A stretch of 59,137 nt of DNA, from positions 1 to 59,137 of the IMG/VR virus record IMGVR_UViG_3300002461_000254; one strand, given 5' to 3'. This document shows positions 1-59,137 of this stretch, one piece after another. The notes beneath the pieces are model-generated. The model was not told where the DNA came from. It worked only from the letters and a program-made list of their open reading frames with translations, and ran no database searches. Position numbers and translations under genes: made by a program. Within the stretch, counting starts at the first letter, position 1. Each line of letters starts with the position of its first letter. This DNA comes from a virus (lineage: Duplodnaviria > Caudoviricetes).

Positions 1-162
1 CTCGCCGGCGCCGACCGCGTGCTGCTCGGCTCCGACTATCCCTTCGACATGGGCGACCTCGATCCCGTCGGCCTGCTCGCGAGTTGCAAGGGGCTCGACG
101 CCGCGGCCCGCAAGGCCATCGAGGCCGACAACGCCAAGAGCCTGTTCCGGATCGGCGGATGA
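1..162 (+). CDS. amidohydrolase family protein (ACMSD/LigW-like), 3' end only
   Basis: Frame 1 reads GADRVLLGSDYPFDMG...NAKSLFRI, stop at 160-162; typical amidohydrolase_2 C-terminus. Confidence 0.8.
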   Translation, partial: LAGADRVLLGSDYPFDMGDLDPVGLLASCKGLDAAARKAIEADNAKSLFRIGG

Positions 163-2378
163 GCCGCGACCGCCGACGGTTCCTGACCGGGGAGGGGGCC
201 TATACCGCCGACGTCGCCGTCGAGGGCGCTGTCCACGCCGCCTTCGTCCGGTCGGACTACGCCCATGCCCGGCTGGTCGAGGTCGCGACGGACGAGGCGA
301 GGGCCATGCCCGGCGTGCTCGCGGTGGTCACCGCCGCCGACCTCGGGGAAATTCGCGGCTTTCCGTCGTTCCTCCGCTATCCTGACCGGGACGGACGCCC
401 CTTTGCCGCACCGCCGCGGCCCGTCATGGCCTCCGATCGGGTCCGCCATGTCGGCGAGATCGTCGCGATGGTCGTCGCCGGGACGGCGACGGCCGCGCAG
501 GATGCGGCCGAGCGTGTCGTCGTTCGCTACGCCGATTGTCCGGTGGTCACCGGCTGGTCGGCTGACGAGCCCGTCGACGTCCCCATCCACGAGGCCTTCC
601 CGACCAACGTCGCCTATCGCGGGCTGTTCGGGGACCCCGCCGCCTGCCGTGCCGCCGAGGGCCGCGCGGCCCATGTCGTGACGCTGGAGGTGTCCCTTCC
701 ACGCGTCGTCCCCAATGCCATGGAGCCGCGGTCCGCCGTCGGGCGCTGGAACGCCGAGGAGGGCGCCTACGATCTCTGGGCGCCGCACCAGGGCATTCCC
801 GAGATCCGCCGCGACCTCGCCGTGGCGCTGGACGTTCCCGCGGACCGGGTCCGCATCCATCCCGTCGACGTCGGAGGCGGGTTCGGCGCTCGCGGCCCCG
901 CCTATCCCGAATATGCCGCCGTGCTGGTGGCGGCGCGGCTGGTCGGGCGGCCGGTCCGCTGGATCGGCACCCGTCTCGAAGGCTTCCTCGGCGAGCATCA
1001 CGGGCGGGGAACGCGCCTGTCGGGGCGCCTCGCCGTCGATGCGGCGGGCCGCTTCCAGTCCCTCCACGTCCGGCTCGACGGCGACCTCGGCGCCTGGGTG
1101 ACGCCGGTCGGCGCGCATATCCACGTCCACAATCCCCTGCAGACCCTGACGGGCGTCTACCGGATCCCGGTGGCGGCCTTCGAGCCGACGCTTCACGTCA
1201 CCAACGCCGTGCCGACCGGCCCCTATCGCGGCGCGGGCCGCCCCGACATCGCGCTGCTGGTGGAACGGCTCGTGGACGAGGCGGCGAAGGTCACCGGCCG
1301 GGATCGCATCGCCCTGCGCCGGCGCAACGGCATTCCGCCCGTCCGGTTTCCGTTCAAGACCCCCACCGGCGCCACCTATGACAGCGGCGACTATCCGCGG
1401 TTGCTCGACCGCGCCCTCGCCGAGGCCGACTGGAAGGGCTTTCCCGCGCGCCGGCGGGCGAGCGCGCGCCAGGGCCTCCTGCGCGGCATCGGGCTGAGCC
1501 TCTTCACGGAAGTCGCGGGCGGAGGGCCGGTGGCGGCCGACGAGGTCGAGCTGGCGATCGCGGCGACCGACGATGGTCTCGTCGTCGACCTCGAGACGGT
1601 CACCGGCTCCACCGGGCAGTCGCACGGCGAGGCCTTCGCGCGCATCGTGGAGCGCGAACTCGAGGTCCCCGTCGCCTCGTTCCGCCTCGCCGGCAGCGCG
1701 GCCGCGACGACGCTCGCCGGGGCCGGGTCCTTCGGCTCCCGCTCGACGACCTCCGCGGGCTCCGCGGTGGCCTTGGCCTGCCGGATCCTCAAGGGTCGCG
1801 TTGCCGCGCTCGCCGGGCCGGGCGAAGCGCTCATCGAGACCATCCGCAAGGCCAACGACCCCGATCTCCTCCGCGTCAGGGCGTCGGCGCCGGTCTCCGT
1901 GACGTTTCCGGCCGGGTGTCATGTGGCCGAGGTCGAGATCGACCCGGCGACCGGTGTCACCCGCGTGGTCAGGTACGTGGCGGTCGACGATGCGGGCACG
2001 GTCATCGACCATGACGCCGTGCTCGGGCAGATCGCCGGAGGCGTCGCCCAGGGGATCGGCGAAGCACTCGGCGAGATCGCCGTCTACGACGCGGCGGGGC
2101 AGCTTCTCGCCTCGAGCTTCATGGATTACCGGATGCCGCGGGCCGCCGATGTGCCGCCCATCCGGATCTTCGATGAGGGCGTTCCCTCGCCCAACAACCC
2201 CCTCGGGGCGAAGGGCGCCGGCGAGGCCGGGACCACGGGGGCGCTCGGCGCCGTCGCCAACGCCGTCGCGGATGCCCTCGGCGTCTGCGGGCGGACCGCC
2301 CCCGACATGCCGTTCACGCCGGACCGCATGGTGGTGCCGGAGTTCTCGCCTTCACGGCGGCCGCGTTCGAGGGCCTAG
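159..2378 (+). CDS. xanthine dehydrogenase family molybdopterin-binding subunit (CoxL form II-like)
   Basis: Motifs DVGGGFG, PYRGAGRP, SFMDYRMPRA, GAKGAGEAG; ATG overlaps the upstream stop. Confidence 0.9.
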   Translation: MSRDRRRFLTGEGAYTADVAVEGAVHAAFVRSDYAHARLVEVATDEARAMPGVLAVVTAADLGEIRGFPSFLRYPDRDGRPFAAPPRPVMASDRVRHVGEIVAMVVAGTATAAQDAAERVVVRYADCPVVTGWSADEPVDVPIHEAFPTNVAYRGLFGDPAACRAAEGRAAHVVTLEVSLPRVVPNAMEPRSAVGRWNAEEGAYDLWAPHQGIPEIRRDLAVALDVPADRVRIHPVDVGGGFGARGPAYPEYAAVLVAARLVGRPVRWIGTRLEGFLGEHHGRGTRLSGRLAVDAAGRFQSLHVRLDGDLGAWVTPVGAHIHVHNPLQTLTGVYRIPVAAFEPTLHVTNAVPTGPYRGAGRPDIALLVERLVDEAAKVTGRDRIALRRRNGIPPVRFPFKTPTGATYDSGDYPRLLDRALAEADWKGFPARRRASARQGLLRGIGLSLFTEVAGGGPVAADEVELAIAATDDGLVVDLETVTGSTGQSHGEAFARIVERELEVPVASFRLAGSAAATTLAGAGSFGSRSTTSAGSAVALACRILKGRVAALAGPGEALIETIRKANDPDLLRVRASAPVSVTFPAGCHVAEVEIDPATGVTRVVRYVAVDDAGTVIDHDAVLGQIAGGVAQGIGEALGEIAVYDAAGQLLASSFMDYRMPRAADVPPIRIFDEGVPSPNNPLGAKGAGEAGTTGALGAVANAVADALGVCGRTAPDMPFTPDRMVVPEFSPSRRPRSRA

Positions 2379-2527
2379 CGGTCACCCGCGCGATCGTCCC
2401 GCCTCCCGGCCGTTCCGGCGCCCAGGGGCGCTGATCCGTCAGGCGGCGAAGCTGGCGATCCGACGACATGCGGACGATGCGCGAATTCCGAACCCTGCCG
2501 GACCGTCGCTGGATGGGGGACGTGGAA

Positions 2528-2574
2528 TGGTGGGCGCGACAGGGATTGAACCTGTGACCCCTCCCGTGTGAAGG
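2528..2574 (-). other. prophage att site = 3' half of tRNA-Val(CAC)
   Basis: Minus strand CCTTCACACGGGAGGGGTCACAGGTTCAATCCCTGTCGCGCCCACCA: anticodon loop, T-arm and CCA present, 5' half absent; close to the integrase. Confidence 0.9.
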
Positions 2575-2583
2575 CCGCGGGCA

Positions 2584-3285
2584 TCAGTCACGACGAAATC
2601 TCCTCATCATCTTTAGGCCGTTGTTTCTGCTAATGTTTCCTGAGATGATCGCCTCGCGGATTTGAGCGGGGCGCATCATCGCCCCCAGCTTTCCCCCAGT
2701 TGGTTCGATTTTTGGGGTTGGACGAGGGCCGCGATGGCGAACGGTGTCTCGGGCATTTTCGGCCGGTGTCCCCCAGTACAGGTTGGCCGCAGCGTTATTC
2801 GTCTTCACGCCGTCGATATGGCACGCATACCGGACCCCGGCCGGCTCGCCGTGGAAGGCGAGGGCCACGGCGCGATGAACACCCATCGACTTTGCTCTGC
2901 CGTCGTTGCGGTAAAGGGTGACGTGCAGGTAGCCGTCCGACCGCATTTTCGGCTTCAAAGGGCGCGGCGTCGGCGCGTGGTTTGAGAAGAAGGCGCGCCG
3001 CACTTCTCCTGCGCTGCTGGCCTCGTACTTCTCAAACCCTGGGATGGTCCTCCAAAGGATTGCGGCCTGCTCGCGCGCCAAGTGGCGTAGGCAGGATGCT
3101 CGGGTCGACTTGTCTGCCGAGCCCCAAAGGACAAGGATGGCGCGCTCGCGCGCTGTCAGCGGAACCGACCCCCCGAGAACAGCGGTCACGCGGTCATCGC
3201 TTGTGCCGAGCAGGGCCGCGCATTCGCCCCGGCCCATTCTGGCGACAGCCCTAGCGGCTCTGCTGGCGTCTGACAGACGTTTCAT
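2584..3285 (-). CDS. NUMOD4-HNH homing endonuclease
   Basis: WRTIPGFEKYEASSAGEVR (NUMOD4) and VHRAVALAF...HIDGVKTNNAAANLYWGT (HNH). Confidence 0.85.
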   Translation of the reverse strand: MKRLSDASRAARAVARMGRGECAALLGTSDDRVTAVLGGSVPLTARERAILVLWGSADKSTRASCLRHLAREQAAILWRTIPGFEKYEASSAGEVRRAFFSNHAPTPRPLKPKMRSDGYLHVTLYRNDGRAKSMGVHRAVALAFHGEPAGVRYACHIDGVKTNNAAANLYWGTPAENARDTVRHRGPRPTPKIEPTGGKLGAMMRPAQIREAIISGNISRNNGLKMMRRFRRD

Positions 3286-4330
3286 CTCGGGTGTCCGTGG
3301 TGAGCAGGGGCATCGCGTCGATCGACGGGGCGAGGTTGGCGACGTTCACATGGGCGTACCGCTGCACCATGGAAATCTGCTTCCAGCCGCCGAGCTGCAT
3401 GAGGGCGAGAAGGTCGCGGTGGCGCAGGTAGTGCCACGTCGCCCAGGTGTGCCGGCAGGTGTGCGGCGTGACCGTGGCCATATAGATCCAGCGACCCGTG
3501 ACAGGGTGGCGCTCCCGGATGCCCATGCCGGCCTTCACCGCGGCGATGGCGAAAGCCTTCTTGATCTGCCCGCCCTCACCGTCGCGGGGCTCATAGGGTT
3601 CGCCGTCTGGCCGGCGGAAGACAGCGCCGCGGCGGTGCTCCAGGTTTGCGAGTGCGGCCACCACGACCGGGTGCAGCGGAACGCCGCGGTCCTCGCCGTT
3701 CTTGGTGTCGAGGAAGATGACGTGCCCGCGCTGCAGGTCGACCTGGTTCCAGTCGAGATAGAGGGCTTCTGAGACGCGGGCGCCGGTGTAGAGCATGAAG
3801 GTCACGAGCGGTCGCAGGTGATCGCCGCAGGCCCCGACCAGCCGGCTCGCCTCCTCGACCGTCATCCACCGCGTCTTTCCCTTCGGCTGCTTCGGCCGCG
3901 CGACCTTCTTGAACTCGCACATGCCGCGGCTGGCGGCGTGGGTCAGCACCGCCGAGACGGGCGTGTAGACGTGACGGGTGAGGGTGCTCGTCTTCCCCTT
4001 CGGGTAGAGTGCCTTCGCGCAGGCGTCGATGGCAGCCTGGTCGATCTTGACCAGCAGCGTCTTCCCGAAATGCCGGATGAGCGGCGTCATGAATCGCGCC
4101 TCGCCTCCGAACTCGAGGTAGCTTGCAGCGGCGTGCGCGAACGTCGCGACAGCGGCACGACCGTGGATGGCTTCGTCGAGGAGTTCCGCTTCGCGCCGCG
4201 CCCGGAACTCTTCCGCCCGCCGCCTGTCGCGAGTGCCAGTGCTTTCCTCAATGCGTCGTCCCCGGACAGTCCCTCGGACGTACCAAGGACCATCTTCGTC
4301 TTTCCGTGAGCGAACGAGCCGGAGCGGCAT
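3251..4330 (-). CDS. int: prophage tyrosine integrase
   Basis: TGARVSEAL, TKNG, HTCRHTWAT, LGGW, RYAH catalytic motifs. Confidence 0.95.
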   Translation of the reverse strand: MPLRLVRSRKDEDGPWYVRGTVRGRRIEESTGTRDRRRAEEFRARREAELLDEAIHGRAAVATFAHAAASYLEFGGEARFMTPLIRHFGKTLLVKIDQAAIDACAKALYPKGKTSTLTRHVYTPVSAVLTHAASRGMCEFKKVARPKQPKGKTRWMTVEEASRLVGACGDHLRPLVTFMLYTGARVSEALYLDWNQVDLQRGHVIFLDTKNGEDRGVPLHPVVVAALANLEHRRGAVFRRPDGEPYEPRDGEGGQIKKAFAIAAVKAGMGIRERHPVTGRWIYMATVTPHTCRHTWATWHYLRHRDLLALMQLGGWKQISMVQRYAHVNVANLAPSIDAMPLLTTDTRDETSVRRQQSR

Positions 4331-4506
4331 TTCATGGCCTCGCGCATGGTGATGATGTCGGCCGGGAGGAACCGCCAGGAGCGACCGATCCGGTAGCCGT
4401 GATCAGGGTGAGACGAGAGCCAACCTTGCAGCCATCGGCGAGAGCAGCCAAGGGCCTCGGCGGCGCCGTCCAGTGTCATCGGGCGGTCGATGGCGACGGT
4501 GGTCAT
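4087..4506 (-). CDS. excisionase-like HTH protein
   Basis: MTLDGAAEALGCSRRWL...RIGRSWRF (HTH_17-like), upstream of and overlapping int. Confidence 0.7.
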   Translation of the reverse strand: MTTVAIDRPMTLDGAAEALGCSRRWLQGWLSSHPDHGYRIGRSWRFLPADIITMREAMKCRSGSFAHGKTKMVLGTSEGLSGDDALRKALALATGGGRKSSGRGAKRNSSTKPSTVVPLSRRSRTPLQATSSSEARRDS

Positions 4507-5042
4507 TCCTCGGCTCCCGGCAATGGCTGACCGGCTGCGGCAGCGGCGATCAGTTTGAGCGCGCGCATTGACAGCCGGAACCACTCGCCCTGCAGGCGAT
4601 CGCGGTCGAGATATTCGTGGCAGCGCCTTTCCATTTGCCGACTGCCCGGCACGCAAGTGAGCGACGTGATCTGGCGGGCAAGGCCGGTCTGCAAGGCCTC
4701 AAGCCGCGACAGCGGGTCCTTGGAATAGCCGACCTTCAACGTCTCTCCGACCACGAGGAAATAGACGAAGGCGCCTTCGACCTTCGGTTTTCGTCCCCGG
4801 GACTGGATGCGCGAGCGCGTGTCGGCCGCGGCCACGCACTCCTCAAACTGCACGGATCCAGGCTCGCCGTAGATTCTCACCAGAGGGCCGCGCTGATCCT
4901 TGGGCAGGGTGCGGCCCTTTTGGAAATAGTAGTAGGCCTTGCCGTTCTTGCGAACGCAGAACACGTTGAGCGGCAGCCGGGGCTTGGCCGCGGCGGTGTC
5001 GCCGGAGACGAAAACGGGGGCGGGCGCGGCGCGGGGCTTCAT
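4503..5042 (-). CDS. GIY-YIG / T5orf172 domain protein
   Basis: FVYFLVVGETLKVGYS...RLEALQTG...GEWF. Confidence 0.8.
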   Translation of the reverse strand: MKPRAAPAPVFVSGDTAAAKPRLPLNVFCVRKNGKAYYYFQKGRTLPKDQRGPLVRIYGEPGSVQFEECVAAADTRSRIQSRGRKPKVEGAFVYFLVVGETLKVGYSKDPLSRLEALQTGLARQITSLTCVPGSRQMERRCHEYLDRDRLQGEWFRLSMRALKLIAAAAAGQPLPGAEE

Positions 5043-5416
5043 CGCCTCACCACCGTTCCATCCATGCGCTTCTTGATGCCGCTCGCGCGTGAGCCGGGCA
5101 TGGGTCGACCCTTCGGCTTGGCCAGCCCGAGCGCCTTCTTCCTGATCCGGTCCACCTTCGCGCGTTCCTTCACGTCCTGCGCCGTCTTCTCCCGGTGCTT
5201 GTCGCGAAGGGCCGGGGCCAGGTTGCTTTCCGAGTGGGTGCCGCCGTTGCACAGTGCGATCTTGTGGTCGAAGTCATAGGCATCGCCGGGCATGATCTTT
5301 CGGCCCGTGAGCCAGCACCGGCCGCCCTCGCGTTCCCAGATGCGAAGTTTCACGCGATCCGGGATCTTGCTGTCTGGCGATGCGCCAACCCATTCCTCGA
5401 CGGAGCGGCCGATCAT
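5039..5416 (-). CDS. small HNH endonuclease
   Basis: DFDHKIALCNGGTHSESNLAP. Confidence 0.85.
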   Translation of the reverse strand: MIGRSVEEWVGASPDSKIPDRVKLRIWEREGGRCWLTGRKIMPGDAYDFDHKIALCNGGTHSESNLAPALRDKHREKTAQDVKERAKVDRIRKKALGLAKPKGRPMPGSRASGIKKRMDGTVVRR

Positions 5417-5670
5417 GGCTGACGCTCCGCCTTGTCAAGCGCGGCCTGCATCTCGCGGAAGGCGACCCCTGCATTGCGCTCGTGCTCTTCGGCGCTGACC
5501 GGCGGTCCCCATGGGTCGCGGCCCATTTCTCGCGCGTCGTTCTGATAGGCCCAGTCCCCCACATAGGGCAGGATCGGCAGCGTGACGCGAAGTCCTGTCC
5601 AGCGAAGCGGCAGGAGCATGAACAGGTGGTAGCAGACGAAAGCGCGGATCATTCGCAGGTGACGGGCCAT
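5413..5670 (-). CDS. hypothetical protein
   Basis: ORF coupled to its neighbours in the early-left operon. Confidence 0.55.
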   Translation of the reverse strand: MARHLRMIRAFVCYHLFMLLPLRWTGLRVTLPILPYVGDWAYQNDAREMGRDPWGPPVSAEEHERNAGVAFREMQAALDKAERQP

Positions 5671-5930
5671 CAGTTCGCCCTCCGCATTGCGCCCGGTCCA
5701 GCCTCTCGCGCCCGCTCCATCACGTCCGAAGCGATCTCCGCCTCGAGCGTGTCCTTGACCAGGCAGAGGAGGGCCACGCGGTCGCGCTGGTGTTCCTGCG
5801 CTGCGATCGTCTGGCCGAGGACGGTGGCCAGGGCCTGCACGACCGGGATCGGCCGGGGTCGGTTTCCCATGTGCGCGGCCATGTGCTCGGCGACGAGGAC
5901 CGTGATGCCGGTTTCGAGGTCGGGCTTCAT
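5670..5930 (-). CDS. hypothetical protein
   Basis: Coupled ORF with RBS. Confidence 0.6.
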   Translation of the reverse strand: MKPDLETGITVLVAEHMAAHMGNRPRPIPVVQALATVLGQTIAAQEHQRDRVALLCLVKDTLEAEIASDVMERAREAGPGAMRRAN

Positions 5931-6730
5931 GCTGCCTTCCCTTCGTCCGTTTTGACCGCGCCGTCGAAGGTCGCCAATGCGCTACGGATGCGCGCTGCAG
6001 CCTGTTCTGCCTGCGCGGCAAGGCCCATGATCCCCGCGTAGGTGGCAAGCACCCCTGAGTTTCTGACGAGATTGACCGCCTTCGCGAACTCAGCGTCGTC
6101 GAATGCCCACTGATCCAGTGGAACGCCGATCATCTTCTCGATCCGCTCGACCTTGGCCGCCGCTTCTTCGGCCCGACGGGAGCGAAACTCGCGGTCTCGC
6201 TTGATTGCGGATTCAATCTTCGCCTCGCGGTCGCGGCGCTCCTCCTGTAGTGCCTTCTGGACTGCGCTCTCAACGACGGCGGCGTCAATGCCGCCCGCGG
6301 ACCGAAGCAGGCTGCAGAGGAAATCTCGCGTCGGCGGTTCCGGCGAAAGACGCGGGGCCTTCCGCTGCTCGCGGATCACGCCGCCCTTTACGGTGAGGAG
6401 CCCCCAGGTCTCGGGAACCTCGCTGGCCTCGACAAGGCCCGCCGGGCAGGCGAGATACCAGCGATTGCAGAACCGCATGAGGTCCTGCGCCTTCTTTGGA
6501 TTGGCTATCTCGCGCTTCCAATCCGAACGCGACACCTTGATCTCGATGCCGTGGATTTCCTGCCCGGTTGACGGCCAGATGCCTATCCCAAGCGCGTCAA
6601 TGCGGCGCCCGGCGTTCATTCCCGTCCCGTCCGCCACTTCGTAGAAAAGGGCGTGCGACGGGAGTGGGTAGCGAGTGCGCAGCGCCGCACAGATTGCCGA
6701 CGAGGTGATGCGCTCTTCGGTCTCGCTCAT
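5927..6730 (-). CDS. PD-(D/E)XK nuclease-like (MmcB-like) protein
   Basis: YEV...RIDALG...GIEIKVSRSDWKRE. Confidence 0.7.
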   Translation of the reverse strand: MSETEERITSSAICAALRTRYPLPSHALFYEVADGTGMNAGRRIDALGIGIWPSTGQEIHGIEIKVSRSDWKREIANPKKAQDLMRFCNRWYLACPAGLVEASEVPETWGLLTVKGGVIREQRKAPRLSPEPPTRDFLCSLLRSAGGIDAAVVESAVQKALQEERRDREAKIESAIKRDREFRSRRAEEAAAKVERIEKMIGVPLDQWAFDDAEFAKAVNLVRNSGVLATYAGIMGLAAQAEQAAARIRSALATFDGAVKTDEGKAA

Positions 6731-6791
6731 GCTGCCCTCGCGGATTCGAGATCGGACGGGGGAACGCCGAGCATGTCGGCGATGATGGCGG

Positions 6792-7811
6792 TCATGGCGC
6801 GAGCTCCGCTTCACGGCGGTTGAACACCTCGACCACCTTGACGTGGTCCGGCGGCATCAGGTCGGCGGCATCGAGCGGCTCGGTAACGTGGTCGTTCCAG
6901 AGGTCCTCGACCGTGTCGGCGGTCGCGTCCTTCAGAACTGCCTCGGCGAAGGCGATCCAGTCCTCGACCGGCGCGTCCTTGGCAGGAGCAGCGGGCGCCG
7001 GGGTCGAGGGGCCCACCTTCTCCCCGGCTTCCGAGCTGGCTTCCTCCTGGGCGGGCTCGCGAGGCCGCTCCTCCTCGACCGCAGCCTGGGTGACTGCAGG
7101 TTCCGTGATTTCGCCGGTCTCGGCGTCGACGTGATGGACGTTGAAGCCGGGCGCGGCCGCAGCCGGCGCCGTGGCGAACCTATCGGCGAGGCTCGCCTTC
7201 GGCGTCACGTCCCTCGGCTCGCCGGCGGGCAGTTCGTCGGGCGTGTAGATGCCGAGCAGCACGTCGGGGAAATGCCGGCGGCACAGCGCCCGGGCCGAGT
7301 AGTAGAACAGCTGCTGATCCGGGTCGGCGACCCACAGCGGCGAGTTCTTGACCTTGATCGCGTTGAACGGCGGGCTCGTGTAGTCGACCGCGCCTCCGTC
7401 CTTCAGCGCCGCGGTGATCTTGCAGACCCGCGACGGGCCGGTGCCGCTGTATTCGACCGCGAAGCGGCCCTTGATCGGCGCCCTGGCGAGGATGACGGCC
7501 TGGACGAGCTGACTCTCGAAAGCCAGCCGGTCGTTCACCGAGTAGGACTTGTTGGCGACCTGGAACGGGTGGAGCTGCCAGTCGAGCGCCTGGATGGTGA
7601 CGGCGAGGCAGGCGCCAGGGTTGTTCCGCAGGTGCTTCGGCACGGCCACGTCAGAGATCGCCATCAGCTTGGCGAACTCCATGACCTGGCCCATGTCCTG
7701 AAACGACAGGTTCCCGCGCTGCGGAGAGACAGCGACGGCACCGGCGCGCTGCGGGTCGACACGCTCGGCGATCTTGCGGCTCTCTTCGGAAATCGTCAGC
7801 ACGTTGGTCAC
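6792..7811 (-). CDS. recT: RecT-family recombinase
   Basis: VPKHLRNNPGACLAV, SPLWVADPDQQLFY, DVLLGIYTPDEL; adjacent to RecE-like gene. Confidence 0.85.
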   Translation of the reverse strand: MTNVLTISEESRKIAERVDPQRAGAVAVSPQRGNLSFQDMGQVMEFAKLMAISDVAVPKHLRNNPGACLAVTIQALDWQLHPFQVANKSYSVNDRLAFESQLVQAVILARAPIKGRFAVEYSGTGPSRVCKITAALKDGGAVDYTSPPFNAIKVKNSPLWVADPDQQLFYYSARALCRRHFPDVLLGIYTPDELPAGEPRDVTPKASLADRFATAPAAAAPGFNVHHVDAETGEITEPAVTQAAVEEERPREPAQEEASSEAGEKVGPSTPAPAAPAKDAPVEDWIAFAEAVLKDATADTVEDLWNDHVTEPLDAADLMPPDHVKVVEVFNRREAELAP

Positions 7812-8764
7812 GCGGCCTTCTCCTCTGGCAGCCGGCCGTCTTCCGCCTCTTGCTCAAGGCGCTTCTGGTAGAAGGCGGGCAGGTAAACGGGGGACAGATC
7901 GTCTTCGTAGGCGGGAAAGTCGCCGCTCTCGATGCAGCGGGCGAAGGTGTCGATGGCGCGCCTGATCTGCCGGCGGCCGTAGTAGATGGCCTCGGCGTCG
8001 ACGGGCTTGATGTTCACGGCGAAGGGCGGGGTCTTCTCGACGAAGACGAGGACATAGTCGTCATTGCCCGGCGCCTCGCCGGTGACGGCCTCGACGCCCA
8101 TCCCGGCCAGCGCGAGCTGCATGTGGTAGCCGTGGTCGGCGACCGAGCGGGCGATGGACTGGCGGTCGGCGGCGGCGCAGGTCTTCAGGTCGACGAGGCA
8201 GCGGTCGCGCGGGAGCGCATCGGGCCGGGCCTTAAGCCAGACGCCGGTGGCCGCGTCCTTCCAGACGATCGTCTGCTCGATCTCGCCGTTCAGCAGCCCG
8301 CCCTGGATGACCGGGTGGCGGGCGAGGCTGGCGGAGATGCGCTTGATGACCTCGACCTGGTCGAGTGTGAGCACCGTGCGGCCCGCTTTCCGCATGTCGA
8401 TGCGCCATTGCTGCGCGGCGTCGCTACGCCAGTCCTTCCACTGCTTCGGGCGGACGGCGAAGGCCTCGCGGAATCCGCTCTCGCCGAGCAGCAGCACATG
8501 CGCGGCCCGGCCGAAATCGAGAGCGTCGGACGGCTCCTCCGGCTCGCGGTCGGGGTTGTAGGGCGACCGGCACCAGTAGTGCGCCGGGCTGTCGTTCTCG
8601 ATAGTCCGGAGGCCCGTCGAAGAGATGGACGGGCCATCGCACAGGCCGGCGCCGTGGTAGACCTCGGCCGGGACGCCCGCATAGATGCCGGGCGCGCTGA
8701 TCGGCTGGCCGTCCCACTGCCTGGGGCGGATCACGGCGCCGCCGGTGATGAACATGCCGTCCAT
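7808..8764 (-). CDS. RecE-like exonuclease (DUF3799)
   Basis: ISSTGLR, DFGRAAH, KARPD...VDLKT, YHMQLAL. Confidence 0.85.
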   Translation of the reverse strand: MDGMFITGGAVIRPRQWDGQPISAPGIYAGVPAEVYHGAGLCDGPSISSTGLRTIENDSPAHYWCRSPYNPDREPEEPSDALDFGRAAHVLLLGESGFREAFAVRPKQWKDWRSDAAQQWRIDMRKAGRTVLTLDQVEVIKRISASLARHPVIQGGLLNGEIEQTIVWKDAATGVWLKARPDALPRDRCLVDLKTCAAADRQSIARSVADHGYHMQLALAGMGVEAVTGEAPGNDDYVLVFVEKTPPFAVNIKPVDAEAIYYGRRQIRRAIDTFARCIESGDFPAYEDDLSPVYLPAFYQKRLEQEAEDGRLPEEKAA

Positions 8765-8890
8765 GGTTTCACGCTCCGTTGAGGATGAGGGCGCCGAGGA
8801 TGGTGATCCCCAGGGCGAGGGCGGCGAGGGTGATGCGCTGGCCGGTGGTGAAGCCGAAGCGGCAGGAGGTGCCGAGGCGGGAAGGGGTGG

Positions 8891-10903
8891 TCACAGCCCG
8901 TCCCCCTCGGTCCAGTTGACGGAGACGCAGGCGAGGCGGCGCATGCCTTCACGCGCATCTCGTTCAGCCTCTTCCTTTGATGCACGGGGCGCCCCAAAAT
9001 CGCGGGGGCCATACACGTTCACCCACACCCTTCCAGACTTTGGCTCTGTCCAAGGGGCGATGAGATCGTCCGTGTTGCCCCTCGGGCATTTCCCGCCGGC
9101 CTCCCAATGGCAAAGAGCAACGGCGTACCCGAGCCACATGCCGCTTTCGGACTGCCCCACAACCTCAGCGCGGAGGCCGCTTCGGGTGCGGTACATGCCC
9201 GGCCCGGTGATCTTGAACTCGCTCATCGTCCGATCTCCACGCGAAGCTGCCTCACGGTCTCCGCGCGCTGGACCCTGTAGAGGTCGTTCACGGCGCGGTG
9301 GTTCTTGCGGTTGGCGCGGATCATGTCCGCTCGGCGGGCGCGGGCCTGTGCGATGGGCGCGGCCTTCCGGCGGCGGAACCAGGCGAGCCAGCCGCGGATG
9401 GCGGTGACGGGGTTCATGCTGCCCCCGCTTTGCGCCATTCATCGCGCTTGGCCTCCCACTCGGCGGCGGTCGGTCCGGCCAGGCGAGCAGAGGAATGCCG
9501 ATACTTCGGGTGGATGCCGATGGCGCGCTCTTCCGCAATTTGGCGCATGAACGCTGACTGCGGTTGAAGGTGCTTGCGATTCTGCGGCTCGGGCTTCGGC
9601 CCCTTCTTCTTGCGGCGCTTGTCCGCCTTCGGGGTGGTGAGAACCGGCGGTGAAGGCAGCGTCGGCGTCGTGTAGCCGCGGTCCATAGATGCCATCATGC
9701 CGGCAACTGTGGCGAGGCCCATCAGCCCGCCGCGAAAGCCTAAAGTCCCGCGGATCATTTGATCCCTCCCTTGGTCTGGTTGATCTGTTCCCGAATGGCA
9801 GCGCGCTCTTCGGTGATGGCCTGGAGGGCGACCGAGCCGGATCCGTCCGCGATGGCGCGGGCGAGGTCTTCGGTCGTGCGGGCGAGGGCGTCCTGCAGCC
9901 GCGCGAGTTCCGCGATGATGGCGCGGCGCTCGACCACAAGGCCGGGCGGGCCGCTGTCGGGGCGCTCGCCGGCGATGAACGCCGACAGGTTCCGACCGCT
10001 GATCCGCCGCGCCTTGGTGACGGCGTTCCGGTAGCGCTGCTCGGGCGTGATGGAGAGGTTGACGCTCATGCCGCCCTCCGCATCGCGCGCCTGTTCTCGG
10101 CGTCCATCCGCCGCCGCCGGCGCAGACCGGACAGCATCTCGGACGCGATGTCCTTCACCTGCTCGTCGGTGAGCCAGGAGAGCCCGCCGGCGCGGTGCAT
10201 GCAGGCCTTGAACGCCCGGTCGAAGTCGCGGCCGGACAGGGTGTCGAAGGTGTCGACGAAGCGCTCCAGGCGCTCGCGGGAAGCGGGGCGGCTCATGCTT
10301 CACCGCCAATCGGAGCCCACTGGTCGGGCTGGCGAAACATCCGCATGTCGGGGGAGATGAAGAAGTTGGGCATCGCCCAGCCTTCGCCGGTCCAGCACCC
10401 CTTGCAGGCATACCCTGGGGCCGAACGGCTGTGGTTCAGCCACACCTCAGTGCCATCCTTCGGCGCGGAACTGATGTCCCGCCACGCTGTCGACGATGAG
10501 GTCATGCTGCGGCCCTCCAATCGACGCCGGTCATCTCGGCGTGGGCCTCGGCCCAGGTGTGGAGGAAGCCCTTGGTGTTGGCGCACCCGGTCATCGCAGA
10601 CCAGTGCATGGCGAGGTAGGGACGGGGGTCGCCGCGAAGAGCGGCCAGAAGCTCGCGGTTGCGCTCGATGAGCCACGGGCCGGCGCCGGAAGCCTTGAGG
10701 CTGTGGAGCCGGTCGGCGACCACGGCGACGTCATGCTGGGCGCGGAACTCGTGAGCCTGGCGGATCAGCTCGCGGTCGACGAGGTCCCACCAGGACCAAT
10801 GCTCTGACCCGCGAACGTTCGGACGCGGCACCGGCGTGAGCGCGGCAACGTCACGCCGCTCGAGGTCGGCGAGGTGGGCAGTGAGGGGTGAGGGGAAGGG
10901 CAT
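8891..10903 (-). CDS. cluster of about 7 small early-left hypothetical genes (includes DUF551-like 10293-10505)
   Basis: Chain of ATGA-coupled short ORFs; WRDISSAPKDGT motif in one. Confidence 0.55.
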
Positions 10904-10927
10904 GGCGCTCTCCGTTCGATGGAGAGC

Positions 10928-10979
10928 ACTGTAGCGATTGGCGCTACACAGTCAATAGGGTGTAGCGAAAAAAGCTACG
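10928..10979 (-). promoter_or_regulatory. PL promoter with two operators (OL)
   Basis: TGTAGCGATTGGCGCTACA (10930-48) and TGTAGCGAAAAAAGCTACG (10961-79); minus-strand TTGACT-N16-TACAGT. Confidence 0.8.
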
Positions 10980-11021
10980 CCTACTTCTTCCGACCTGAGA
11001 TCGCGGGTCGGCTCGCTCGCA

Positions 11022-11225
11022 TCAGTCGATCAATCCATAGAATAGGTCCCAGCCCCACCATGTTCGGGCTCGGACAGTTTTAAGGCATTCCACATCAGCC
11101 GTTGGCGCCTGCGCTGATCGGCACATGCCAGATGCGAGCGCATATCTTTGGTTCTCCACGACAGCGAGCCGCCAGCCAAGCAGCAAAACCGTGGCAAACA
11201 GGACCGCAATCGCAAGGCTCTTCAT
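11022..11225 (-). CDS. small membrane protein downstream of cI
   Basis: Hydrophobic N-terminus; coupled to the cI stop. Confidence 0.55.
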   Translation of the reverse strand: MKSLAIAVLFATVLLLGWRLAVVENQRYALASGMCRSAQAPTADVECLKTVRARTWWGWDLFYGLID

Positions 11226-11803
11226 CTGGGCACCATGTTCTTGACGCGCGCGGCCCATTCGATGACCGCATCAAGGATCGGTTCCTCGGTATTGGAAAGC
11301 AGGTGGTAATAGCCGTCTGTCTTCGACCTCTGCACCTTCTTGACCATGATCCTCCCGTCAGCCAGGCCGACGACGCAGAGCTTGCCGATCAGATCATTGG
11401 TGATGGGGGACCGAACCTCGTCGTAGTAGACGAGCCACCTGTCGAAGATGGACCCCAGGCTGTCGCCCCGGATTTCAACGGCGACCGTCTCGTTGGTCGA
11501 TCCTTCTGGTGCTTCCACTTCGTCAATCACCCCCTGGTCATCGAAGAAATGCGCGACCGCGCCTGCAGCGACATAGCCCACCAGCGGCACCGTGCGCGGC
11601 CCCGAGTGGTCTGGCATTGGCGTTCCGGTGAGCCGGGACAGCTCGATCATCTCGTCGGCGGAAAGCCCACGCGTTCCCTTGTAGATCTTGTTGACCGCGG
11701 CGCGATCGATGGACTTGCCCAGCCGCTCCGTCATCTGCCGCGCGATTTCGGCCTGCGACATTCCGGAGGCATCGATGGCAGCCTTGGCCCATTGCTCGAT
11801 CAT
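11222..11803 (-). CDS. cI: CI-like repressor (HTH + S24 peptidase)
   Basis: HTH; VPLVGYVAAG cleavage site, GDS serine and VKK lysine; divergent from cro. Confidence 0.9.
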   Translation of the reverse strand: MIEQWAKAAIDASGMSQAEIARQMTERLGKSIDRAAVNKIYKGTRGLSADEMIELSRLTGTPMPDHSGPRTVPLVGYVAAGAVAHFFDDQGVIDEVEAPEGSTNETVAVEIRGDSLGSIFDRWLVYYDEVRSPITNDLIGKLCVVGLADGRIMVKKVQRSKTDGYYHLLSNTEEPILDAVIEWAARVKNMVPR

Positions 11804-11889
11804 GTAGCGATCATGGCAACGGATTGAAAAATCGTCTGTTTCTAGTTTCGCAACAGGGGGCTTGCATTCGTAGCGATAATCGCTACAGT
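11803..11889 (+). promoter_or_regulatory. OR operators and PR promoter
   Basis: Sites at 11803-21, 11837-55 and 11869-87 (CGTAGCGATAATCGCTACA); TTGCAT-N16-TACAGT. Confidence 0.8.
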
Positions 11890-11896
11890 GCGGGGC

Positions 11897-12118
11897 ATGA
11901 GAAGCGCCGCACAGATCGTAGCCAAGATGGGCGGGCCGACCAAGGCCGCCGACGCCATAGGCGTTCACCGCACTCGCGTTCATGACTGGATGCGGAGCGG
12001 GGCAATCCCGTCACGGCACTGGCCGACGATCATTGCGGCAACGAGCGGCGAAATCACGGCCGACGATCTCCTGTCACTTTCGCCCCGCTCGAGCCCCAGC
12101 ACGTCGGAGGCCGCATGA
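11897..12118 (+). CDS. cro: Cro-like protein
   Basis: GGPTKAADAIGV...WMRSGAIPSRHW; divergent from cI. Confidence 0.85.
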   Translation: MRSAAQIVAKMGGPTKAADAIGVHRTRVHDWMRSGAIPSRHWPTIIAATSGEITADDLLSLSPRSSPSTSEAA

Positions 12119-12292
12119 CCCCGCGCGACGACTGGTTCGGCATCCTTCTCTGCTTCGGCCCGGGCATCCTCATCGCCCCGGCCCTGATCTGGTGGTGGAT
12201 GCCATGACGCTCGCCGGATGGGCCATCGCTCTCGCCGTCTTCGCCGAGTTCACCCGCGCCATGTGGGGCGCCTTCACCGCCGGGAGGTTCTG

Positions 12293-12577
12293 ATGCTCCG
12301 CCCCGAAGACAGCATCCCCGGAACGCTGGTCGAGTGCATCGATGCACAGCCAGGCGAGTGGCCCGACGCGCTTCCTATTCGCAAGGGAGGGGCCTACGTG
12401 GTGGCTGGACTCAAAGAGGGGTTTGTACCGAACCGGAGCAAAAAGCTTGGCGTTGCGCTGGTTGGGTTTGCGCCAGATTGCTTCAGCTTTCACCGCTTCC
12501 GCCTCCTCCCCGACGAGCGCCTTTCCATCTTCCGCCAGATGCTCGCTCCCGCTCCCAAGCAGACGGAGCGCGTCTGA
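12293..12577 (+). CDS. hypothetical protein
   Basis: RBS GGAGG; VECID...FSFHRFR. Confidence 0.5.
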   Translation: MLRPEDSIPGTLVECIDAQPGEWPDALPIRKGGAYVVAGLKEGFVPNRSKKLGVALVGFAPDCFSFHRFRLLPDERLSIFRQMLAPAPKQTERV

Positions 12578-12934
12578 TGATCCCCGGGCTCTCACCCTAC
12601 TCCCCCGCCGAGGTCGGCGCCGACGAATACCTCGCGCGCTCGGCGCTGCCGCCGCCTCCTGACGGGGGCGAGCCGTGGGACGCAGAACCATCACCCACGG
12701 CCAGCCGAGGCCCCTTTGCAGTCGCCATGGGCATCTTCGTCGCCCTAGCGGTCGTCTCCGTCGCCGCCTTCATCGCCACGCTCCCGTGACGTTCAGAACC
12801 CCCGGCTGAGACCTCCCGAGCCGGGCCAACTGAGCCGCGAATGGCTCCATTTCTTTCCAGCCGCTCCGCACGGAGCCGCTCGACCAGTTCCGCAGCTAGT
12901 TCCCCGATACGCCTCATCCTTGGAGTAACGCCCG

Positions 12935-13444
12935 ATGGGCATCCATAGCCAACCGAACGTGGTTCGCGATCCCGAGCCGCGCGATCTGTTCCCGCCCGCC
13001 GTGCTGGAACGCCTCTCTCTCGTGGTCGAGCAGACCGTGGCTCGAGCCGGCGGTGTCGACGCCGTCGCCTCCGCCCTCGGCATCAACAAGGGCCGCGTCT
13101 CCGAGTGGGGCAACCCCGACCACTCCGCATGGCCCAACCTCCGCCAGATCGTGAACCTGGAGCGCTTCGCCAAGGTCGACTGGATCAGCCGGGCCCTCGC
13201 CGAGTTCCACGGCGCCGACCTGATCAAGCGCGGCAGCACGCTCGGCTCCGGCGCGGTGCTCCAGCAGCTCTCCGCCGCCTCCCGGGAGGTCGGCGAGGCC
13301 CTGTCCGCCTCGGCCCTCACCGCCGCGGCCCCGGCCTGCCCCAAGGCCGCCTGTCAGGCCGTGCGCGAGGCCCGTGAGGCCATCGCCTCGCTGAAGCAGC
13401 TCATCGCCGCCGTCGAGGCGTCGGTCGGGGAGCGCGTGGCATGA
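12935..13444 (+). CDS. CII-like HTH regulator
   Basis: HTH (GGVDAVASALGINKGRVSEW) plus helical C-terminus, downstream of cro. Confidence 0.55.
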   Translation: MGIHSQPNVVRDPEPRDLFPPAVLERLSLVVEQTVARAGGVDAVASALGINKGRVSEWGNPDHSAWPNLRQIVNLERFAKVDWISRALAEFHGADLIKRGSTLGSGAVLQQLSAASREVGEALSASALTAAAPACPKAACQAVREAREAIASLKQLIAAVEASVGERVA

Positions 13445-14076
13445 CCGACAGCCTCGCCGCACCGGAACTCGTCAAATCGCTGGCCGACCGCATCCTGCGC
13501 GGTGAGGCGCGGTGTCCGGTCACGCTAAGCCGGTCCATCGAAGGTAAGCTGGAGCGACTGGAATACGTGCTCGCGCCTTTGGCCGCATGCGGTCGCGTGA
13601 CCAGCGTCGCACTGGACAGGGCAACGTCTGCCGGCGGTCCGCTGCTCGGCATCAAGAACGACGGCGTTCAGCACCGCGTGAGGGTAGTCCGTCGGCACGG
13701 CAGCGTGAGGGCCGCGCTGGACGATTACAGTTCATGGCTCCCGAATGCGTGGGCGGTGCCGCCGCTGGATCTCAACCTCTTCGGCTTCGTCTACGCGATG
13801 GAAGCCGTCGATTTCCCCGGTGTGGTGAAGGTCGGCTTCTCGCGGAACCCGGCGGAGCGGCTGAGAGGCCTTGAACAAAAGCACCGGATCAAACTCCGGC
13901 TTCTCTGCCAGGCCCCCGGCACAGAGTTTTCCGAGCACATGATCCAGCACGAGTTCGCTCGCTTCGCAGTGGCCGGCGAGTGGTTCGACACGAGCGGCAG
14001 CCTTCGTGAGCGGATGCCGTGGGCTCGCTTCTACACCTCAGATCGCATGTGGAACGAAGTGCGGGAGGCCGCGTGA
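13441..14076 (+). CDS. GIY-YIG / T5orf172 domain protein
   Basis: GFVYAM...VKVGFSRNPAERL...GEWF. Confidence 0.8.
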   Translation: MTDSLAAPELVKSLADRILRGEARCPVTLSRSIEGKLERLEYVLAPLAACGRVTSVALDRATSAGGPLLGIKNDGVQHRVRVVRRHGSVRAALDDYSSWLPNAWAVPPLDLNLFGFVYAMEAVDFPGVVKVGFSRNPAERLRGLEQKHRIKLRLLCQAPGTEFSEHMIQHEFARFAVAGEWFDTSGSLRERMPWARFYTSDRMWNEVREAA

Positions 14077-14705
14077 TGGCATCGGCCAAGGATCTCCGTG
14101 AAGTCGTCTCCGCCGCCCGGCCGCTCATCGAAGAGTGGCTGGACATCGCCGAGCAGATCGCCGCGCTGCGCGACATGGCCACCGAACGGGGCCTCGACTG
14201 GTCGCAGATCAAGGCGCTGGTGAAGGCCCAGGTTCAGGACGAGCGCGCCGGCGACAACAAGCGCGTGCACCGGATCATCGAGAAGGCGGAGTTCGCCTCG
14301 GCCTATGCCGACATGCTGGGCCTCTCGGAGAAGATGAACGAGAATAATTTTTCTGCCGAGCCCGCGCCGGCCACCCCGCCGCACGATCCCGAGACGGGCG
14401 AGGTCGAGGAAGTCGAGGAGGTCATCGTCTCTACCGACATGGGCGAACGTCTGGCCGCTGGCGCCATCGAAGCCAGGTTCGGTGCCGGCGTCGTGTCGCG
14501 CCCCGCCATGGTCCTAGAGCAGGTCACGGAGGAAGCCGCGCTCACCGGTCTGGCCGCGTCAGAGCCCTACACCCCGCCGGCCTTCCTCGCCGCTCCCCGC
14601 AAGCCCCGCCGGCCCAACTGCCTGAACCCGGACGCCTGCGCCAGCTACAGCTCCAACCACTGCCACACCTGCACCAAGGCCGCAGAAGCCAGGGAGGCCG
14701 CGTGA
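14076..14705 (+). CDS. GapR/DUF2312-like N-terminal domain protein
   Basis: Loose resemblance (LIEEWLDIAEQI...RGLDWSQIKALV...YADMLG). Confidence 0.4.
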   Translation: MASAKDLREVVSAARPLIEEWLDIAEQIAALRDMATERGLDWSQIKALVKAQVQDERAGDNKRVHRIIEKAEFASAYADMLGLSEKMNENNFSAEPAPATPPHDPETGEVEEVEEVIVSTDMGERLAAGAIEARFGAGVVSRPAMVLEQVTEEAALTGLAASEPYTPPAFLAAPRKPRRPNCLNPDACASYSSNHCHTCTKAAEAREAA

Positions 14706-15388
14706 TGCACGGCACCATCACCCGCCTGCCCGCCACGCCCGAGAAGTGGTCCGAGCCTGTCATCGACCGTCTGTCGAAGCTCGCCAACGACGGCATTCCC
14801 CCGCGCGACATCGCCAACACGCTGAGCGAGGAGTTCGGCGAGACGTTCTCCCGCAATGCCGTCATGGGCAAGATCCACCGCCTGCGCCAGGCCGCCGCCG
14901 GCGAGGACCCCCGCGCCGAGATGATCCGCACCCTCGACGGCCAGGGGCTCTCCCGCCGCGAGATCATGGCCCAGGTGCGCTGCAGCTTCGGGCTGGTGGC
15001 CGGCGTCCTCGGCAAGCTCCCCGCAGCTGTCGCGGTCGCACGCCGGGCGAAGGGCTACTATGCCAAGGCCAGGAAGACGCCGCCGCCGAAACCGAAGGCC
15101 GCCAAGCCCGCGCCTGCATGGGCCGGCCCCGCCGCCGAGCCGAAGACCCTCGGCTTCGTCGAGTTCAGCACCCGCCTCACCATCATGGAGCTCAAGCCGT
15201 CGTCCTGCCGTTGGCCGGTCGGCGAGCCCACGTCACCGGACCTCCGCTACTGCGGCGCCCGCCACGTCGAGGGGCACCCGTACTGCGCCTCCCACTGCCG
15301 CGCCGCCTACCAGCCGATCGCCGCCCGCGCGGTCAAGGCCGACCTTCCGGCCATGCGCGCCAGCCCGCCGATGCGGAGGTTCGCATGA
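14702..15388 (+). CDS. gcrA: GcrA-family cell-cycle regulator
   Basis: SRNAVMGKIHRL; IMELKPSSCRWPVGEP...YCG...PYCASHCRAAYQP. Confidence 0.85.
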   Translation: MMHGTITRLPATPEKWSEPVIDRLSKLANDGIPPRDIANTLSEEFGETFSRNAVMGKIHRLRQAAAGEDPRAEMIRTLDGQGLSRREIMAQVRCSFGLVAGVLGKLPAAVAVARRAKGYYAKARKTPPPKPKAAKPAPAWAGPAAEPKTLGFVEFSTRLTIMELKPSSCRWPVGEPTSPDLRYCGARHVEGHPYCASHCRAAYQPIAARAVKADLPAMRASPPMRRFA

Positions 15389-15750
15389 AGACCGGCTATC
15401 ACATCCGCGAGCAGACGATCCACACGTCGATCATCGCCTATCTCAAGGCAGTCAGACCCGATGCCATGGTGATGCACGTCCCCAATGAGGGCGTCCGTTC
15501 CAAGGGTGCTGCCGGCGTCGCAATAGCCCTCGGCCTCGTGCCCGGCTGGCCCGACATCGGCCTCATCCTGCCCGGCGGCATGTCCTACTGGTTCGAGGTC
15601 AAAGGACCCTATGGCGCCTTGTCCAAGAAGCAGGAGCGGCTTCACGCCGAGATGGCGCGGGTGAACATCCCCGTCGCCGTCGTCCGCAGCATCGACGACG
15701 TGCAGCAGGCCCTCCGCCTCTGGCGCGTCGAGACGAGGGTCGCGGCATGA
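15385..15750 (+). CDS. VRR-NUC domain nuclease
   Basis: HVPNEG, GLVPGWPDI, FEVK...LSKKQ. Confidence 0.85.
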   Translation: MKTGYHIREQTIHTSIIAYLKAVRPDAMVMHVPNEGVRSKGAAGVAIALGLVPGWPDIGLILPGGMSYWFEVKGPYGALSKKQERLHAEMARVNIPVAVVRSIDDVQQALRLWRVETRVAA

Positions 15751-15919
15751 TCACCCCCGACGGCATCCTCCAGAACCTCTACCGAGCCCGCTACGGATCC
15801 GGCGAGGCCATGGCCCACCACTACCGCGACCACTTCATCGCCGAGGGCTGGATCGACGCGCAGTACCGCATCACCGCCGCCGGCCTCATCGAACTCGCCA
15901 AGCGGGAAGGGGAGGCGGC

Positions 15920-16597
15920 ATGAGCAAGATCGAGATCATCGGCGACTGCACGCTGTACCTGGGCGATTGCCGCGAAATTCTGCCGACGCTCGGCAAGGTG
16001 GATGCGGTGGTAACTGACCCTCCGTATGGGATGGAGTTTCGCTCCAATTACCGCAAGGAAAAACATGCCGCCATCGCCAACGATAGCGCGGAATGGCCAC
16101 TGCAGCTCGCCGTGGGTATCGAGGCGACCCATTCGCGATATGTCTTCGCCCGATGGGATGACCTGCAGCGCGTCGTGAAGCCACGCTCCTGCATTACGTG
16201 GGTGAAGAACAACTGGTCTATGGGCGACCTTGACCACGAGCACGCTCGCCAGACAGAGGTGGCCTTCTTCTACCCCGGCCCGGCTCATTTCTTCCCGACC
16301 GGGAGGCCGACCGACGTCATCGAGGCCCCGCGCACCGGCAACACATTCCATCCGACTGAGAAGCCGTCGCAGCTTATGTGGGCCGTCGTGCGGTGGACAA
16401 GTGGCACGGTTCTTGATCCCTTCATGGGATCGGGGACCACGGGGGTGGCATGCGCGAGGCTGGGCCGCAAGTTCATCGGCATCGAGATAGACGCCGGCTA
16501 CTTTGACATCGCCTGCCGCCGCATAACCGAAGCCTACCGCCAGCCTGACATGTTCGTAGAGCGCCCCGCTGCGCCGAAGCAGGAGGCGCTGCTGTGA
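15920..16597 (+). CDS. DNA N4/N6 methyltransferase (beta class)
   Basis: VTDPPYG, HPTEKP, VLDPFMGSGTTG. Confidence 0.92.
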   Translation: MSKIEIIGDCTLYLGDCREILPTLGKVDAVVTDPPYGMEFRSNYRKEKHAAIANDSAEWPLQLAVGIEATHSRYVFARWDDLQRVVKPRSCITWVKNNWSMGDLDHEHARQTEVAFFYPGPAHFFPTGRPTDVIEAPRTGNTFHPTEKPSQLMWAVVRWTSGTVLDPFMGSGTTGVACARLGRKFIGIEIDAGYFDIACRRITEAYRQPDMFVERPAAPKQEALL

Positions 16598-16739
16598 TCC
16601 GCACTGGCTTGTTCCGCCTCGTCCGCCATGAGGCTATCCGAGACCGCGAGCTCACTGGCTGGATGATCGTCCGCGACCTCGGCCCCGTTCACGGATTCTG
16701 GTCCGTTCTTATGTGGCGCTGCGACTGTCGGGAGGCTGC

Positions 16740-17162
16740 ATGACCCGCCCCAACGCTGAGGCGCTGTTCGTCGACCGCTACCGCGAGGCGCGCGGGCGGC
16801 TTGGCTTGCGGCCGAGTGCGCCGATCGTTCACATGGTGCGCCCGCCGCCGCCAGCGCCGCGAGGGCCGAGCGCATGGGCTCTGCGCTGCCTGGAATCGGC
16901 CCGTCGAAAGGCGGAAGCCGCCGCGCGCATCAAGGAGGAGCGAGAGGCTCGGCGCCGCCGTGACATCGCTGTCGTCGAGGCTTACCGGCTGGACCCGGGC
17001 CTTCGGGCTGTCGCCGCCGCGTTCGGCATCAGCCATGAAGCGGTGCGGAACATCCTCCATCGCGAGGGCATCCCCCTCAGGCATCGCGGGAGCCCGTTGC
17101 AGCCGCTGCCGCCGGGGCTCTCCGAAGGCTGCTCCGAAACGGCGATCGGGAGGACTGCCTGA
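16740..17162 (+). CDS. HTH-containing hypothetical protein
   Basis: GLRAVAAAFGISHEAVRNIL. Confidence 0.6.
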   Translation: MTRPNAEALFVDRYREARGRLGLRPSAPIVHMVRPPPPAPRGPSAWALRCLESARRKAEAAARIKEEREARRRRDIAVVEAYRLDPGLRAVAAAFGISHEAVRNILHREGIPLRHRGSPLQPLPPGLSEGCSETAIGRTA

Positions 17163-17761
17163 TGGCTATGCAGTCCGTTGCCGACGCGCTTTCGCACTCG
17201 TTCAACTCTGACCGGCAGATGAAGGACAAGGCTGCCTTCAAGCTCCGCGCCGATTTCCAGGCACTGGCCGCTACATGGCGCGAGCGCGCCGTGGGGAGCT
17301 ATGGCGTCTCGGTTCAACAGGCTGATGTATGTGTCGATATGGCCCTCGACGACATCTCGCGCGCCATCGGCGAGTGCGAGAGCCCCATTGAGCGCGCTCT
17401 GCTGCCCCACCTCCTGTTTCAGCCTTATGCGGACGACCACCCAGCGCCGGCACGCATCAGCCTCCGGTCGGACGACATCAGGCCGCCGGCGCCTGTGGTG
17501 GTGGTCCCGCAGTTCGCCTTCATCCGGTGCCGGATCGATTTCGCGGTCATCGCGAAGGTCAACTATGGATCCGTGATTGTCGCTGTCGAGTGCGACGGAG
17601 CCGAGTTCCACAACGTCGAGAAGGACCGGCGCCGCGACGCCTTCCTCGCGAGCTGGGGCATCCCGACTGTGCGCGCTTCTGGCAAGGACATCTCGCGGGA
17701 GGCGCAGGCGGTGGCGTTCAAGGTGGCCGAGCTGGTCAACACCGGGAGCCATCAGCCGTGA
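17162..17761 (+). CDS. DUF559/Vsr-like endonuclease domain protein
   Basis: ESPIE, RIDF, AVECDGAEFH...DRRRDAFL. Confidence 0.8.
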   Translation: MAMQSVADALSHSFNSDRQMKDKAAFKLRADFQALAATWRERAVGSYGVSVQQADVCVDMALDDISRAIGECESPIERALLPHLLFQPYADDHPAPARISLRSDDIRPPAPVVVVPQFAFIRCRIDFAVIAKVNYGSVIVAVECDGAEFHNVEKDRRRDAFLASWGIPTVRASGKDISREAQAVAFKVAELVNTGSHQP

Positions 17762-18591
17762 GCAGCCCTGCCTGGATGCCCCTCTACATCGCCGACTACA
17801 TCGCCGACACGATGCACCTCGGGGCATTGGAGCATGGGGCCTACCTCATGCTGATCATGCAGTATTGGCGGGCCGGCTCGTTGCCCGACGACGACAAGAA
17901 GCTCGCCAGGATCGCGAAGTGCACCGATCGCGAGTGGAAGGCTATTCGAGGCACGATCGCCGACCTGTTCGATGACGGCTGGGTTCACAAGCGCATCGAT
18001 TCCGAGCTGGAAAAGGCGCGCGCGAAATCAGACGCACGCGCCGACGCAGGAAAGCGCGGCGGAGAGGCTAAGGCACTGAAAAATAACGAAAGGCATGTAG
18101 CAAGTGCCAGCGATTTGCCACAGCAAAAAGCTGCGGATGCTCTAGCATCTTCTTCACATTCACCAAGGGTACCATCCTCACAGAGTTCGGATGGTTGTCC
18201 GAAACGAGTTCGGACCAAGTACCCGGACGATTTCGAAGGCTTCTGGTCTGCCTACCCGACCGACGCCAACATGTCGAAGAAGGAGGCCGCCGACATCTGG
18301 CGGCGCATGGATCCGGACGCACGCACCAAGGCCATGGCCTCCGTGCCGGCGTTCCGTGCCCATTGCTCGGCAAACCCCGATTACAGGCCGATCCATGCGT
18401 GCCGCTACCTGTCGAAGGAGCGCTACGAAGGGTTCGCCGCCATCGCCGAGAAGACCTCATCGGGGGTCTATCTGCGGCAGGGAGAGCCGGGCTGGGATGA
18501 GTGGCAGGCCGTGAAGAAAACGCCTGTCGATGGCAAGGGCGGCTGGTGGTTCCCGTCGCGGTATCCCCGAAAGCTTCAGGAGGTGGCATGA
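17758..18591 (+). CDS. DUF1376 (YdaU) replication initiator
   Basis: PAWMPLYIADYIADTMHL...EHGAYLMLI; FEGFWSAYP. Confidence 0.85.
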   Translation: MSSPAWMPLYIADYIADTMHLGALEHGAYLMLIMQYWRAGSLPDDDKKLARIAKCTDREWKAIRGTIADLFDDGWVHKRIDSELEKARAKSDARADAGKRGGEAKALKNNERHVASASDLPQQKAADALASSSHSPRVPSSQSSDGCPKRVRTKYPDDFEGFWSAYPTDANMSKKEAADIWRRMDPDARTKAMASVPAFRAHCSANPDYRPIHACRYLSKERYEGFAAIAEKTSSGVYLRQGEPGWDEWQAVKKTPVDGKGGWWFPSRYPRKLQEVA

Positions 18592-18875
18592 CCACCCGAG
18601 ACCCGACCGTCATGCCTCACCAGGTCTCCACCGTCCGCGTCGGGAACGGCTGGGCGGGCCGGTACACCCTGCCCGGACGGACCTGCCACGTCCGGGGTGA
18701 TGACGGCCTCGTCCGCGTCTTCGACGACCGCGAGGCGGCAGAGCGTGCAGCGTACCGGGCGATGATCGCCGAACTAAACGGCCCGGCGGGCGTGGTGGAT
18801 GGCAAGGCCCGCACCGTCACCCGCAACAGCCGCTGGGCGAGAGCAAACGCTGCATTCGAGGGGACGCGCGGATGA
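18588..18875 (+). CDS. hypothetical protein
   Basis: Coupled ORF with GGAGG RBS. Confidence 0.6.
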   Translation: MTTRDPTVMPHQVSTVRVGNGWAGRYTLPGRTCHVRGDDGLVRVFDDREAAERAAYRAMIAELNGPAGVVDGKARTVTRNSRWARANAAFEGTRG

Positions 18876-19621
18876 AATCGAAACTGGCCCGCCGGGCAGC
18901 CAAGAACCGCCTGAAGAACCCCCACAAGTGGCTCAGTGACTATCTGGGCGAGCGGCACGGGAAGCAGTCGAGGACCAAGGCCAAGCCCGAATGGCGCGAT
19001 GTCGACGAGACCACTGCGCTCGAGCCTGCGCCGACCGCTTCTGGATGGGTCGTGCTCATGGTCGAGCCGAGGATGGAAGCCAAGGCCGCCACTGCCCTCC
19101 GCGACGCCGGCTATGTCGCCTGGTTCCCCCAGACCGTCGAGGAGATCAAGACCGAGCGCCGAGGCCAGCGCATCAAGCGCAGGGTCAACCGGCCGCTGTT
19201 CCCGCGCTACCTGTTCGCCGCAGCGGGCGAGGCCGCTGAGCGGTTCGCATGGCCGACGCGGGACGAGTGCCGCGCCATCGCGCAGCGGGCTTCCTCTGGC
19301 CTGTTCAGCGAGCACATCAAGGGCACCGTCGAGAGGATCGGGATGCTCGACTGCGACCATGTCTCGGCCATCATCGGGCCAGTGCCGGTGGCAATGCTCG
19401 CCGACCTTTCTGCCCGCCAGGGCGACGGCGAGTTCGTCAAGGAGGACGAGCCGGCCAAGCAGTTCGGGCCCGGCGCCAAGGTGCGCGTCACCGACGGCGT
19501 ATGGTCATCGTTCGACGGCGTGGTCGAGCGCTCTGCAAAAGACCGCATCCGCATCCTTCTGGACATTTTCGGCAGGCCAACGCCGGTCGAGGTTGGCATT
19601 GAACAGGTGGAGGCAGCATGA
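18872..19621 (+). CDS. NusG/RfaH-like late antiterminator
   Basis: NGN (WVVLMVEPRME, PLFPRYLF) and KOW (GAKVRVTDG...IFGRPTPV) domains. Confidence 0.85.
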   Translation: MKSKLARRAAKNRLKNPHKWLSDYLGERHGKQSRTKAKPEWRDVDETTALEPAPTASGWVVLMVEPRMEAKAATALRDAGYVAWFPQTVEEIKTERRGQRIKRRVNRPLFPRYLFAAAGEAAERFAWPTRDECRAIAQRASSGLFSEHIKGTVERIGMLDCDHVSAIIGPVPVAMLADLSARQGDGEFVKEDEPAKQFGPGAKVRVTDGVWSSFDGVVERSAKDRIRILLDIFGRPTPVEVGIEQVEAA

Positions 19622-19875
19622 GCGAGAAGGTGATCATCATCCACGAAACCCTCTGGCAGTCCTACGCGAGGGACGCGGGATCGTTCGTCATGGTCGCAGG
19701 CATGATCGGGCTTGGGGTGTTCCTCGACAGCGCTGCGATGCAATGGCTGGGAGCCATCTTGGCTTTCATCGCCATGCTAAGCCGAGGGGTCGCCACTCGG
19801 AACGTGGGCCGCATGACGGTCGCCGAGGCGCGCGAGATGCTGGACGAGATCGAAGCGGGCGCCGCCCAGTCTTGA
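19618..19875 (+). CDS. small membrane protein
   Basis: Two hydrophobic segments. Confidence 0.6.
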   Translation: MSEKVIIIHETLWQSYARDAGSFVMVAGMIGLGVFLDSAAMQWLGAILAFIAMLSRGVATRNVGRMTVAEAREMLDEIEAGAAQS

Positions 19876-20223
19876 CCTCACGCCGCGAATATGTCAGGCA
19901 CGATCAACGGCTGGGCCATGACGAGCCCGGCAAGGCGCAGGCCCGATAAACAGGGCGTCGCCGGTTCGGCTAGCAGTCGGGAATGACCAGCGAGGCCGCG
20001 CAGACCGCGCCGCATGATGCGGGCGACCCTGAGTTGCCGCGCATTTCCAATTCCCGAAAGGGGCTCGCTCGCAAGCCGGTGGATATGGGACGGGGATGCT
20101 CGTCCGGCGACCACCGGAGCCAATCAGGTCGCTTCCCCCTTCGGGGTGCCCGGATCACCGGGAGCGTGGCGTGAGCCAAGTCGGTGCGCGCGCAAGCCGG
20201 CAACGTGGAAGCACCAATCACAT

Positions 20224-20294
20224 GCAGGGGTCGCTGGGGCGGTCTCTGGCCTTCCAAGCCGGTTGATGGGGTTCGATTCCCCGGCTCCGCTCCA
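20224..20294 (+). tRNA. degenerate tRNA-Gly(TCC)
   Basis: Anticodon arm CTGGC-CTTCCAA-GCCGG, T-arm GGGG-TTCGATT-CCCC and TCCA end; acceptor stem has mismatches and the D-arm is poor. Confidence 0.65.
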
Positions 20295-20310
20295 ATCCCC
20301 AAGAGGTCCC

Positions 20311-20835
20311 ATGTTTCACCGCGTCCTCGCGCTGGCGTCGCTGGCGTTCGTCCTCATGATCGCTGCCTCGCCGTCCCGCGCCCAGACCTGGGCCGAGATG
20401 TATGCCGCCGGCCAGGCTGTCGCCCCCGGCCACCGCGCGCTCCCCCGCACCACGCCGCTGCCGGTCCCGCGCTCCTCCGTCGAGCACCTCATCCGCCGCA
20501 GCGCCGAACGTCACGGCGTCCCCGTCCGCCTCGCCCTCGCTGTCGCCAAGGTGGAGAGTAACTTCCGCTGCAACGCCATCGGCCGCGCCGGCGAACGTTC
20601 CGTGCTCCAGATCCTCCCGGCCACCGCCCGCGGCCTCGGCTATCGCGGTTCCCCCGCCGGCCTCACCAACTGCGGCGCCGGCCTCGACTACGGCATGAGG
20701 CACCTCGCGCTGGCATATCGCCGGTGCGGGTCCAAGGCAGGAGCGGCCCGCCTCCACAATCGAGGCCTCGCCTCGTCCTGCCACGGCGGCGGTGCCTATG
20801 TCGCACGCGCCATGGCTGCGCTGGGCAGGGTGTGA
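20311..20835 (+). CDS. lytic transglycosylase (SLT) with signal peptide
   Basis: LALAVAKVESNF, LQILPATARGLGY. Confidence 0.85.
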   Translation: MFHRVLALASLAFVLMIAASPSRAQTWAEMYAAGQAVAPGHRALPRTTPLPVPRSSVEHLIRRSAERHGVPVRLALAVAKVESNFRCNAIGRAGERSVLQILPATARGLGYRGSPAGLTNCGAGLDYGMRHLALAYRRCGSKAGAARLHNRGLASSCHGGGAYVARAMAALGRV

Positions 20836-20837
20836 CC

Positions 20838-21431
20838 GTGTCTCTCACCGCGAAGCAGAAGCGGTTCGTCGACGAGTACCTAGTCGACCTCAACGCAACG
20901 CAGGCTGCGATACGCGCAGGCTACAGTGCCAAGACGGCTCGCTCTGTCGGGTCCGAGAACCTGACGAAACCTGACATCGCGGCCGCCATCGAAAAGCGGC
21001 AGAAGCGCCTGGCCGACAAGTACGAGGTCAACCAGGAGCGCATCGTCGCCGAGTTGGCCCGGATCGGGTTCGCCAACATGCAGGACTACATGCGTGCCGG
21101 ATCGGACGGCGACCCCTACCTCGACTTCTCTGGCCTTACCCGGGATCAGGCCGCGGCGCTCGCTGAGGTGACGGTGGAGGACTTCAAGGATGGCCGCGGC
21201 GAGGACGCCCGGGATGTCCGTCGGGTGAAGTTCAAGCTGCATGACAAGCGCGCTGCCCTCGTCGACCTCGGCAAGCATCTCGGCATGTTCAAGGAGCGCG
21301 TCGAGCACACCGGCCCGAACGGCGGTCCCATCGAGCACAAGGACGTGAGTGCGCGTGACCTCCTCGCTGGCAAGCTCAATAGCATCGCTTCCGGACGCCG
21401 AGAGGGCGGCGATCCTCGCAAGCCTCACTGA
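20838..21431 (+). CDS. terS: terminase small subunit
   Basis: LTAKQKRFVDEYLVDLNATQAAIRAGYS. Confidence 0.93.
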   Translation: MSLTAKQKRFVDEYLVDLNATQAAIRAGYSAKTARSVGSENLTKPDIAAAIEKRQKRLADKYEVNQERIVAELARIGFANMQDYMRAGSDGDPYLDFSGLTRDQAAALAEVTVEDFKDGRGEDARDVRRVKFKLHDKRAALVDLGKHLGMFKERVEHTGPNGGPIEHKDVSARDLLAGKLNSIASGRREGGDPRKPH

Positions 21432-22662
21432 GGCGCAGGCCGAGGAGCTTCTGCACGACTGGCGGTTTTGGGCTCGACCCAATCAGATCGCCCCCGATGG
21501 CGATTGGCGCACCTGGCTGGTGCTCGCTGGCCGCGGCTTCGGAAAGACCGAGGCCGGAGCGCAATGGGTGAGGGAGCGGGTCGCCAGCGGCGCCCGGAAC
21601 ATTGCCATCATCGCCGAGACGCAGAAGGACCTCGAGGAGGTCATGGTCTCGCGCATCCTGTCTATTCACCCGACGGCCGAAGCGCCCAAGGTCCGCTACA
21701 AGCCCGTGCGGCTGGTCTGGCCGAACGGCGCGATGGCGCTGGGATACAACGGCACCGAGCCCGACCAGCTGCGCGGCCCGGAGTTCGACACCGCCTGGGT
21801 CGACGAGCTCGCCAAGTACCGCTACGCCCGCGAGACGTGGGACATGCTGCAGTTCACCATGCGCCGGGGGCGTGACCCGCGGGTGCTGGTGACCACGACG
21901 CCGAGGCCCATCCCGGTCCTGAAAGAGATCATGGCCGATGCCGCGACGGAGGTCACCCGTGGCTCGACCTTCGACAATGCCGACAACCTGCCCGCAGCCT
22001 TCCTCCAGACGATCCGCACCAAATATGAGGGCACGCGGCTCGGCCGACAGGAGCTGAACGCCGAGATCCTCGACGACGTGCCGGGCGCCCTGTGGACGCG
22101 CGACATGATCGACAAGGCGTTGGTCAAAGCCGCGCCGGACCTCGTTCGCATCGTCGTCGCCGTCGACCCTTCCGGCACGAAGGGGGCCGCCGACAAGGGC
22201 GACAGCATCGGCATCATCGCAGCCGGCAAGGGTACGGACGGCAACGCCTATGTGCTGGCTGACCGGACCTGCAAGCTCTCGCCGGACGGCTGGGGCCGGC
22301 GCGCTGTCGCCACCTACTACGATCTCGGCGCCGACCGGATCGTGGCGGAGCGCAACTTCGGCGGCGCCATGGTCGAGCACGTCATCCGCACCGTTGACCC
22401 CAAGGTCTCCTATCGGGAGGTCACGGCGTCCCGCGGCAAGGTCGCCCGGGCCGAGCCCGTCGCGGCACTCTACGAACAGGGCAGGGTCAAGCACGTCGGC
22501 GGGTTCTCCGATCTGGAAGACCAGATGTGCTCCATGACGCCTGACGGTTACCTCGGCGAGGGCTCGCCTGACCGGGCCGACGCGCTGGTCTGGGCCATCA
22601 CCGAACTCATGCTGAGCGACAACGTGTCGGCCGGCGTCTTCCTGACATCGAGGAACCGCTGA
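21349..22662 (+). CDS. terL: terminase large subunit
   Basis: AGRGFGKT, AWVDE, VTTTP, VAVDP, SPDRADAL. Confidence 0.95.
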   Translation: MRVTSSLASSIASLPDAERAAILASLTEAQAEELLHDWRFWARPNQIAPDGDWRTWLVLAGRGFGKTEAGAQWVRERVASGARNIAIIAETQKDLEEVMVSRILSIHPTAEAPKVRYKPVRLVWPNGAMALGYNGTEPDQLRGPEFDTAWVDELAKYRYARETWDMLQFTMRRGRDPRVLVTTTPRPIPVLKEIMADAATEVTRGSTFDNADNLPAAFLQTIRTKYEGTRLGRQELNAEILDDVPGALWTRDMIDKALVKAAPDLVRIVVAVDPSGTKGAADKGDSIGIIAAGKGTDGNAYVLADRTCKLSPDGWGRRAVATYYDLGADRIVAERNFGGAMVEHVIRTVDPKVSYREVTASRGKVARAEPVAALYEQGRVKHVGGFSDLEDQMCSMTPDGYLGEGSPDRADALVWAITELMLSDNVSAGVFLTSRNR

Positions 22663-24041
22663 TGGGCATCCGCTTCGTTCTGAACAGCGCCTCGCGCAGT
22701 CTCGCGACGATGTTCCCCGGCTTCTTCACCGGCGCCAAGCACAACCACTACGCCGACTTCGGCTGGCCCGAAAACGTCGAGTTCAAGCAGTTCTTCGACA
22801 TCTACACCCGCAACGGCATTGCCCGGGCGGGAGTCGACCGCACGATCCTCAAGACCTGGCAGGACATGCCGTTCCTCCTCGAAAAGGAGCGCGACGGCAG
22901 CGAGGGCGCGGTCAAGGACGAGACGACGCTGGAGAAGGAAATCCGCCTCCGCTTCGCCGCCCTCCGCCTCTGGCAGCGCCTGGCCGAGGCCGACCGCCGC
23001 GGGCTCGTCGGGGGCTATGCCGGCGCGATCCTGCGCCTCGCCGACAGCAAGCGGTTCTCCGAGCCGGTCGACCGCGTGTCGGGTGGCCTGGACGGCCTCG
23101 TCGAGGTGATCCCGGCGTGGGAAGGCCAACTCGTCGTGTCAGAGTGGGATACGGCGGAGACCTCGCCGACCTACGGCCAGCCGAAGATGTTCCAGTTCAA
23201 CGAGGCCGAGGTCGGTAAGTCGACCGGCCAGGCGCGCGCCTTCAACGTGCATCCCGACCGCGTCATCGTCTGGTCCCGCGACGGGACCATTCACGCCCGG
23301 TCGAGCCTTGAGCCCGGCTACAACGATCTGCTGACGATCGAGAAGATCATCGGCGCCGGCGGCGAGGGCTTCTGGAAGAACGCCAAGTCCGCCCCCGTGC
23401 TCGAAGTGGATGGTGACGCCAACGTCGAGGCCATGGCCCAGGCGATGGGCGTTAAGGCCGAGGAAATCGCCGACAAAATGCAGGCCCAGGTCGAGGGATG
23501 GCAGAAGGGCTTCGACAAGCTCCTGATGATCAAGGGCATGCAGGCGAAGACGCTCGGCGTGACCCTGCCGAGCCCGGAGCATTTCGTGGCCGTGGCTCTC
23601 CAGTCGTTCGCCGCGTCGCTCTCCATCCCGCTGAAGATCCTCGTGGGGTCGCAGACGGGCGAGCGGGCGAGCACCGAGGATGCCGCCGAGTGGGCGCAGA
23701 CCTGCATGTCTCGGCGTCACAATGAGGTGGTTCCGAACATCATGACGCTCGTCGAACGGCTCGTCCGGTTCGGCATTCTCCCCGAGAAGGACTGGCACGT
23801 CGACTGGTCGGATCTGACCGAGTCCTCGATGTCCGAGAAGATCGATCGGGCCAACAAGATGGCCGACACGAACCAGAAGATGAAGGACGGCGGGGAACTC
23901 GTGTTCACGCCGGAAGAGATCCGCGCCGCGGTCGACCTGGAGCCGCTGTCGGACGCCGAGAAGTTCCGCGACGAGCCGGCAGCCGAGGACGCTGATCCGC
24001 TCGGCGCCCTGCCGCGCGAAGAGCCCGCGCCGGCGGCCTGA
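22662..24041 (+). CDS. portal protein (DUF1073-like)
   Basis: Directly after terL; VHPDRVIV, IPLKILVGSQTGERASTED. Confidence 0.85.
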   Translation: MGIRFVLNSASRSLATMFPGFFTGAKHNHYADFGWPENVEFKQFFDIYTRNGIARAGVDRTILKTWQDMPFLLEKERDGSEGAVKDETTLEKEIRLRFAALRLWQRLAEADRRGLVGGYAGAILRLADSKRFSEPVDRVSGGLDGLVEVIPAWEGQLVVSEWDTAETSPTYGQPKMFQFNEAEVGKSTGQARAFNVHPDRVIVWSRDGTIHARSSLEPGYNDLLTIEKIIGAGGEGFWKNAKSAPVLEVDGDANVEAMAQAMGVKAEEIADKMQAQVEGWQKGFDKLLMIKGMQAKTLGVTLPSPEHFVAVALQSFAASLSIPLKILVGSQTGERASTEDAAEWAQTCMSRRHNEVVPNIMTLVERLVRFGILPEKDWHVDWSDLTESSMSEKIDRANKMADTNQKMKDGGELVFTPEEIRAAVDLEPLSDAEKFRDEPAAEDADPLGALPREEPAPAA

Positions 24042-24072
24042 CCCTGACCACGATTGAACGAGGAGGCGGCTG

Positions 24073-25194
24073 GTGAAACAGGTCCGCGTGAACATCCGCG
24101 CCCGCGCCAACACGAAGGCCGTGCGCAAGGAGAAGCGGAACGGCCGTGACGTCATCATCGTCTCGGCCGCCACGCTTCCCGATAACGTCGTCATGAACGG
24201 CATCCAGTACCCGGCCGATGAGATCGAGAAGAGCTACGTCGGCCTCAACCGCACGCCGGCGCCCCTCGGCCACCCCACGATCAACGGCAAGTTCGTCTCC
24301 GCCCGCGATCCCGAGGGCATCAACATCGGGTGGATCGGCGCCTGGAACGAGAACCTGCGGCGCGAGAAGGGCCGGGTCCTCATGGACAAGGTCATCGACG
24401 TCGAGCGCGCCAGCCAGTCCGATGGCGGCAAGGCAGTTCTGGCCGCCATCGAGAAGGGCGAGCCCATCCACACCTCGACGGGGCTCTACTGCAACCTGGA
24501 AGCCGCCAACGGCGACGTCGACTACAAGCACATCGCTCGCAACCTCGAGTTCGACCACGACGCGATCCTCCTGGACGAGGAGGGCGCCGCCACTCCCGCC
24601 CAGGGCGTCGGCATGATGGTCAACGCGAAGGGCGAGCAGACCGAAATCGAGGTCATCAACTCGTCCCTCACGGACATGATCGACCAAGAGATCGACTACG
24701 CCGGGCACCGGCTGGTCGAAGCCCTCGCACGCCGGCAGCACGCCAGCGTCTGGGAGCGCATGAAGACCGCAATTATCGAAGCCTTCGGCTCCGAGCGGGA
24801 ACCCTCTACCAACACAACGAAGGACGACGACATGGACAAGGTCCAGTTCGACGCGCTTTCCCAGAAGGTTGACGCCCTCTCGGAAGCGATGAAGCCCGAC
24901 GCGCTGGCAACGGCGATCGGCAATGCGGTGGCCGCGGCGATCAAGCCGATCACCGACGCACAGGCCGAGATGGTCGCGAACCAGAAGGCGAAGGACGAGG
25001 CCGAGCAGGCCGAGCTCGTCGCCAAGGTCGTGAAGGCGAACCTCCTCGACGAGGAGACCGCCAAGGCCACGCCGCTGAACACCCTGCGCAAGCTGGCCGA
25101 GAAGGCCAAGCCGGGCACGGCAGCGGCGCTCAACGGGGCATTCGCCGGCACCGGCGACAAGCCCTCCTTCAAGCTCCCCAAGGCGGAGGCCTGA
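24073..25194 (+). CDS. prohead protease/scaffold (DUF2213-like)
   Basis: PLGHP, STG and DHDAIL protease-like motifs; helical C-terminal part with a likely internal start at 24832. Confidence 0.75.
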   Translation: MKQVRVNIRARANTKAVRKEKRNGRDVIIVSAATLPDNVVMNGIQYPADEIEKSYVGLNRTPAPLGHPTINGKFVSARDPEGINIGWIGAWNENLRREKGRVLMDKVIDVERASQSDGGKAVLAAIEKGEPIHTSTGLYCNLEAANGDVDYKHIARNLEFDHDAILLDEEGAATPAQGVGMMVNAKGEQTEIEVINSSLTDMIDQEIDYAGHRLVEALARRQHASVWERMKTAIIEAFGSEREPSTNTTKDDDMDKVQFDALSQKVDALSEAMKPDALATAIGNAVAAAIKPITDAQAEMVANQKAKDEAEQAELVAKVVKANLLDEETAKATPLNTLRKLAEKAKPGTAAALNGAFAGTGDKPSFKLPKAEA

Positions 25195-25196
25195 TC

Positions 25197-25646
25197 ATGC
25201 CGCGCTACAATAAGGTCTATGCGGGTCCCGTGACCCAGGTCAGCCCGCAGGTGCAGGAGCGCGTCTGCGCTGCTGCCATCCTGCCGGGCACGGCTCTCAT
25301 CGAGTCGGGCGCCAACTTCGCTCAGGCGGGCGCCAACGCACTCACCAAGGTCTACATCGCCCAGGACAACTACCTCGCGCTCAAGGGCGTCGACGACGCC
25401 TGGCCGGCGAACGACCGGATCATCGGCATGGAGATGCTCGACGAGCAGTTCTTCAACGTCCGAGTCCCGACGGGCGTGAACGTCGCCCGCGGCTCCCAGC
25501 TCACCACCAATTCGGCCGGCAAGTTCGTGCTCGCGACCACTGGTCAGCGCGTGATCGCCATCGCCGAGGAGGCCTACAACAACACGTCCGGTGCGGACCA
25601 GCTCGTGCGCGCCCGCGTGGCCCGCAACCAGCTCGCCGCGGCCTAA
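25197..25646 (+). CDS. head decoration/cement protein
   Basis: 149 aa beta-rich protein between scaffold and capsid genes. Confidence 0.6.
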   Translation: MPRYNKVYAGPVTQVSPQVQERVCAAAILPGTALIESGANFAQAGANALTKVYIAQDNYLALKGVDDAWPANDRIIGMEMLDEQFFNVRVPTGVNVARGSQLTTNSAGKFVLATTGQRVIAIAEEAYNNTSGADQLVRARVARNQLAAA

Positions 25647-25659
25647 AGGGGACACTCCG

Positions 25660-26091
25660 ATGCGATACTTCGACGAACAGCTCGTCGCCAACTCTCGCCC
25701 CCATGCGGAGTGGTGGAACGAGGTTTCCATGGTGCGCGAGCACTTCCACCGGACGGAGGAGGGCCTTGCCTCTCTGACGGCCCAGTTCATGGGCAACGCC
25801 GCCTCGATCCTGCCGCGCGATGCGTGGCTCGACCTCGACGGTATCACCCGGCGCGTCATGCGCTCGGACGAAGGCCAGGTCTGGATGGCGGACCTCATGC
25901 CGCTCGCCCGCCCGGTCAACATCGGCAAGATCGTGGTGATGAACCGCGTCTCCAGCGATGCGGGTGCGGTGACGCGCTCGATCTCCGGCCAGGTGCCGGT
26001 CGCCATGGACAAGGTGACCTACGACTATCGCGGCTCGCCCGTGCCCATCTTCTCGACCGCCTATGGTCGCGAGTGGCGCGAGTGGAACACG
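25660..26091 (+). pseudogene. major capsid protein, 5' part (interrupted)
   Basis: 144 codons ending REWREWNT at the direct repeat; continues in frame at 44566. Confidence 0.88.
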
Positions 26092-26135
26092 GTCGGGCCG
26101 GAAAACCGAACAACCCATTGACATGAAAAGGAAAT

Positions 26136-26159
26136 AGGCCCTTCGGGGCCTGTTTTTTT
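26136..26159 (+). terminator. rho-independent terminator just inside the satellite left end
   Basis: AGGCCC-TTCG-GGGCCT followed by G and T7. Confidence 0.85.
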
Positions 26160-26279
26160 GCCCGGTGATTGAGCGACAAAGGGCGACGCATAACCCATTG
26201 AAAAGTCAGAGACCGCCGACGTTGCGCGGCGCCGCCGACCGGCAACGAACCGGCAAGAGAGCGGCCGAAAGGAGATGTC

Positions 26280-26483
26280 ATGACATCGGATAAACGACCC
26301 GATCTTTGTCACGGGATTGAAGAGATCGCCAAGCATCTTGGCCTGGAGGAGCGTCAAGCCCGCTACCTTCATGAACGGGGGGAGCTGCCCACTTTCAAGC
26401 TCCGGCGCTCTGTGTGCGCTCTGCGCTCGAAGCTCGACGCATGGCTTCTGAAAAAGGCCTCGGAGGGCTCCTCCCATGGCTGA
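26280..26483 (+). CDS. AlpA/Xis-like wHTH protein
   Basis: IEEIAKHLGL...LPTFKL...CALRSKLDAWL. Confidence 0.75.
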   Translation: MTSDKRPDLCHGIEEIAKHLGLEERQARYLHERGELPTFKLRRSVCALRSKLDAWLLKKASEGSSHG

Positions 26484-26730
26484 CTTCGCAACCACCGACG
26501 ACCGGCTGATTGCCGAGGTCCCCAAGAACCAGCGCGAGACGATCCACGTCGCCCTGCGCACCTTCCAAGGCAACCGCGGGATCGATCTCAGGGTTCACGC
26601 GACGAACCATGACGGGAAGCTGGTGCCGACGCCAAAGGGCGTGGTGATCAAGCCGGCGAAGCTGCGCGACGTGATCGAGGCGCTCCAGGCCGCCGAGAAG
26701 GCAGCGATCGGCGAGGGTCTGCTGCCATGA
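26476..26730 (+). CDS. PC4/p15-like ssDNA-binding protein
   Basis: KNQRETIHVAL..FQG..GIDLRV...PTPKGV. Confidence 0.8.
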   Translation: MADFATTDDRLIAEVPKNQRETIHVALRTFQGNRGIDLRVHATNHDGKLVPTPKGVVIKPAKLRDVIEALQAAEKAAIGEGLLP

Positions 26731-27215
26731 ACGACACCCCCGCCCAACCGTTCTGCATTCTTGGCATCGACCCCGGCATCAGCGGCGCGATCGCCTTCTA
26801 CTTCCCCGACCGACCGGATTTGATCGGGTGCGACGACATGCCGGAGGCCGACGGCGAGGTCGACGCGGTGTCCCTCGGCCAGCGCATCCGGCAGATGGCG
26901 CCCGACCTGGCCGTGATCGAGCGGGTGCATGCGATGCCAAAGCAGGGCGTCTCCAGCACCTTCAACTTCGGCGCTGCCTATGGGACCGCCCAGGGCGTCG
27001 TGCTCGCGCTCGGCGTCCCGCTTCTGAGGGTCACTCCGGGCGCGTGGAAGAAGCACTTTCGTCTGTCCTCGGACAAAGAGCAGGCGAGGGCGATGGCGAT
27101 CCGTCTCTGGCCGACCTCGACCCACTTCACCCGGAAGAAGGACGCCGACCGCGCCGAGGCCGCGCTGATGGCTCGCTTCATCGCCGAAACCCGGCCGGCA
27201 GGAGACCGCCGATGA
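26727..27215 (+). CDS. RuvC-like Holliday junction resolvase
   Basis: ILGIDPGISGA, AVIERV, TPGAWKK, DRAEAALMA. Confidence 0.85.
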   Translation: MNDTPAQPFCILGIDPGISGAIAFYFPDRPDLIGCDDMPEADGEVDAVSLGQRIRQMAPDLAVIERVHAMPKQGVSSTFNFGAAYGTAQGVVLALGVPLLRVTPGAWKKHFRLSSDKEQARAMAIRLWPTSTHFTRKKDADRAEAALMARFIAETRPAGDRR

Positions 27216-27451
27216 TCACTGAAAATGGATATGTTGAGATCGACGGCGGCACCCTCACCGAAGGCAGCGATGCCCGCCTGATCGGGACGCGCCGCTACTT
27301 TGTGACTCTCGTCAGCCGGATCGGCGAGCGGTGCTGCGTTTGGGACGGCCCATTCTATTCCGACGCGCTTACCGCGGCCACGGAGATCCGCAGCGAATCC
27401 GGCCTGCCGCTGAAAGACCTCACCGGCGAAACGACGGGAGCGGTCCAGTGA
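27212..27451 (+). CDS. hypothetical protein
   Basis: Coupled ORF with RBS. Confidence 0.55.
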   Translation: MITENGYVEIDGGTLTEGSDARLIGTRRYFVTLVSRIGERCCVWDGPFYSDALTAATEIRSESGLPLKDLTGETTGAVQ

Positions 27452-27723
27452 AGCTCCCCTCGTTCAATCTCGCGATCGCCTCAACCGAGGCCCGGACCGC
27501 CGCCATCGCCTTGGCATCGACCGCATCCGACCTCGTCAGCGAACGGAGGGTCCGGCGAAAGCGGGTGGAGCGGCGCGCGTCGGCGGAGCTCAAGGTGCTC
27601 GCCCGCAAGTGCCTGTCTCGGCAGGGAGCCTTCGACGACGAGGACCTCGCTTTCGTCGAGAAGGAGGCAGCGGAGGAGTTCAACGCCCGCCTGGCCCAAT
27701 GGCTGGGGGCTGCCCATGAATAG
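27448..27723 (+). CDS. hypothetical protein
   Basis: Coupled ORF. Confidence 0.5.
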   Translation: MKLPSFNLAIASTEARTAAIALASTASDLVSERRVRRKRVERRASAELKVLARKCLSRQGAFDDEDLAFVEKEAAEEFNARLAQWLGAAHE

Positions 27724-28033
27724 GCACCGGCTTCCAGATCGCCGCCGCTCGGAAACTCGGCAGGTGGCACACCGCGGCCAAGCGTTCGCCGTCAGCGTCG
27801 GCTTCTATCCCGATGGTCGGCCCGCCGAGTGCTTCATCTCGTCCGTGAAGACCGGCAGCGACTTCGCGGCCATCGCCAATGACGCTGCGGTGGCGGTGTC
27901 GATCGCCTTGCAGTACGGGGTGCCTCTCGAGGCTCTGGCATCGGCTATGTCGCAGGACCCGCAAGGCGGAGCCGGCAGCGTTCTCGGCGCCATCCTCAAC
28001 GCCATCGTTGACGAGCCGCCTCGGCCACGATGA
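27716..28033 (+). CDS. stand-alone TSCPD domain (NrdJ C-terminal-like)
   Basis: RHRLPDRR, GFYPDGRPAECFI, SIALQYGVPLE. Confidence 0.75.
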   Translation: MNRHRLPDRRRSETRQVAHRGQAFAVSVGFYPDGRPAECFISSVKTGSDFAAIANDAAVAVSIALQYGVPLEALASAMSQDPQGGAGSVLGAILNAIVDEPPRPR

Positions 28034-28653
28034 ACGAGGCCGGTCGGCAGCGCGACGATATTCTCGACCGCGCGGGACTGATGGCAGACTGGCTCGCCCA
28101 AGCGTTCGGGGCGATCGGGGACGGCAGCGCTGCTGAAGCCGCACGGTGGCTCGCCGCGCATGGCGTGCCAGCCGACCTGATAACCGACCTGCCGATCCTG
28201 CCCGCTACCGTCCGATGGCTCGACCCTGGCGATGGCTTTGCGTTCGCCTCCACCGGCTCCCGGGCGCTGGTGTTCCCGATTTCCGATTGTGAGGCCGCCG
28301 AGGCCGACTTCGGCGACCTTCTCGCATTCGACCCTGCCGCGCCTGACCGCTTCGAGGTCGCCCGCGGCGGGGCATGGGCGCTCGGCGAGGACCAGGTCAG
28401 CGCCGTTCAACTCCGTCTGCACAACACTCCCCTTCAGCTTTGGCGCAACCCCCTCCGCTGGCTTCAGGCCGGCCGGCGCGGGGTCGTCATCCTCGACCAC
28501 GCGAGGGCACCGCATTGGCTCAGACAGATCGGCCCCATTCGAGCGCAGGACGAAGCGCACCGTCAGGAGGTCGCGGCGATGTTCCGCCGTTGGCGGGCCA
28601 TCCCGGACATTGGACTTCCTCCGGCCCAATCACCCATCGCAGCAACACCCTGA
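28030..28653 (+). CDS. hypothetical protein
   Basis: Coupled ORF; LWRNPLRWLQAGRRGVVILD. Confidence 0.65.
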   Translation: MNEAGRQRDDILDRAGLMADWLAQAFGAIGDGSAAEAARWLAAHGVPADLITDLPILPATVRWLDPGDGFAFASTGSRALVFPISDCEAAEADFGDLLAFDPAAPDRFEVARGGAWALGEDQVSAVQLRLHNTPLQLWRNPLRWLQAGRRGVVILDHARAPHWLRQIGPIRAQDEAHRQEVAAMFRRWRAIPDIGLPPAQSPIAATP

Positions 28654-28662
28654 AGGTGCAGC

Positions 28663-28893
28663 ATGCCGCATAGAACGAGCCCGCGTTGCGCCGTCTGCGC
28701 ATTCTTCAGCCCCGTGCTTGGGAACCCCGAGTTTCAGCCGCCCGCGAACCTGCGGATGGGCGAGTGTCGCGCCATGCCTCCGAAGGCAGCTGGTGACGAT
28801 GACGGCGCGCTGATCCGGGGGCGCGGCATTTGGCCGGCCGTCGAGCCGGAAGACTGGTGTGGCCATCATGCGGAGCGTCCCGATGCAGGATGA
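28663..28893 (+). CDS. small Cys-rich (putative Zn-binding) protein
   Basis: CAVCAFF...GECRAMPP...WPAV...DWCGHH. Confidence 0.65.
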   Translation: MPHRTSPRCAVCAFFSPVLGNPEFQPPANLRMGECRAMPPKAAGDDDGALIRGRGIWPAVEPEDWCGHHAERPDAG

Positions 28894-30187
28894 AACCGGG
28901 CCGCTCACCGTCGAGCAGATTGTCTGGCACCGGAAGTTCGGCGTGGGCACGGTAGCCGTCCCAGACGATACCGCGGGGATGGTCGGTGTTGAGTTCGCCA
29001 CCGTGGGACGGAAGCGCGTCATGCGTTCATTCCTTTCCACGCGCCCATTTCCCGCCATCGAGCCGGCCGCTTTTGAGCCGGCGCGGCGATCCGGCCCAGC
29101 CCTAACCATCGTCGCAGCATCAACACTCGCCGCAGGGCGTGCCACGCCGCGGCAAGAGCATGTCGCGGGAATGATCCCGGCCAAGAATGTGACGCTGCTG
29201 TTCGGAGACGGCGGCACCGGCAAGAGCCTCCTGGCACTGCAACTCGCGTTCTCAACAGCGACCGGCCATCCATGGATAGGGATGCCCACCGAAGAGGGCC
29301 GCACGCTGTTCCTCACGGCCGAGGACGAGGTTGAGGAGGTGCATAGGCGCTTGGAGAGCATCTGCCTGAAGACGGGCTATGACCTCGCCGAGGTGGCCGA
29401 GCTCCACATCCTCAGCCTCGCCGGTAAGGACGCCCTCCTGGCCACGGCTGAGGGCCGGTCGGGCATTCTCCGGCAGACGCCACTACTCGGACAGTTGGCC
29501 GCCTGGATCGGCCAGCGCAAACCCGCTCTGGTGGTCCTTGACACCCTGGCCGACCTATTCGGTGGAGAGGAGAACGTCCGATCCCAGGCGCGTCAGTTCA
29601 TCTCCATTCTCCGTGGGATCGCCATCGAGCACGGCGCGACCATCGTGCTTCTCGGACACCCATCGCTGTCCGGCATGACCAGCGGCGCCGGTACGTCCGG
29701 CAACACAGCCTGGAGCAACTCCGTCCGCTCCCGCCTCTACCTCGAAAGACAGGTCGTGCGCGAAGGTGAAAGGATGGCAGAGCCGGATCCCGATGTCCGC
29801 GTCCTGCGCGTCATGAAGGCCAACTATGGGCGCGTCGGCACCGAGTTGCGAGTGCGCTGGCAGGACGGGGTGTTCGTGCCCGTCGAGAACAGTATCGGAG
29901 GTGCTGGTCTGGTGGCAGCCGGGTTAAAGGCCGAGCGCGTGTTCCTCGACCTCGTGGCCACATACACAGCGGAAGGCCGAAGCGTCAGCCCAGCGCCGTC
30001 AGCCGGCTACGCCCCCACGGTGTTCGCCGCCGACGCCAGGGCAGAGGGGCTTACCAAGGGCGCCCTCGCCAAGGCCATGAACCGATTGTTCGCCTCAGGA
30101 CAGATCGCCGTGGAAAGCTATGGCCCTCCCTCCAAGCTCAGGCAGCGGATCGTGGTCAAGGAAGTGAGGCGCTATGATGCCGATTAG
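28883..30187 (+). CDS. AAA_25/RepA-like SF4 helicase
   Basis: GDGGTGKS, LVVLDTL, LLGHPS, SGNTAWSNSVRSR, KANY. Confidence 0.9.
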   Translation: MQDETGPLTVEQIVWHRKFGVGTVAVPDDTAGMVGVEFATVGRKRVMRSFLSTRPFPAIEPAAFEPARRSGPALTIVAASTLAAGRATPRQEHVAGMIPAKNVTLLFGDGGTGKSLLALQLAFSTATGHPWIGMPTEEGRTLFLTAEDEVEEVHRRLESICLKTGYDLAEVAELHILSLAGKDALLATAEGRSGILRQTPLLGQLAAWIGQRKPALVVLDTLADLFGGEENVRSQARQFISILRGIAIEHGATIVLLGHPSLSGMTSGAGTSGNTAWSNSVRSRLYLERQVVREGERMAEPDPDVRVLRVMKANYGRVGTELRVRWQDGVFVPVENSIGGAGLVAAGLKAERVFLDLVATYTAEGRSVSPAPSAGYAPTVFAADARAEGLTKGALAKAMNRLFASGQIAVESYGPPSKLRQRIVVKEVRRYDAD

Positions 30188-30190
30188 GTA

Positions 30191-30290
30191 CCGACGCCCT
30201 GCCGACGCCCTTCCAACGCCCTTCCAACGGGGTGTGTGCTCCAACCCCCCATACCCCCCACCGGGTTGGAACACCCCGGGCGTTGGAACG
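30191..30290. repeat. iteron-like repeats (putative satellite ori)
   Basis: 11-nt tandem CCRACGCCCTK x3 plus a partial copy, and inverted copies GTTGGAA / GGGCGTTGGAA. Confidence 0.65.
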
Positions 30291-30533
30291 CCGGGGTCAA
30301 CCCGCGAGACTGAAGGCAGGCCAGCCCGCGACAGCAACGCGAGGAGGTGCCAATGTCGATAGGAGGGCAGAATAGATGGCGAAAAACTCCCCCAGATCGA
30401 AAGGCCATGCGACGGCTCCGATACACGGTAGCGGAGCTATGTGCTTATTGGGGAACGCTTTTTTCGCTTGCGTTCATTCTTGCGGTCTCCTATCTTTAGC
30501 GGTGCTACAGCAATGCTAAGGAAGAGACGCAAG

Positions 30534-31193
30534 ATGCAGGTCTTCGGCTACATCCGAGTGAGCACGGCGGAGCAGTCCAAGCGGGGCGAAAGCCTGGATG
30601 CCCAGCGCCGCATGATCGAAGGCTATGCCATGATGAAGGGCTGGCAGCTGGCCGAGGTCTTCGTCGAGGCTGGGGTGTCTGGATCGGTCCCGTTGGCGGA
30701 ACGCCCTGAAGGAAAGCGACTGCTAGCCCTCGTCGAGAAGGGCAACGCGGTGATCACGCCGAAGCTAGACCGCATGTTCCGTTCGGCGGCCGATGCGCTC
30801 GCAACCCTTGAGGTTCTCAAGGCCGATGGTGTGTCGCTGCACATGATCGACCTCGGCGGCGATGTGTGCGGTAACGGCATCAGTAAGCTCGTCTTCACGA
30901 TCCTGTCTGCCGTCGCTGAGAGTGAGCGGGACCGCATCCGCGAGCGCATCCGGGACGTGAAGCAGAGCCTTGCCGCTCAGGGCCGATACAATGGCGGCAA
31001 GCGCCCCTTCGGCTTCGACGTTCTCGGCGATCGGCTTGTGCCGAACGAGGCGGAGCAGTCCGCCCTGGCCGACATGAGGGCGATGCGAGAGGCCGGTGCT
31101 AGCCTGCCAGCCATCGCGGCTAAGCACGGGACTCATGCGGCGACCGTGAAGCGATATCTTGAGCGCAAAGGCCATCTCGCCACCACATCTTGA
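30534..31193 (+). CDS. serine recombinase (resolvase family)
   Basis: GYIRVSTAEQ, GVSG, KLDRMFRS, VAESERDRIRER. Confidence 0.92.
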   Translation: MQVFGYIRVSTAEQSKRGESLDAQRRMIEGYAMMKGWQLAEVFVEAGVSGSVPLAERPEGKRLLALVEKGNAVITPKLDRMFRSAADALATLEVLKADGVSLHMIDLGGDVCGNGISKLVFTILSAVAESERDRIRERIRDVKQSLAAQGRYNGGKRPFGFDVLGDRLVPNEAEQSALADMRAMREAGASLPAIAAKHGTHAATVKRYLERKGHLATTS

Positions 31194-31301
31194 TTTGCGA
31201 CAGCCTATCGCATAGTCTTTCAGGCGTCGGCGTCGCTCCGACACGCTCATGGCGCCATCTGGCGAGCGGGCTCCCTCACCACTCAGGGAAGCCTCGTCAG
31301 C

Positions 31302-31967
31302 ATGCCGGCCGAAGCCCGCACCGATACCGAGAAGCAGCAGCGGTCAGCTAAGGCTCGGCGACTGCTGAAGCACCGTTGCAAGGTGTGCAACCATCCTGAG
31401 CGGGTGCGTATCGAAACGCTCCGCCTCGCGGGCGTCACCCTCGACAATCTCGCGGCCCGGTTCGGGCTTCAGCGCGACCTCATCTGGCGGCACATGAGGG
31501 ACCACGTCGACAGTGAGCGGCGCGCCCAGCTGATCGCCGACGTGCCCATGTCCGAACTAGCCGAGCGGGCAAACGCGGAAGGGACCAGCCTCCTCGATAA
31601 CCTGGCGATCGTCCGCAAGACCGTGATGGATGCGATGGTCGAGGCGGCGACGGTAAAGGACCGCCGCGCGACAGCATCGCTGGCCGGTCGGGCAACGGAA
31701 GTGCTGGTCGAGATGGGTCGGCTCACGGGCGAGATCCTCCGCAGCGGCCCAGTCACGAACGTGACGCAGAACGTCGCCGTGTTTATGGCCAGCCCAGCCT
31801 ATGCGAACCTTGAGGCGATGCTGATCCGCAAGCTTCAGCGGCACCCCGAGGCCCTTCGCGACGTGCTGGAGGGCTTGCAGGAGCTTCAGACAGCGCCTCC
31901 GGCAATTGAGGGAACGATCTCCCTTCCTGTGATCAGGGAGGCTGGCGATGACCGCGCTGCCGCGTGA
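31302..31967 (+). CDS. putative satellite terminase small subunit / HTH protein
   Basis: CKVCNHP plus HTH, directly upstream of the second terL. Confidence 0.55.
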   Translation: MPAEARTDTEKQQRSAKARRLLKHRCKVCNHPERVRIETLRLAGVTLDNLAARFGLQRDLIWRHMRDHVDSERRAQLIADVPMSELAERANAEGTSLLDNLAIVRKTVMDAMVEAATVKDRRATASLAGRATEVLVEMGRLTGEILRSGPVTNVTQNVAVFMASPAYANLEAMLIRKLQRHPEALRDVLEGLQELQTAPPAIEGTISLPVIREAGDDRAAA

Positions 31968-33255
31968 TGCAGACCTCTATGGGCGGCTGGCGAGCGCCCT
32001 GTCGAGCAGTTGGCGTCTTCGGGCTCGGCCCGATCAGCTGCCCCCGGAGGGGGAGGATTGGATCACCTGGCTCATCCTCGCCGGCCGCGGCTGGGGAAAG
32101 ACCCGCACGGGCGCCGAGTGGGTTCAGGAGCAGGTGATGAGCGGGGCGAGCCGCATCGCCCTAGTTGCGCCGACTGCCTCGGATGCCCGGGACGTCATGG
32201 TCGAGGGGGAGAGCGGGCTTTTGGCCATCGCTCCTCCGCACATGAGGCCGACCTATGAGCCATCGAAGCGCAGATTGCTGTGGCCGAACGGTGCCATTGG
32301 CACGACGTACAGCGCAGATGAGCCGGAGCGTCTGCGCGGGCCCCAGCACGACGCGGCATGGTGTGACGAGCTTGGCGCGTGGCGCTATCCCGAGGCGTGG
32401 CCGATGCTGCAGATGGGCCTTCGGCTCGGCGCGCGGCCGCGCTGTGTCGTGACGACGACCCCCCGACCGATCAAGCTGGTGCGGGACCTGGTGGAGCAGC
32501 AGGGCAGGGGCGTGGTGATCACGCGCGGCCGCACCCTGGACAATGCGGCGAACCTTGCGCCGACCTTCCTGAAGGCAATCGAGGGCCTGTACGGCGGCAC
32601 GAGGCTCGGCCGGCAGGAACTCGAAGGCGAGCTGCTAGAGGACACGCCCGGCGCGCTTTGGCAGCGGGCGTGGATTGATCGTGACCGGGTGGACCGGCCA
32701 CCTGAACTGGTGCGGATCGTTGTGGCCGTCGATCCGGCGGTGTCGAACAATGAGGGATCGGACGAGACAGGGATCGTCGTCGCCGGCATCTGCCGTCAGG
32801 GCCACGTCTACGTGCTCGACGACCTGACGCTGAAGGCCAGCCCCGAGGGATGGGCGAAAGCAGCGGTCAAGGCTTTCCATGGGTGGGAGGCGGACCGGAT
32901 CATCGCAGAGGTGAACAACGGCGGCGCGCTGGTCGAGGCCACCATTCGGATGGTCGATCAGAACGTGCCCTATCGAGAGGTGCGGGCGAGCCGCGGCAAG
33001 GTTTCCCGAGCGGAGCCGGTATCCGCTCTCTATGAGCAGCAGCGGTGCCATCACGTCGGGGCGTTCGATGCCCTCGAAGACCAGATGTGCGCCTTCACTA
33101 GCGACTTCGACCGCTCGAAGATGGGCTACTCCCCGGACCGGGTCGACGCCTTGGTCTGGGCGATTACCGAGCTGGCCGTCGACCAAAACCCCGTCAGATC
33201 GGCAGGTGTCTTCCTGACCAGCCGCGTGCGCCAGATCGGTGGAGCGGCATCATGA
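31948..33255 (+). CDS. terL: satellite terminase large subunit
   Basis: AGRGWGKT, AWCDE, VTTTP, SPDRVDAL; collinear with the helper TerL. Confidence 0.93.
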   Translation: MTALPRDADLYGRLASALSSSWRLRARPDQLPPEGEDWITWLILAGRGWGKTRTGAEWVQEQVMSGASRIALVAPTASDARDVMVEGESGLLAIAPPHMRPTYEPSKRRLLWPNGAIGTTYSADEPERLRGPQHDAAWCDELGAWRYPEAWPMLQMGLRLGARPRCVVTTTPRPIKLVRDLVEQQGRGVVITRGRTLDNAANLAPTFLKAIEGLYGGTRLGRQELEGELLEDTPGALWQRAWIDRDRVDRPPELVRIVVAVDPAVSNNEGSDETGIVVAGICRQGHVYVLDDLTLKASPEGWAKAAVKAFHGWEADRIIAEVNNGGALVEATIRMVDQNVPYREVRASRGKVSRAEPVSALYEQQRCHHVGAFDALEDQMCAFTSDFDRSKMGYSPDRVDALVWAITELAVDQNPVRSAGVFLTSRVRQIGGAAS

Positions 33256-33403
33256 CGGGTTTCCAGAACCACTCCGTGGACGCAGGCGCGCGAGGCGTCG
33301 GCGACTTCAATCAACTGCGAGATGGCGGGAGTGGTGACGCTTCCTTCGTCGATTGGTCGCCGCTCGCGGGCCTCGCACCTTTCCAACCGAAGAGGATCAC
33401 GAC

Positions 33404-33673
33404 ATGACGACCCGAACTTTTGTGACCGCCGGGGCAGGCCAGAAGCCGACCGACGAAGACTTCGAGGCTCTCCGCAAGAGGACCGACGCGGCGGTTGCCA
33501 GCGTCGAGGAGATGCTGAAGCCGGAGAATCTGACGAAGCTGGTCAGCGATGCCCTGGCGCCGGTTCTGAAGGATCTCGGCATCAAGCCGCAGACCGACGC
33601 GATGAACGCGGCCGGCGGGCGCAAGCCGGCGCCTGGCAGCAACCCGTTCAAACTCCCGAAGGCGGAGAACTGA
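33404..33673 (+). CDS. mini scaffold-like protein
   Basis: Ends NPFKLPKAEN versus helper scaffold PSFKLPKAEA. Confidence 0.7.
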   Translation: MTTRTFVTAGAGQKPTDEDFEALRKRTDAAVASVEEMLKPENLTKLVSDALAPVLKDLGIKPQTDAMNAAGGRKPAPGSNPFKLPKAEN

Positions 33674-33675
33674 CC

Positions 33676-34296
33676 ATGTCGAGCCCCTTCAGCAGCAAGT
33701 CGGCGGCGGATATTCGGGGCCGCCTCCTCGAAATCCGCCGAGAGGAGGAGCGCCACGCCGCGCGCGATCTTGACGCCGAACTGGCGGAGGTCATGGCGGC
33801 CGGCGGCGACCTCGACGCGATCGAGGCCAAGCACCTCGACGCCGAACGGGTCATGCGGCGCCTGCGAGTGGAGCGACGCGCGCTAGAGGCGGCGTTGCCG
33901 GAGGCCGAGCGGCGCGCTGGCGCGGCAGCGGTAGCCAAGTTCGCCGAAGAGCATGAGACCCTCGCCAAGGCGGCTCAGGCGGCTGCAGTGGCGGCTGTGG
34001 CGGCGTGGCAGCGGTTCCGCCAGGATCTGACCTCCTTCGCCGGCCATCAGGCGGAGGCCAGCCGGCTGACACACGCTGCGGATCAGGCGGCAAGCAACAG
34101 CGGCGCCGAGATGCCGATGATGGGCATGTTCAACAGCGCGGCGCTGACGGCTGTGCTCGCCGACCTCAACGAAGCCGATGCCGATATCCGCAGGACACTG
34201 GCGAGTGCGGACCAGCGCATGCACGTCGGCAAAAACTGGACACTCATGGCGCGTCCGATCGACGGCCCGCAGGCCGCCAATGACCAGGCTGCCTAA
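33676..34296 (+). CDS. all-helical coiled-coil hypothetical protein
   Basis: Ala/Glu/Arg-rich heptads. Confidence 0.65.
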   Translation: MSSPFSSKSAADIRGRLLEIRREEERHAARDLDAELAEVMAAGGDLDAIEAKHLDAERVMRRLRVERRALEAALPEAERRAGAAAVAKFAEEHETLAKAAQAAAVAAVAAWQRFRQDLTSFAGHQAEASRLTHAADQAASNSGAEMPMMGMFNSAALTAVLADLNEADADIRRTLASADQRMHVGKNWTLMARPIDGPQAANDQAA

Positions 34297-34534
34297 TCTG
34301 ACCGCAGCGGCCATCTTGCCTCGCCCGCCGGCATCTGCGGCGGCCATGCTGCAGGCCATGGAGCGGGCCGCGGAGCCGGCGCGCGCGGTGTTCGATCGCC
34401 AGCGCGGCCGGGCCATCGCGGCGCTCGACAGCACCGGCGCCCGCCAACTCGTTCTTGGGTTTCTGGACAACTTCCGGCGGTCCCGAAGCCTCTATCCGGA
34501 CCTGCCGGTCAGCGAAACCACCTGGAGACTTTAC

Positions 34535-34921
34535 ATGGACCTTTCCGACCTGATTTTCACCGATCGCGCCGTCATGACGCTTCGCCACCCCGTCTCGGGG
34601 GCGGCGATGAAAACGGACGACGGCGACCCGATCACCATCACGCTCGGCAGCATGGATTCGGCGGCATGGCGCCGGACCCAGTCCGACATCCTCGCCGAGG
34701 CGCCGGCCGGCAAGATCTCCGGCGACCAGATGGAGAACCACACCTTCCGCCTCCTCGCCGGCGTCACCCTCGGCTGGGACAACGTGATCGTCGACGGTGT
34801 GCGGCCGGCCTGCAACACCGAGGAGGCCGAGCGGCTGTATCGCAAGCTCCCCTGGCTGCGGCAGCAGGTCGAGGCCTTCGTCGGCAATCGCCAGAACTTC
34901 CACCGCAAGGCGGCGGCCTGA
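34535..34921 (+). CDS. tail assembly chaperone (may start at 34280)
   Basis: LRHPVSG...ITITLGSMDS...LLAGVTLGWDNV...PWLRQQVEAFVGNRQNF, immediately before a TMP. Confidence 0.7.
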   Translation: MDLSDLIFTDRAVMTLRHPVSGAAMKTDDGDPITITLGSMDSAAWRRTQSDILAEAPAGKISGDQMENHTFRLLAGVTLGWDNVIVDGVRPACNTEEAERLYRKLPWLRQQVEAFVGNRQNFHRKAAA

Positions 34922-34936
34922 TAAGGGGAGGCGAAC

Positions 34937-37594
34937 GTGACGGACATCGCACGGCTTGGCATTCAGGTCGACACCAACGCCGCGAAGGCGCGCGACGACC
35001 TCAAGGGACTGGCCGCGGCCAGCAAGGATGCCGAGCGTGCAGCGTCCGGCACGTCGTCTGCTTTCCAGGCGGCGGCAAACTCCGGCAGTCAGTTCGCCCG
35101 CGCTGCGCAAAGCTCGGTGCAGGCGAACGATCGCCTCACCACCAGCCTGAGGGGGCAGCGCGCCGCCCTCCAGAACCTATCGTTCCAGATCAACGATATC
35201 GCCACGTCGCTGGCGTCGGGATCCAGCCCCTTTCAGGTTCTCGCTCAGCAGGGCGGGCAGGTCATGCAGGTCTGGCAGCAGTCGCCGGGCGTGTTCGGCC
35301 AGGCGGCTACGGCGGTCGGCCGCTTCATGCTGTCGACCAAGGGGGCCGCCGCGACCGTCGCTGGCCTGACGATTGGAGGCGTGGCGCTCTATGAGCGCTG
35401 GGCCGGGGCGCAGCGCGAACTATCCCGCGCCCTTCAGGGTACCGGCCGGGACGCGGGGGCGACAACCGCGCTCCTAAACGCGGCGGCCGAAGCTGCTGCT
35501 CGTGCTCAGGGCGTCTCGGTAGCACAGGCGCGAGGGACAGTCGGGGCGCTGGCTAACACCGGCAGGGTCGGCGCGGGAATGCTGTCGCCGATTGCTTCCA
35601 TGCAGCGAGACCTTGCGGCCACCCTTGGCATTCCCGGAGCCGACGCGAACAAGCTCCTGGCCGAGTCGTTCGCAGATCCGATCCGCGGCGCGGAGATGCT
35701 GAACCAGCGTCTCGGCGGCCTCACTGAGCGCACGCGGCTCTACATCGCCGAGCTTGTCGCGAGCGGCAAGGAACAGCGAGCGCAGCAGGTCCTTATGGAC
35801 ACCTTCGCGCCGCGGCTCGGCAAGGCCAGCGAGCTGACCAGCATCTGGGCCCGGGCATGGGAGACGCTAGGCGCCAAGGCAGGCAACGCTGGAGACGCCA
35901 TCGGCCGAGCAATCGAGCGCGGGCTGGCCCAAGCCTCCGGACCGAGCTTCGCGGACCAGGCTGCCCAGCGTCTGGAGCAGCTTCAGGCACAGGCGCAGGG
36001 GCTGGTGGTCGACCGCGCGACCGGCCGGGAGCTTGGCAACCGGTCGGCTTTCGGTCCTCTCCAGGAGGATATCCAGAAAGAGAACGACGCCCGGAAGCGC
36101 GTGTCGGCCGAGCTGGAAATCCAGCGGGCGGCGATGCATGCCATCCGCGTCGCTCAGGACACCATCAACCTCGCCGTCGAGCGCCAGGCCGGCATGGAAG
36201 CGGAGATCGCTCGCCAGCGTCGGTCGATCGACCGCGGTACCGAAGCCGCGCGAAGCCTTGGCGTGCCCGAGCGGCAGCAGGTCGATCAGGTAACGAACCT
36301 GGCCGACGCATACCGTCGGCTCTACAAGGCCAAGGAAGACGCCTATCAGCGGCAGGGCGACGAAGGGGGCAACGAAGCCTATCAGCGAGCCCGCTCCGAG
36401 ATGATGACCGCGCAGCGAGCATTGCGCGATCAGCTTCAGGAAAATGGCCGGGGCGTCTTCGCCCGCGATGGAGCGCTGTTGCTGGACAACAATCAGCTTC
36501 TCGAGCGGCGCATCTCGCTTCAGGACCAGGTCAACCAGCGCGCCACGGTCGAGCGGCAACAGATCACCGCCGTCACAGCACAGCAGCAGCAGCAGGCTGC
36601 CGCGGCTCAGGTCATTCAGCAGGCGCGGGAACAGGGGGCGTCGGCAGGCAGCGCCGAGCTCGTCGCCGCCAAGGCTCTTGCGGCGGCGGAGACAGTCCGC
36701 GTCGGCATCAGTCACCAGCTGCTCCAGGCGGCCCGCGAGCGCATTCGGTCAACCCAGATGCAGATCGATGCCGAGCGCGCCTCGGCGGCCGTCATGGGCG
36801 GCTCAATCGCCGTCCAAGAGCGCGTGAGGCTGGAAACCCAGCTCATCAATGATGCTCGAAGAGAATATGCGCGGCTCGGCCTACAGATGCCGCAGGCCGA
36901 AATCGAGCACTATCGCCGGCTGGCGGAGGAAATGGGTCGCGTCCGCCAAGAGCAGGCGTTGATGCGCGCGACCCGCGATGCCTCGTTCGACCGTCAGACC
37001 ATGTTCATGGGCGACGGCGAGCGCAACATCGCAAACCAGTTGCGCGGCATCTACGGCGACGGCTGGCAAAGCCAAATGAACTCGGCGCTGGCGAGCCAAC
37101 TCAGGTTCAACGATCAGCTGCGCGCCACAGCCGACCTCATGTCCGGCTTCGGATCGGGAATGGTGTCAGACCTCCGTAGCGGCGTTGGCCTGTGGGGGGC
37201 GCTCGGCAATCAGGTGGCCCGCGTCGGCGACCGTCTAATGGCGATGGCGCTGGACAGTGCGCTGAGGTCTCTTCTCGGCTCGCTGCTTGGAGGCGGCGGT
37301 GGTGGTGGCGTCTTCGGGTCCCTACTCGGCGGTCTATTCGGCGGTGGCGGTGGGACCATTTCCCCCTTCGGGCAGTACGCCACGGGCGGCGCTGTCAGCG
37401 GCCCTGGCACAGGGACTAGCGACTCCATCTTAGCCCGGCTCTCACATGGGGAGTTTGTCGTGAACGCGAAGCAGACGGCTATCCATCGCCCCCTGCTAGA
37501 GGCGATCAATTCCGGCGTCCGCGGCTTCGCGGGCGGTGGGATGGTGCGGCCGTCCTATCCCGGCGTACATTGCGGCGAACTGGTGCTGCCATGA
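34937..37594 (+). CDS. satellite tail tape measure protein
   Basis: NLSFQINDIATSLASGSSPFQVLAQQGGQ; C-terminal ATGGAVSGPGTGTSDSILARLSHGEFVVNA. Confidence 0.9.
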   Translation: MTDIARLGIQVDTNAAKARDDLKGLAAASKDAERAASGTSSAFQAAANSGSQFARAAQSSVQANDRLTTSLRGQRAALQNLSFQINDIATSLASGSSPFQVLAQQGGQVMQVWQQSPGVFGQAATAVGRFMLSTKGAAATVAGLTIGGVALYERWAGAQRELSRALQGTGRDAGATTALLNAAAEAAARAQGVSVAQARGTVGALANTGRVGAGMLSPIASMQRDLAATLGIPGADANKLLAESFADPIRGAEMLNQRLGGLTERTRLYIAELVASGKEQRAQQVLMDTFAPRLGKASELTSIWARAWETLGAKAGNAGDAIGRAIERGLAQASGPSFADQAAQRLEQLQAQAQGLVVDRATGRELGNRSAFGPLQEDIQKENDARKRVSAELEIQRAAMHAIRVAQDTINLAVERQAGMEAEIARQRRSIDRGTEAARSLGVPERQQVDQVTNLADAYRRLYKAKEDAYQRQGDEGGNEAYQRARSEMMTAQRALRDQLQENGRGVFARDGALLLDNNQLLERRISLQDQVNQRATVERQQITAVTAQQQQQAAAAQVIQQAREQGASAGSAELVAAKALAAAETVRVGISHQLLQAARERIRSTQMQIDAERASAAVMGGSIAVQERVRLETQLINDARREYARLGLQMPQAEIEHYRRLAEEMGRVRQEQALMRATRDASFDRQTMFMGDGERNIANQLRGIYGDGWQSQMNSALASQLRFNDQLRATADLMSGFGSGMVSDLRSGVGLWGALGNQVARVGDRLMAMALDSALRSLLGSLLGGGGGGGVFGSLLGGLFGGGGGTISPFGQYATGGAVSGPGTGTSDSILARLSHGEFVVNAKQTAIHRPLLEAINSGVRGFAGGGMVRPSYPGVHCGELVLP

Positions 37595-38379
37595 CATGCA
37601 TTGTGATGTTTGCCGGAGACGACGGCGTGCTCGCCCTATCCGATACCGCCTGCATCTCGATGCGCGGCGAGATCATGTGCTTCATGGACAAGGTGGAGAT
37701 GCACCCGACCCGCCACATGTGCATCGCGCAATCTGGCCAAGCTGGTTTCCTCCCCGCCCTTTGGGTCGTGTTGGGCAACGAGATCAGCAGCCTCGACGAC
37801 TTCGAGGCCGCGTTCCCCGCTGCGGCAAGCTACGTCTACCGCCACATGATGTTGCAGACCGGCGGCAATGTGCTGGAGGTCGGGCTTGCCGTCGGTGGTT
37901 GGTCTGCGCGGCGCAACGGCTACACCCTTCTCTGTACGTCCTCCTACGAGAAGACGAGCCGCAACCTCGAAACAGACGAGATCACCGTGCGGGAGCCGTT
38001 CTCGTTCATCGAAGGCGGCATGTGGATGAGCGGCAACCCGGATCCCGACGACCTGCGGGCGGTCGGACTCGATCCCGATGACATTCGCGGGGAAATGGAT
38101 CGTCGCGATCGACTGGACTTCGGAACGCGGCTGGTCTTTGCCAAGCGGCGATCCTCAGGGCCACGCGAGCCTTCAGCGGAGAGCAGCGCGCCCTACTACC
38201 TCTGCGGGGGCAGCATTGTCATGTCCCGACTGTGGGACGGCGGAGCATCTCAGCAGGTGCTTTACCGCTGGAAAGACCAAGTTGGCGACACGGTAGACCT
38301 CTCACAGGACGAACCGCCGCCCAAGTTCTCGTTCGGCAACGTCGAAGACACGCCGGTTGAAACCGCCGAACAGCCGTGA
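37591..38379 (+). CDS. hypothetical protein, possible Ntn-hydrolase fold
   Basis: N-terminus MTCIVMFAGDDGVLALSDT. Confidence 0.45.
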   Translation: MTCIVMFAGDDGVLALSDTACISMRGEIMCFMDKVEMHPTRHMCIAQSGQAGFLPALWVVLGNEISSLDDFEAAFPAAASYVYRHMMLQTGGNVLEVGLAVGGWSARRNGYTLLCTSSYEKTSRNLETDEITVREPFSFIEGGMWMSGNPDPDDLRAVGLDPDDIRGEMDRRDRLDFGTRLVFAKRRSSGPREPSAESSAPYYLCGGSIVMSRLWDGGASQQVLYRWKDQVGDTVDLSQDEPPPKFSFGNVEDTPVETAEQP

Positions 38380-38727
38380 ATGAATAGCGCCGAGAGGTGC
38401 AACATGATCCGAGCCGCCAGCTTTGCAGCTGCCATCGTTATCCAGGCCGGCACGGCTCAGGCCCAAGATCGCCCGGCCTATTGCCCCATCCCGGAACGCT
38501 CCTCGGCGGACACGCTCAACGTGATCATTCACTACTGCCGACCCGGCGACCTGATCGGCATCCCTGCCGACAACCCGGAGTGGGTGGCGCGGATTTGCGA
38601 CCTCTCTAAGCCCACCACGCCGACGGGCCGCTTCGTCGTCTGCCATCTCGCCGCGAGCATCGGGCCTTACAAGGGCGTACCCGGGTCGTCCTCTCTGCTC
38701 CGAGAGCAGGTCATCCGACCGCGCTGA
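38380..38727 (+). CDS. small secreted Cys-containing protein
   Basis: Signal peptide ending AQA-Q. Confidence 0.5.
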   Translation: MNSAERCNMIRAASFAAAIVIQAGTAQAQDRPAYCPIPERSSADTLNVIIHYCRPGDLIGIPADNPEWVARICDLSKPTTPTGRFVVCHLAASIGPYKGVPGSSSLLREQVIRPR

Positions 38728-38794
38728 GGCCTCGCGCCCCGTTCCGCCGATAGCCGTCCCTGCTATCCTCAGGCGCCGAATCAGGGAGCGCGCC

Positions 38795-39214
38795 ATGGCG
38801 AGACGACCGATCCCAGTGCATGAGCCTGAGGTGGTGTCGGCAGGCGCCAAGCGCCGTTGGGGCGATGACGAGAAGGTTCCGACGACAGCCATTGGCACTC
38901 TTGTGGTCGACGGTGTCGGCCTAAGCAGTCGGTATGACAAGGCTCATGAGATTGAGGCCATGAGGCGGATGGTTGAGGGAGTGGAGCCCCACCTGCGGAG
39001 GCACATCCTTAGCATCTGGTGCGATAGCAAGGCCGAGGCGTGCTATTCCGTGTCTCTCGACGGTTGCGACGAGCGGACTGCCGTGATTGTGGTCGATCAA
39101 CTCGAAGAAGCCTGCCGCGTAAAGAATGGCGGCCACAACGGCATGTGGGTCAGCGGACACCAAGGCGGAGGGCTCTCGCGCGACCCCTATTGGGCTGGTG
39201 ATGACCAGTTGTGA
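38795..39214 (+). CDS. hypothetical protein
   Basis: RBS; coupled to the next gene. Confidence 0.6.
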   Translation: MARRPIPVHEPEVVSAGAKRRWGDDEKVPTTAIGTLVVDGVGLSSRYDKAHEIEAMRRMVEGVEPHLRRHILSIWCDSKAEACYSVSLDGCDERTAVIVVDQLEEACRVKNGGHNGMWVSGHQGGGLSRDPYWAGDDQL

Positions 39215-40134
39215 CCAGCCCGCCTCGTATCCTTCTACCTTCGCGCCTTGAGGGCACCGCTATCCACCGCGTGACGAGCGCGATCACTGCGGCGTGTCCT
39301 GATGGGCTCCCGAAGGAGATTGTCTTCGATATGAGCAGCCTGCGCTTCGTCCGTCCCGCCGGGGTCGTGCTGCTTAGCAACGTCGTCTCGTGGATGAAAC
39401 ACCGGGATTGCAGAGTTACGTTTGCCGGAACATCCACGTCCGCGGGATGGAGCCGACCCGAGGGGGTCACCTACCTCGATAACGCGCATTTCTTTCGACT
39501 GCATCAAGGTGCCCCGCTAAGCCCGGCGGCGAAGTCGTATCGGTCGATGCAACCGCTGCGGCTTATATCAAACAACGATGTGCACGCTTGGCTGGAAAAT
39601 AATCTGATACCTTGGCTAGCGAGTATTCTGCGCGTCAACACAGCGACTTTGGCGGATTACAAGGTTTGTATCAGCGAACTATTCAACAACATTCACGACC
39701 ATTCGGCTAATGAGATTGGAAGCATTCTGGTCCAACATTTTGGAGCAGAGAACACAGTCCGCATTGCCATCGCAGATTGGGGTGTAGGGATCCCAGCGAC
39801 GGTCAGAAGGGTTGAGCCGGAGATTGTGGGGCATGGCGATGCAATTGTGCGGGCTGTCCAGCCCGGCTTCACATCGAAATCCTGGCCGCGTAACCAAGGG
39901 GCAGGCTTGGCGCACCTTCTGGACAAGGTGGTCGGATCAAACCGCGGTTCCGTACTAATCATGTCGAGCAACGGAACTGTTCGCTTTGAGCCCGCCGGGG
40001 AGGGCGGAACTGGTTGGAGTTCCGTCCCGCTGTCTGATGCCGGATTCTGCCCAGGCACCGTTGTAGAAATCCACCTACGTACCGATACTATCGAGCACGT
40101 GCCCGAGAGCAGGGAGGACATGGAATGGCCCTGA
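39211..40134 (+). CDS. STAS-like + GHKL/HATPase protein
   Basis: FDMSSLRFVRPAG; ELFNNIHDHS, IADWGVGIP, NQGAGL, PGTVV. Confidence 0.85.
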   Translation: MTSPPRILLPSRLEGTAIHRVTSAITAACPDGLPKEIVFDMSSLRFVRPAGVVLLSNVVSWMKHRDCRVTFAGTSTSAGWSRPEGVTYLDNAHFFRLHQGAPLSPAAKSYRSMQPLRLISNNDVHAWLENNLIPWLASILRVNTATLADYKVCISELFNNIHDHSANEIGSILVQHFGAENTVRIAIADWGVGIPATVRRVEPEIVGHGDAIVRAVQPGFTSKSWPRNQGAGLAHLLDKVVGSNRGSVLIMSSNGTVRFEPAGEGGTGWSSVPLSDAGFCPGTVVEIHLRTDTIEHVPESREDMEWP

Positions 40135-40421
40135 TAAAGGTCGCCGACATCGCTTCCGGGGCGGACACCGGGGATCAAGGCGCCGCTGTCGCCGAGCACC
40201 TGGAGGTGGCGCTGAGCCGCGCCGACGCTGTCACGCTATCGTTCGATGGGGTCTCGACAGCGACCTCGTCTTTCGTCAATGCAGCGCTGCTGCCGATCCT
40301 CGACCGCATGAGCTTCGAGGAGTTCAAACGCCGAGTACGCATCGTCGATTCCACCCGCCAGATCAACGGAATGATACGGGAGCGCGTGATGCATCGCGCC
40401 GCCGCGCTCGCAGCTCACTAG
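40125..40421 (+). CDS. STAS-like (DUF4325) protein
   Basis: VTLSFDGVSTATSSFVNAAL. Confidence 0.8.
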   Translation: MALIKVADIASGADTGDQGAAVAEHLEVALSRADAVTLSFDGVSTATSSFVNAALLPILDRMSFEEFKRRVRIVDSTRQINGMIRERVMHRAAALAAH

Positions 40422-40538
40422 GCGCCGCGTTCCCCTTCCGGTCCTACAGGCAGTTGCGGTGGGAAGGCGCGCGCATCACTCTCATGCCTTGCCCGCTCCG
40501 GTATCTCATGCCTCAATAAGGCAACCGGGGAGGGTGCA

Positions 40539-41144
40539 ATGCGCGTCTGGCTTTCACTGGCGGTGATGGCGGCGATGTCGGCCGGCGCTCTTGCTCAGGA
40601 TCTCGAAACGCAGATGCGGGACTGTAGAACGAAGACGGTCGCTGCGGAGCGGCTAGAGTGTCTTGATGCGATCCCCCTGCCAGAACTTCCGGCAGCGACC
40701 GAAGACAGTGCAGCGGCATGGTCGATCACTGAAGGTAAGTCACCGCTCGATGACAGCCCCTCGGTGACGGCGGCGTTGGCAGCGCAGCCTCCCAGCAAAC
40801 TATTGATGATCGTGCGCTGCCGAGAGTCGCGGACGGAGTTATTGGTATCCGCAGACGGACCGATCGATTTCACCCAGCAACTGGCAGTAAGCTATCGCCT
40901 AGGCCAAGCGCCGGCAGTGCAGGCAAATTGGGGCACGTCCACCAACGGGCGGGCAGTGTTCTCACCGCCAGCGGCGACCATCTCGACTATCAGGAGTATT
41001 CCCGAGAACGGTCGGGTGTTCTTCCGTGTGCGGGGCCAAATCGCTCAGCACGAGGGGACTTTCAACACGGCCGGCATCGATGAGGTCCGCCGCAGGGTTT
41101 CGATAGCCTGCAGGTGGCCTGCTGAGGGCGCGCGGCGCCGCTGA
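40539..41144 (+). CDS. secreted VasI/TagO-like protein
   Basis: Signal peptide; RLECLD; WSITEGKSPLDDS; IVRCRESRTEL. Confidence 0.65.
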   Translation: MRVWLSLAVMAAMSAGALAQDLETQMRDCRTKTVAAERLECLDAIPLPELPAATEDSAAAWSITEGKSPLDDSPSVTAALAAQPPSKLLMIVRCRESRTELLVSADGPIDFTQQLAVSYRLGQAPAVQANWGTSTNGRAVFSPPAATISTIRSIPENGRVFFRVRGQIAQHEGTFNTAGIDEVRRRVSIACRWPAEGARRR

Positions 41145-41390
41145 GGACTATGCGAAGCGCAGGCCAAGCATAGGCTGGCCGACGAGTATGACGCAGCGCA
41201 AGAACGTGGCGAGGTTCGTAGGCCCAATAACGAGAAAATCACTTCCAGCGCGGAAGCGGTTTCTGTCTCTGACCTTGGCCTGTCCCACAAGGACATCCAC
41301 GAAGCCCGCATCATCCGTGACGCCGAGAAGGCTGACCCAGGCATCGTCCGGCGCGCAAGCGTTCGCCCCCGCGGGGACGGCGCTTCTTGA
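41145..41390 (+). pseudogene. start-less fragment of a common phage protein
   Basis: EAQAKHRLADEYDAAQERGEV...LGLSHKDIHEARIIRDAEKADPGIVRR, no start codon. Confidence 0.55.
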
Positions 41391-41688
41391 TCGGTTAGGG
41401 AAATCAGTTCATCGTGTCCGTGGGTGTGGAAACCCGGACCTGAGTAGGGACGTCGATCCGTTGGCGCGGATCACGTGCCCATCGCGTGAGAGCCTTGGCG
41501 GGCTCGACATCGCGTGGAGCGCCTTGGCGGGCGCCCGTCCTGGCCATTATGGCCGGGGGCGGTGCGCCATGTCCAGCGGGAAACCGTAAAAGCGCGTCGA
41601 CGTGTCTCTCAGGCACGTTTCCACCCCCCGGCTGCCCGGTCTGTTACCGGGCGCGGCTGTGGAAAGCCGATCACCTGAGAGCACCACC

Positions 41689-42336
41689 ATGAACACGATG
41701 CACGCCACGGCGGCACCGGGGCTCGTCCCCGACCATCCCAGCAACATTCTCGATATCCTCGACCGCCTCCGACTGGAGGCTAAAGGCGACGTTCGGCGCA
41801 TGCGCCGCGCGGCAGCTGAGCGCGTCGATGCCCTGATTGCCTTTCTCGACGCCACCGATGGCGACGCCGACCTTGAAGACGGCGATGGCCTCGAAGACGG
41901 TTGGGACCTTGAGGACGGCGGCGAGAGCGAACCGACACTCGGCGCCAGCGAAACCCGCCTTTCGATCCCTGAGCACCGCACATGGTGGGGGCCGATAGTC
42001 GAGAGTTGCGAGCCGCTCGGCTCCCAGTCGTCTTGGGCGGCTGGCCACCTGCGCAGCGATGACGCCGAAGAGGATGTGCAGGACGAGCCGCACGACGCTG
42101 GATACGAGGGCAACGACGAACCCTCTCTCGGCTGGCCGGAGGGCCGCGAAAACCAGCAAGGCGGGCTCTTCGGCACCGATGACACCGAAGACGAGCACGA
42201 CGGCCGCGAGCCCGATGACGAGGATAGCGCCGTCGACGACTTCGGCTGCGACGACGAGGAGTCTGACAGCTTCTACGCCGCTGGCCCTGAAGCCCACTTC
42301 CAGATGGCGGCGGGCTTCGAGCACTCCGCTATCTGA
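41689..42336 (+). CDS. highly acidic hypothetical protein
   Basis: D/E-rich with repeated EP(S/T)LG. Confidence 0.7.
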   Translation: MNTMHATAAPGLVPDHPSNILDILDRLRLEAKGDVRRMRRAAAERVDALIAFLDATDGDADLEDGDGLEDGWDLEDGGESEPTLGASETRLSIPEHRTWWGPIVESCEPLGSQSSWAAGHLRSDDAEEDVQDEPHDAGYEGNDEPSLGWPEGRENQQGGLFGTDDTEDEHDGREPDDEDSAVDDFGCDDEESDSFYAAGPEAHFQMAAGFEHSAI

Positions 42337-42389
42337 CGACACCCGGCCGGCGCCACGCGCGCCGGCCACCATCCCATCAGGAGAAGACC

Positions 42390-42728
42390 ATGAACTGCAC
42401 CGACATCATCGCCGCAGCTGAGGCCGGCGACCGTACTGCAACAGAGGAAGCCTTCCGGGCGCTTGTCGACTTCCCGCACGAAGAGCGCGTCGAAGGAACG
42501 CCGGACGAGCTTCTCGCCGCCCTCGACAGCTGCTGCGCCACGCTGATCGACGACCGGGTCGTCATGCCGGCCGGGACATGCCGCGCGCTCGGCATTCCGG
42601 CAGGCTCCAGCTATCACCAGGGCGCGGGATCGGCGCAGGCGGGCAGGGACGCGCTCCAGCGCCGATTTGCCGCCTATAGCCCTTCCTACGGCAGCGAGGG
42701 CGTCCTCCAGGCGGGGAGGGCAATGTGA
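42390..42728 (+). CDS. hypothetical protein
   Basis: AGGAG RBS. Confidence 0.6.
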   Translation: MNCTDIIAAAEAGDRTATEEAFRALVDFPHEERVEGTPDELLAALDSCCATLIDDRVVMPAGTCRALGIPAGSSYHQGAGSAQAGRDALQRRFAAYSPSYGSEGVLQAGRAM

Positions 42729-43321
42729 TGGCTCAGCCGATCGTGCGGGAGCACCCGCAGAGGACCATCAGCCGCCTTCAGAGGCAGGTCGATCAGTTGC
42801 GGCGGCAGGCGACGGAACAGCCGATCGAACGCTTTGATGTCGAGGCTGCCGCGGCGCTCAACCAGCTGCGAGAAGTGGTGGCCAGCCTCGCCAGCGAGAT
42901 CATCGCCCTCCGGATCGAGAGCGAGGGGATGCGCCGGGCCGCCGGCGTGGCGGTGGTGATGGACGGTGAGGAGAGCAAATCCGAAGTGCTCTACGGAGCG
43001 GCGGCGATCGCGAGGTTTCTCGGGCTCGCCGAGAAGGTCGTGAGGCATCGCATTGATCAGCAACTGATCCCGACTTTCCGCATTGGCGGAACGGTATGCG
43101 CACGGCCCGCCCGCCTTCGAGAGTGGCTCGCCGATCAAGACAAGCCCGATCTGCTCTACGGGATGAAGGACATCGCGGAGCATCTCGGCCTCTCTGAGCG
43201 TCAGGCGCAGCACCTGCACGACACCTCCCGACTACCGACCTACAAGATTGGTCGGAAGATTTGCGCGCTGCGCTCGAAGCTCGACGGATGGCTTGATCAG
43301 CAAGCGGGGAGGGCAACCTGA
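42725..43321 (+). CDS. coiled coil + tandem AlpA/Xis-like wHTH protein
   Basis: Two repeats homologous to 26280-26483. Confidence 0.75.
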   Translation: MMAQPIVREHPQRTISRLQRQVDQLRRQATEQPIERFDVEAAAALNQLREVVASLASEIIALRIESEGMRRAAGVAVVMDGEESKSEVLYGAAAIARFLGLAEKVVRHRIDQQLIPTFRIGGTVCARPARLREWLADQDKPDLLYGMKDIAEHLGLSERQAQHLHDTSRLPTYKIGRKICALRSKLDGWLDQQAGRAT

Positions 43322-44544
43322 TGGCTAGCGTTCGCAAGAGGAAGTGGACCTATAACGGCACCGTCAGGGAGGCATGGATCGTCGAGTACCGAGACGGAGC
43401 TGGCAAGGTGCGAACCATCACCGAGCGCACCAAGAAGGATGCGGAGCGGCGACGGTTTCAGGTCGAGGCCGAGATCGAACGCGGCGAGCACATCCTGATC
43501 AAGAAGACGGTGCTCGAGTTGTGCGACGACTTCCTCCGGCTACAGGACCAGCGCGTCAGAGACGGCACAATCGGCAGGCCCTGGCGCCGGATCATCGAGA
43601 GGTATGTGCGCCTTCACGTGCTGCCGTACATCGGGGCCCGAATCTTCTCCGAGCTTCAGTCGACGGATGCAGAGCACTGGTGGGTGGAGGTGTCCAAGGC
43701 GGGCACGATGAACGTCCAGACCCGAAAGAGCTGCCTGGAGGTCCTACGGCAGATCGAAGACATGGCGGTCCGCCGCGGTTACGGTAAGCGGCGGGTCTTC
43801 GCGGAGTTCAGACCGGAGCGAGCGGCAGGGCGGCGCACCATCGCAACGTTCACCGTTGACGACGTGAAGGCGCTCATCGAAGCCCTGAAGCACAAGCCGC
43901 GGTGGATCCGTCACCGGATGCACGCCACCATGAAAGTGGCCGTCTATCTGGCGGCATTCTGCGGGCTCCGGCGCGGCGAAATCTTCGGGCTCAAGGCGGA
44001 GAATGTCGACTTCGATCGACGGCTTATCAAGGTGCGCAACAGCCTGACGAACGACCTTGTGCTGAAGGGCCCCAAGACGCGATCGGGCATTCGCGATGTG
44101 CCAATGCCCGGACCTGTAGAAGCGGTGCTTCGCGAGTGGTGGGACACCTACTACCGCCCGAACCCGCACGGCCTACTCTTGACTACGGAGAACGATGCGC
44201 CTGTGACGATGAGCCATGGCTTCTACAACGCTTGGGGCTTGCTGCTTCAGCGGGCCGGTCTTCAGGAAAAAGGGGAGGCCCGGCCCTTCCATTTCCACGC
44301 CCTGCGACACTTCGCGGCGAGCTGGATGCTGGAGGGTCGGCTGTCGCCCCCCGATGTTGCTGGCCTGCTCGGACACCGAACTTTCGATGTCACGTTGCAG
44401 GTTTACGCGCATTCGGTTTTCTCTGGTTCGCACCGGCACGATGCGCTCGATCGGATGGCCTCCGCGTTGGTCGCCGCTCCACAGACAATCACGCTGGAAC
44501 CGGCAAAAACCCGGCAAGAGGGTGCTAAGTCGTTGATTTCATAA
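43321..44544 (+). CDS. int: satellite tyrosine integrase
   Basis: CGLRRGEIFGL, PKT, FHALRHFAAS, LLGH, VYAH; ends 10 bp before attR. Confidence 0.95.
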   Translation: MASVRKRKWTYNGTVREAWIVEYRDGAGKVRTITERTKKDAERRRFQVEAEIERGEHILIKKTVLELCDDFLRLQDQRVRDGTIGRPWRRIIERYVRLHVLPYIGARIFSELQSTDAEHWWVEVSKAGTMNVQTRKSCLEVLRQIEDMAVRRGYGKRRVFAEFRPERAAGRRTIATFTVDDVKALIEALKHKPRWIRHRMHATMKVAVYLAAFCGLRRGEIFGLKAENVDFDRRLIKVRNSLTNDLVLKGPKTRSGIRDVPMPGPVEAVLREWWDTYYRPNPHGLLLTTENDAPVTMSHGFYNAWGLLLQRAGLQEKGEARPFHFHALRHFAASWMLEGRLSPPDVAGLLGHRTFDVTLQVYAHSVFSGSHRHDALDRMASALVAAPQTITLEPAKTRQEGAKSLIS

Positions 44545-44565
44545 CGCCCAAAAGAGTGGAACACG

Positions 44566-45192
44566 CTGCAGTCGGAGAACTTCGACGCCCTGTCCGACGA
44601 CCAGGAGGCCCACACGGCGAAGATCCGCCGCGACATGGCCCTCTACGCCCTCAACGGCGATACCTCCATCGTCTTCCAGGGCTACACCGGGCACGGCATC
44701 AAGAGTTCGCCGCTGTCCAAGTCGATCAATCTGGGGCCGACCGGGGGTGCCAATATCAACCTCGCCGCCTCGGGCACCACGTCGGACGCGATCGAGGGCT
44801 TCATCAACGGCGCCTTCGGGACCATGCTGGACGCGAACCTCATCACGCGGCCGGTGAACCTCTACATCTCGCCCGAAATCGCGCGGAACTGGGATCGACC
44901 CTATTCCGGTTCGTCGGGGTTCAAGATCGGCTCGCTGCGTGACGCGCTGCTCGCCAACCGGCGCATCAACAAGATCGAGGTCTCGTTCGAACTGTCGGGC
45001 AACGAGTTCTTCGGCTTCGTTCCAAGCGCCGACTACATCCGCCCGCTCGTCGGCATGGCGGTCAACACGACTGCTATCACCCGCACCAATCCCACGGACA
45101 ATTACCAGTTCCTGGTGATGGGCGCGATGGGCATCGACATCCGCGCCGACATCAACGGTCGGGCGGGCGTCTTCTACTCGGTCAACGTCTGA
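44566..45192 (+). pseudogene. major capsid protein, 3' part
   Basis: LQSENFDAL... in frame with the 5' part; rejoined ORF is 352 aa. Confidence 0.88.
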
Positions 45193-45242
45193 CAATGACG
45201 ACCCCGGCCGGCGCCGGGGTCGCTCACCAACGGAGAGATGAG

Positions 45243-45566
45243 ATGAAGATCGAGATCACTGCGGGCGGAATCTTCGGCGCGAACGGCGAGATCGCCATTG
45301 GCACCGTACTGGACGTCAAGGAGGAGCCGAACTTCTGGGCGGGGCGCTACCGCGTCGTGTCGGGCGGCGGCAAGGACAAGGTGGCCGTGACGAACCCCGC
45401 CGAGGCCGACATGAAGGCCGTCCACCACGGCGGCGGCAAGTTCAACGTCGTCGACGGCGACAAGGTGCTGCTGTCGGGCCTCTCCAAGGCCGATGCCGAC
45501 GCCTTCAACGAGATGTCGACCGAGGACAAAACGTCCTTCGTCGAGTCCGAGACGGCCAAGGGCTGA
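45243..45566 (+). CDS. hypothetical head-associated protein
   Basis: Follows the capsid gene. Confidence 0.65.
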   Translation: MKIEITAGGIFGANGEIAIGTVLDVKEEPNFWAGRYRVVSGGGKDKVAVTNPAEADMKAVHHGGGKFNVVDGDKVLLSGLSKADADAFNEMSTEDKTSFVESETAKG

Positions 45567-45569
45567 CCG

Positions 45570-46061
45570 ATGGCCGGCTATGGCGATGACACGGCTTTCG
45601 CGGCGTGGCTCACCGAGGAGGGGCTCACCCTCCCCGGAGGAGCCCCGACTGCGGCAGTCCTGCGCCAGCGCGGTAGCCGGTACATCGACGCCACCTACGG
45701 CGGCCGCTTCGTCGGCGAGCCCACGGACGGCATTGACCAGGACCGGGCATGGCCGCGCTCAGGCGCCATCGTGCATGGCGTGTCCATCGCGGATGACGTC
45801 GTGCCGAACGCGGTGATCGAGGCCAGTTTCCTCGCAGCGTTCCAGGAGGCGACGACGCCCGGGTCGCTCAGTGGCGCCGCGGTCTCCGGGACGGCCCTCG
45901 TGAAGCGGGAGCGCGTCGAGGGCGCCGTCGAGATCGAATATGCGGTGTCGGAGAAGACCGACCTCGCCGCCGCCTCCCGCGTGATCCTCCCCGCGGTCGA
46001 AGGCATGCTTGCCCCATTCCTTGCGTCCGAGGCCACCGGCTTCGGCATATGGTCCGTCTGA
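45570..46061 (+). CDS. head-tail adaptor
   Basis: RGSRYIDA, QDRAWPR, VPNAVIEA, ERVEGAVEIEY. Confidence 0.75.
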   Translation: MAGYGDDTAFAAWLTEEGLTLPGGAPTAAVLRQRGSRYIDATYGGRFVGEPTDGIDQDRAWPRSGAIVHGVSIADDVVPNAVIEASFLAAFQEATTPGSLSGAAVSGTALVKRERVEGAVEIEYAVSEKTDLAAASRVILPAVEGMLAPFLASEATGFGIWSV

Positions 46062-46426
46062 TGGCCCAGTTCGACTATGGCCGGATGCAGACGAAGGCCG
46101 CGGGCCTGTTCAATCGCTTCCGCCAGGGCGTCGTCACGCTGACCCGGACGCCGACAACGCCGGGCGCGACGCCCATTGATCCCCCGACCTACGGAACGCC
46201 GGTCGTCTACGCCCTCGACGCCGTGGTTCGCGCGGTCGAGGACAAGTTCGTCGACGGCACGCTGGTCTACGCCACCGACCGGCAGGTGATGTGCGCCGTG
46301 CTGCCCATCGAGATCCTGCCCGGCGACACGCTCGCGATCGACGGCAAGGCCGTGACGATCGTCGAGACCATGCGCATCCCCGCCGCGGGCACCGCCGTCG
46401 CCTGGCGCTTCATCGTGCGGGGCTGA
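46061..46426 (+). CDS. head closure protein
   Basis: Position and size; FVDGTLV. Confidence 0.65.
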   Translation: MAQFDYGRMQTKAAGLFNRFRQGVVTLTRTPTTPGATPIDPPTYGTPVVYALDAVVRAVEDKFVDGTLVYATDRQVMCAVLPIEILPGDTLAIDGKAVTIVETMRIPAAGTAVAWRFIVRG

Positions 46427-46427
46427 C

Positions 46428-47438
46428 GTGCCCGCCAACTCATGGGAGCAACTGATCGCGTCGTGGGAGAAGCCCCTTCGGGATGCTTTCCTCGACGGCG
46501 TCTATCGCATCCGCGACGCGGCGCAGATCGGGCTTATCGCCGAGCGGCTCGAGCGCGGTGATGTCGAGGGGGCCCTTCGGGCCGTCGGCATAGACCCCAG
46601 CCGGTTCCGGGAGCTCGACGCGAAGCTCGCCGAGGCCTTCGCCGCCGGCGGGCGCTTCACCGAGAGCCGCATCCCGGCGACGAAAGACCCCAACGGGTTC
46701 CGCCTCGACATCCTCTTTGACATCCGCAACCCCCGCGCCGAGGTCTGGCTGCGCGACCACTCGTCCAACCTCATCCGCCAGATCACTGACGACCAGCGGA
46801 CCATGGTTCGCGCCGCCCTGACGCAGGGCATGATCGACGGCCGCAACCCGCGCGACGTGGCGCTGGAGATTGCCGGCCGGCTCAACCGAGCCACCGGGCG
46901 CCGTGAAGGCGGCCTCATCGGCCTCACATCGACGCAGCAGGAGTGGGCGCGCGGCTATGCCCGCGAGCTCGCCACGGGCGACCCGGCCGCGCTCCAGCGC
47001 CTCATGCGCGACAAACGCTTCGACGCCACGATCCGGCGGGCCATCAAAGAGGGCAGGGGCCTTACCAAGGAGGAAGCCCTGCCGGCGTTCCGGGCCTACC
47101 TCAACCGCGCGCTGAAGATGCGCGGCGAGACGATTGCCCGCACCGAGGCTATGGCGGCGCTTCACGCCTCCGCCCAGGAGGCCATGGCCCAGGCGATCGA
47201 CGCCGGCCAGGTGAACGAGGCCGCCGTCCGCAAGGTCTGGCACTCGGCGCGGGACCGTCGGGTGCGCGACACCCACCGCGCCATGAACGGCCAGCGAGTG
47301 ACGTTTCAGGCGGAGTTCGTCTCGCCGTCAGGCGCGCGGCTTCGCTACCCCGGCGACCCCGCCGCCCCGGCGGCCGAGATCATCAACTGCCGGTGCTGGG
47401 CGGACTACGACATCGATTTCCTCGCCGAGGTCGACTGA
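46428..47438 (+). CDS. MuF / SPP1 gp7-like head morphogenesis protein
   Basis: ETIARTE, KVWHSARDRRVRDTH, YPGDP...INCRC. Confidence 0.9.
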   Translation: MPANSWEQLIASWEKPLRDAFLDGVYRIRDAAQIGLIAERLERGDVEGALRAVGIDPSRFRELDAKLAEAFAAGGRFTESRIPATKDPNGFRLDILFDIRNPRAEVWLRDHSSNLIRQITDDQRTMVRAALTQGMIDGRNPRDVALEIAGRLNRATGRREGGLIGLTSTQQEWARGYARELATGDPAALQRLMRDKRFDATIRRAIKEGRGLTKEEALPAFRAYLNRALKMRGETIARTEAMAALHASAQEAMAQAIDAGQVNEAAVRKVWHSARDRRVRDTHRAMNGQRVTFQAEFVSPSGARLRYPGDPAAPAAEIINCRCWADYDIDFLAEVD

Positions 47439-47854
47439 TGGCCGTCTCCAACCTCTCGTTCGCCGCCCAGGTCGACGGGCTGGTCAAGAAGACCGAGCGC
47501 AACCTGACCGCCGTCTTCCGCGAGAGCGCCAAGCGGGTCATCCAGGAGGCCCAGAACAACGTTCCGGTCGACACAGGCTTCCTGCGATCCTCCCTGCAGG
47601 TCGGCATCAACATGCAGGTGCCGCCCGCTTCCCGGCCTCAGAACGCGCCGGGCCCGGTGCCGAACATCTCGGCGGTGATCGCCGGCGCCAGCCTCGGCGA
47701 CACGATCACGGCCGGCTACACCGCCAACTATGCCCTGTTCGTCGAGTACGGCACCTCCCGAATGGGCCCGCGCCGCTTCGTCGGCCGCGCCGTCGCCAAC
47801 TGGCAGGGCACGGTCAACCGGGTGGTGGCAGAGGTGAACGCTCGGGGTCGATGA
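47438..47854 (+). CDS. HK97 gp10-like neck protein
   Basis: PVDTGFLRSS, YALFVEYGTS. Confidence 0.85.
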   Translation: MAVSNLSFAAQVDGLVKKTERNLTAVFRESAKRVIQEAQNNVPVDTGFLRSSLQVGINMQVPPASRPQNAPGPVPNISAVIAGASLGDTITAGYTANYALFVEYGTSRMGPRRFVGRAVANWQGTVNRVVAEVNARGR

Positions 47855-48041
47855 GGCCTTCGACGTGATCGGCGTCATCCTCGGCCGCCTTCAAGAGGCC
47901 CATCTGCAGCAGTCGCAGCATCATGCGCGCCGCGTCGAGCGCAGTGTTGGCGCGAACCGTCGAGCCCTCGGCCCGGCCCAGCGTCTCAGACGCCTGGTGC
48001 AGCAGGTCGTAAGCCTCAACGTCGGTCAGCTTCAGCGGCAT
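47814..48041 (-). CDS. antisense moron, hypothetical protein
   Basis: 75 aa ORF filling the gap in the tail operon. Confidence 0.5.
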   Translation of the reverse strand: MPLKLTDVEAYDLLHQASETLGRAEGSTVRANTALDAARMMLRLLQMGLLKAAEDDADHVEGLIDPERSPLPPPG

Positions 48042-48092
48042 CGGTGGACGGTAGCAGCGCGCCGCGAAAGCGGGAACTGAAAAGGGTTCGGC

Positions 48093-48506
48093 ATGGCCGT
48101 CTACACCGACACGAAGGTCTGGCGGGCCCTCTCCGCCCGGCTCGCCACGCTGACATTCTCGCCGGCCCTGCCGGTGGCCTGGCCGAACTCGGCATTCGCG
48201 CCGCCCGGCGACCGCAAATGGCTGCGGGTCAACGAACTGCCGGCATCCACCACGCCTTTCGCCCTCTCGGGAGGCACGAGCGAGCGGGTCGGCCTCATGC
48301 AGGTGGACGTGTTCCGCCCCCTGAACGAGGGCCATGTCCCCGCCAAGGAGACGGCAGGCGCCATCGCCGCGCACTTCCCGCCGGCGCTCCGCCTGTTCAG
48401 CGAGGGCGTGAAGGTCGTCATCACCCGATCCGAACTCGGCCCGGTCCTGAAGCAGGACACCGAGATCATGCTGCCCGTGAGCATCCGCTGGCGAGCGTTC
48501 ACCTGA
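48093..48506 (+). CDS. tail terminator (DUF4128-like)
   Basis: VAWPN, GLMQVDVF. Confidence 0.8.
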   Translation: MAVYTDTKVWRALSARLATLTFSPALPVAWPNSAFAPPGDRKWLRVNELPASTTPFALSGGTSERVGLMQVDVFRPLNEGHVPAKETAGAIAAHFPPALRLFSEGVKVVITRSELGPVLKQDTEIMLPVSIRWRAFT

Positions 48507-48567
48507 CCCCGGCTCGAGCCGGCCACACGCCCCGTCCACGCGGGGTTTTTCACACTGGAGAGACCCC

Positions 48568-49050
48568 ATGACGGAGATCAACACGAGCCTGGGCGCCCGG
48601 CTCTACATCTCGAATGCCGCCGTTCTCGACACGATCGACACCGTGACCGAGTTTGAAGGCCTGACCTGGGTCGAGGTCGACCCGGTCGAGAACCTCGGCG
48701 ACTTCGGCGACGAGGCCGCGGCGGTGACGTTCTCCGGCCTCAAGGACGGCCGCATCCGCAAGCTGAAGGGCGCGCGGGATGCCGGCGAGCTCGCCGTCGT
48801 GGTCGGCCACAATCCGACGCAGGTCGGCCAGGTCGCGATGATCGCCGCCGAGGCCACCAAGTTCAACTACGGGTTCAAGGTCGAGATCCCCGACGCGCCG
48901 TCGAACCTCTACACCAACTCGGTCTTCTATTTCAGGGGCCGCGTGATGTCGAAGCGCATGAACGTCGGTGGCAACGGCGACGTGACCCGCAGGACCTTCA
49001 ACGTCGGCATCGACAGCCCGATTTACGAAGACCTGTCGGCGCTGATCTGA
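48568..49050 (+). CDS. major tail tube protein
   Basis: LGDFGD, RIRKLKGARDAG, FYFRGRVMS. Confidence 0.85.
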   Translation: MTEINTSLGARLYISNAAVLDTIDTVTEFEGLTWVEVDPVENLGDFGDEAAAVTFSGLKDGRIRKLKGARDAGELAVVVGHNPTQVGQVAMIAAEATKFNYGFKVEIPDAPSNLYTNSVFYFRGRVMSKRMNVGGNGDVTRRTFNVGIDSPIYEDLSALI

Positions 49051-49060
49051 GGACCGGTCG

Positions 49061-49381
49061 ATGACGATGAACGGCGATACGGACATCACCCTCAATGGCA
49101 AGCCGGTCACCCTGAAGTGCACCCCCCGTGCGCTTCGGGACCTGGATGGCATGGCCGGCAGCTTCAACGACATCCTCAACGGGCTCGTAAGCTTCCGCTT
49201 TTCGACCTACTGCGCCGTCGTCGGCGCCGGTCTCGGCAAGCGTCCCAACATGGTCGAGGACGACGTCTTCGCCTCGGGCCTCGACAATCTCGTCGGCCCG
49301 CTGACCGAGTACGTCGGCCGGCTGATGCGCGGCGGCCGTGAGGCGCCCACCGAGGAGGAGAAGGCCACGGGGGAAGCCTGA
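49061..49381 (+). CDS. tail assembly chaperone (gpG-like)
   Basis: After tail tube; slippery GGGGGAA near the stop. Confidence 0.75.
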   Translation: MTMNGDTDITLNGKPVTLKCTPRALRDLDGMAGSFNDILNGLVSFRFSTYCAVVGAGLGKRPNMVEDDVFASGLDNLVGPLTEYVGRLMRGGREAPTEEEKATGEA

Positions 49382-49629
49382 CCCACTCCGCCTACTTCAC
49401 CTGGCTCATGGAGATCGGGATGGGGTGGATGGGGTGGGACGAAGAGACGACGCTGGACAGCCGCATGACCAGCATCGTCACGGCCTATGAGGGTCGGCAA
49501 GGCATGCTGCGCGCCATTTTTGGCGGCAGCGACAAGGCCAAGCCTGCGGTCGCCGACGGGCTGGTGTCGGCGAAGGACCCGGCCGCGGTGAAGGCCCTGT
49601 TCATGGGGCTGAAGGCCAGGGAGGGTTAG
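49369..49629 (+). CDS. gpT-like -1 frameshift extension
   Basis: Open -1 frame from GGGGGAA: GSLTHSAYFTWLMEIGMGWMGW... Confidence 0.7.
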   Translation, partial: GGSLTHSAYFTWLMEIGMGWMGWDEETTLDSRMTSIVTAYEGRQGMLRAIFGGSDKAKPAVADGLVSAKDPAAVKALFMGLKAREG

Positions 49630-49633
49630 GTGG

Positions 49634-50050
49634 TCAGTGCACTTTTGGAGGCGCGTCGGGCGGCCCATCCTTCAACGCTGAAACTACTCTTTCCAGCGGC
49701 TCTATCAACTGCGGAGGAACGACAACCCCAAGCTCAAACACGTTGTCGAACTGGAGCATCAACGCCGGGTTTTTGGTCTGATCCGCAGCCGGACGAGCCC
49801 CAGTCAAAGTGAGAGGCTGAAGGAGGGCGCTGTCCGCCCCTGCTTTGATGGCAAGGGCCATGTGCTCTGCTTTCAGGCGAGCGACAAGATGCCCGACCGC
49901 GCCGTGTGGAATAGCGATGTTGAGTGTTTTGTCGTCGTCGGTTTCCAGTGCGACGACAAGGCAGTTTCGTTCGATGAATGCCGCAACCGAAACCACGGTT
50001 CGGACATCATGCACCTTCTTCGCGATCCGCACTTCTCGCGATTTCTTCAT
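49634..50050 (-). CDS. hypothetical protein (moron)
   Basis: GGAG RBS; 138 aa. Confidence 0.6.
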   Translation of the reverse strand: MKKSREVRIAKKVHDVRTVVSVAAFIERNCLVVALETDDDKTLNIAIPHGAVGHLVARLKAEHMALAIKAGADSALLQPLTLTGARPAADQTKNPALMLQFDNVFELGVVVPPQLIEPLERVVSALKDGPPDAPPKVH

Positions 50051-50120
50051 TGCGCTCTCCCTTATGAGGCGCGCATCCCATCACTGGCGCAACCGAGAGT
50101 CGACTAAGGGAAGGTACGGA

Positions 50121-50312
50121 TCAGGGCTTCAGATAGCCGTGGGCAGTGAGCCAGTCGCGCAGGATGCGGCGCACCGCCTCGGGGCGGGGGACGGACTGCT
50201 CCAGCGCGAAGGCGTCGAGGGCCGACAGGTCAGGTTCTTGGACGCGCGTCTTGATCGCATCCGATAGAACCGGCGGCCTGCCACGAGATTTTATGGGACC
50301 ATCTATTGACAT
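50121..50312 (-). CDS. ribbon-helix-helix (Arc/CopG-like) repressor
   Basis: RGRPP...LDAFA...RPEAVRRILRDWL. Confidence 0.8.
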   Translation of the reverse strand: MSIDGPIKSRGRPPVLSDAIKTRVQEPDLSALDAFALEQSVPRPEAVRRILRDWLTAHGYLKP

Positions 50313-50335
50313 CGTTCTTTGATGGTCCCATAAAA
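50289..50335 (+). promoter_or_regulatory. operator/promoter of the moron
   Basis: Perfect 15-bp inverted repeat TTTTATGGGACCATC / GATGGTCCCATAAAA flanking TTGACA. Confidence 0.75.
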
Positions 50336-50549
50336 GAGCGAGCCAAGCAAGAGGTTGCAGCCTCTGGCCTGGCTCTCACCTCAACCGACCTGTGATGGAG
50401 ATCGGTCATGGCTGTTCGCCTCATACCTCTTTCGTCGCTTTTCCGCGACCCCCTCGTCCGCCGCGCCTTCGAACGCGCCGAGCGGGACAACCCCGGCGCC
50501 AATGCGTTGCCCGTGCGTTCCCCGGTTCTGTCTGGCGGGGAGGCGGCCC

Positions 50550-50852
50550 ATGCACCGGCGTAATTTCCTTGCGGCGGCAGCGACCGTCGCCCTTCCCACC
50601 GCCGCAGTCGCGGCAACCGTCTCGCTGTATGCGGCTGATGTCGCCGCGATCCAGGCTCTGGCCGACAAGGTGGCAGCCCTCTGCGAGGACTGCTCCCGTT
50701 GCCGGGCAGTATACGAGGCCGGCGGCGATCAGGACTGCGAAGCCTGGACGCTCGCCTCGGACGAGCTTCTGCGAGCGCAGGTCGAATTCACGCGGGCCAA
50801 GGCCGCCCTTCATCAACGCGTCATGACGGACGCCGGCATTCCGACCTTCTGA
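50550..50852 (+). CDS. hypothetical protein with Tat-like N-terminus
   Basis: MHRRNFLAAAATVAL. Confidence 0.6.
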   Translation: MHRRNFLAAAATVALPTAAVAATVSLYAADVAAIQALADKVAALCEDCSRCRAVYEAGGDQDCEAWTLASDELLRAQVEFTRAKAALHQRVMTDAGIPTF

Positions 50853-50973
50853 TCACCGAACTTCGCCCTCTGGCAGGGGCAAGACGCGAACCGAGCTTCA
50901 CAGCGCCCGGTATCGCGAAAGCGAACCCGTGCGTCCGGGCCTGCCAGGGCCGGGCGCTGTGGAGACTACGAAA

Positions 50974-51636
50974 ATGGCAAAAGCACCCAAGACCGAGGCG
51001 AAGGGCTTCGAGCTACCGCCCCTCAACATCGGCGTCATGGAGGTGACGCTGATCGGCGACAGTCCGCTCATCGTCCACGCATGGAGCCGCAAGGCCAAGC
51101 TGGAGATGCTCGGCAAGCAGATGAAGCAGGCCAAGGGCGCCAAGGAGGCGAAGGATCCCAAGGCCGACTTCGAAGCCTCGCTCTACCGCCTGGACGACGG
51201 CTACGGCTTCCCGTCGGTGGCGTTCAAGAACGCAGCCGTCACTGCCGGCACGTCGGTGTCCGGCATCACCAAGGTGGCGGCGCGGCAGGCTTTCCATGTG
51301 CTCGGCGAGGACGCCGACGTGGCAGGCGCGTTCGACGGCGCCAAGTCGCGCGTGAACCTTGTTCGCATCATGGGCGGCGAGCCGACGATGCGCGAGGACA
51401 TGGTCCGCGTCGGCATGGGCACTGCCGACCTGCGCTACCGCGGGGAGTTCACCGACTGGTGGGCGAAAATCCTCGTCCGCTACAACGCGAACGTCCTTTC
51501 GGAAGCGCAGATCCTGAACCTGCTCAACGTCGCCGGCTTCGCTGTCGGCGTCGGCGAGTGGAGGCCGGAGCGCGATGGCATGGGCGGCATGTTCCATGTC
51601 GCCACCGAGAAGGACCTCGAGAGGATCGGCGCATGA
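50974..51636 (+). CDS. solo Cas7/RAMP-like protein
   Basis: VTLIGDSPLIVH, YGFPSVAFKNAA, RYRGEF..W...V.Y, and C-terminal Gly loop AGFAVGVGEWRP...GGMFHV. Confidence 0.7.
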   Translation: MAKAPKTEAKGFELPPLNIGVMEVTLIGDSPLIVHAWSRKAKLEMLGKQMKQAKGAKEAKDPKADFEASLYRLDDGYGFPSVAFKNAAVTAGTSVSGITKVAARQAFHVLGEDADVAGAFDGAKSRVNLVRIMGGEPTMREDMVRVGMGTADLRYRGEFTDWWAKILVRYNANVLSEAQILNLLNVAGFAVGVGEWRPERDGMGGMFHVATEKDLERIGA

Positions 51637-52139
51637 GGGTCGCCGGTTACGAGTTCTCCGAGGGCGCCCGCTTCCAGGCGGGAGCCAGCCAGGACCCCAA
51701 GGTGGTAGGCGAGCATCTGGACCTTCTTCGGAAGCAACAGCATGGCGAACTCACCCCCGAGGATGTCGTCGCCGATGCTCGAAACCCGAACAGCCCTCTC
51801 CACTCGTTTTTCGAGTGGGACGACAGCGCCGCAGCGGAGCAGTATCGGCTCCAGCAAGCGCGCGGGCTGATCCGCGCCGTGGTCGCCATCTACGTCCGCG
51901 AGGACAAGCCAGCGGTCCGGACTAAGGCTTTTGTCCACATCAACGAGCCGGGCGCGCCGCACTATCGCGAGGCCGGCCACGCCATGAGCCTGACGAAGAC
52001 CCGAAAGATGGTCCTCCAGCGAGCGTGGCAGGAGTTGCAGGCATGGAGGAAGCGATACCGCGACCTTCAGGAGTTCAGCGAGCTCTTCGACGTGATCGAC
52101 GATGTCGAGAAGCATCTGCCGAAGAAGACGGGCCACTGA
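51633..52139 (+). CDS. accessory protein coupled to the RAMP-like gene
   Basis: ATGA overlap; GELTPEDVVADARNPNSPLHSFFEWDD...RLQQARGLI. Confidence 0.75.
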   Translation: MRVAGYEFSEGARFQAGASQDPKVVGEHLDLLRKQQHGELTPEDVVADARNPNSPLHSFFEWDDSAAAEQYRLQQARGLIRAVVAIYVREDKPAVRTKAFVHINEPGAPHYREAGHAMSLTKTRKMVLQRAWQELQAWRKRYRDLQEFSELFDVIDDVEKHLPKKTGH

Positions 52140-52192
52140 CGGCCAGGGTTACGGCGAGAGTTCCCTAAAACCTCGCGCCCGCAAGGGTTCAC

Positions 52193-52415
52193 GGCAGGCA
52201 AGGCGGGGTGAGTTGTGGCACGGCAAGTCCGGGCACGGGTTGCAAGGCAGGCTTGGCAAGGTGGGGTTTGGCTTGTCACGTCGAGGCATGGCCGGGCAGG
52301 CGAGGTGGGGCAAGGCACGTCCCGGCAAGCCGCGGATAGGTGTGGCAGGAATGGCGTCGCGAGTTGTGGCGCGGCCCGCTCTGGTGGGGCATGGCCGGCC
52401 ATGGTCAGACAGGCA
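52193..52415 (+). ncRNA. (GGY-NN)n pentamer array in four units; putative guide RNAs
   Basis: Strict 5-nt periodicity with GGCA junctions at 52193, 52246, 52295, 52344 and 52412. Confidence 0.8.
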
Positions 52416-52422
52416 GTTGAAG

Positions 52423-52448
52423 GGGCCTCGGCGCGAATGCCGGGGCTT
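52423..52448 (+). terminator. hairpin closing the array
   Basis: GGGCCTCGGC-GCGAAT-GCCGGGGCTT between convergent transcription units. Confidence 0.55.
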
Positions 52449-52453
52449 AGCCT

Positions 52454-52891
52454 CTAGGGGCAGTTGAATGGGGCGCGGGTAGCCGCGACGATGCACTGGT
52501 TGGCGGCGTTGCCGCAGATCGTCTGCATTGTGCCGGCCACGGTGAGGCGCCCGCGCATCTGGTAGCCGACAGGACAGGCCGATGCGGGAGCGGCTGCGCG
52601 GCGGGCAGGGGCGGTAGTCGCTGGCCGCGTCGGCGCCTGGTTGATGATCGTAGTGTTGTTGATCGTCGACGGTGCCGCGGCGGCAGGACGAGGCCCGACC
52701 CTTACGTTCAAGTTGACGCGAGGCGTGCTCACTCGTGGCGCACGAACGCGAGCCGCGCTCCGCGCGCGAGGCCTAGACGATCGCGCGGATGACCGACGCC
52801 CGCGGCGCATCTCAATAGTGGTTTGCGGAATATCCAGCGCCGCCGTCGGAGCGGCGACAAGAAGATGGGCAGCAAAAAGCAATTCGATCAT
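52454..52891 (-). CDS. secreted Arg/Pro/Ala-rich protein with Cys-containing C-terminus
   Basis: Signal peptide; GGAGG RBS. Confidence 0.55.
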   Translation of the reverse strand: MIELLFAAHLLVAAPTAALDIPQTTIEMRRGRRSSARSSRPRARSAARVRAPRVSTPRVNLNVRVGPRPAAAAPSTINNTTIINQAPTRPATTAPARRAAAPASACPVGYQMRGRLTVAGTMQTICGNAANQCIVAATRAPFNCP

Positions 52892-52964
52892 CGTTTCCTC
52901 CCGCGAAGCTATCGTTAGATGGGCCGATGCTCGCAGAGGTGGTACCGGCTGTCGAGTCGCACAG

Positions 52965-53153
52965 CTAGAGCGGCCTTCCGTATTGATCATACCGCGGTCC
53001 CTTCACCGGCACCGCGATGAGCGCAATCAGGCTGAGGACCGGGAAGAGAAGCCCGAGCAAAAACCAGCCCAGTCCGCTGCGGTTCTTTGACCGCGCGATG
53101 AACGCGCAGAAGCCAGCGGCAACCAACCAGGCGAACAGGATCAGCGGCTCCAT
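52965..53153 (-). CDS. small two-TM membrane protein
   Basis: IARSKNRSGLGWFLLGLLF. Confidence 0.7.
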   Translation of the reverse strand: MEPLILFAWLVAAGFCAFIARSKNRSGLGWFLLGLLFPVLSLIALIAVPVKGPRYDQYGRPL

Positions 53154-53183
53154 GCCGTGCGCTCCGCATAAAAGGAAACGTCG

Positions 53184-55256
53184 ATGACCGACGCGGCCGT
53201 TCTTGGCATCGAAATCAAGACCAAAGGCGCCGATGAGGCAAGGCGCCAGCTTGAGAGCATGTCGAAGTCGTCATCCTCTGCCGAGAAGGCTGTATCCGAT
53301 CTTGCGCGCGGTGTGGGGGTATCCAGCGAAGAAATGGTGCGGCGGCTCCAGACTGCCGCCAAGGCCGCCGACGACTTCAAGCGAGCCGGCAATGCGGCAG
53401 GCGCCAACCTGGCGGACTTCGGACGGGCTGCCGATGGGGCCGGGCGCCAGGTCAGTGACCTGACCGGTGGCGTCAATCGTTTCGGTGTGTCGTTCGCTCG
53501 AGCTTTCTCCGCCGCGGTCATCACGGCGGGCATCGCGGGGGCAGTCAAGGCACTCTCCGACCTCAAGGCCGAGCTTCTCGACATCGAAAACGTTGCCAAC
53601 CTGGCCGGCCTCTCTGTGGAAAGGATGACCGCCTATCAGCAGATTGGCCGGTCGGTAGGCGTCGCCGGCGAAGAGACATCGCGGAATCTTCGTGGCATCG
53701 CCGAAAAGCTGAACGAGGCGCAGAACAGCGAGAACAGCCTGACCCGGATTCTTCGCGCAAATAACATCGCGTTCAAGGACCGCGAGGGCGCCGTCATTAG
53801 CGTCAATCAGGCAATGGAGATCGCCGCCGGCCTGATCGAGCGGGCCAAGACCGAGCTCGACAAGATCGATATCGCCAAGGCGCTTGGCCTCACGGAAAAC
53901 TGGGTTCAGATACTGGAGAAGGGCCCCCGGGCGCTCCAGCAGTCGCTCGGGGAAGTCGAGCGGCTTGGGACCGGCATCAACACCGAGATGGTCGAAAAGG
54001 CCCGCGCTTTTGAAAACGCCTGGAACCAGGCTATGGCGAATTGGGCCACCTATTCGAAGTCGGTCATCTACGACTTGGGCAAGTATATCGGCGGGCTGAT
54101 CACCCAAGCCCAGCGCCTTGCAAACATGGCGCCCGACCAAATCCAGGATGCAACATCACGCGCGACCGCGCGTGGGGATCGAGCGAATGGCGTCTACGAC
54201 CCCGCCACTGGCACATGGAGCGGGCCGAGCCCCAATATGGCTCCGGATGGCTCTTATGTGTCGTTTCTCCCCCCGACCCCGGTCGACCGGCCTCCTGAAA
54301 GCACGATCTCCGGAGAGACAAACGTCCCGCGGGGTCGCGCTCGATCTGGCGGCGGCGGCGGGGGTAACGATACCCTATCTTCCTTCGACCGCTCCCTTCG
54401 CCAAATGGAGGAGCGCAACGCCCTCGCCCGCCAGGAACTGGCGACGATGGGCCTCTCCACACAGCAGCGCGAGGCCGCGCTCGCCTATGAGCGCGCGCTG
54501 AACGTTGCCAAGCGGGACGGGGAGACGCTCACGGAGGACCAGCTCCAGAAGCTGCGGGCGCAGTCCGAGGAGTACGGCCGCATCCAGGCGCAATTGGAGC
54601 AGACCAAGAGGCTGATGCGCGAGCTGCGCGAGCTGTCCGACTTCGCCCGCTCCACCGTCTCCGGCCTGTTCACCGACACGCTCTCCGGGATCCAGCAGGG
54701 CAAGGGGGTGTGGGAGAGCTTCGCTCAGGCCGCCGTGAGCGCGCTCAACAAGATCTCCAACAAGCTGGCCGAGATGGCGATCAACGGCCTCTGGGAGGCG
54801 GCATTCCCGACGTCTGGCGGGGGCGGCGGTGGCCTCTTCGGCGCGCTCCTCGGCGGTGTGCTTGGCGGCCTGGGAGGCGGCGGGGACAAGTTCGCCATCA
54901 AGGCGGCCCAGGGCGCTGTCATCCGGCACGGAAACGTCGTGCCGTTCGCCAAGGGCGGCATCGTGACCGGGCCGACGACCTTCCCGATGTCGGGCGGGCG
55001 CACCGGCCTGATGGGCGAGGCAGGCGAGGAAGGCATCTTCCCGATCCGCCGCATGTCCAACGGCGACATGGGCGTCGCCGCTGCAAACTCGAACCGGCCG
55101 CAGTCGATCAGCCTGACCGTCGTGGTCGAGGGCGCCAACGGCGACCAGCACGTCATCGATCTCGTCCGCCAGGGCGTCGAGGCCGGCATGTCGCAGGTGC
55201 AGGCCAACATCGTGCCCACGGTGCGCGAAGGTCTCAGGCGGGGGGCTCTGCGGTGA
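53184..55256 (+). CDS. tail tape measure protein
   Basis: Long helical protein; C-terminal PFAKGGIVTGPT...MGEAGEEGIFP. Confidence 0.92.
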   Translation: MTDAAVLGIEIKTKGADEARRQLESMSKSSSSAEKAVSDLARGVGVSSEEMVRRLQTAAKAADDFKRAGNAAGANLADFGRAADGAGRQVSDLTGGVNRFGVSFARAFSAAVITAGIAGAVKALSDLKAELLDIENVANLAGLSVERMTAYQQIGRSVGVAGEETSRNLRGIAEKLNEAQNSENSLTRILRANNIAFKDREGAVISVNQAMEIAAGLIERAKTELDKIDIAKALGLTENWVQILEKGPRALQQSLGEVERLGTGINTEMVEKARAFENAWNQAMANWATYSKSVIYDLGKYIGGLITQAQRLANMAPDQIQDATSRATARGDRANGVYDPATGTWSGPSPNMAPDGSYVSFLPPTPVDRPPESTISGETNVPRGRARSGGGGGGNDTLSSFDRSLRQMEERNALARQELATMGLSTQQREAALAYERALNVAKRDGETLTEDQLQKLRAQSEEYGRIQAQLEQTKRLMRELRELSDFARSTVSGLFTDTLSGIQQGKGVWESFAQAAVSALNKISNKLAEMAINGLWEAAFPTSGGGGGGLFGALLGGVLGGLGGGGDKFAIKAAQGAVIRHGNVVPFAKGGIVTGPTTFPMSGGRTGLMGEAGEEGIFPIRRMSNGDMGVAAANSNRPQSISLTVVVEGANGDQHVIDLVRQGVEAGMSQVQANIVPTVREGLRRGALR

Positions 55257-55864
55257 CGATCACTTATCCGCGCGAGTTCCCAGCCGGCTCCGATTTCGAG
55301 AGCGTGCAGTTCGATCTGCAGCGCTACGACCTGACCTCGCAGGCAGTACGCGGCACCGCGCAGGTCATGGAGAACGCGGTCCCGCTCTGGATGTCCGAGT
55401 ACCAGGTCGTGCCCATGGAGCGGGAGGGGTTCCAGCGGTTCCAGGCGTGGCTCAACAGCCTCCGCGGCGGCGCCAAGCACTTCTGGGGGCATGACCCCGC
55501 CCGTGAGTATCCGGCCTACTACGGCCCCTCGGCGCCGGCCAACAGTTGTACCCTGGCAACGACCGTCTCGGCTGGCTTCACCCTGGCTCTCTCGGGCCTG
55601 CCTTCAGGCTACCGGTTCACGACGGGCGACCTCGTGGCCGTGCGCACGGAGACCAGCCGGTCGCTGCATGAGGTGCAGGAGGACGTGACGGCCACGACCT
55701 CGGCAACCATCACCGTCGAGCCCCGCATCGCGATCACGCTCACGTCGGGCGCGCAGGTCGATCTCGTGCGGGCCGCAGCCAAGATGCGGCTGGTCGAGAA
55801 ATCAGGTCTTCGCCGCGGTGCAAACCCTTCGGGCCTCTCCTTCTCCGCCATGCAGGTGCTCTGA
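55253..55864 (+). CDS. distal tail protein-like
   Basis: After TMP; AWLNSLRGG, GYRFTTGD. Confidence 0.7.
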   Translation: MTITYPREFPAGSDFESVQFDLQRYDLTSQAVRGTAQVMENAVPLWMSEYQVVPMEREGFQRFQAWLNSLRGGAKHFWGHDPAREYPAYYGPSAPANSCTLATTVSAGFTLALSGLPSGYRFTTGDLVAVRTETSRSLHEVQEDVTATTSATITVEPRIAITLTSGAQVDLVRAAAKMRLVEKSGLRRGANPSGLSFSAMQVL

Positions 55865-56505
55865 TGCGATCCTTCAACGCCGAAGCGCTCGCCAGCCTTG
55901 AGGGCGTCGAGCCGGTCCGCCGAGGCATGGTCCGGTTCGACCTCGCGTCGGGCTCTTACGGCTTCTGGGATGGGGCGGAGCCCTACACGTTCGAGGACTG
56001 CGTCTACCAGCCCGGCGGGCAGCTTCTGCAGATCGACGCCATCCCGGGCGGGATCGGCACGGAGAGCCAGGGAATCACCATCCGGCTTTCGGCGATCGAG
56101 AACTCCGAGCTTTCGCCCGACGTTCTCGCAACGATCGAAAACGAGGCCTACATCGGCCGGCGCGTCACGATCCACTCCATGTACCTGTCGCCGGAGGGCG
56201 CGCTTCTGCAGATCGTCCGCATCTACCGCGGCTACTGCGACAAGCTCGTCCATGAGGAAGTGGATGGCGGCGAGGCGGCAATCATCGCCAACATCGAGAG
56301 CAAAAGCCTCGACAATCAGAAGCGCGGCTACCGTGTGCGCTCGCCGAATGACCAGGCGCGCATCGACCCGTCCGACAAGGGCCTCGAGCACGTCGCTACC
56401 GCCTCCTCCTACGAAATCTATTGGGGCAAGAACCCGCCAGCATCCTTGAGCGGCGGGCAGGCGCGCAACCCGGGCTTTGGCGCGCAGGCGGGGTCCTTCG
56501 GATGA
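55864..56505 (+). CDS. tail tip/hub protein
   Basis: YGFWDG, YRGYCD, DQARIDPSDKG..YWG. Confidence 0.7.
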   Translation: MRSFNAEALASLEGVEPVRRGMVRFDLASGSYGFWDGAEPYTFEDCVYQPGGQLLQIDAIPGGIGTESQGITIRLSAIENSELSPDVLATIENEAYIGRRVTIHSMYLSPEGALLQIVRIYRGYCDKLVHEEVDGGEAAIIANIESKSLDNQKRGYRVRSPNDQARIDPSDKGLEHVATASSYEIYWGKNPPASLSGGQARNPGFGAQAGSFG

Positions 56506-56894
56506 GGCGCGAGGACTGGTTCGAGCGGCTGTCCGACGTGATCGCCCGTCATCATGACGTGCCGTTCGCCTACGGCAAGGCCGACTGCCTGACGTTCCCG
56601 CTGGAATGCGCGACCGCCATGACCGGGCGCACTTTCGATCTCCCCGCATACAAGACCGAGACCGGGGCGGCGAAGGCGCTGTTCAAGGCTGGCTTCATGT
56701 CAGTCGGTGATGCGCTGGCGTCGGAATTCGAGGAAATCCCCCCGGCCCTCGCCGGCCGCGGCGACCTCGTGGAAGCGATCAACGGGAACCAGGTCGCCGG
56801 CGGCGTCTGTGTCGGCATGGAAGTGGTCTGCAAGTCGGAGGCGGGAAACGTGCTGCTACCTCGATCCGCCATCCGCCGGGCCTTCAGGGTCTAG
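56502..56894 (+). CDS. NlpC/P60-like tail assembly protein
   Basis: PFAYGKADC, AMTG, RGDLV. Confidence 0.75.
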   Translation: MRREDWFERLSDVIARHHDVPFAYGKADCLTFPLECATAMTGRTFDLPAYKTETGAAKALFKAGFMSVGDALASEFEEIPPALAGRGDLVEAINGNQVAGGVCVGMEVVCKSEAGNVLLPRSAIRRAFRV

Positions 56895-56895
56895 C

Positions 56896-59137
56896 ATGAA
56901 GCGCATTCTCGCCCTTGCCCTGCTAGCTCTGCTGGCGGGGAGCTCGCCCGCGGCTGCGGATCCGATCTCCCTTGCCATCGGCGCGCTCGTCACGTCGATC
57001 GGCTCGATTGGCGCCACCGTTGGCGCCTTCGTCACCGGCCTCGGCGTGCTTGGCAAGGCGCTGATCTCCATCGGTCTGTCGCTTGCGCTGTCCTTTGTTT
57101 CGTCGCTGTTCCGGCCCAAGCCGAAGCAGGCTGAAGGCGGGGTTCAAAGCCAAATCCAGATCGGCGGCGACGTTCCGCGCTCTGGCATCTTCGGTAAACA
57201 GTCGACCGCAGGCCACATCGTCTATGTGAACACCTCCGGCGGCAGCAATGCCGTGCTGGAGATGGTGTTCGCCGTTGGCGACGGGCGGCATGAGGGGCTG
57301 TCGCGGGTCTGGGTCAACGGCAAACTGTCCGGCCTGACGCAGCCGGGCGCCGACCCCTACTATGTCGTGGATGGCTTCGATGGGAAGCTGACGCTCACCT
57401 TCGTGCCCGGCACTGCGGACCAGTCGGCACTAGCCTCGCTGGTGGCCAGCGCCAACCCTTCTGGCCGGTGGTCCACCGATCACACCCTGACCGGCATTGC
57501 CTACATCGTCGCGCGCCTTCAGTACGACGAGAAGGTATTTCCCAACGGCGTGCCGCAGCTTCTGTTCGAGATGGAGGGCCTGCGCCTCTACGACCCTCGC
57601 TTCGACAGCACGAACGGCGGGACGGGATCGCAGCGCTGGGATGATCCGACGACCTGGGCCTATTCCGAGAACCCGGCCATCCAGCTCTACAACTACCAGC
57701 GCGGCATCTTCCTGGACGGCGAGCGCGTCCTCGGCATGGGTCTGCCCGCGAGCGACCTCAACACCGCGTCCTATATCGCCGCGGCCAACATCTGCGACGA
57801 GACCGTCAGCCTCGCCGGGGGTGGCACCGAGACGCGCTACCGTTGCGGCTTCATCGTCAGCGACGGGATGCAGCACTCGGAGGTTATCGATCGCTTCGTC
57901 GAGGCCATGGGCGGCGTGATTGCCGAGCGGGCCGGGCTCTACACCGTGTTCGCTGGCGTGGCGCAGACCTCCGTCGTGACCATCACGGATGGCGATCTGG
58001 TGCTTGGCCGGCCCCGCACCTTCTCCGGCAAGAAGTCCCGCACCGAGCGGGTCAATGCCGTCTTCGGGACCTATTCCAATCCGGATGAGCAATGGAAGCC
58101 GGTCGCGTTCCCCGCGTTCACGTCCGACACGTTCGAAGCTGAGGACGGCGGCGAGCGTCTCGCCGTCAACCTCGACCTCGCGCAGGTTTTCTCAGTCACG
58201 CAGGCTCAGCGCCTGGCAATGATCCAGCGCCGTCTCGGTCGCCTCCAGGGCACGGCCGAAATCTCCCTGCCGTTCGCCTACATCCGGATCGAAGCCGGAG
58301 ACTGGATGACCTGGCAGTCGGCGCGTTTTGGTTTCACGAAGGTCTGGCAGGTCGTTTCCGCGCGGATCGAGGCTGACCAGACTATCCGCCTGTCGCTCCG
58401 CGAGATCGCTACCAGCGTCTTCTCGTGGATCTCCGGGGACGACGAGCTGGAGGTGGCGCAGCCTGGCCTCGTGCCAAGCCGGCCGCCTCTCGCCGGCGGG
58501 CTGAGCGAGTTCGCCGCGTCGCCGGTCACGATCGAAGGCGACAATGGAAGCGCTGCCCCGGCAATCCGCGCCAGCTGGAATCCGATCGAAGACGAGACCG
58601 TCGCGGCCGTCATCATCGAGCATCGGATCGGCGCGAGCGGCGAGGCTGGTCAGACGCGCTCCGTCAACCGCTTGGGCGGTTTCGTGGTCATTTCCGACGG
58701 CATCCAGCCGAACACCGTCTATCAGGTGCGCGGTACGATCGAGACAGTGCCAGCACGTGAGACGACGTGGTCGTCTTGGGTCAGCGTGACGACCCCAGAT
58801 GTGCGGATCACCGAGGGGGAGCTCGACGACGCCATCACTGCGGCAATCACCACGGCCGGCACCAACGCGGCGCGGGCGCTCCAGGACGCGCAGGATCTGA
58901 TCGCGGCGCTTTCGGCAGACGCGAACCGCTCGCAGCCGGCATCGGCGCGGCTTAACCTCGACCTGTCCAGCCGCTTGGAGCAGCTCTCCGGCGCGGTGCT
59001 CGCTTCTCAGGCTGCGGTCGAGGACTTCAAGGGCGTCCTCGGTGACCTTGGCTGGGAGCGCATCGGCCCCGGTGGTGCATCCCGGTTCCGCGCCATCGAT
59101 GTCGTCAACAATGGCCTGACCACGCTGACGACGCAGA
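56896..59137 (+). CDS. tail tip / host specificity protein (J-like), truncated by the window
   Basis: Open frame to the window end; YDPRFDSTNGGTGSQRWDDPTTWAYSENPA, AAANICDE. Confidence 0.88.
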   Translation, partial: MKRILALALLALLAGSSPAAADPISLAIGALVTSIGSIGATVGAFVTGLGVLGKALISIGLSLALSFVSSLFRPKPKQAEGGVQSQIQIGGDVPRSGIFGKQSTAGHIVYVNTSGGSNAVLEMVFAVGDGRHEGLSRVWVNGKLSGLTQPGADPYYVVDGFDGKLTLTFVPGTADQSALASLVASANPSGRWSTDHTLTGIAYIVARLQYDEKVFPNGVPQLLFEMEGLRLYDPRFDSTNGGTGSQRWDDPTTWAYSENPAIQLYNYQRGIFLDGERVLGMGLPASDLNTASYIAAANICDETVSLAGGGTETRYRCGFIVSDGMQHSEVIDRFVEAMGGVIAERAGLYTVFAGVAQTSVVTITDGDLVLGRPRTFSGKKSRTERVNAVFGTYSNPDEQWKPVAFPAFTSDTFEAEDGGERLAVNLDLAQVFSVTQAQRLAMIQRRLGRLQGTAEISLPFAYIRIEAGDWMTWQSARFGFTKVWQVVSARIEADQTIRLSLREIATSVFSWISGDDELEVAQPGLVPSRPPLAGGLSEFAASPVTIEGDNGSAAPAIRASWNPIEDETVAAVIIEHRIGASGEAGQTRSVNRLGGFVVISDGIQPNTVYQVRGTIETVPARETTWSSWVSVTTPDVRITEGELDDAITAAITTAGTNAARALQDAQDLIAALSADANRSQPASARLNLDLSSRLEQLSGAVLASQAAVEDFKGVLGDLGWERIGPGGASRFRAIDVVNNGLTTLTTQ

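What the first reader, a model, noticed from the sequence alone, without database searches (positions are those of the whole stretch)
26080..44565. 18.5-kb satellite integrated in frame inside its helper's major capsid gene
Seen: the direct repeat GAGTGGAACACG (codons E-W-N-T) bounds the element. Removing 18,474 bp rejoins ...REWREWNT|LQSENFDAL... into one 352-aa ORF. The element has an integrase, AlpA/Xis-like genes, helicase and terminase but no capsid or portal. Established: helper-embedded satellites that target prophage late genes have been described. Inference: the helper cannot build heads until the satellite excises, which forces co-mobilisation. This gene content (TerS/TerL + scaffold mimic + TAC/TMP) does not fit P4, PICI or cf-PICI as I know them.
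Basis: partly seen in the sequence, partly recalled or inferred. Interest (0 to 1): 0.88.

Follow-up and report, generated by a model that had tools for sequence, protein, structure and literature searches.

The report
Satellite embedded in helper prophage capsid gene
An 18.5-kb phage parasite sits precisely inside the coat-protein gene of an alphaproteobacterial prophage, and its integrase belongs to a lineage that splits prophage head genes in many other Alphaproteobacteria, an arrangement published so far only for enterobacteria.

Summary
Observation confirmed. GAGTGGAACACG occurs only at 26080 and 44554. The flanking ORF pieces match complementary parts of one capsid family: DUF6260 profile 1-100 and 97-301, PDB 9ocb_A residues 6-140 and 144-348. 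All 80 related viral loci carry the gene uninterrupted.

The 18,474-bp insert reads attL, terminator hairpin, Xis-like gene, replication genes, TerS-like/TerL, a small protein carrying the helper scaffold's C-terminal motif, tail chaperone, tape measure, cargo, Xis2, tyrosine integrase, attR. All genes point the same way as the capsid gene. No capsid, portal or tail-tube gene was found.

Integrase relatives (31-44% identical) lie next to head or packaging genes in 18 of 33 alphaproteobacterial loci. In 7 of 14 genomes tested, TerL or protease-capsid genes are split by 11-21-kb elements. The six elements mapped in full have the same end architecture as the window's.

The best reading is a helper-embedded satellite. 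It works like the enterobacterial HE-PICIs (Tommasini et al. 2023), but the integrase lineage is unrelated to P4's and the layout and cargo differ. I class it as a new variant of a known kind.

Excision and packaging were not shown. This scan has noted helper-embedded satellites on other DNA before.

The parts
25660..26121 (+). 5' fragment of the helper major capsid gene: 140 native codons, then the EWNT core, then 9 element-derived codons and a TGA stop
   Evidence: DUF6260 profile 1-100 and phrog_771 1-149; PDB 9ocb_A residues 6-140, E 4.9e-35; sequence read
26080..26091 (+). attL identity block GAGTGGAACACG (codons E-W-N-T)
   Evidence: lies in the conserved motif GREWREWNTLQSENFDAL of intact homologues
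26128..26159 (+). Intrinsic-terminator hairpin with A-tract and U-tract, 56 nt inside attL
   Evidence: Fold of -19.8 kcal/mol, z -2.6. It is the only + strand site of this kind in the window. A terminator-like site sits at the same place in the window's element and all 6 fully mapped relatives. The tool scan listed it on the - strand.
26238..26259 (+). Doubled CCGGCAA motif, a candidate arm-type or Xis binding site (left arm)
   Evidence: The pattern matches only here and at 44499-44520; 0 expected by chance
26280..26483 (+). Xis-like HTH_17 gene, first gene after attL
   Evidence: phrog_18541 and phrog_66 'excisionase and transcriptional regulator'; HTH_17 at 23 bits, below the Pfam cut-off; a homologue lies 161-300 nt from attL in 6 of 6 mapped relatives
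26476..30187 (+). Recombination and replication module: PC4-like ssDNA binder (26476-26730), Holliday junction resolvase (26727-27215), TSCPD protein (27716-28033), unknown (28030-28653), AAA_25 helicase (28859-30187)
   Evidence: the TSCPD, 28030 and helicase block is shared at 29-49% identity with IMG/VR loci L151 and L152
30441..31193 (+). Small serine recombinase (resolvase/invertase type)
   Evidence: PF00239 E 5e-33; phrog_95 and phrog_125
31302..31967 (+). Candidate small terminase, assigned by position only
   Evidence: Overlaps the TerL start. A homologue (38% identity) lies upstream of a TerL in L117. No Pfam or PHROG hit. Atlas neighbours are viral hypothetical proteins, some with HTH families.
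31948..33255 (+). Element's own large terminase
   Evidence: phrog_979 E 1.3e-46; 53% identical over 421 aa to helper TerL 21349-22662
33404..33673 (+). 89-aa protein ending in the helper scaffold's C-terminal motif (FKLPKAE)
   Evidence: GC3 frame plot; BLASTP to helper 24073-25194 gives 15/29 identities at both C-termini, E 0.03; the motif is kept at the C-end of about 70 of 74 helper-type proteins
33676..34296 (+). 206-aa helical protein of unknown function
   Evidence: GC3 frame plot and ORF list; no PHROG hit
34178..37594 (+). Tail assembly chaperone-like gene (34178-34921) and 885-aa tape measure protein (34937-37594)
   Evidence: phrog_313 E 3.7e-8; phrog_24 E 1.3e-44; not significantly similar to the helper's TMP-like 53184-55256
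37570..42728 (+). Cargo of unknown function, including a HATPase/STAS-like gene (39211-40134) and a DUF4325 STAS-like gene (40125-40421)
   Evidence: phrog_3364, phrog_9989 and phrog_1848; weak Pfam hits; 0 of 10 proteins hit PADLOC
42725..43321 (+). Second Xis-like protein with two HTH_17-like repeats
   Evidence: phrog_18541 with 2 stretches; HTH_17 at 38 bits
43321..44544 (+). Tyrosine integrase; its stop codon lies 10 nt before attR
   Evidence: phrog_1 E 1.8e-58; PF00589 is the only Pfam hit
44499..44520 (+). Doubled CCGGCAA motif (right arm)
44554..44565 (+). attR identity block
44554..45192 (+). 3' fragment of the helper major capsid gene
   Evidence: DUF6260 97-301 and phrog_771 147-353; 9ocb_A residues 144-348, E 2.1e-45
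20724..25646 (+). Helper head module upstream of the insertion: TerS, TerL, portal, phrog_760 protease/scaffold-like protein, head decoration
45195..59136 (+). Helper late genes downstream of the insertion: Ad1 adaptor, Hc1 head closure, MuF-like protein, tail terminator, major tail protein, TMP-like protein, tail proteins. The last gene is cut by the record's end.
3251..4330 (-). Helper prophage's own tyrosine integrase, next to a host xanthine-dehydrogenase-like gene (3-2378)
   Evidence: no significant similarity to the element's integrase

Best explanation
The 18,474-bp insert is an integrative phage satellite living inside its helper. The helper is a phiLM21-like siphovirus-type prophage of an uncultured, probably alphaproteobacterial, host.

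**Shown**
- The satellite's tyrosine integrase recombined a 12-bp core with the most conserved codons of the helper's major capsid gene.
- The record therefore has no intact capsid gene.
- The element shares its end architecture (attL, terminator, Xis ... Int, attR, co-oriented with the split gene) with 11-21-kb elements that split TerL or protease-capsid genes in other Alphaproteobacteria.

**Inferred life cycle**
1. Induction of the helper excises and replicates the composite.
2. Xis and Int then cut the satellite out, which restores the capsid gene and removes the terminator from the helper's late operon.
3. The satellite replicates with its own helicase module.
4. Its own TerS-like/TerL pair, docking on the helper portal, packages satellite DNA into helper-made capsids.
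5. The 89-aa protein with the scaffold's C-terminal motif may alter capsid assembly.
6. The satellite's own chaperone and tape measure may enter helper-built tails.
For: **Precise insertion.**

**The target is a conserved site.** 42 of 80 intact homologues have the identical 24-residue context. The exact 12-mer is present in 9 of 80 and a one-mismatch version in 30 of 80.

**Prophage state.** A host gene and the helper's own integrase lie at the left end.

**Satellite-like content.**
- Replication, recombination, TerL and TMP genes are present, but no capsid, portal, connector, tube or lysis hit in 25 ORFs.
- The element's TerL is 53% identical to the helper's. Nothing else in the element resembles the helper at E<1e-5.
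- The scaffold C-terminal motif is shared.

**Family evidence.**
- A scan with integrase alignment A1 gave 33 alphaproteobacterial loci.
- 18 of the 33 have a head or packaging gene or gene fragment within about 800 nt downstream of int.
- Complementary gene fragments 11-21 kb apart were found in 6 genomes, and on two contigs in a seventh, out of 14 genomes tested.
- Identity blocks of 7-31 nt lie inside repeated codons.
- An Xis-like gene lies 161-300 nt from attL in 6 of 6 mapped relatives.
- A terminator-like hairpin lies 43-78 nt inside attL in all 7 elements (the window's and the six mapped relatives). There are 11 such + strand sites in 185 kb in total.

**Integrase is not a known phage type.** It is absent from 50,697 phage records above 28% identity among the 15 records listed.

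**Independent assembly and recurrence.**
- A Logan contig of the probable source sample bridges attL with 0 differences.
- Pieces of the element with 0 differences occur in a drinking-water metagenome of another study.
Against: - No excision product (attP or restored attB) was seen. Only contigs could be laid, and they cannot show rare forms.
- No virion, particle or expression data exist.
- TerS is assigned by position only.
- The scaffold-motif match is short (pairwise E 0.03).
- 13 of 25 element ORFs have no PHROG family, so a divergent structural gene cannot be excluded.
- In 7 of the 14 genomes tested, the head gene next to int looks full-length. Those insertion sites are unmapped and may lie between genes.
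- 15 of the 33 loci showed no head gene downstream, some because the flank was short.
- 0 of 80 related capsid genes in IMG/VR are occupied, so this particular element is rare.
- The helper is cut by the record's end, so its completeness is unknown.
Confidence: 0.75

Rival explanations
1. It is a decaying nested prophage or mosaic island. A second temperate phage once integrated into the first and has since lost its head and tail genes. It is now immobile and has simply inactivated the outer prophage.
For: - It carries phage late genes (TerL, chaperone, TMP) without a full set.
- Tommasini et al. note that many helpers of HE-PICIs look truncated (PMC10111431, section 22).
- One relative (G001) has a frameshift in the N fragment of the split TerL.
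Against: - All called genes are co-oriented and open, and the integrase is full length.
- The att blocks are perfect.
- Seven elements of 11-21 kb in different genera keep the same ends while their cargo differs. That points to a maintained element type, not to independent decay.
- Identical pieces recur in samples of another study nine years later.
Confidence: 0.12
2. It is a regulated-gene-integrity lock that serves the host. The element is a genomic island, possibly a defence island, that keeps the prophage harmless by splitting its capsid gene. It spreads by some means other than helper particles.
For: - The capsid gene is truly disrupted and no replacement end is supplied.
- There is a cargo region of unknown function, including a HATPase/STAS-like pair.
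Against: - 0 of 10 cargo proteins hit PADLOC.
- No relaxase or conjugation gene was seen.
- Its own TerL, of the helper's family, and the scaffold-motif protein point to use of the helper's capsids.
Confidence: 0.08
3. It is an assembly chimera of two metagenomic genomes.
For: The record comes from a metagenome.
Against: - An exact 12-bp direct repeat sits at both junctions, in phase with one gene.
- A separate assembly (Logan) bridges attL with 0 differences, although probably from the same sample.
- The same architecture is present in isolate genomes.
Confidence: 0.01

Closest known systems
Helper-embedded PICIs (HE-PICIs; type element 11capE in prophage 50icd of E. coli NRG857c; Tommasini, Mageeney & Williams 2023, PMC10111431)
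   Same: - Integrated inside a late gene of the helper prophage; the commonest HE-PICI site is also the capsid gene.
[quoted passage not shown]
- No replacement gene end is supplied.
- A whole integrase lineage repeatedly targets head and packaging genes at several sites.
- A doubled DNA motif lies on both att arms.
- There is a variable zone of phage late genes.
   Different: - HE-PICIs are reported only from Enterobacterales (paper, sections 6 and 17). This element and its relatives are alphaproteobacterial.
- HE-PICI integrases branch within the PICI/P4 clade. This integrase shows no significant similarity to P4 Int, and PF00589 is its only Pfam hit.
- In HE-PICIs int lies at the upstream end next to alpA. 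Here an Xis-like gene is at the upstream end and int at the downstream end, 10 nt from attR.
- I found no mention of a terminator just inside attL in the paper. A term search found 2 uses of 'terminator', both about other things. Its supplements were not seen.
- The cargo here is TerL plus chaperone and TMP. No Bro or AlpA hit was found in this element.
SaPI/PICI capsid-size redirection (CpmB competing with the 80alpha scaffold).
   Same: A small satellite protein shares the helper scaffold's C-terminal capsid-binding end. Here the 89-aa protein ends in the motif that closes about 70 of 74 helper-type phrog_760 proteins.
   Different: There is no sequence relation. Binding was not shown, and neither capsid size nor the motif's partner is known.
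cf-PICIs (capsid-forming PICIs that take only tails from the helper). Recalled, with a mention in PMC10111431.
   Same: Satellites that carry their own packaging genes.
   Different: cf-PICIs encode their own capsid, portal and connectors and lack tail genes. This element is the reverse: it has no capsid or portal but has its own tail chaperone and tape measure. A relative in Sphingomonas tagetis (G012) does carry a full protease-capsid gene.
Satellite P4
   Same: An integrative satellite with its own replication gene that depends on a helper for structural proteins.
   Different: No Sid, Psu or Delta hits, an unrelated integrase, chromosomal tRNA integration in P4, and no P4-type immunity RNA (Rfam gave 0 matches).
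Lambda sib retroregulation of int (recalled)
   Same: A hairpin lies just across the att core from the 3' end of int, so integration separates it from int.
   Different: This is purely positional. No processing or regulation was tested here.

Membership tests
HE-PICI (Tommasini et al. 2023) | [quoted passage not shown] | tested here: met
HE-PICI (Tommasini et al. 2023) | Key satellite genes co-oriented with the interrupted late gene | tested here: met
   All annotated element genes are on the + strand, as is the capsid gene
HE-PICI (Tommasini et al. 2023) | Integrase belongs to the HE-PICI clade, a branch of the PICI/P4 integrase clade (at least 400 bits to 11capE Int) | tested here: not met
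   This is an indirect test, because the 11capE Int sequence was not on hand. BLASTP against P4 Int gave at best 23.9 bits over 22 aa. PF00589 is the only Pfam hit for the integrase. The paper found phage surroundings only among Enterobacterales hits.
HE-PICI (Tommasini et al. 2023) | Zone order Integration (int + AlpA) - Bro - Replication - Late, with int at the upstream end pointing inward | tested here: not met
   The order here is Xis - replication - late - cargo - Xis2 - int, with int at the downstream end pointing outward. No AlpA or Bro family hit in this element.
Alphaproteobacterial family proposed here | attL, terminator hairpin, HTH_17 Xis gene ... tyrosine integrase, attR, co-oriented with a split prophage head gene | tested here: met
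   Present in the window and in all 6 mapped relatives
cf-PICI | Own major capsid, portal and head-tail connector genes | tested here: not met
   No such PHROG or Pfam hit in 25 ORFs. 13 ORFs are unannotated.
P4-like satellites | P4-type integrase, alpha primase, and Sid/Psu/Delta | tested here: not met
Classical PICI/SaPI | Chromosomal att site; about 10-15 kb; repressor, primase-replication module, and TerS and/or capsid-remodelling genes; no TerL or tail genes | tested here: not met
   The att site is in a prophage gene, the element is 18.5 kb, and TerL and TMP are present
HK97-fold major capsid protein (the interrupted gene) | Homology to a solved major capsid protein over its full length | tested here: met
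   The two halves align to 9ocb_A residues 6-140 and 144-348 of 356, and to 5wk1_A. The fold class itself is recalled from the molecule names; I predicted no structure.

The most novel reading that the evidence does not exclude
Alphaproteobacteria hold an independently evolved lineage of helper-embedded satellites. Its hallmark is a cis-acting gate: a terminator placed just inside attL cuts the helper's late operon in two until the satellite leaves.

Its members habitually bring their own tape measure, and sometimes their own TerL. Tape-measure genes lie inside the window's element and between Xis and int in L100 and L102. L109 carries a TMP-like gene and L098 probably carries one.

The attB site exists only in cells that already carry the helper prophage. 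A private tape measure could therefore let satellite particles inject into lysogens that exclude the helper's own injection machinery. A private terminase together with a scaffold-motif protein would divert helper capsids to satellite DNA.
Probability: 0.2. Interest if true: 0.85.

Novelty: new variant of a known kind. Interest (0 to 1): 0.7.

Why it matters
Helper-embedded satellites are in print only for Enterobacterales, with one integrase clade.

This window and its relatives show the same strategy in Alphaproteobacteria. Examples come from Sphingomonas, Methylobacterium, Xanthobacter, Azospirillum, the Brucellaceae and Devosia. Their integrase lineage is unrelated to P4's and the element layout is different. 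Tropism for prophage head genes has therefore probably arisen more than once.

The family also offers new handles that can be tested:
- a conserved terminator at attL that should be polar on the helper's late operon;
- satellite-borne tape measure and large terminase genes;
- a scaffold-motif mimic.

Several relatives sit in cultured, harmless strains, so the questions are open to experiment.

Tried and rejected
**Context of the closest integrase relatives.** I used the search for related loci with an integrase alignment instead.

**Single-protein integrase scans.** They found one weak viral relative at 22% identity and nothing in genome contigs.

**Loci set aside.** Of the 57 loci, 24 (L118-L141: Treponema, actinobacteria and others, at most 34% identity apart from short stretches of under 90 aa, mostly partial matches) were not analysed. 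L091, L107, L110 and L113 were left out of the tree because the match was partial.

**Excision forms.** Logan contigs of 4 runs were laid on 25700-44950. No contig joins 26091 to 44566 and none shows an attP junction. Contigs cannot show rare forms, so this says nothing either way. The listed joints have sides of 20-30 nt and look like other organisms. No RNA holder was listed.

**Binding of the 89-aa protein to the capsid protein.** The complex-prediction job returned 'no answer'. I do not use it for or against binding.

**Other checks**
- Rfam: 0 matches in the window.
- PADLOC: 0 of 10 cargo proteins hit.
- The element TMP against the helper's TMP-like protein gave no significant similarity (best E 0.027; N-termini 9/16 identical, E 0.21).
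- TerS-like protein: no Pfam or PHROG hit, no viral contigs relative, and only leads from the Atlas.
- Recent capture of the element's TerL from a close helper is rejected. It is 45-58% identical to the TerLs of 9 phiLM21-like loci and never scores above the helper's TerL.
- The tool's terminator scan listed the attL hairpin only on the - strand. I confirmed the + strand form by folding it and with my own scan plus a background count.

**Literature.** Searches for 'HE-PICI' or 'helper-embedded' found 6 papers, none on Alphaproteobacteria. A search for phage satellite + Alphaproteobacteria led to PMC9618062 and PMC12429752. In both I saw only term-search passages, with no nested or helper-embedded case. 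Supplements of PMC10111431 were not seen; its element tables could hold cases the main text does not mention.

Full report
**1.

GAGTGGAACACG occurs only at 26080-26091 and 44554-44565, and none of 100 shuffles gave two or more matches.

The ORF that ends at the first copy (ATG 25660) matches DUF6260 profile positions 1-100 of 301 and phrog_771 positions 1-149 of 354. The ORF that starts at the second copy matches positions 97-301 and 147-353. The two pieces align to residues 6-140 and 144-348 of the solved 'Major capsid protein gp39' (9ocb_A), and also to 5wk1_A. The closest named phage gene is the coat protein of Sinorhizobium phage phiLM21, 69.7% identical over the C half.

A pattern scan of IMG/VR gave 168 relatives, of which the best 80 were kept. 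In 80 of 80 the gene is uninterrupted and the two halves overlap by exactly 12 nt. Intact homologues are 341-356 aa long (65 distinct sequences), and the rejoined window gene would be 352 aa.

The core lies in the most conserved stretch of the protein, GREWREWNTLQSENFDAL. 42 of 80 loci have the identical 24-residue context. The exact 12-mer is present in 9 of 80 and a one-mismatch version in 30 of 80.

The N fragment runs nine codons into the insert and stops. The record has no other DUF6260 match.

**2. Setting**

The window is a whole IMG/VR record and probably comes from an activated-carbon metagenome.

Its left end is a host xanthine-dehydrogenase-like gene with 73% G+C. Next comes an outward-facing tyrosine integrase (3251-4330, - strand), followed by RecT and a PDDEXK nuclease. 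The outer element is therefore a chromosomal prophage with its own integrase, and that integrase is unrelated to the inner one.

The helper's late genes run on the + strand in this order:
- TerS, TerL and portal;
- a phrog_760 protease/scaffold-like protein and a head decoration protein;
- the split capsid gene;
- adaptor, head closure and MuF-like proteins;
- tail terminator and major tail protein;
- a TMP-like protein and further tail proteins. The last gene is cut by the record's end.

**3. Anatomy of the insert (26092-44553 plus one core copy)**

All called genes are on the + strand:
- An Xis-like HTH gene starts 200 nt after attL.
- Replication and recombination genes follow: PC4-like binder, Holliday junction resolvase, TSCPD protein, an unknown protein, an AAA_25 helicase and a small serine recombinase.
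- A 221-aa protein overlaps the TerL start. It is TerS by position only, with a homologue upstream of a TerL in L117.
- TerL comes next.
- An 89-aa protein and a 206-aa helical protein follow. The frames were settled by GC3.
- Then come a tail-chaperone-like gene and an 885-aa tape measure.
- About 5 kb of cargo follows, including a HATPase/STAS-like and DUF4325 pair.
- A double-HTH Xis2 and a 407-aa tyrosine integrase close the element. The integrase stop lies 10 nt before attR.

None of 25 ORFs hits a capsid, portal, protease, connector, tube, baseplate or lysis family, and 13 of them have no PHROG family. No known defence family was found and no Rfam RNA.

The element's TerL is 53% identical to the helper's TerL over 421 aa, through to the C-terminus. 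Nothing else in the element resembles the helper at E<1e-5, and the only DNA match is 286 bp at 70% inside the two terL genes. So there is no shared cos or pac segment, but there is a private terminase of the helper's family.

The 89-aa protein ends in ...NPFKLPKAEN and the helper's phrog_760 protein ends in ...PSFKLPKAEA (E 0.03). The motif [FY]K[LV]P[KE][AG][ED] closes about 70 of 74 helper-type proteins. It is therefore a functional end that the element copies.

A doubled CCGGCAA motif occurs once on each arm and nowhere else in the window.

**4. It is one of a family**

The integrase has one relative at 65% identity, and all others are at or below 49%.

An alignment of 22 integrases (A1) retrieved 33 alphaproteobacterial loci at 31-44% identity.

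I scanned the ORF that follows int in 20 of these loci:
- TerL in 10;
- portal in 3;
- protease-capsid or capsid in 2;
- a weak tail-fibre hit in 1;
- nothing relevant in 4.

Local searches added a protease fragment (L094), a portal C-terminal fragment (L098, which was the weak tail-fibre case) and a protease-capsid gene (L111). That makes 18 of 33 loci.

Whole-genome family searches then showed complementary fragments of one gene on one strand:

| Genome (locus) | Family | N fragment (profile) | C fragment (profile) | Distance |
|---|---|---|---|---|
| G001 (L085) | phrog_15 TerL | 348-511 | 533-967 | 11.5 kb |
| G002 (L093) | phrog_15 TerL | 319-414 | 412-997 | 21.1 kb |
| G003 (L095) | phrog_15 TerL | 323-433 | 428-988 | 19.9 kb |
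| G004 (L103) | phrog_15 TerL | 377-677 | 670-997 | 11.0 kb |
| G005 (L106) | phrog_15 TerL | 322-434 | 424-978 | two contigs |
| G006 (L097) | phrog_9 TerL | 158-279 | 270-678 | 16.6 kb |
| G012 (L109) | phrog_133 protease-capsid | 19-116 | 109-667 | 11.3 kb |

In the other 7 genomes tested (G007-G011, G013, G014) the adjacent gene looks full-length, so the site lies upstream of it and is unmapped.

Identity blocks sit inside repeated codons:
- FWNR, 11 nt (G001);
- NLLR, 12 nt (G004);
- PTSIL, 16 nt with one mismatch (G003);
- GILFQDAVKM, 31 nt with two mismatches (G006);
- LKTTV, 11 nt with one mismatch (G002);
- a 7-nt core in G012.

In G001 the N fragment also carries a frameshift.

All six mapped relatives have an Xis-like gene 161-300 nt from attL, and int next to attR. 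All seven elements, counting the window's, have a hairpin plus T-run 43-78 nt inside attL. By the same rule there are only 11 + strand sites in the 185 kb examined, and in the whole window only this one. It folds at -19.8 kcal/mol.

Cargo differs between elements:
- DnaB-type helicase plus a replication protein (G004);
- primase-polymerase and helicases (G002, G003);
- an Ant/Bro-type antirepressor, a full protease-capsid gene and a 1313-aa TMP-like peptidase protein (G012);
- a second integrase and a transposase (G001).

Tape-measure genes also lie between Xis and int in L100 and L102, and upstream of int in L098. A TerL lies upstream of int in L096 and L117.

In the integrase tree the window's enzyme nests among enzymes that target TerL, portal and protease-capsid genes. 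The helper's own integrase sits on a very long branch. Many deep forks are unsupported, so I do not claim that subclades follow target sites.

**5. How it most likely works**

Shown:
- The insertion is precise and disruptive.
- The target is conserved.
- The family's end architecture is conserved.
- The element has a private TerL and carries the scaffold motif.

Inferred, by analogy with the induction experiments on 11capE in PMC10111431:
1. The composite excises and replicates.
2. Xis and Int release the satellite, which restores the capsid gene.
3. The satellite's terminase fills helper capsids.

The terminator has two readings that I cannot separate:
- **A gate.** In the integrated state it stops helper late transcripts just after the capsid stub. 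Downstream head and tail genes then depend on excision or on transcription coming out of the satellite. No other + strand terminator of this kind lies between it and the record's end.
- **An end signal for int.** In the circular form it lies directly after int across the core. There it would act as the operon's terminator or as a sib-like retroregulator (lambda analogy, recalled).

Size redirection by the 89-aa protein and a role for the private tape measure are hypotheses.

**6. Comparison and novelty**

The arrangement works like an HE-PICI (PMC10111431; I read the abstract and sections 17, 18, 20 and 22, plus term searches).

It fails two defining features of that family:
- **Integrase clade.** There is no significant similarity to P4 Int, which sits in the clade that contains the HE-PICI branch. 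PF00589 is the only Pfam hit. No phage record listed is above 28% identical.
- **Zone order.** Here int is at the downstream end.

That paper found phage surroundings only among Enterobacterales hits. Library searches found no alphaproteobacterial case. Supplements were closed.

This scan has noted helper-embedded satellites on other DNA before: 51 findings, including a Methylobacterium-type prophage whose capsid gene is split by two satellites. No look-alike of this integrase was found among those findings.

**Verdict:** a real, well-supported feature and a new variant of a known kind. Mobility and packaging remain to be shown.

Noticed in passing
window 50929-52450: Two genes of unknown function (phrog_4652 and phrog_15946) lie between the helper's tail chaperone and its TMP-like gene.
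   Followed up: no
window 38795-40421: A cargo trio with lower G+C (0.58 in 39001-40000): an unknown 139-aa protein, a phrog_3364 protein with weak STAS_2 and HATPase_c_2 hits, and a DUF4325 STAS-like protein. No PADLOC hit. It may be a partner-switch-like or defence module.
   Followed up: partly
L150 (G012, Sphingomonas tagetis MG17), element between the split protease-capsid fragments: The 11.3-kb element that splits a protease-capsid fusion gene itself carries a full-length homologue of that gene (phrog_133 positions 20-667), next to a 1313-aa TMP-like peptidase protein and an Ant-type antirepressor.
   Followed up: partly
L100 5265-8750; L102 6533-8668; L098 1285-3762: Tape-measure genes recur as cargo upstream of int in related elements. 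This is unusual cargo for satellites as far as I recall.
   Followed up: partly
L142 (G001), N fragment of the split TerL: A frameshift lies about 60 nt before attL in the N-terminal TerL fragment. It may be decay of an abandoned helper or a MAG assembly error.
   Followed up: no
L151 and L152 (IMG/VR contigs): The element's TSCPD, unknown and AAA_25 helicase block is shared at 29-49% identity with two other viral contigs that lack the rest of the element. It is a mobile replication module.
   Followed up: partly
window 42708-42733 and 43301-43326: A near-identical 26-nt stretch (88%) precedes the starts of both Xis2 and int. It looks like a duplicated translational-coupling signal.
   Followed up: no
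window 25700-44950 in runs X3 and X4: Pieces of the element, and one piece of the helper capsid gene, occur with 0 differences in drinking-water metagenomes of a different study from 2024. Their junctions were not covered.
   Followed up: partly

Follow-up and report, generated by a model that had tools for sequence, protein, structure and literature searches.

A protease with a nested or fused scaffold is a known arrangement in phage head genes, represented by lambda C/Nu3 and P2 gpO. The precedent for an alternative scaffold supplied by a satellite comes from the staphylococcal island SaPI1: its small CpmB protein, modelled up to residue 72, yields small capsids, and the C-terminal helix-and-hook that it has in common with the 80alpha scaffold occupies, in competition with that scaffold, the same site on the coat-protein N-arm, as described in the available part of the source (PMC5644958). 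The precedent, which an initial annotation of the locus described here had invoked, is real. A second protein, Rcm of SaPIpT1028, interacts with the helper capsid protein, has a multi-helical topology like that of the helper scaffold and is thought to compete with it, according to the available part of another report (PMC12409344). P4 Sid (PMC7552001) and PLE TcaP (PMC10945586) are, in the portions of the sources at hand, proteins with which satellites turn the coat protein of another phage into small capsids; both act outside the shell, unlike the internal scaffold of a helper.

Here, we describe an 89-aa protein, hereafter mini, encoded by an element inserted in a siphophage prophage. Judged from sequence comparisons, mini is a strong candidate for a protein that redirects capsid size, in a family of satellites and a group of hosts for which none has been described, and its closest functional parallels appear, by analogy, to be SaPI1 CpmB and SaPIpT1028 Rcm. 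Like CpmB, mini is small and helical and bears the C-terminus of the helper scaffold; unlike CpmB, its similarity to the helper extends to the N-terminal helices. The setting also differs from that of SaPI1 and 80alpha, since the putative helper scaffold is nested in a protease gene and the host genome is of a high-GC alphaproteobacterium type. No relationship to CpmB was detected when the mini profile was compared with PDB chains, which should include the CpmB entry 6B23, and the lack of a match to PDB chain sequences or Pfam argues that mini is not a relative of CpmB by descent. Rcm belongs to another satellite family and another host, and it is likened to mini by description, not by sequence. 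As in lambda C/Nu3 and P2 gpO, the helper gene of 373 aa joins a protease domain to a putative scaffold part behind it, whose internal start is conserved; in contrast to those systems, mini is encoded on its own in the satellite, carries an additional N-terminal motif and is missing some 50 residues in the middle. Sid and TcaP differ from mini in working on the exterior of the shell, and the mini family had no meaningful match among PDB chain sequences.

The DNA analysed, referred to as the window, is the whole IMG/VR record IMGVR_UViG_3300002461_000254 (59,137 nucleotides, about 67% G+C). Family searches of its ORFs identified a lambdoid siphophage prophage, the helper, whose genes are listed in Table 1 together with those of the element; no tRNA genes were found in the window. 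The nearest named phage is the Sinorhizobium phage phiLM21 (50,827 bp), which has a gene order identical to that of the helper and a capsid protein with 69.5% identity over the C-terminal part. The head genes of the helper run in the order portal, 373-aa gene, decoration protein and capsid protein, and the last of these is interrupted.

Table 1. Features of the helper prophage and of the inserted element (window positions)
Feature	Position	Strand	Basis or remark
Helper integrase	3251-4330	minus	Family search
Helper RecT, exonuclease, repressor and replication genes			Family searches
Helper TerS	20724-21431		Family search
Helper TerL	21349-22662		Family search
Helper portal	22662-24041		Family search
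Helper 373-aa head protein, phrog_760	24073-25194	+	PHROG match, AlphaFold model, Foldseek
Putative nested scaffold, 120 aa (last 120 aa of the 373-aa ORF)	24832-25194	+	In-frame conserved start at Met254
Helper head decoration protein	25197-25646		Family search
Helper major capsid protein, N-terminal 144 codons, severed by the insertion	25660-26091	+	DUF6260 / phrog_771
12-bp direct repeat, left copy (attachment core)	26080-26091		Read directly
Serine recombinase (Resolvase domain), additional to the tyrosine integrase	30441-31193	+
221-aa ORF placed where TerS would lie, running into the start of TerL	31302-31967	+	Function suggested by position
TerL of the element, 53% identical to helper TerL	31948-33255	+
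Mini scaffold, 89 aa	33404-33673	+	ORF (ATG at 33404, stop at 33671-33673), alignment, profile evidence
206-aa ORF, beginning 2 nt past the mini stop	33676-34296	+	No family match
Tail-assembly-chaperone-like ORF, phrog_313	34280-34921	+
Tape measure protein of the element, 885 aa	34937-37594	+
HATPase-like ORF (phrog_3364), then DUF4325 STAS-like ORF	39211-40421	+
HTH / excisionase-like ORF	42725-43321	+
Tyrosine integrase, right end of the element	43321-44544	+
12-bp direct repeat, right copy	44554-44565		Read directly
Helper major capsid protein, C-terminal 208 codons	44566-45192	+
Helper connector and tail genes, then tape measure	53184-55256 (tape measure)		Family searches
Helper J-like fibre	Runs past the window end		Family search

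The element lies within the major capsid gene, which breaks off after codon 144 and restarts directly behind the right-hand repeat. It measures 18,474 bp with one copy of the 12-bp direct repeat counted, and it carries 24 ORFs, all on the + strand, among which family searches detected no capsid, portal or prohead-protease gene. Its length agrees with the figure of about 18.5 kb in the initial annotation. The gene content marks the element as a phage satellite rather than a whole phage, and it is predicted to depend on the capsid genes of the helper. Among 80 related phage loci retrieved from viral contigs, the two capsid halves were contiguous in every one, and 10 of them contain the exact 12-bp core. 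Since the element interrupts the capsid gene, the capsid protein cannot be made before excision, an arrangement that would tie the life cycles of helper and element together. A literature search, which was not exhaustive, returned no description of a satellite inserted in the capsid gene of its helper.

Window positions 25600-45250 were then compared with the Logan contigs of four public sequencing runs. One contig, from the probable source sample, bridged the left junction with zero differences. Exact short pieces of the element, falling within 26523-42783 and present at low depth, were found in two drinking-water metagenome runs of another study, so the element is not confined to the probable source sample; where it is inserted there cannot be seen in the contigs of these two runs. 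Neither an empty site nor a circle junction appeared in the Logan contigs of the four runs, which cannot show absence, and the joints listed there were rejected as apparently spurious, having sides of 20-41 letters and 85% likeness. No RNA runs with the sequence were listed among public sequencing runs.

The element further encodes an HTH protein, a PC4-like protein, a RuvC-like resolvase, an AAA_25 primase-helicase and the serine recombinase; several unknown ORFs and a VasI-like protein are also present. Mini is located between TerL and the 206-aa ORF, as a separate ORF neither nested in nor fused to a protease. The 221-aa TerS-like ORF had no family match and is unlike the helper TerS. For the 206-aa ORF, the nearest named Atlas cluster was P4 Psu (capsid decoration / polarity suppression) at a score of 0.88, a mere lead to which Pfam and PDB sequence searches lent no support. 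The element tape measure showed 60% identity over residues 3-618 to that of one related phage locus (L053) and was barely similar to the 690-aa tape measure of the helper, with one matching segment of 81 residues at E 0.053. A satellite with its own tail-length ruler is unusual. Farther to the right, the HATPase-like and DUF4325 ORFs form a two-gene module that may be accessory or defence cargo.

Of the element proteins, TerL has homologues at 9 of the 80 related phage loci, the chaperone at 5 and the tape measure at 14; the genes specific to the element, namely those for mini, integrase and primase together with the TerS-like and 206-aa ORFs, are absent from all 80. The 206-aa and TerS-like ORFs had zero matches in viral contigs, and the element primase matched eight metagenome loci that have the primase alone in common. 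Scanning of positions 30200-38500 yielded 0 promoter-like sites and nine terminator-like sites, none of them between TerL and mini.

The helper protein to which mini is related was modelled with AlphaFold (42 sequences, mean pLDDT 66). The model contains a confident domain at residues 1-166 and, toward the other end, helices at 256-272, 275-321, 327-332 and 335-344, followed by a disordered tail (351-373, pLDDT <50). Foldseek matched the N-terminal domain to the T4 gp21 capsid assembly protease (5jbl; E 1e-6, probability 1.00, TM 0.70 by target), with no other match below E 0.01. At the sequence level, neither the 373-aa protein nor its alignment matched any PDB entry, and the fold search alone worked. 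An in-frame start at the Met254 position is conserved in 71 of 71 relatives, being ATG in 66 and GTG in 5; a Shine-Dalgarno-like run lies 4-12 nt upstream in 65 of the 66 ATG cases, in varying amino-acid contexts. Furthermore, public gene calls include many ORFs of 120-125 aa that begin at this position. The conservation of the internal start suggests that the C-terminal part of the helper protein is a lambda Nu3-like nested scaffold, probably translated separately. The 120-aa helper scaffold assumed in the initial annotation is therefore a reasonable reading given the fold, the internal start and the gene order, which argue for it short of proof. More than 400 scaffold relatives were found; the nested scaffold goes unnamed in current annotations, where it falls under phrog_760 and is a 'hypothetical protein' in phiLM21.

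Similarity between mini and this helper part had been reported at both ends, with a shorter middle, and pairwise alignment recovered both matches; the missing stretch, of about 50 residues, lies at roughly 299-350 of the helper protein. The Smith-Waterman score of mini was 62 against the whole 373-aa protein and 60 against its last 121 aa, each reached by 2 of 2000 shuffles, and an end-free global alignment that included the tail scored 45, reached by 15 of 2000. BLASTP was weak alone (E 0.023 for the tail segment and 0.11 for the helix segment). Profile comparison gave a clearer signal as the mini family was enlarged: hhalign of 3 minis against 42 helper proteins returned 32% and E 5e-4, and that of 8 minis returned 83% and E 9.2e-6, placing mini residues 14-59 on helper residues 253-298. 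We also ran an HMM of the helper C-terminal part on the 701 window ORFs, the seven other minis and 1600 shuffled minis. All eight minis ranked directly behind the helper itself, above every one of the 1600 shuffles and the other 699 window ORFs. The mini of the window was the weakest of the eight at 12.6 bits (P0128 reached 24.6), close to the best shuffle at 10.7 bits, so that the homology rests on the family profile and the tail.

The tail provides independent evidence because it lies outside the local alignments. Mini and the helper protein both end with FKLPKAE plus one residue, and a degenerate form of this motif occurs at exactly two sites in the six frames of the window, those of the helper protein and of mini, each one residue before a stop. 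Together, the hhalign result, the HMM ranking and the tail motif bear out the claim that mini is a shortened homologue of the helper scaffold part; we consider a distant homology very probable, and on these profiles mini is a divergent, truncated offshoot of a phrog_760-type scaffold part. It retains the first helix of the helper part and the beginning of the long second helix; the remainder of the latter is missing, as are both short helices. The joint alignment shows the same central stretch to be absent from all eight minis, and this stretch is the best conserved in the helper scaffold family. At the other end, mini carries about 17 extra N-terminal residues compared with the helper part.

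A Shine-Dalgarno-like run, GAAGAGGA, lies upstream of the mini ATG, and the Met encoded there is also the first residue of P0002 and P0003, the closest relatives. The family is genuine and rare, with six clusters among 1.84 billion representatives (E up to 0.001) and three clusters at 90% identity among 5.8 billion. Its eight proteins are 88-117 aa long, show 31-81% identity to the mini of the window and have in common the N-terminal motif, two helices and a tail of one type; one of them is a hypothetical protein of Citromicrobium. The tail is doubled in tandem in two distant relatives. The tails of P0125 resemble the rarer 'LAPKGE' subtype found in the scaffolds at loci L072, L075 and L081, which points to a correspondence between each mini and the type of its helper. 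The model of mini, of low confidence like the tail of the helper model (8 sequences, mean pLDDT 64), places one helix at 17-37 and another at 40-57, with a disordered linker leading from them to the C-terminal peptide.

Searches of other collections with the family added little. None of the eight minis matched a Pfam family at E up to 1, and the source label of P0125, 'Mor family transcriptional regulator', was rejected for want of support from Pfam. The family had no significant match among PHROGs, where the phrog_760 profile misses mini; the eight-mini profile gave two unrelated weak matches only among PDB chain sequences at E up to 10, and an ESM Atlas search with mini was uninformative, with scores of 0.85 or lower. 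The mini alignment had zero matches in viral contigs, P0125 had zero in metagenome contigs, and no mini match was found in the phage and plasmid collections. The family profile was likewise negative in 401 of 401 genomes sampled from one phylum and 401 of 401 sampled from one class, with at most 12 candidates scored per genome. A match in genome contigs (L001) was discarded as spurious, being inside an FAD-monooxygenase-like ORF. Weak matches of P0125 in viral contigs were also set aside: they fall on the N-terminal stretch of a 437-aa ORF at two low-GC phage loci, and this ORF, which follows a 261-aa ORF downstream of the portal, is read as a capsid protein.

A tail of the FKLPKAE type ends 72 of the 75 classified helper-type scaffolds, and the exact 7-mer common to mini and the helper is present in 17 of 76 relatives. 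The tail is most likely the peptide by which the helper scaffold and the protease-scaffold fusion dock on the inner side of the capsid protein. We compared it with the capsid N-terminus across helper-type loci (L003-L082; window positions 25660 and 25168) and found, in 70 of 71 phages, a match between the tail residue after the proline (K or E) and capsid residue 5 (D or S). In the window, the corresponding residues are K in the mini tail and D in the resident capsid protein. A capsid tree from which the first 12 residues had been left out gives three changes of the capsid trait and four of the tail trait; all three independent tail/capsid pairs are concordant, a number too small for significance (sign test p 0.25). 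The covariation hints, weakly, at contact between the tail and the N-terminus of the capsid protein; the coat-protein N-terminus is also where CpmB and the 80alpha scaffold attach, as stated in the available part of PMC5644958. We regard it as probable that mini binds the capsid protein through its tail.

As a shortened relative of the helper scaffold, mini is a good candidate for a protein that makes smaller heads fitting only the element. The best explanation overall, which we hold tentatively, is that the satellite encodes a shortened homologue of a Nu3-like scaffold that shifts head assembly to a smaller size. The satellite would excise first, restoring the capsid gene of the helper, and mini would be expressed from a satellite packaging operon consisting of the TerS-like ORF, TerL, mini, the 206-aa ORF, the chaperone and the tape measure. 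Mini would then occupy the scaffold site on the helper capsid protein, competing with the scaffold and the protease-scaffold of the helper, and the shorter internal scaffold would turn assembly away from T=7 and toward a smaller shell (probably T=4) with room for the 18.5-kb satellite but not for the larger helper genome. Filling of the small shell would fall to the terminase of the satellite: its TerL, related to that of the helper, would suit the helper portal, and the unrelated TerS-like ORF would confer a packaging specificity of its own. That mini redirects head size is, as a claim by itself, possible at somewhat less than an even chance.

The head sizes can be compared through the structure of a relative, since the helper capsid family includes gp39 of Shigella phage Sf11 (9OCB; E 4.7e-110), whose T=7 shell has 415 copies and holds a genome of about 50 kb. 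The 18.5 kb of the element corresponds to 0.36 of the 50.8 kb of phiLM21; set against the helper DNA that the window shows, which is at least 37.7 kb once the element and the left flank are subtracted, it is at most 0.49. Simple geometry gives a T=4/T=7 volume ratio of 0.43. These values are consistent with a T=4 satellite head, and such a fit is no proof, because headful packaging could place two or three copies in a full-size head. The missing conserved stretch might also be what contacts the capsid or sets its size, in which case mini might only block assembly.

A related account, to which we give a minority share of belief, puts the emphasis on the interrupted gene and the peptide: the capsid protein would be withheld until excision, a 7-residue docking peptide would outcompete the scaffold, and T=4 heads would be filled by the satellite terminase. 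The added proposal that the docking peptide is a modular signal of protease, scaffold and mimic, doubled in some mimics, is held with the same reserve. It is unlikely, if a little less so than the readings that follow, that mini is a decoy that blocks the docking site of the scaffold and protease without giving small heads, in which case full-size heads would carry the satellite, either as a multimer or through headful packaging. The tail and the context support a decoy just as they support a size-redirecting scaffold, and mini lacks the most conserved central part, maybe needed for scaffolding proper; however, the two N-terminal helices and the N-terminal extension are kept in relatives that are only 31-37% identical, which is in excess of what a pure tail decoy would need, and abolishing capsids profits no satellite that lacks a capsid gene of its own. 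Less likely again is that the element is a deleted phiLM21-like phage and mini a remnant, either functionless or a scaffold for heads of normal size. Its position after TerL is where a scaffold would be expected if portal and protease had been deleted, and the TerL, chaperone and tape measure of the element do have homologues at helper-type loci, in the numbers given above. A remnant would hardly keep a shortened layout and an extra N-terminal motif in eight proteins of 88-117 aa down to 31-37% identity, though, and the mini ORF is intact, has a ribosome-binding site and is coupled to the next gene; the remaining ORFs of the element are likewise intact and lie on a single strand.

We think it improbable that the tail is a portable targeting peptide that loads mini into procapsids as cargo, for example for early action in the next cell. 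A short terminal peptide behind a disordered linker would be well built for such a role, it is also found on the helper protease fusion, and it is duplicated in two family members. The body of mini is, however, homologous to a scaffold and not to any effector, and internal proteins of the scaffold kind have usually been cleaved or removed by the time the DNA enters, which counts against delivery. A chance resemblance, with mini an unrelated small protein such as a regulator, is the least credible of the alternatives and close to negligible. It could appeal to the BLASTP values, which are not significant alone, to the short, alanine-rich and helical character of the proteins and to the Mor label of one relative. 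Against it stand two collinear matches, the second of which is confined, over six frames, to the extreme C-termini of the two proteins, the profile results, which favour homology, and the failure of the eight minis to match Mor or any other Pfam family.

If mini does act as a shortened scaffold that redirects head size, the finding would extend a strategy that is restricted, in the literature surveyed and the available parts of its sources, to staphylococcal islands (CpmB, PMC5644958; Rcm, PMC12409344). A case unrelated in sequence would represent an independent origin of internal-scaffold mimicry, in siphophages of the phiLM21/Sf11 type and in high-GC, alphaproteobacteria-like hosts. The two proteins, 120 aa and 89 aa with the same ends, would also make a very small pair for relating scaffold length to T number. 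The 7-residue tail is a candidate scaffold-coat contact across a large phage group, for which the capsid structure 9OCB is available. Should the account in which the capsid protein is withheld until excision be the true one, the docking peptide would be a phage counterpart of the cargo-loading peptides of encapsulins.

What the first reader, a model, noticed from the sequence alone, without database searches (positions are those of the whole stretch)
48973..49001. Array unit 1 decodes to a gapped near-match in the phage's own tail-tube gene
Seen: unit 1 NN string AA GG GA GT AC AA CG AC TT (AA), read as NN-x-NN-x, aligns to aac ggc gac gtg acc cgc agg acc ttc aac. That is 17/20 specified bases, with skipped bases exactly at codon position 3. 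The guide spells N-G-D-V-T-K-R-T-F-N; self is N-G-D-V-T-R-R-T-F-N. All mismatches fall in two central codons, one being AGG, an uncommon Arg codon here. My rough uniform-base estimate of a chance hit in this window is about 0.004 (about 0.04 without the last irregular pentamer), not corrected for the guides and spacings tried. Inference: the guide targets the tube gene of related competitor phages, is immune to wobble mutations, and self has escaped.
Basis: partly seen in the sequence, partly recalled or inferred. Interest (0 to 1): 0.9.

Follow-up and report, generated by a model that had tools for sequence, protein, structure and literature searches.

The report
VIPR guide RNA against sibling phages
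This phage carries a VIPR system, a recently described CRISPR-like RNA-guided gene silencer, and its first guide unit spells, two letters per codon, a tail-tube gene site that is perfect in sibling phages and three letters off in the phage's own copy.

Summary
The ten variable dinucleotides of array unit 1 (52193-52245), read as NNx, match 17 of 20 bases at 48973-49001 in the major tail (tube) gene. No other site in the window exceeds 14 of 20.

Two sibling phages have a 20/20 match at the orthologous tube site: IMG/VR contig L141/L165 and a Phreatobacter prophage, L147. They spell NGDVTKRTFN, as predicted. That contig is the only exact hit in all of IMG/VR. Unit 3 matches a tail host-specificity gene of another sibling exactly. 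Unit 2 matches the L147 tape-measure gene at 16/18.

In 19 records fetched by means other than this finding's own patterns or the tube gene, only a one-base skip gives near-perfect hits. These were 7 of 387 guides against 0 of 1161 permuted guides.

The locus is a VIPR system, described in 2026 preprints:
- a Vipr RAMP protein, whose profile hits the solved SUSP1 Vipr at E 3e-14;
- an accessory Vap protein;
- GGY/NN pentamer guide RNAs read with a one-nucleotide skip.

It is therefore a new member of a known kind. "Self has escaped" is plausible but not shown. All earlier scan notes that I saw concern this same window.

The parts
48568..49050 (+). Major tail (tube) protein gene, 160 aa. It holds the self near-target.
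   Evidence: phrog_158 major tail protein, E 5.1e-21. PF08813 scores 22 bits, just under its cut-off. Homologues L141-L144 and L147.
48973..49001 (+). Self site for vrRNA unit 1. It matches 17/20 NN bases, and the mismatches fall in codons 141-142 (CGC AGG). Siblings carry AAG CGC there and match 20/20.
50929..51636 (+). vipr, the RAMP/Cas7-like guide-binding protein. It is 235 aa from the GTG at 50929. The ATG at 50974 is an alternative start, and the first ~33 residues are modelled without structure.
   Evidence: phrog_4652, E 2.3e-28. AlphaFold2 model pLDDT 93.9. Top-ranked listed Foldseek PDB hits are Csm3, Cmr4 or Cas7 chains (E from 2e-5, 41 hits at E <= 1e-3). The family profile hits PDB 36pp_D 'SUSP1 Vipr protein' at E 3.3e-14.
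51633..52139 (+). vap, the accessory protein of 168 aa. Its start overlaps the vipr stop.
   Evidence: phrog_15946, E 7.3e-24. 642 homologues, all unnamed or hypothetical, no Pfam family. Model pLDDT 87.6. Only weak winged-helix-like fold matches, Z <= 5.6.
52147..52192 (+). Conserved leader element ahead of the array. It is itself a 20/20 skip-1 target of a guide unit in another provirus (G001).
   Evidence: The same element occurs in L123, L130, L132 and L134. The G001 unit matches window 52148-52177.
52193..52245 (+). vrRNA unit 1: GGCA, then nine GGY-like/NN pentamers, then GCAA. NN string: AA GG GA GT AC AA CG AC TT AA.
   Evidence: Targets.
52246..52294 (+). vrRNA unit 2, nine pentamers. 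Its best target is the tape-measure gene of sibling L147 at 16/18.
   Evidence: There are 0 exact hits in IMG/VR. The window's own tape-measure gene is diverged at that site.
52295..52343 (+). vrRNA unit 3, nine pentamers. It matches 18/18 a tail host-specificity gene motif, [DE]GKTPNAYV, in six IMG/VR contigs, including sibling L171.
52344..52411 (+). vrRNA unit 4, twelve more degenerate pentamers. No convincing target was found.
   Evidence: The first nine NN have one IMG/VR hit (L172). It does not extend (19/24) and has no homology to the window.
50844..52424 (.). The whole VIPR module (vipr, vap, leader, array). It is a discrete insertion relative to the sibling prophage L147.
   Evidence: L147 aligns to window 50436-50843 and 52425-54414, with about 30 nt in between. 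tblastn found no vipr or vap in L147, L165, L171 or L142.
53184..55256 (+). The window's own tape-measure gene. It is diverged (33% aa locally) at the site orthologous to the unit 2 near-target.
   Evidence: phrog_8892, E 4e-26. tblastn alignment.
56902..59136 (+). The window's own tail host-specificity gene (Phage-tail_3), which runs off the window end. It is 31% identical to the unit 3 target gene and has a 4-aa deletion at the target site.

Best explanation
Window 50844-52424 is a VIPR (Viral Interference Programmable Repeat) module. It has a vipr gene (RAMP protein), a vap gene (accessory protein), a leader and four guide (vrRNA) units made of GGY/NN pentamers.

The published mechanism, which I infer applies here, runs as follows. 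One Vipr protomer binds each pentamer and hides the GGY triplet. It presents the NN pair, and the filament pairs those NN pairs with double-stranded DNA while skipping every third target base. This represses transcription.

Unit 1's cognate target is a conserved 10-codon site (NGDVTKRTFN) in the tail-tube gene of sibling phages, which would be silenced. The carrier's own tube gene differs at three NN bases in two adjacent codons (AAG CGC to CGC AGG, Lys-Arg to Arg-Arg), which I infer spares it.

Shown here:
- the anatomy of the module;
- the homology to a solved Vipr protein;
- the skip-1 sequence relationship for units 1 and 3, and more weakly unit 2;
- its specificity to a one-base skip across the family.

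Inferred:
- expression and processing of the RNA;
- DNA binding and repression by this particular system;
- that three mismatches abolish self-silencing;
- that the self mismatches arose under selection.
For: Target relationship:
- Unit 1 is 17/20 on self and unique in the window.
- It is 20/20 on siblings L141/L165 and L147, and 18/20 on L142/L143.
- It has exactly 1 hit in IMG/VR, at that same site.
- Unit 3 has 6 exact IMG/VR hits. All 6 are in codon phase and spell [DE]GKTPNAYV. One lies in the contig of sibling L143/L171, in a Phage-tail_3 gene.
- Unit 2 is 16/18 on the L147 tape-measure gene.

Family-wide control. I used 387 unique sliding guides against 403,178 nt of records not fetched through this finding's patterns or the tube gene. 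Hits of 17/18 or better:
- skip 1: 7 guides, against 0 of 1161 permuted guides;
- skip 0: 1 guide;
- skips 2 and 4: none.
Independent pairs are an L134 unit on a G002 tape-measure-like gene (20/20), a G001 unit on the leader of the window and L132 (20/20), and an L132 unit on the vap genes of G005 and G003 (17/18 and 16/18).

Module conservation:
- 17 of 17 vap loci with downstream DNA carry 9-20 in-phase pentamers.
- The same gene pair and array occur in Cheoctovirus mycobacteriophages.

Protein evidence:
- The top-ranked listed Foldseek matches are Cas7-family chains.
- The profile hits SUSP1 Vipr (36pp_D) at E 3.3e-14.
- SUSP1 residues H17, R138 and D177-W178-R179 align with window H50, R171 and E210-W211-R212. 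Their roles are taken from passages seen.

Published rule and biology come from the sections read.
Against: - There is no expression data. No RNA run holds the locus.
- Unit 4 has no convincing target, and unit 2 has no exact hit in IMG/VR.
- The self match of 85% NN identity lies above the 80% threshold the VIPR authors use to call a target. They report no self hits at that level, so self-sparing cannot be assumed here.
- The same AAG-to-CGC and CGC-to-AGG differences from siblings occur at tube codons 123 and 125. No unit 1-4 skip-1 hit in the window falls there. The central mismatch cluster may therefore be ordinary divergence.
- The excess of Arg/Ser codon-family switches in the tube gene is weak: 4 of 26 against 7 of 137 in four neighbouring genes, versus L165.
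- The Vap fold is unresolved.
- tblastn of Vipr against the phage collection did not reach SUSP1 directly. Only the profile search did.
- The sliding guides overlap, so counts of guides are not counts of independent events.
Confidence: 0.85

Rival explanations
1. The unit 1 match to the tube gene is chance, found by trying many guides, spacings and an irregular tenth element.
For: Taken alone, the self match is borderline. The permutation P is 0.0013 for ten dinucleotides and 0.016 for nine, before correction for four units and several spacings. Units 2-4 have no near match in the window. Other carriers show no excess of self near-matches: DRBy19 and G001-G004.
Against: Two siblings match 20/20 at the orthologous site. 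That contig is the only exact hit in 2.9 million IMG/VR contigs. Unit 3 independently hits a sibling's tail gene exactly. The enrichment is specific to skip 1 in records unrelated to this finding. The rule has also been established experimentally for the family.
Confidence: 0.02
2. The self site is not an escaped target. It is a working, deliberately imperfect one, through which unit 1 tunes or delays the phage's own tube-gene expression, for example by silencing late genes in the lysogen.
For: The 85% NN identity exceeds the 80% cut-off used in the VIPR paper to call natural targets. The tolerance of this system to mismatches is unknown. The passages I searched in the structure paper contain no mismatch data.
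Against: The guide is perfect against siblings and imperfect against self, which is the opposite of what a self-regulator would need. Units 2 and 3 point at sibling alleles of genes that are strongly diverged in the carrier. The authors state that perturbing NN pairing abolished silencing (I did not see the figure).
Confidence: 0.07
3. This rival concerns only the 'escape' step. The tube gene did not mutate in response to the guide. The mobile module, with unit 1 already in it, could settle only in a lineage whose tube gene already differed. The filtering happened at acquisition, not through later escape.
For: The module is a discrete insertion that is absent from sibling L147. It is found in very different genomic positions and hosts. 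The window's tube gene shows the same kind of multi-base codon differences elsewhere, at codons 123 and 125. Overall it differs from L141 at 51 of 483 nt.
Against: The three NN mismatches fall in two adjacent codons of an otherwise fully matched 10-codon site. They combine a conservative Lys-to-Arg change with a synonymous CGC-to-AGG switch to a rare codon (10 of 106 Arg codons). Those are the kinds of change that alter NN at least cost to the protein.
Confidence: 0.35

Closest known systems
VIPR systems (Vipr + Vap + vrRNA) of Escherichia phage SUSP1 and a Pseudomonas fulva prophage. Sources: bioRxiv 10.64898/2026.04.26.720920 and 10.64898/2026.04.26.720927.
   Same: - Two-gene locus with a small RAMP protein and an accessory gene.
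- Flanking non-coding arrays of GGY/NN pentamers with 9-16 repeats per guide.
- Targets read with a one-nucleotide skip that falls on codon wobble positions.
- Targets in competing phages and in other VIPR systems.
- Phage or prophage location.
- The window's Vipr family profile hits the solved SUSP1 Vipr at E 3.3e-14, with the GGY-contacting residues conserved.
   Different: - Host and lineage: an alphaproteobacterial siphophage whose sibling is a Phreatobacter prophage.
- Sequence is too far from SUSP1 for a direct tblastn hit.
- The units are not followed by a recognisable conserved 3' tail or pseudoknot. They are punctuated by GGCA, with anchor spacing of 5n+4 and a mode of 49 nt. This resembles the 'staggered arrays' with 1-nt overlaps named in a figure legend. 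I could not assign a type (I-VII) because figures and supplements are not available to me.
- The targets found here are tail structural genes (tube, tape measure, host-specificity protein) of sibling phages. The reported targets are satellite genes or lysis-lysogeny regulators.
- One guide retains 85% NN identity to its own genome, whereas the authors report no self hit at 80% or above.
Type III CRISPR-Cas backbone proteins (Cas7 family: Csm3, Cmr4).
   Same: RAMP fold. The best listed Foldseek matches of the Vipr model are Csm3, Cmr4 or Cas7 chains (E from 2.2e-5, TM 0.35-0.50). As in Cas7, one protomer binds each repeat of the guide, and a thumb breaks the guide-target duplex periodically.
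   Different: - No CRISPR repeat-spacer array and no cas10, cas1, cas2 or other cas genes nearby.
- The guide period is 5 nt with only 2 pairing bases, against 6 nt with 5 pairing bases.
- Three guide bases are read by the protein.
- The target is double-stranded DNA in the published system.
Type IV CRISPR-Cas and other nuclease-free, CRISPRi-like systems used in competition between mobile elements (recalled, apart from the search listing).
   Same: Carried by mobile elements, aimed at rival mobile elements, with no obvious nuclease. The likely outcome is silencing rather than cutting.
   Different: These use contiguous spacers in CRISPR arrays and multi-subunit Cascade-like complexes. No homology to them was tested here.

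Membership tests
VIPR system | Vipr protein: a minimal RAMP homologue with an RRM core, a G-loop and a thumb, related to the characterised Vipr proteins. | tested here: met
   Model pLDDT 93.9. Foldseek: 41 PDB chains at E <= 1e-3, and the top-ranked listed rows are Cas7-family chains. The profile of 87 family members hits 36pp_D 'SUSP1 Vipr protein' at E 3.3e-14 over chain residues 3-191 of 202. H17, R138 and D177-W178-R179 align with window H50, R171 and E210-W211-R212 (roles).
VIPR system | Minimal locus of vipr plus one accessory gene (vap), with no CRISPR array or cas operon. | tested here: met
   The two genes overlap (50929-51636 and 51633-52139) and are flanked by tail genes and small ORFs. 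Pfam and PHROGs gave no Cas family for the ten neighbouring proteins. TRF and the repeat finder show no repeat-spacer array. I did not run a dedicated CRISPR finder.
VIPR system | vrRNA genes: tandem YNNGG (GGY/NN) pentanucleotide repeats, 9-16 per guide, in the flanking intergenic DNA. | tested here: met
   Four units of 9-12 pentamers at 52193-52411 (unit 1: nine plus an irregular 4-nt GCAA). GGY fills 26 of 39 full pentamers and the rest are degenerate. The same arrays follow vap in 17 of 17 related loci that have downstream DNA.
VIPR system | Targets follow the one-nucleotide skip rule (NNx), mostly with the skipped base on the wobble position, in competing mobile elements. | tested here: met
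   Unit 1 is 20/20 on sibling tube genes. Unit 3 is 18/18 on a sibling tail gene. Skip 1 is the only enriched spacing: 7 of 387 guides at 17/18 or better, against 0 of 1161 permuted. Skips 0, 2 and 4 gave 1, 0 and 0.
VIPR system | vrRNAs are transcribed, processed to about 100 nt or less, and co-purify with Vipr. | not testable with these tools
   No RNA run was available for the locus, so this could not be examined. The consensus scan found no promoter in the region and only one terminator-like hairpin, on the minus strand at the vap stop. Terminator-like hairpins follow the arrays in several relatives (by eye).
VIPR system | The ribonucleoprotein binds double-stranded DNA and represses transcription. 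| not testable with these tools
   Known only for the SUSP1 and P. fulva systems.
VIPR system | Assignment to one of the seven published types, by Vipr phylogeny, vap class and array architecture. | not testable with these tools
   The type definitions are in figures and supplementary data that I could not see. The 5n+4 anchor spacing resembles the 'staggered' arrays of the fig. S18 legend. The weak winged-helix-like Vap fold is compatible with the DNA-binding vap classes, but this is inconclusive.
CRISPR-Cas type III (considered because of the Cas7 fold) | A CRISPR repeat-spacer array, with Cas10 and further Cas subunits. | tested here: not met
   No repeat-spacer array. No Cas families among the neighbouring proteins. 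The guide period is 5 nt, not 6.

The most novel reading that the evidence does not exclude
The carrier phage's own tube gene is a former or still partly live target of its own VIPR guide. The module entered a lineage that it targets and forced a structural gene to change at NN positions: Lys to Arg, plus a synonymous CGC-to-AGG switch to a rare codon.

More generally, a guide that ignores wobble bases leaves only two cheap escape routes. One is conservative replacement. The other is a switch between the two codon families of Arg, Ser or Leu. Such switches in phage tail genes would then be a readable footprint of VIPR pressure. Here there are 2 Arg and 2 Ser switches in 160 tube codons.
Probability: 0.25. 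Interest if true: 0.6.

Novelty: new member of a known kind. Interest (0 to 1): 0.4.

Why it matters
Every testable part of that reading held. This shows the scan can recover a recently discovered class of RNA-guided system.

For the field, the locus adds four things:
- A VIPR system in an alphaproteobacterial tailed phage, with related systems in Rhizobiales prophages and Cheoctovirus mycobacteriophages. In the mycobacteriophages the array is annotated as a small hypothetical protein gene.
- Natural targets in tail structural genes of near-identical sibling phages.
- Cross-targeting of a rival system's leader and vap gene.
- A self site that sits above the published 80% target-calling threshold. 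This makes the mismatch tolerance of VIPR, and how carriers avoid silencing themselves, directly testable with one pair of reporter constructs.

Tried and rejected
- A TRAP-like ring protein binding GGY triplets, a CsrA or Hfq sponge, a G-quadruplex array, a Rho utilisation site on the minus strand and a sigma-54 promoter were all considered from memory while reading the array (after). I dropped them once the skip-1 targets and the Vipr homology appeared. None was tested.
- A protein-coding reading of the array (ORFs 52102-52467 +, 52149-52496 -) was rejected. All frames are open because of the repeat. The NN positions, not any reading frame, carry the conserved relationship.
- Reading NN plus the following G as codons fits the targets worse than NN alone. 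This was my own comparison of the strings.
- Rfam at gathering thresholds found 0 matches in the window, and no tRNA was found. TRF did not report the array at all.
- Self near-match tests in other carriers showed no excess over permuted guides: DRBy19 against its own 58,368-nt genome and G001-G004 against their own records. One 18/22 match in G004, on the opposite strand, was not followed up.
- Unit 2 had 0 exact hits in IMG/VR. The first nine NN of unit 4 had 1 hit (L172), which does not extend (19/24) and has no homology to the window. I treat that as inconclusive.
- Vap fold: Foldseek found nothing at E <= 1e-3. VIA-align wide gave a best Z of 5.6, mostly winged-helix proteins. This is below the level at which a fold can be called.
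- tblastn of Vipr against the phage collection matched 34 records (27 Mycobacterium, 5 Gordonia, 1 cyanophage, 1 Pseudomonas phage). SUSP1 was not among them.
- Sequencing runs: no RNA holder was listed, and read laying was not used.
- The promoter and terminator scan of 50700-52600 gave nothing useful.
- Codon-family switches (Arg, Ser, Leu): 4 of 26 in the tube gene against 7 of 137 in four neighbouring genes, versus L165. This is suggestive only.
- The literature search 'mycobacteriophage + pentanucleotide' found nothing relevant. 'Cas7-like + prophage + RNA-guided' found only CRISPR reviews. 'pentanucleotide repeat + guide RNA + phage' found the VIPR preprint.
These are the locus lists, type assignments and data S3-S4. 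I cannot say whether this locus or its relatives are among the 667 published systems.

Papers and what I saw of each:
- 10.64898/2026.04.26.720920: abstract, Results, Discussion, three Methods sections and searched passages.
- 10.64898/2026.04.26.720927: abstract, one Results section and searched passages.
- 10.64898/2026.10.15.759431: abstract and outline only.
- 10.64898/2026.10.21.760802: search listing only.
Full report
**The observation.** Window 48973-49001 reads AAC GGC GAC GTG ACC CGC AGG ACC TTC AA. It lies in frame in a 160-aa gene, 48568-49050, that matches PHROG 158, major tail protein (E 5e-21). Its neighbours are a tail terminator, tail chaperone-like ORFs and, further on, a tape-measure gene.

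The unit 1 dinucleotides, spaced by three bases, occur once in the window, at 52200-52241, with 0.01 matches expected. The stretch 52180-52400 has a strong 5-nt periodicity. Autocorrelation is 0.48 at lag 5, against about 0.23-0.26 at neighbouring lags. It splits at GGCA anchors at 52193, 52246, 52295 and 52344 into four units of 9-12 pentamers (unit 1: nine plus an irregular GCAA). The first three bases are GGY in 26 of 39 full pentamers. The other 13 are degenerate triplets.

Read with one skipped base, unit 1 scores 17/20 at 48973-49001. Nothing else in the window exceeds 14/20, on either strand or at skips of 0, 2 or 4. With the dinucleotide order permuted, a best hit of 17/20 or more arose in 2 of 1500 trials. 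For the nine regular dinucleotides, 15/18 or more arose in 24 of 1500. With four units and several spacings tried, the self match alone is only borderline.

**Relatives settle the question.** A search for the tube protein found four IMG/VR loci and one bacterial genome locus, in a Phreatobacter sp. MAG.
- In L141 (93% aa identity) and L147 (85%) the orthologous site is AAC GGC GAC GTG ACx AAG CGC ACx TTC AAy.
- L142 and L143 score 18/20.
- L141 and L147 differ from each other at three of the skipped positions, yet both are perfect.
- The 20-base pattern has a single exact match in the whole IMG/VR collection, and it is this site.

Unit 3 gives an independent replicate. Its 18-base pattern has six exact IMG/VR matches. 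All six are in codon phase and spell [DE]GKTPNAYV, with varied wobble bases. One lies in the same contig as L143, a sibling of the window phage. It sits in a Phage-tail_3 gene that follows the tape-measure gene. The window's own copy of that gene is only 31% identical and has a 4-aa deletion at the site.

Unit 2 matches the tape-measure gene of L147 at 16/18. The window's own tape-measure gene is diverged there. Unit 4 has no convincing target.

**A family-wide control.** The 168-aa protein encoded just upstream of the array has relatives in 18 IMG/VR loci. All 17 that extend beyond the gene carry a run of 9-20 in-phase pentamers within 700 nt downstream.

I cut every array into sliding nine-pentamer guides. 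I searched them against 403,178 nt of records that had not been fetched through this finding's own patterns or the tube gene. Hits of 17/18 or better:
- skip 1: 7 of 387 unique guides, against 0 of 1161 permuted guides;
- skip 0: 1 guide;
- skips 2 and 4: none.

The guides overlap, so these seven are about three independent events:
- a unit of L134 against a 1167-codon tape-measure-like gene of provirus G002 (20/20);
- a unit of G001 against the conserved leader that precedes the arrays of the window and L132 (20/20; L134's leader scores 17/18 and 17/18);
- a unit of L132 against the 168-aa gene of two other systems (17/18 and 16/18).

The leader is non-coding, so the one-base skip belongs to the recognition mechanism and is not merely a result of codon phase.

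In contrast, guides do not show an excess of near matches to their own genomes in DRBy19 or in G001-G004.

**The proteins.** The 235-aa protein (50929-51636, PHROG 4652) has 3366 representative relatives at E <= 1e-3. Its model is confident (pLDDT 93.9). The best listed Foldseek matches in the PDB are Cas7-family backbone proteins of type III CRISPR complexes (E from 2.2e-5, TM 0.35-0.50; 41 chains at E <= 1e-3).

A profile of 87 family members hits the PDB chain 36pp_D, named 'SUSP1 Vipr protein', at E 3.3e-14. In that alignment, SUSP1 H17, R138 and D177-W178-R179 align with window H50, R171 and E210-W211-R212. The structure paper describes these residues as holding the two guanines and the pyrimidine of each repeat.

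The 168-aa partner (51633-52139, PHROG 15946) has no Pfam family and only weak winged-helix-like fold matches.

The same gene pair and a very regular array of about 50 pentamers occur in Cheoctovirus mycobacteriophages such as DRBy19. There the array lies upstream of the pair and is annotated as a small hypothetical gene.

**What it is.** A literature search found three 2026 preprints on VIPR (Viral Interference Programmable Repeat) systems. From the sections I read:
- VIPR loci hold a minimal RAMP protein (Vipr), an accessory gene (vap) and vrRNAs of 9-16 YNNGG repeats.
- One Vipr protomer binds each repeat, displaces the GGY bases and presents NN.
- The target is double-stranded DNA, read with one skipped base per repeat, usually the wobble base.
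- Binding represses transcription.
- Natural targets are satellites, rival prophages and other VIPR systems.

The window meets every defining feature that sequence can test. Expression, RNA-protein binding and DNA silencing of this particular system remain untested.

The array differs from the characterised type II arrays. I see no conserved 3' tail after each unit. The units are punctuated by GGCA, with anchor spacings of 5n+4 (49 nt in 24 cases, 54 in 7, 59 in 7, 44 in 6). This resembles the 'staggered arrays' with one-nucleotide overlaps mentioned in a figure legend. I could not assign a type.

**The 'self has escaped' step.** The module (50844-52424) is a discrete insertion that is absent from sibling L147. 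No Vipr was found in the held sibling sequences or in the L147 MAG, which may be incomplete.

All four siblings that retain the site carry AAG CGC, and the distant L144 has Lys at the first of these codons. The window's CGC AGG is therefore derived. The change costs one conservative replacement and one synonymous switch to a rare codon (AGG is 10 of 106 Arg codons). It removes three NN matches in adjacent repeats.

Two points cut against selection for escape. The window differs from L141 at 51 of 483 tube nucleotides. The same AAG-to-CGC and CGC-to-AGG differences also occur at codons 123 and 125, and no unit 1-4 skip-1 hit in the window falls there. The excess of codon-family switches in the tube gene is weak as well (4 of 26 against 7 of 137).

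The self site keeps 85% NN identity, which is above the 80% threshold the authors use to call targets. They report no self hits at that level in their systems. Whether this site is really spared is an open and easily tested question.

**Verdict.** The kind of system is already described, so this is a new member of a known kind. Three details are worth following: the tail-gene targets in sibling phages, the cross-targeting of a rival leader and vap gene, and the self site above the published target-calling threshold.

Noticed in passing
L001 2365-2625 (Mycobacterium phage DRBy19, record 36627-36887); L002 2465-2660 (phage ByChance): Cheoctovirus mycobacteriophages carry a very regular GGC-NN array of about 50 pentamers. 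It sits between the antirepressor region and homologues of vipr (gp52, phrog_4652, E 2e-58) and vap (gp53, phrog_15946, E 4e-89). Part of the array is annotated as a small hypothetical protein gene (gp51 in DRBy19, gp39 in ByChance). Here the array lies upstream of the gene pair, not downstream.
   Followed up: partly
window 52148-52177; provirus G001 minus strand, around 38538 (array unit); L132 1656: A guide unit of another provirus (G001) matches 20/20, at skip 1, the conserved non-coding leader that precedes the arrays of the window and L132. It scores 17/18 and 17/18 on L134. G001's own leader differs at two NN pairs and has 3 extra bases. This is VIPR aimed at a rival VIPR.
   Followed up: partly
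L132 about 1594-1640 (array unit); G005 56325; G003 18049 (minus strand): A guide unit of L132 matches the C-terminal part (KDLKEFADL) of the vap gene of two other systems, at 17/18 and 16/18.
   Followed up: no
L134 3669-3720 (array unit); G002 40413-40442: A guide unit of L134 matches 20/20 a site (QVDQKELDLI) in a 1167-codon tape-measure-like gene of an unrelated provirus. Tail genes recur as targets in this clade.
   Followed up: partly
window 35171-35200: A guide unit of L124 matches 18/20, at skip 1, a site in the window's second, 885-aa tape-measure-like gene (34937-37594). An earlier scan note assigns that gene to an integrated satellite. Matches of 16/18 also occur among permuted guides, so this is only a lead.
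   Followed up: no
window 50844-52424 against L147 9226-9255: The whole module is replaced by about 30 nt in the sibling Phreatobacter prophage, with clean homology on both sides (77% and 86% identity). It is a mobile cassette inserted between the tail-chaperone region and the tape-measure gene.
   Followed up: partly
window 48568-49050 against L165 and L147: The tube gene shows 2 Arg (CGC/AGG) and 2 Ser (TCG/AGC) codon-family switches among 26 conserved Arg, Ser or Leu codons. Four neighbouring genes show 7 among 137. These are the only synonymous changes that alter NN positions. The excess is not significant.
   Followed up: partly
Many contigs have several runs. I did not look at their neighbouring genes.
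   Followed up: no
phage records OP820472.1 (Gordonia phage Ecliptus, gene 19), BK059895.1 (Cyanophage Cy-LDV1), OQ594955.1 (Pseudomonas phage LESphi2): Vipr homologues (E 4e-40, 7e-11 and 1e-5) are annotated as hypothetical proteins in phages of Gordonia, a cyanobacterium and Pseudomonas aeruginosa.
   Followed up: no
window 52193-52411: Tandem Repeats Finder (minimum score 30) and Rfam gathering thresholds both miss the array entirely. Standard repeat and RNA-family annotation would not flag such loci.
   Followed up: yes

Follow-up and report, generated by a model that had tools for sequence, protein, structure and literature searches.

A temperate-type siphophage with a putative VIPR system in its tail-gene block and guides predicted against related phages' tail genes

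What is the function of a lone gene for a small Cas7-like protein that lies among phage tail genes, followed by a partner gene and a tract of GGY-NN pentamers? An earlier note on this DNA had proposed an RNA-guided system without CRISPR, and had linked it to the recently reported 'VIPR'-type systems of phages. We analyzed the locus within its window, that is, the whole stretch of 59,137 nt from a viral record (IMG/VR IMGVR_UViG_3300002461_000254). Our combined findings make it very probable that the locus is a VIPR system carrying guides directed at related phages' tail genes.

VIPR (Viral Interference Programmable Repeat) is a CRISPR-like, RNA-guided DNA silencer described in two preprints from 2026 (bioRxiv 10.64898/2026.04.26.720920, 10.64898/2026.04.26.720927). 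The link drawn in the earlier note is borne out, and the window protein is homologous to the Vipr of phage SUSP1. The earlier suggestion that the system was otherwise undescribed did not hold: this kind of system is already in print, and the window adds a member rather than a new kind. The preprint data list 667 VIPR systems, divided into types I-VII (10.64898/2026.04.26.720920). The SUSP1 system belongs to type II and consists of Vipr (YP_009199429; PDB 36pp), vap1 and four vrRNAs (10.64898/2026.04.26.720920, 10.64898/2026.04.26.720927).

Genomic setting and the Vipr protein

The viral nature of the record was confirmed: it is a virus contig with tail genes flanking the cassette on both sides. 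The host element is a temperate-type siphophage and the cassette lies in its tail-gene block, with the tail chaperone genes on one side and the tape measure gene on the other, where the earlier note had placed it (Table 1). This island (49630-53183) contains further small genes besides the cassette. A 168-aa partner gene coupled to the 220-aa gene had also been described and was recovered; its start is coupled to the vipr stop, and it is conserved in relatives.

Table 1 Features of the cassette and its neighbors in the window, with the NN pairs of each guide.
Feature	Position	Strand	Remarks
Major tail protein gene	48568-49050		
Two small genes in chaperone position	49061-49629		
vipr gene, 220-aa minimal RAMP/Cas7-like protein (P0001)	50974..51636	+	
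Accessory (vap-like) gene, 168-aa protein (P0002)	51633..52139	+	ATG overlaps vipr TGA as ATGA
Conserved structured leader of the array	52140..52196	+	hairpin 1, 52154-52176; hairpin 2, 52177-52188
GGY-NN pentamer array	52193-52397	+	
vrRNA guide 1	52197..52250	+	10 variable units + constant GGCAG; NN: AA GG GA GT AC AA CG AC TT AA
vrRNA guide 2	52250..52299	+	9 variable units + GGCAG; NN: TT AA GG TT TT AC GA AT CG
vrRNA guide 3	52299..52348	+	9 variable units + GGCAG; NN: GA GG AA AC CC AA GC TA GT
vrRNA guide 4	52348..52397	+	9 variable units + GGCCG; NN: AT GT GA GT GC CC CT GG AT
Closing hairpin, 10-bp stem	52423..52448	+	predicted fold
Tape measure protein gene	53184-55256		

No Cas1 was found in the record, nor was any CRISPR-like tandem repeat or repeat-spacer array, in agreement with the earlier reading; TRF omits the pentamer array. 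Cas10 and nuclease genes are absent from the list of open reading frames at the locus, none of which has the size of Cas10. No sigma-70-like promoter was found in 50300-53300, and an Rfam search over 49500-53300 returned no hammerhead and no other family, with one sub-threshold match to a snoRNA.

Searches of Pfam and NCBIfam gave nothing for either P0001 or P0002. Comparison of structures with Foldseek assigned P0001 the Cas7/Csm3 fold, bearing out its description as a RAMP/Csm3-like protein, and the closest solved folds in the Foldseek library were RNA-targeting Csm3 subunits. It is the sole RAMP gene in the record. A profile of its family (A1, 67 sequences) matched the PDB entry 36pp, 'SUSP1 Vipr protein', with an E value of 1.1e-13, and had a single match in the SUSP1 genome, at 28486-29061 (-), with an E value of 4.1e-16. 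This SUSP1 reading frame carries all of the Vipr residues named in the structure preprint (H17, E71, M72, R138, C173, D177, W178 and R179; 10.64898/2026.04.26.720927), and its identity as Vipr was thereby checked. Direct alignment of the 220-aa family with SUSP1 Vipr (hhalign) gave 98% and an E value of 1.6e-13 over 168 columns, with ~24% identity between P0001 and SUSP1 Vipr over the aligned columns.

The residues that hold GGY in SUSP1 (H17, R138, D177, W178 and R179) align to H35, R156, E195, W196 and R197 in P0001. Four of these five contacts are identical and one is conservative (D177 to E195), with R156 and R197 invariant in profile A1. The Y-pocket residues E71 and M72 correspond to A87 and A88. 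These comparisons support the identification of the 220-aa protein as a homologue of SUSP1 Vipr with a minimal Cas7 fold and predicted GGY-contact residues. The Vipr clade comprises 3370 clusters (50% identity) at E <= 0.001 and ranges from alphaproteobacterial prophages to sequenced phages of Gordonia and Mycobacterium.

The pentamer array and its leader

The array on the plus strand is the only stretch on either strand of the 59 kb scanned with at least 6 of 9 GGY in phase. GGY pairs at a lag of 5 number 16, versus 2.07 +/- 1.44 in 1000 dinucleotide-preserving shuffles, none of which (0/1000) reached 16; the (GGY-NN)n array reported earlier is thus clearly present. The preprint recognizes vrRNAs by a run of four or more YNNGG/GGYNN units next to the gene, in which GGY is conserved and NN is hypervariable (10.64898/2026.04.26.720920), and the window gene has such a run beside it. 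Four guides of ~50 nt, built from about 10 G(G/T)Y-NN pentamers each and lacking a 3' tail of their own, follow one another head to tail with a 1-nt overlap and a 49-nt step, meeting at GGCA|GGC. The junctions (4 nt), which read GGCAGGC, GGCAGGA or GGCCGGC, occur at 52193, 52246, 52295, 52344 and 52393. Their spacings of 53, 49, 49 and 49 confirm the 49-nt period. No guide lies upstream of the vipr gene at this locus.

Arrays beside homologues, an expectation of the earlier note, were found on the same strand and in phase in 60 of 66 homologous loci and on the opposite strand in none (0/66). Junction spacings across loci peak at 5k-1, namely 44 (n=30), 49 (n=50), 54 (n=51) and 59 (n=37). In 45 distinct segments of 49 nt, the unit is conserved at positions 1-3 and almost without information at positions 4-5.

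The window array is degenerate, with 28 of 41 units reading GGY, 6 reading GTY and 13 in all departing from GGY. Guide 1 has lost a base in unit 10, which is short by 1 nt, and the last junction is GGCCGGC. Together with a reading frame that stays open across the tract (52102-52467) and an end hairpin without a T run, this could suggest a non-working array, whether a decayed remnant, a coding stretch or a DNA-level repeat with another role. We consider this highly improbable, however. Conservation with a period of 5 and free positions 4-5 does not fit codons, arrays in other loci run in the same direction as their gene, vipr is intact along with its key residues, and two guides have exact, non-random targets (see below). 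Furthermore, the window is matched without a difference over 52197-52426 by a 230-nt contig from a different study, and internal degeneracy of vrRNAs is described as frequent in the preprint (10.64898/2026.04.26.720920).

The array is preceded by a leader that ends in the first GGCAG junction, at 52193. The same element precedes the arrays in seven loci (L001, L002, L012, L019, L020, L021 and L058), and its consensus hairpin has 12 pairs, one of them with a compensatory change. The energy of the single-sequence fold is no better than that of shuffles. For hairpin 2, a change from CCC/GGG to TCC/GGA was seen when the alignment was read by eye.

A closing hairpin had also been described, and a 10-bp stem is indeed predicted there, though its energy does not improve on that of shuffles (z 0.06) and it lacks a U tract. 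A terminator scan omits it, and no T run follows. The arrays of relatives end in hairpin-plus-T-run terminators. The window hairpin is probably the end of the array transcript.

Predicted targets of the guides

We searched for targets by reading the NN pairs of each guide with the published 1-nt-skip rule (NNx). Guide 1 had one exact match (20/20) in viral_contigs. It falls within a sibling phage's major tail gene, at the site homologous to that in the window, and the product of this gene shares 92.5% identity with the major tail protein of the window. Guide 3 had six exact matches (18/18) in viral_contigs. Four of the five distinct ones fall in J-type central tail fibre genes, where three share one site in homologous phrog_5616/J proteins and the fourth falls in a J protein of phrog_31. 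The reversed-unit, 2-nt-skip and 0-nt-skip controls gave 0 matches each. The guide 3 site is missing from the J-type gene of the window itself. Two of the four guides therefore match other mobile elements under the NNx rule. From these target searches we infer that the guides are directed against tail genes in relatives of this phage, with the major tail gene as the predicted target of guide 1 and J-type tail fibre genes as those of guide 3. This is consistent with the role in phage-phage conflict put forward in the earlier note, since the predicted targets belong to other phages.

Guide 1 also has a match in the major tail gene of the phage itself, at 48973, with 17 of 20 positions (85%), whereas its next-best sites in the window reach 13/20. 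This self-match appears when the guide is read as 10 units; in a first reading, the guides gave at most 13 of 16-20. The preprint draws its target line at a match of at least 80%, and reports no self-hits above it (10.64898/2026.04.26.720920). The own-gene match exceeds this line and counts against our preferred explanation. Together with the position of the cassette inside the tail operon, it would suit self-regulation, in which the guides would adjust the expression of late (tail) genes of the phage itself, for example silencing them in a lysogen. We regard self-regulation as improbable, as the exact match is to the sibling's allele rather than to self, the best matches of guides 2, 3 and 4 within the window (13, 13 and 14 of 18) are not at tail genes, the own J-type gene has no guide 3 site, and perturbed NN pairing abolished silencing in the published experiments (10.64898/2026.04.26.720920). 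Targeting of relatives thus remains our favored reading.

The match of guide 1, the four matches of guide 3 in J-type genes and the partial matches in G005 (see below) all share the sense strand and codon phase 0, and in each the skipped base falls on the wobble position. Binding or blocking of transcripts by the filament, in the manner of Csm3/Cas7 in type III CRISPR, is suggested by the resemblance of P0001 to RNA-targeting Csm3 subunits. Having the same sense as the mRNA, however, the guide is unable to pair with it, which fits DNA targeting instead. In addition, the homologous SUSP1 complex binds double-stranded DNA (10.64898/2026.04.26.720920, 10.64898/2026.04.26.720927) and the locus has no gene for Cas10 or a nuclease, making RNA targeting very unlikely. 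Among the evidence for the targets, the shared GKTPNAYV motif is not counted as independent, because an in-frame 1-nt-skip match fixes the peptide; only gene identity, site and controls count.

No target is supported for guides 2 and 4. Guide 2 had 0 exact matches in viral_contigs, and a partial match of 15/18 in one contig (G001; permutation fraction 0.017) was not counted as a target. The one exact viral match of guide 4 (L076) was attributed to chance, as the frame is closed 12 codons upstream and the contig is low in GC. Its 33 exact metagenome matches include none near tail genes and show no homology to the window's tail-module proteins. The best partial match of guide 4 reaches 15/18 at the start of a tape measure gene in G005, with a permutation fraction of 0.03, and amounts to a hint at most. 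At a broader scale, 166 guides from 48 relative loci matched the window no better than unit-permuted guides, and 156 relative guides searched against 558 kb of DNA gave no excess at any skip length except in the arrays themselves. These results weigh against the preferred reading, as do the missing promoter, the units that depart from GGY and the changed contact and Y-pocket residues.

It is also conceivable, though we think it rather unlikely, that the cassette is a linked 'guide plus immune allele' module in the tail operon, with VIPR serving in kin discrimination among near-identical phages. The genes that its guides would attack in relatives flank the cassette at short range, the major tail gene ~3 kb before it and the tail fibre gene ~4 kb after it. 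Sibling phages share 87-90% nucleotide identity in those head-to-tail genes that lie closest to the island, and 79% further upstream. Close linkage of guide and self allele would mean that recombination between mosaic siblings rarely separates them. If this were so, the 17/20 near-self guide would record either the origin of the guide from, or its drift from, the phage's own gene family, and a cassette of Gordonia phage Ecliptus inserted between chaperone and tape measure genes would be a second case. In either event, the predicted targets offer a testable discrimination between self and sibling by three bases in the major tail gene, which bears on the natural specificity of the gapped code.

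Mode of action and relation to known systems

In type II VIPR, the preprints report one subunit per pentamer, with GGY gripped and NN displayed, and silencing without cutting (10.64898/2026.04.26.720920, 10.64898/2026.04.26.720927). The earlier note had arrived at this same picture of a non-contiguous code used for silencing. By analogy with SUSP1, the vipr operon and the array would be transcribed together and the array cut into ~50-nt vrRNAs. About 10 Vipr protomers would then line each vrRNA, one per pentamer, holding GGY and showing NN, and the filament would read double-stranded DNA as NNx NNx ..., with one base skipped. It may form an R-loop triplex that blocks transcription without cutting. 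Guide 1 would direct the filament to the sibling's major tail gene and guide 3 to J-type tail fibre genes, such that a co-resident or incoming relative would be unable to build tails, while a difference of a few bases would spare the phage's own alleles. The accessory protein probably assists at the DNA in the manner of vap1 in SUSP1; its role is the least supported step. In sequence, P0002 and vap1 are unrelated.

The window locus resembles the SUSP1 system in its homologous Vipr (E ~1e-13 to 1e-16) with the H, R, W and R contacts kept, in its phage-borne two-gene operon with same-strand GGY-NN guides and no cas genes, and in predicted targets that are other mobile elements, read with the 1-nt-skip rule and with the skipped base at the wobble position. 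It differs in its accessory gene, in the low Vipr identity and in the replacement of D177 by E and of E71/M72 by A/A. Furthermore, in type II (the SUSP1 / P. fulva clade) each vrRNA is described with its own invariable structured 3' tail, and vap1 is the accessory (10.64898/2026.04.26.720920), whereas the window guides are tail-less and abut behind a single structured 5' leader, with none upstream of the gene. Judged on sequence, the window system is VIPR but not of type II architecture. It has the form of the 'staggered vrRNA arrays' named in the legend of fig. S18 in the same preprint, in which successive guides share one base; the staggered form has a 49-nt step in the window and steps of 5k-1 in relatives.

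Compared with the Csm3/Cas7 backbone proteins of type III and type VII CRISPR-Cas, P0001 shows 8-14% identity. Unlike those systems, the locus has no Cas10, Cas5/6 partners, repeat-spacer array or Cas1. Of the features that characterize type III (Csm/Cmr), namely Cas10, further RAMPs, a repeat-spacer array and a 6-nt step, none is present at the locus; the step is 5 nt, the code is gapped and, according to the VIPR preprints, DNA silencing replaces RNA cutting. The locus is thus a well-resolved natural example of a family described in 2026, combining a staggered, tail-less array with a conserved 5' leader in a very large clade.

Homologous loci were found in Gordonia phages Ecliptus and UmaThurman, in Mycobacterium phage SwagPigglett and in 26 other Mycobacterium phage records. 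Like the window, these actinophage loci have a Vipr homologue (41-44% identity), a P0002 homologue and GGY arrays with 9/9 units in phase, and the Ecliptus cassette has the same kind of neighbors, the tail assembly chaperone on one side and the tape measure gene on the other. Unlike the window, Ecliptus and UmaThurman have the order vipr, array, accessory, and SwagPigglett has its array upstream of the gene. All of these actinophage genes are annotated as 'hypothetical protein', and UmaThurman gp40 has been called across the array.

The VIPR locus and its guide array

Our combined findings identify this locus as a VIPR (Viral Interference Programmable Repeat) system with staggered guides. The earlier note's comparison with recently reported VIPR-type phage systems proved sound: VIPR as a kind of system is already in print, in two bioRxiv preprints of April 2026. 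According to these preprints, a system comprises the minimal RAMP protein Vipr, in most cases a single vap gene, and guide RNAs (vrRNAs) of 9-16 YNNGG repeats, and occurs in seven types, some having "staggered arrays" in which adjacent vrRNAs share 1 nt (10.64898/2026.04.26.720920). Each repeat is bound by one protomer, which holds GGY and presents NN, and the complex recognises double-stranded DNA dinucleotide by dinucleotide, passing over one base each time, and silences transcription (10.64898/2026.04.26.720920, 10.64898/2026.04.26.720927).

The linear virus record (59,137 bases) looks complete (CheckV 100%) and carries a 3.5-kb island between the chaperone-position genes and the tape measure gene. 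The island holds the gene for the Vipr-like protein P0001, the gene for the putative accessory (vap-like) protein P0002, and a G-rich non-coding tract on the + strand that begins immediately 3' of the P0002 stop. The two genes, pentamer array and closing hairpin of the earlier note, as well as its coordinates, were thus confirmed by the ORFs, by the spacing of GGY triplets and by a 10-bp hairpin. Its description of a solo gene without Cas1 or a CRISPR-like repeat holds across the window, in which neither was found and P0001 is the single member of its family. Five further small genes in the island have no tie to VIPR and look like moron cargo.

Features of the VIPR island and the adjoining tail genes (window coordinates)
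Feature	Position	Strand	Remark
Major tail protein gene	48568-49050		phrog_158
Two small chaperone-position genes	49061-49629
138-aa ORF	49634-50050	-	PHROG search: no match
63-aa ORF	50121-50312	-	phrog_25971 only, function unknown
83-aa ORF	50601-50852	+	PHROG search: no match; twin-arginine-like signal by eye
P0001 gene, 220 aa	50974-51636	+	Vipr-like
P0002 gene, 168 aa	51633-52139	+	ATG overlaps stop of P0001 gene
Guide 1	52197-52250	+
Guide 2	52250-52299	+
Guide 3	52299-52348	+
Guide 4	52348-52397	+
Closing hairpin, 10-bp	52423-52448		3' end of G-rich tract
178-aa ORF	52454-52990	-	PHROG search: no match; Cys-rich by eye
62-aa ORF	52965-53153	-	phrog_9201 only, function unknown; membrane-protein look by eye
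Tape measure gene	53184-55256

The tract has a period of five bases, with 16 GGY pairs at lag 5; dinucleotide-preserving shuffles (n = 1000) gave 2.07 +/- 1.44 and never attained 16. When both strands of the window were scanned, this was the single place with at least 6/9 in-phase GGY. Four-base steps break the pentamer phase at 52193, 52246 and 52295 (GGCAGGC), 52344 (GGCAGGA) and 52393 (GGCCGGC), giving spacings of 53, 49, 49 and 49 nt, the latter being ten pentamers less one shared base. Junction distances in 66 related loci likewise peak at 5k-1, with 30, 50, 51, 37 and 16 cases at 44, 49, 54, 59 and 64 nt, respectively, and adjacent values are rare. In 45 distinct segments of 49 nt, each unit opens with G; its second base is G, or T in 20-33% of cases, its third is either pyrimidine, and its last two (positions 4-5) carry near-zero information. 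The junction consensus is GGCAGGC (A in 91%). We read the window array as four guides, each closed by a constant unit of the GGCAG type, the final G of which doubles as the first base of the next guide, a 1-nt-overlap layout that agrees with that in the legend of fig. S18 of 10.64898/2026.04.26.720920. In guide 1 we count ten variable units, the last of which lacks one base, a reading supported post hoc because units 9 and 10 (TT, AA) lengthen its target match. Two observations count against the VIPR reading: degenerate units make up a third of the array, and no promoter was recognised in a sigma-70-like scan of 50300-53300.

A metagenome of drinking water from a different study (run X4) contains an identical 230-nt contig covering 52197-52426, and therefore this phage, its guides unchanged, also occurs outside the source sample.

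The Vipr-like protein

P0001 matched no family in Pfam or NCBIfam, and is a member of phrog_4652. Its family is very large, with 7750 proteins among 90% clusters (E <= 0.001), or 3370 clusters at 50% identity. A profile of 67 family sequences matched PDB chain 36pp_D, "SUSP1 Vipr protein" (E 1.1e-13), and had a sole match in the Escherichia phage SUSP1 genome, at 28486-29061 (-) (E 4.1e-16); hhalign of the family against SUSP1 Vipr gave 98% probability over 168 columns. This SUSP1 ORF is YP_009199429, annotated as hypothetical, which has H17, E71, M72, R138, C173, D177, W178 and R179 in the numbering of 10.64898/2026.04.26.720927. The alignment places H35, R156, E195, W196 and R197 of P0001 opposite SUSP1 contact residues, with R156 and R197 invariant across the family alignment. 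The resemblance to Cas7/Csm3 proposed in the earlier note was borne out by a confident AlphaFold model (pLDDT 95.8), whose nearest solved structures in Foldseek are Csm3/Cas7 subunits (6xn3_F, E 3.5e-6; 69 chains at E <= 0.001).

Residue 175 of SUSP1 Vipr (locus L068) is V in RefSeq and T175 in 10.64898/2026.04.26.720927, which places it in the pyrimidine pocket; the other eight named residues agree.

Arrays and leaders in related loci

We compared 66 homologue loci, 10 of them from genomes, 52 from viral contigs and 4 from named phages; near-duplicates among the loci include L001/L013, L031/L032, L038/L039 and L061/L062. An in-phase GGY array lay on the same strand as the gene in 60 loci and on the opposite strand in none. 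Of the six loci scored without an array (L009, L016, L021, L043, L045 and L060), L016, L043 and L060 stop shortly past the gene, and L021 has a short array by eye. The family also occurs in Gordonia phages Ecliptus and UmaThurman, 27 Mycobacterium phage records and Pseudomonas phage LESphi2. As in the window, the Ecliptus cassette (L063, 2944-4556) sits between chaperone and tape measure gene; its gene order is vipr, array, accessory. In UmaThurman, gp40 (L064, 3572-3907), a "hypothetical protein", was annotated over the GGY array and is unlikely to be a real gene. The cassette genes of both phages are still annotated as hypothetical.

A 57-nt leader spans from the P0002 stop codon to guide 1, and it is also present ahead of the arrays of seven related loci. 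The first of its two hairpins is conserved and shows one compensatory pair; the second, a small one, changes from CCC/GGG to TCC/GGA in two loci (read by eye). An Rfam search of 49500-53300 found no hammerhead or other family in the array region. Other relatives have a leader of a different type; one such, unrelated to the window's, was seen in L011, L014, L015, L018, L019 and L020, where a hairpin GCCGGA...TCCGGC is followed by GGC.AGGATCA.GGTAGGGCAGGC, about 40-60 nt ahead of the first guide. Both types occur in L019 and L020, where each opens one sub-array.

Predicted targets

Natural VIPR targets are competing phages and satellites, as described in 10.64898/2026.04.26.720920. We searched for targets by recasting each guide as an NNx pattern, a dinucleotide read with one base skipped. 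Searching the viral collection with guide 3 (18 fixed bases) gave six exact matches, which comprise five distinct ones. Three fall at the same site in tail fibre homologues (phrog_5616 plus phrog_31) of a GTA-like tail module, on contigs of which two are classified as proviruses. A fourth is in the "central tail fibre J" gene (phrog_31) of a phage with low GC, and the fifth, a sequence present on two contigs, is in an unknown 191-aa ORF. Composition-matched controls of guide 3 (reversed unit order, 2-nt skip, 0-nt skip) gave 0 matches each in this collection. The site is absent from the window's orthologue (56896-59136), which falls in the same PHROG families at 30% identity. No exact match was obtained with guide 2 and one with guide 4, setting the background at ~0-1; their lack of a supported target in the viral collection, and for guide 4 also in metagenomes, counts against the VIPR reading.

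Guide 1 (20 fixed bases) had only one exact match in the viral collection, in the major tail gene of phage fragment G006. This fragment shares 79-90% DNA identity with window 45570-49630, and the two major tail proteins are 92.5% identical (NGDVTKRTFN at the site in G006, NGDVTRRTFN in the window). Similarity of G006 (L088) to the window breaks off at position 9035 of the fragment, precisely where the VIPR-bearing island begins in the window (49630); unrelated and then host-like ccmE-type genes follow, so G006 may be a truncated resident prophage.

Guide 1 also matches the phage's own major tail gene at 17/20 NN positions (48973-49001, +), with runner-up own sites at 13. This 85% self-match counts against the VIPR reading, as it exceeds the 80% line at which natural targets were called, above which 10.64898/2026.04.26.720920 reports no self-hits. 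Either self is spared by the three mismatches, which fall in two adjacent central units (6 and 7), or there is some self-repression.

On G005, a 9-kb contig with an exact guide 3 match, there are also partial matches of guide 1 to the major tail gene (14/16; permutation fraction 0.01) and of guide 4 to the opening codons of the tape measure gene (15/18; 0.03), no more than a hint that guides 1, 3 and 4 converge on competitors of one kind. The J-type matches of guide 3 (four), the exact match of guide 1 and the partial matches on G005 share the sense strand and codon phase 0, which puts the skipped base at the wobble position, a pattern like that of SUSP1 targets in 10.64898/2026.04.26.720920. 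These guides thus have mRNA sense, so that pairing with the transcript is impossible. Since the NNx pattern dictates which peptide an in-frame match encodes, the evidence lies in the gene, the site and the controls rather than in a shared motif. Judged from these matches, the VIPR locus would most likely be used for silencing tail genes of sibling and related phages.

Relatives' guides (156-166) gave no excess matches to the window or to 558 kb of DNA, which counts against the VIPR reading. A guide of L020 (4201) matched the accessory (P0002-like) gene of L014 (3957) at 17/18, at the conserved AYVHINEP motif; this may be chance, because a permuted control gave one such match too.
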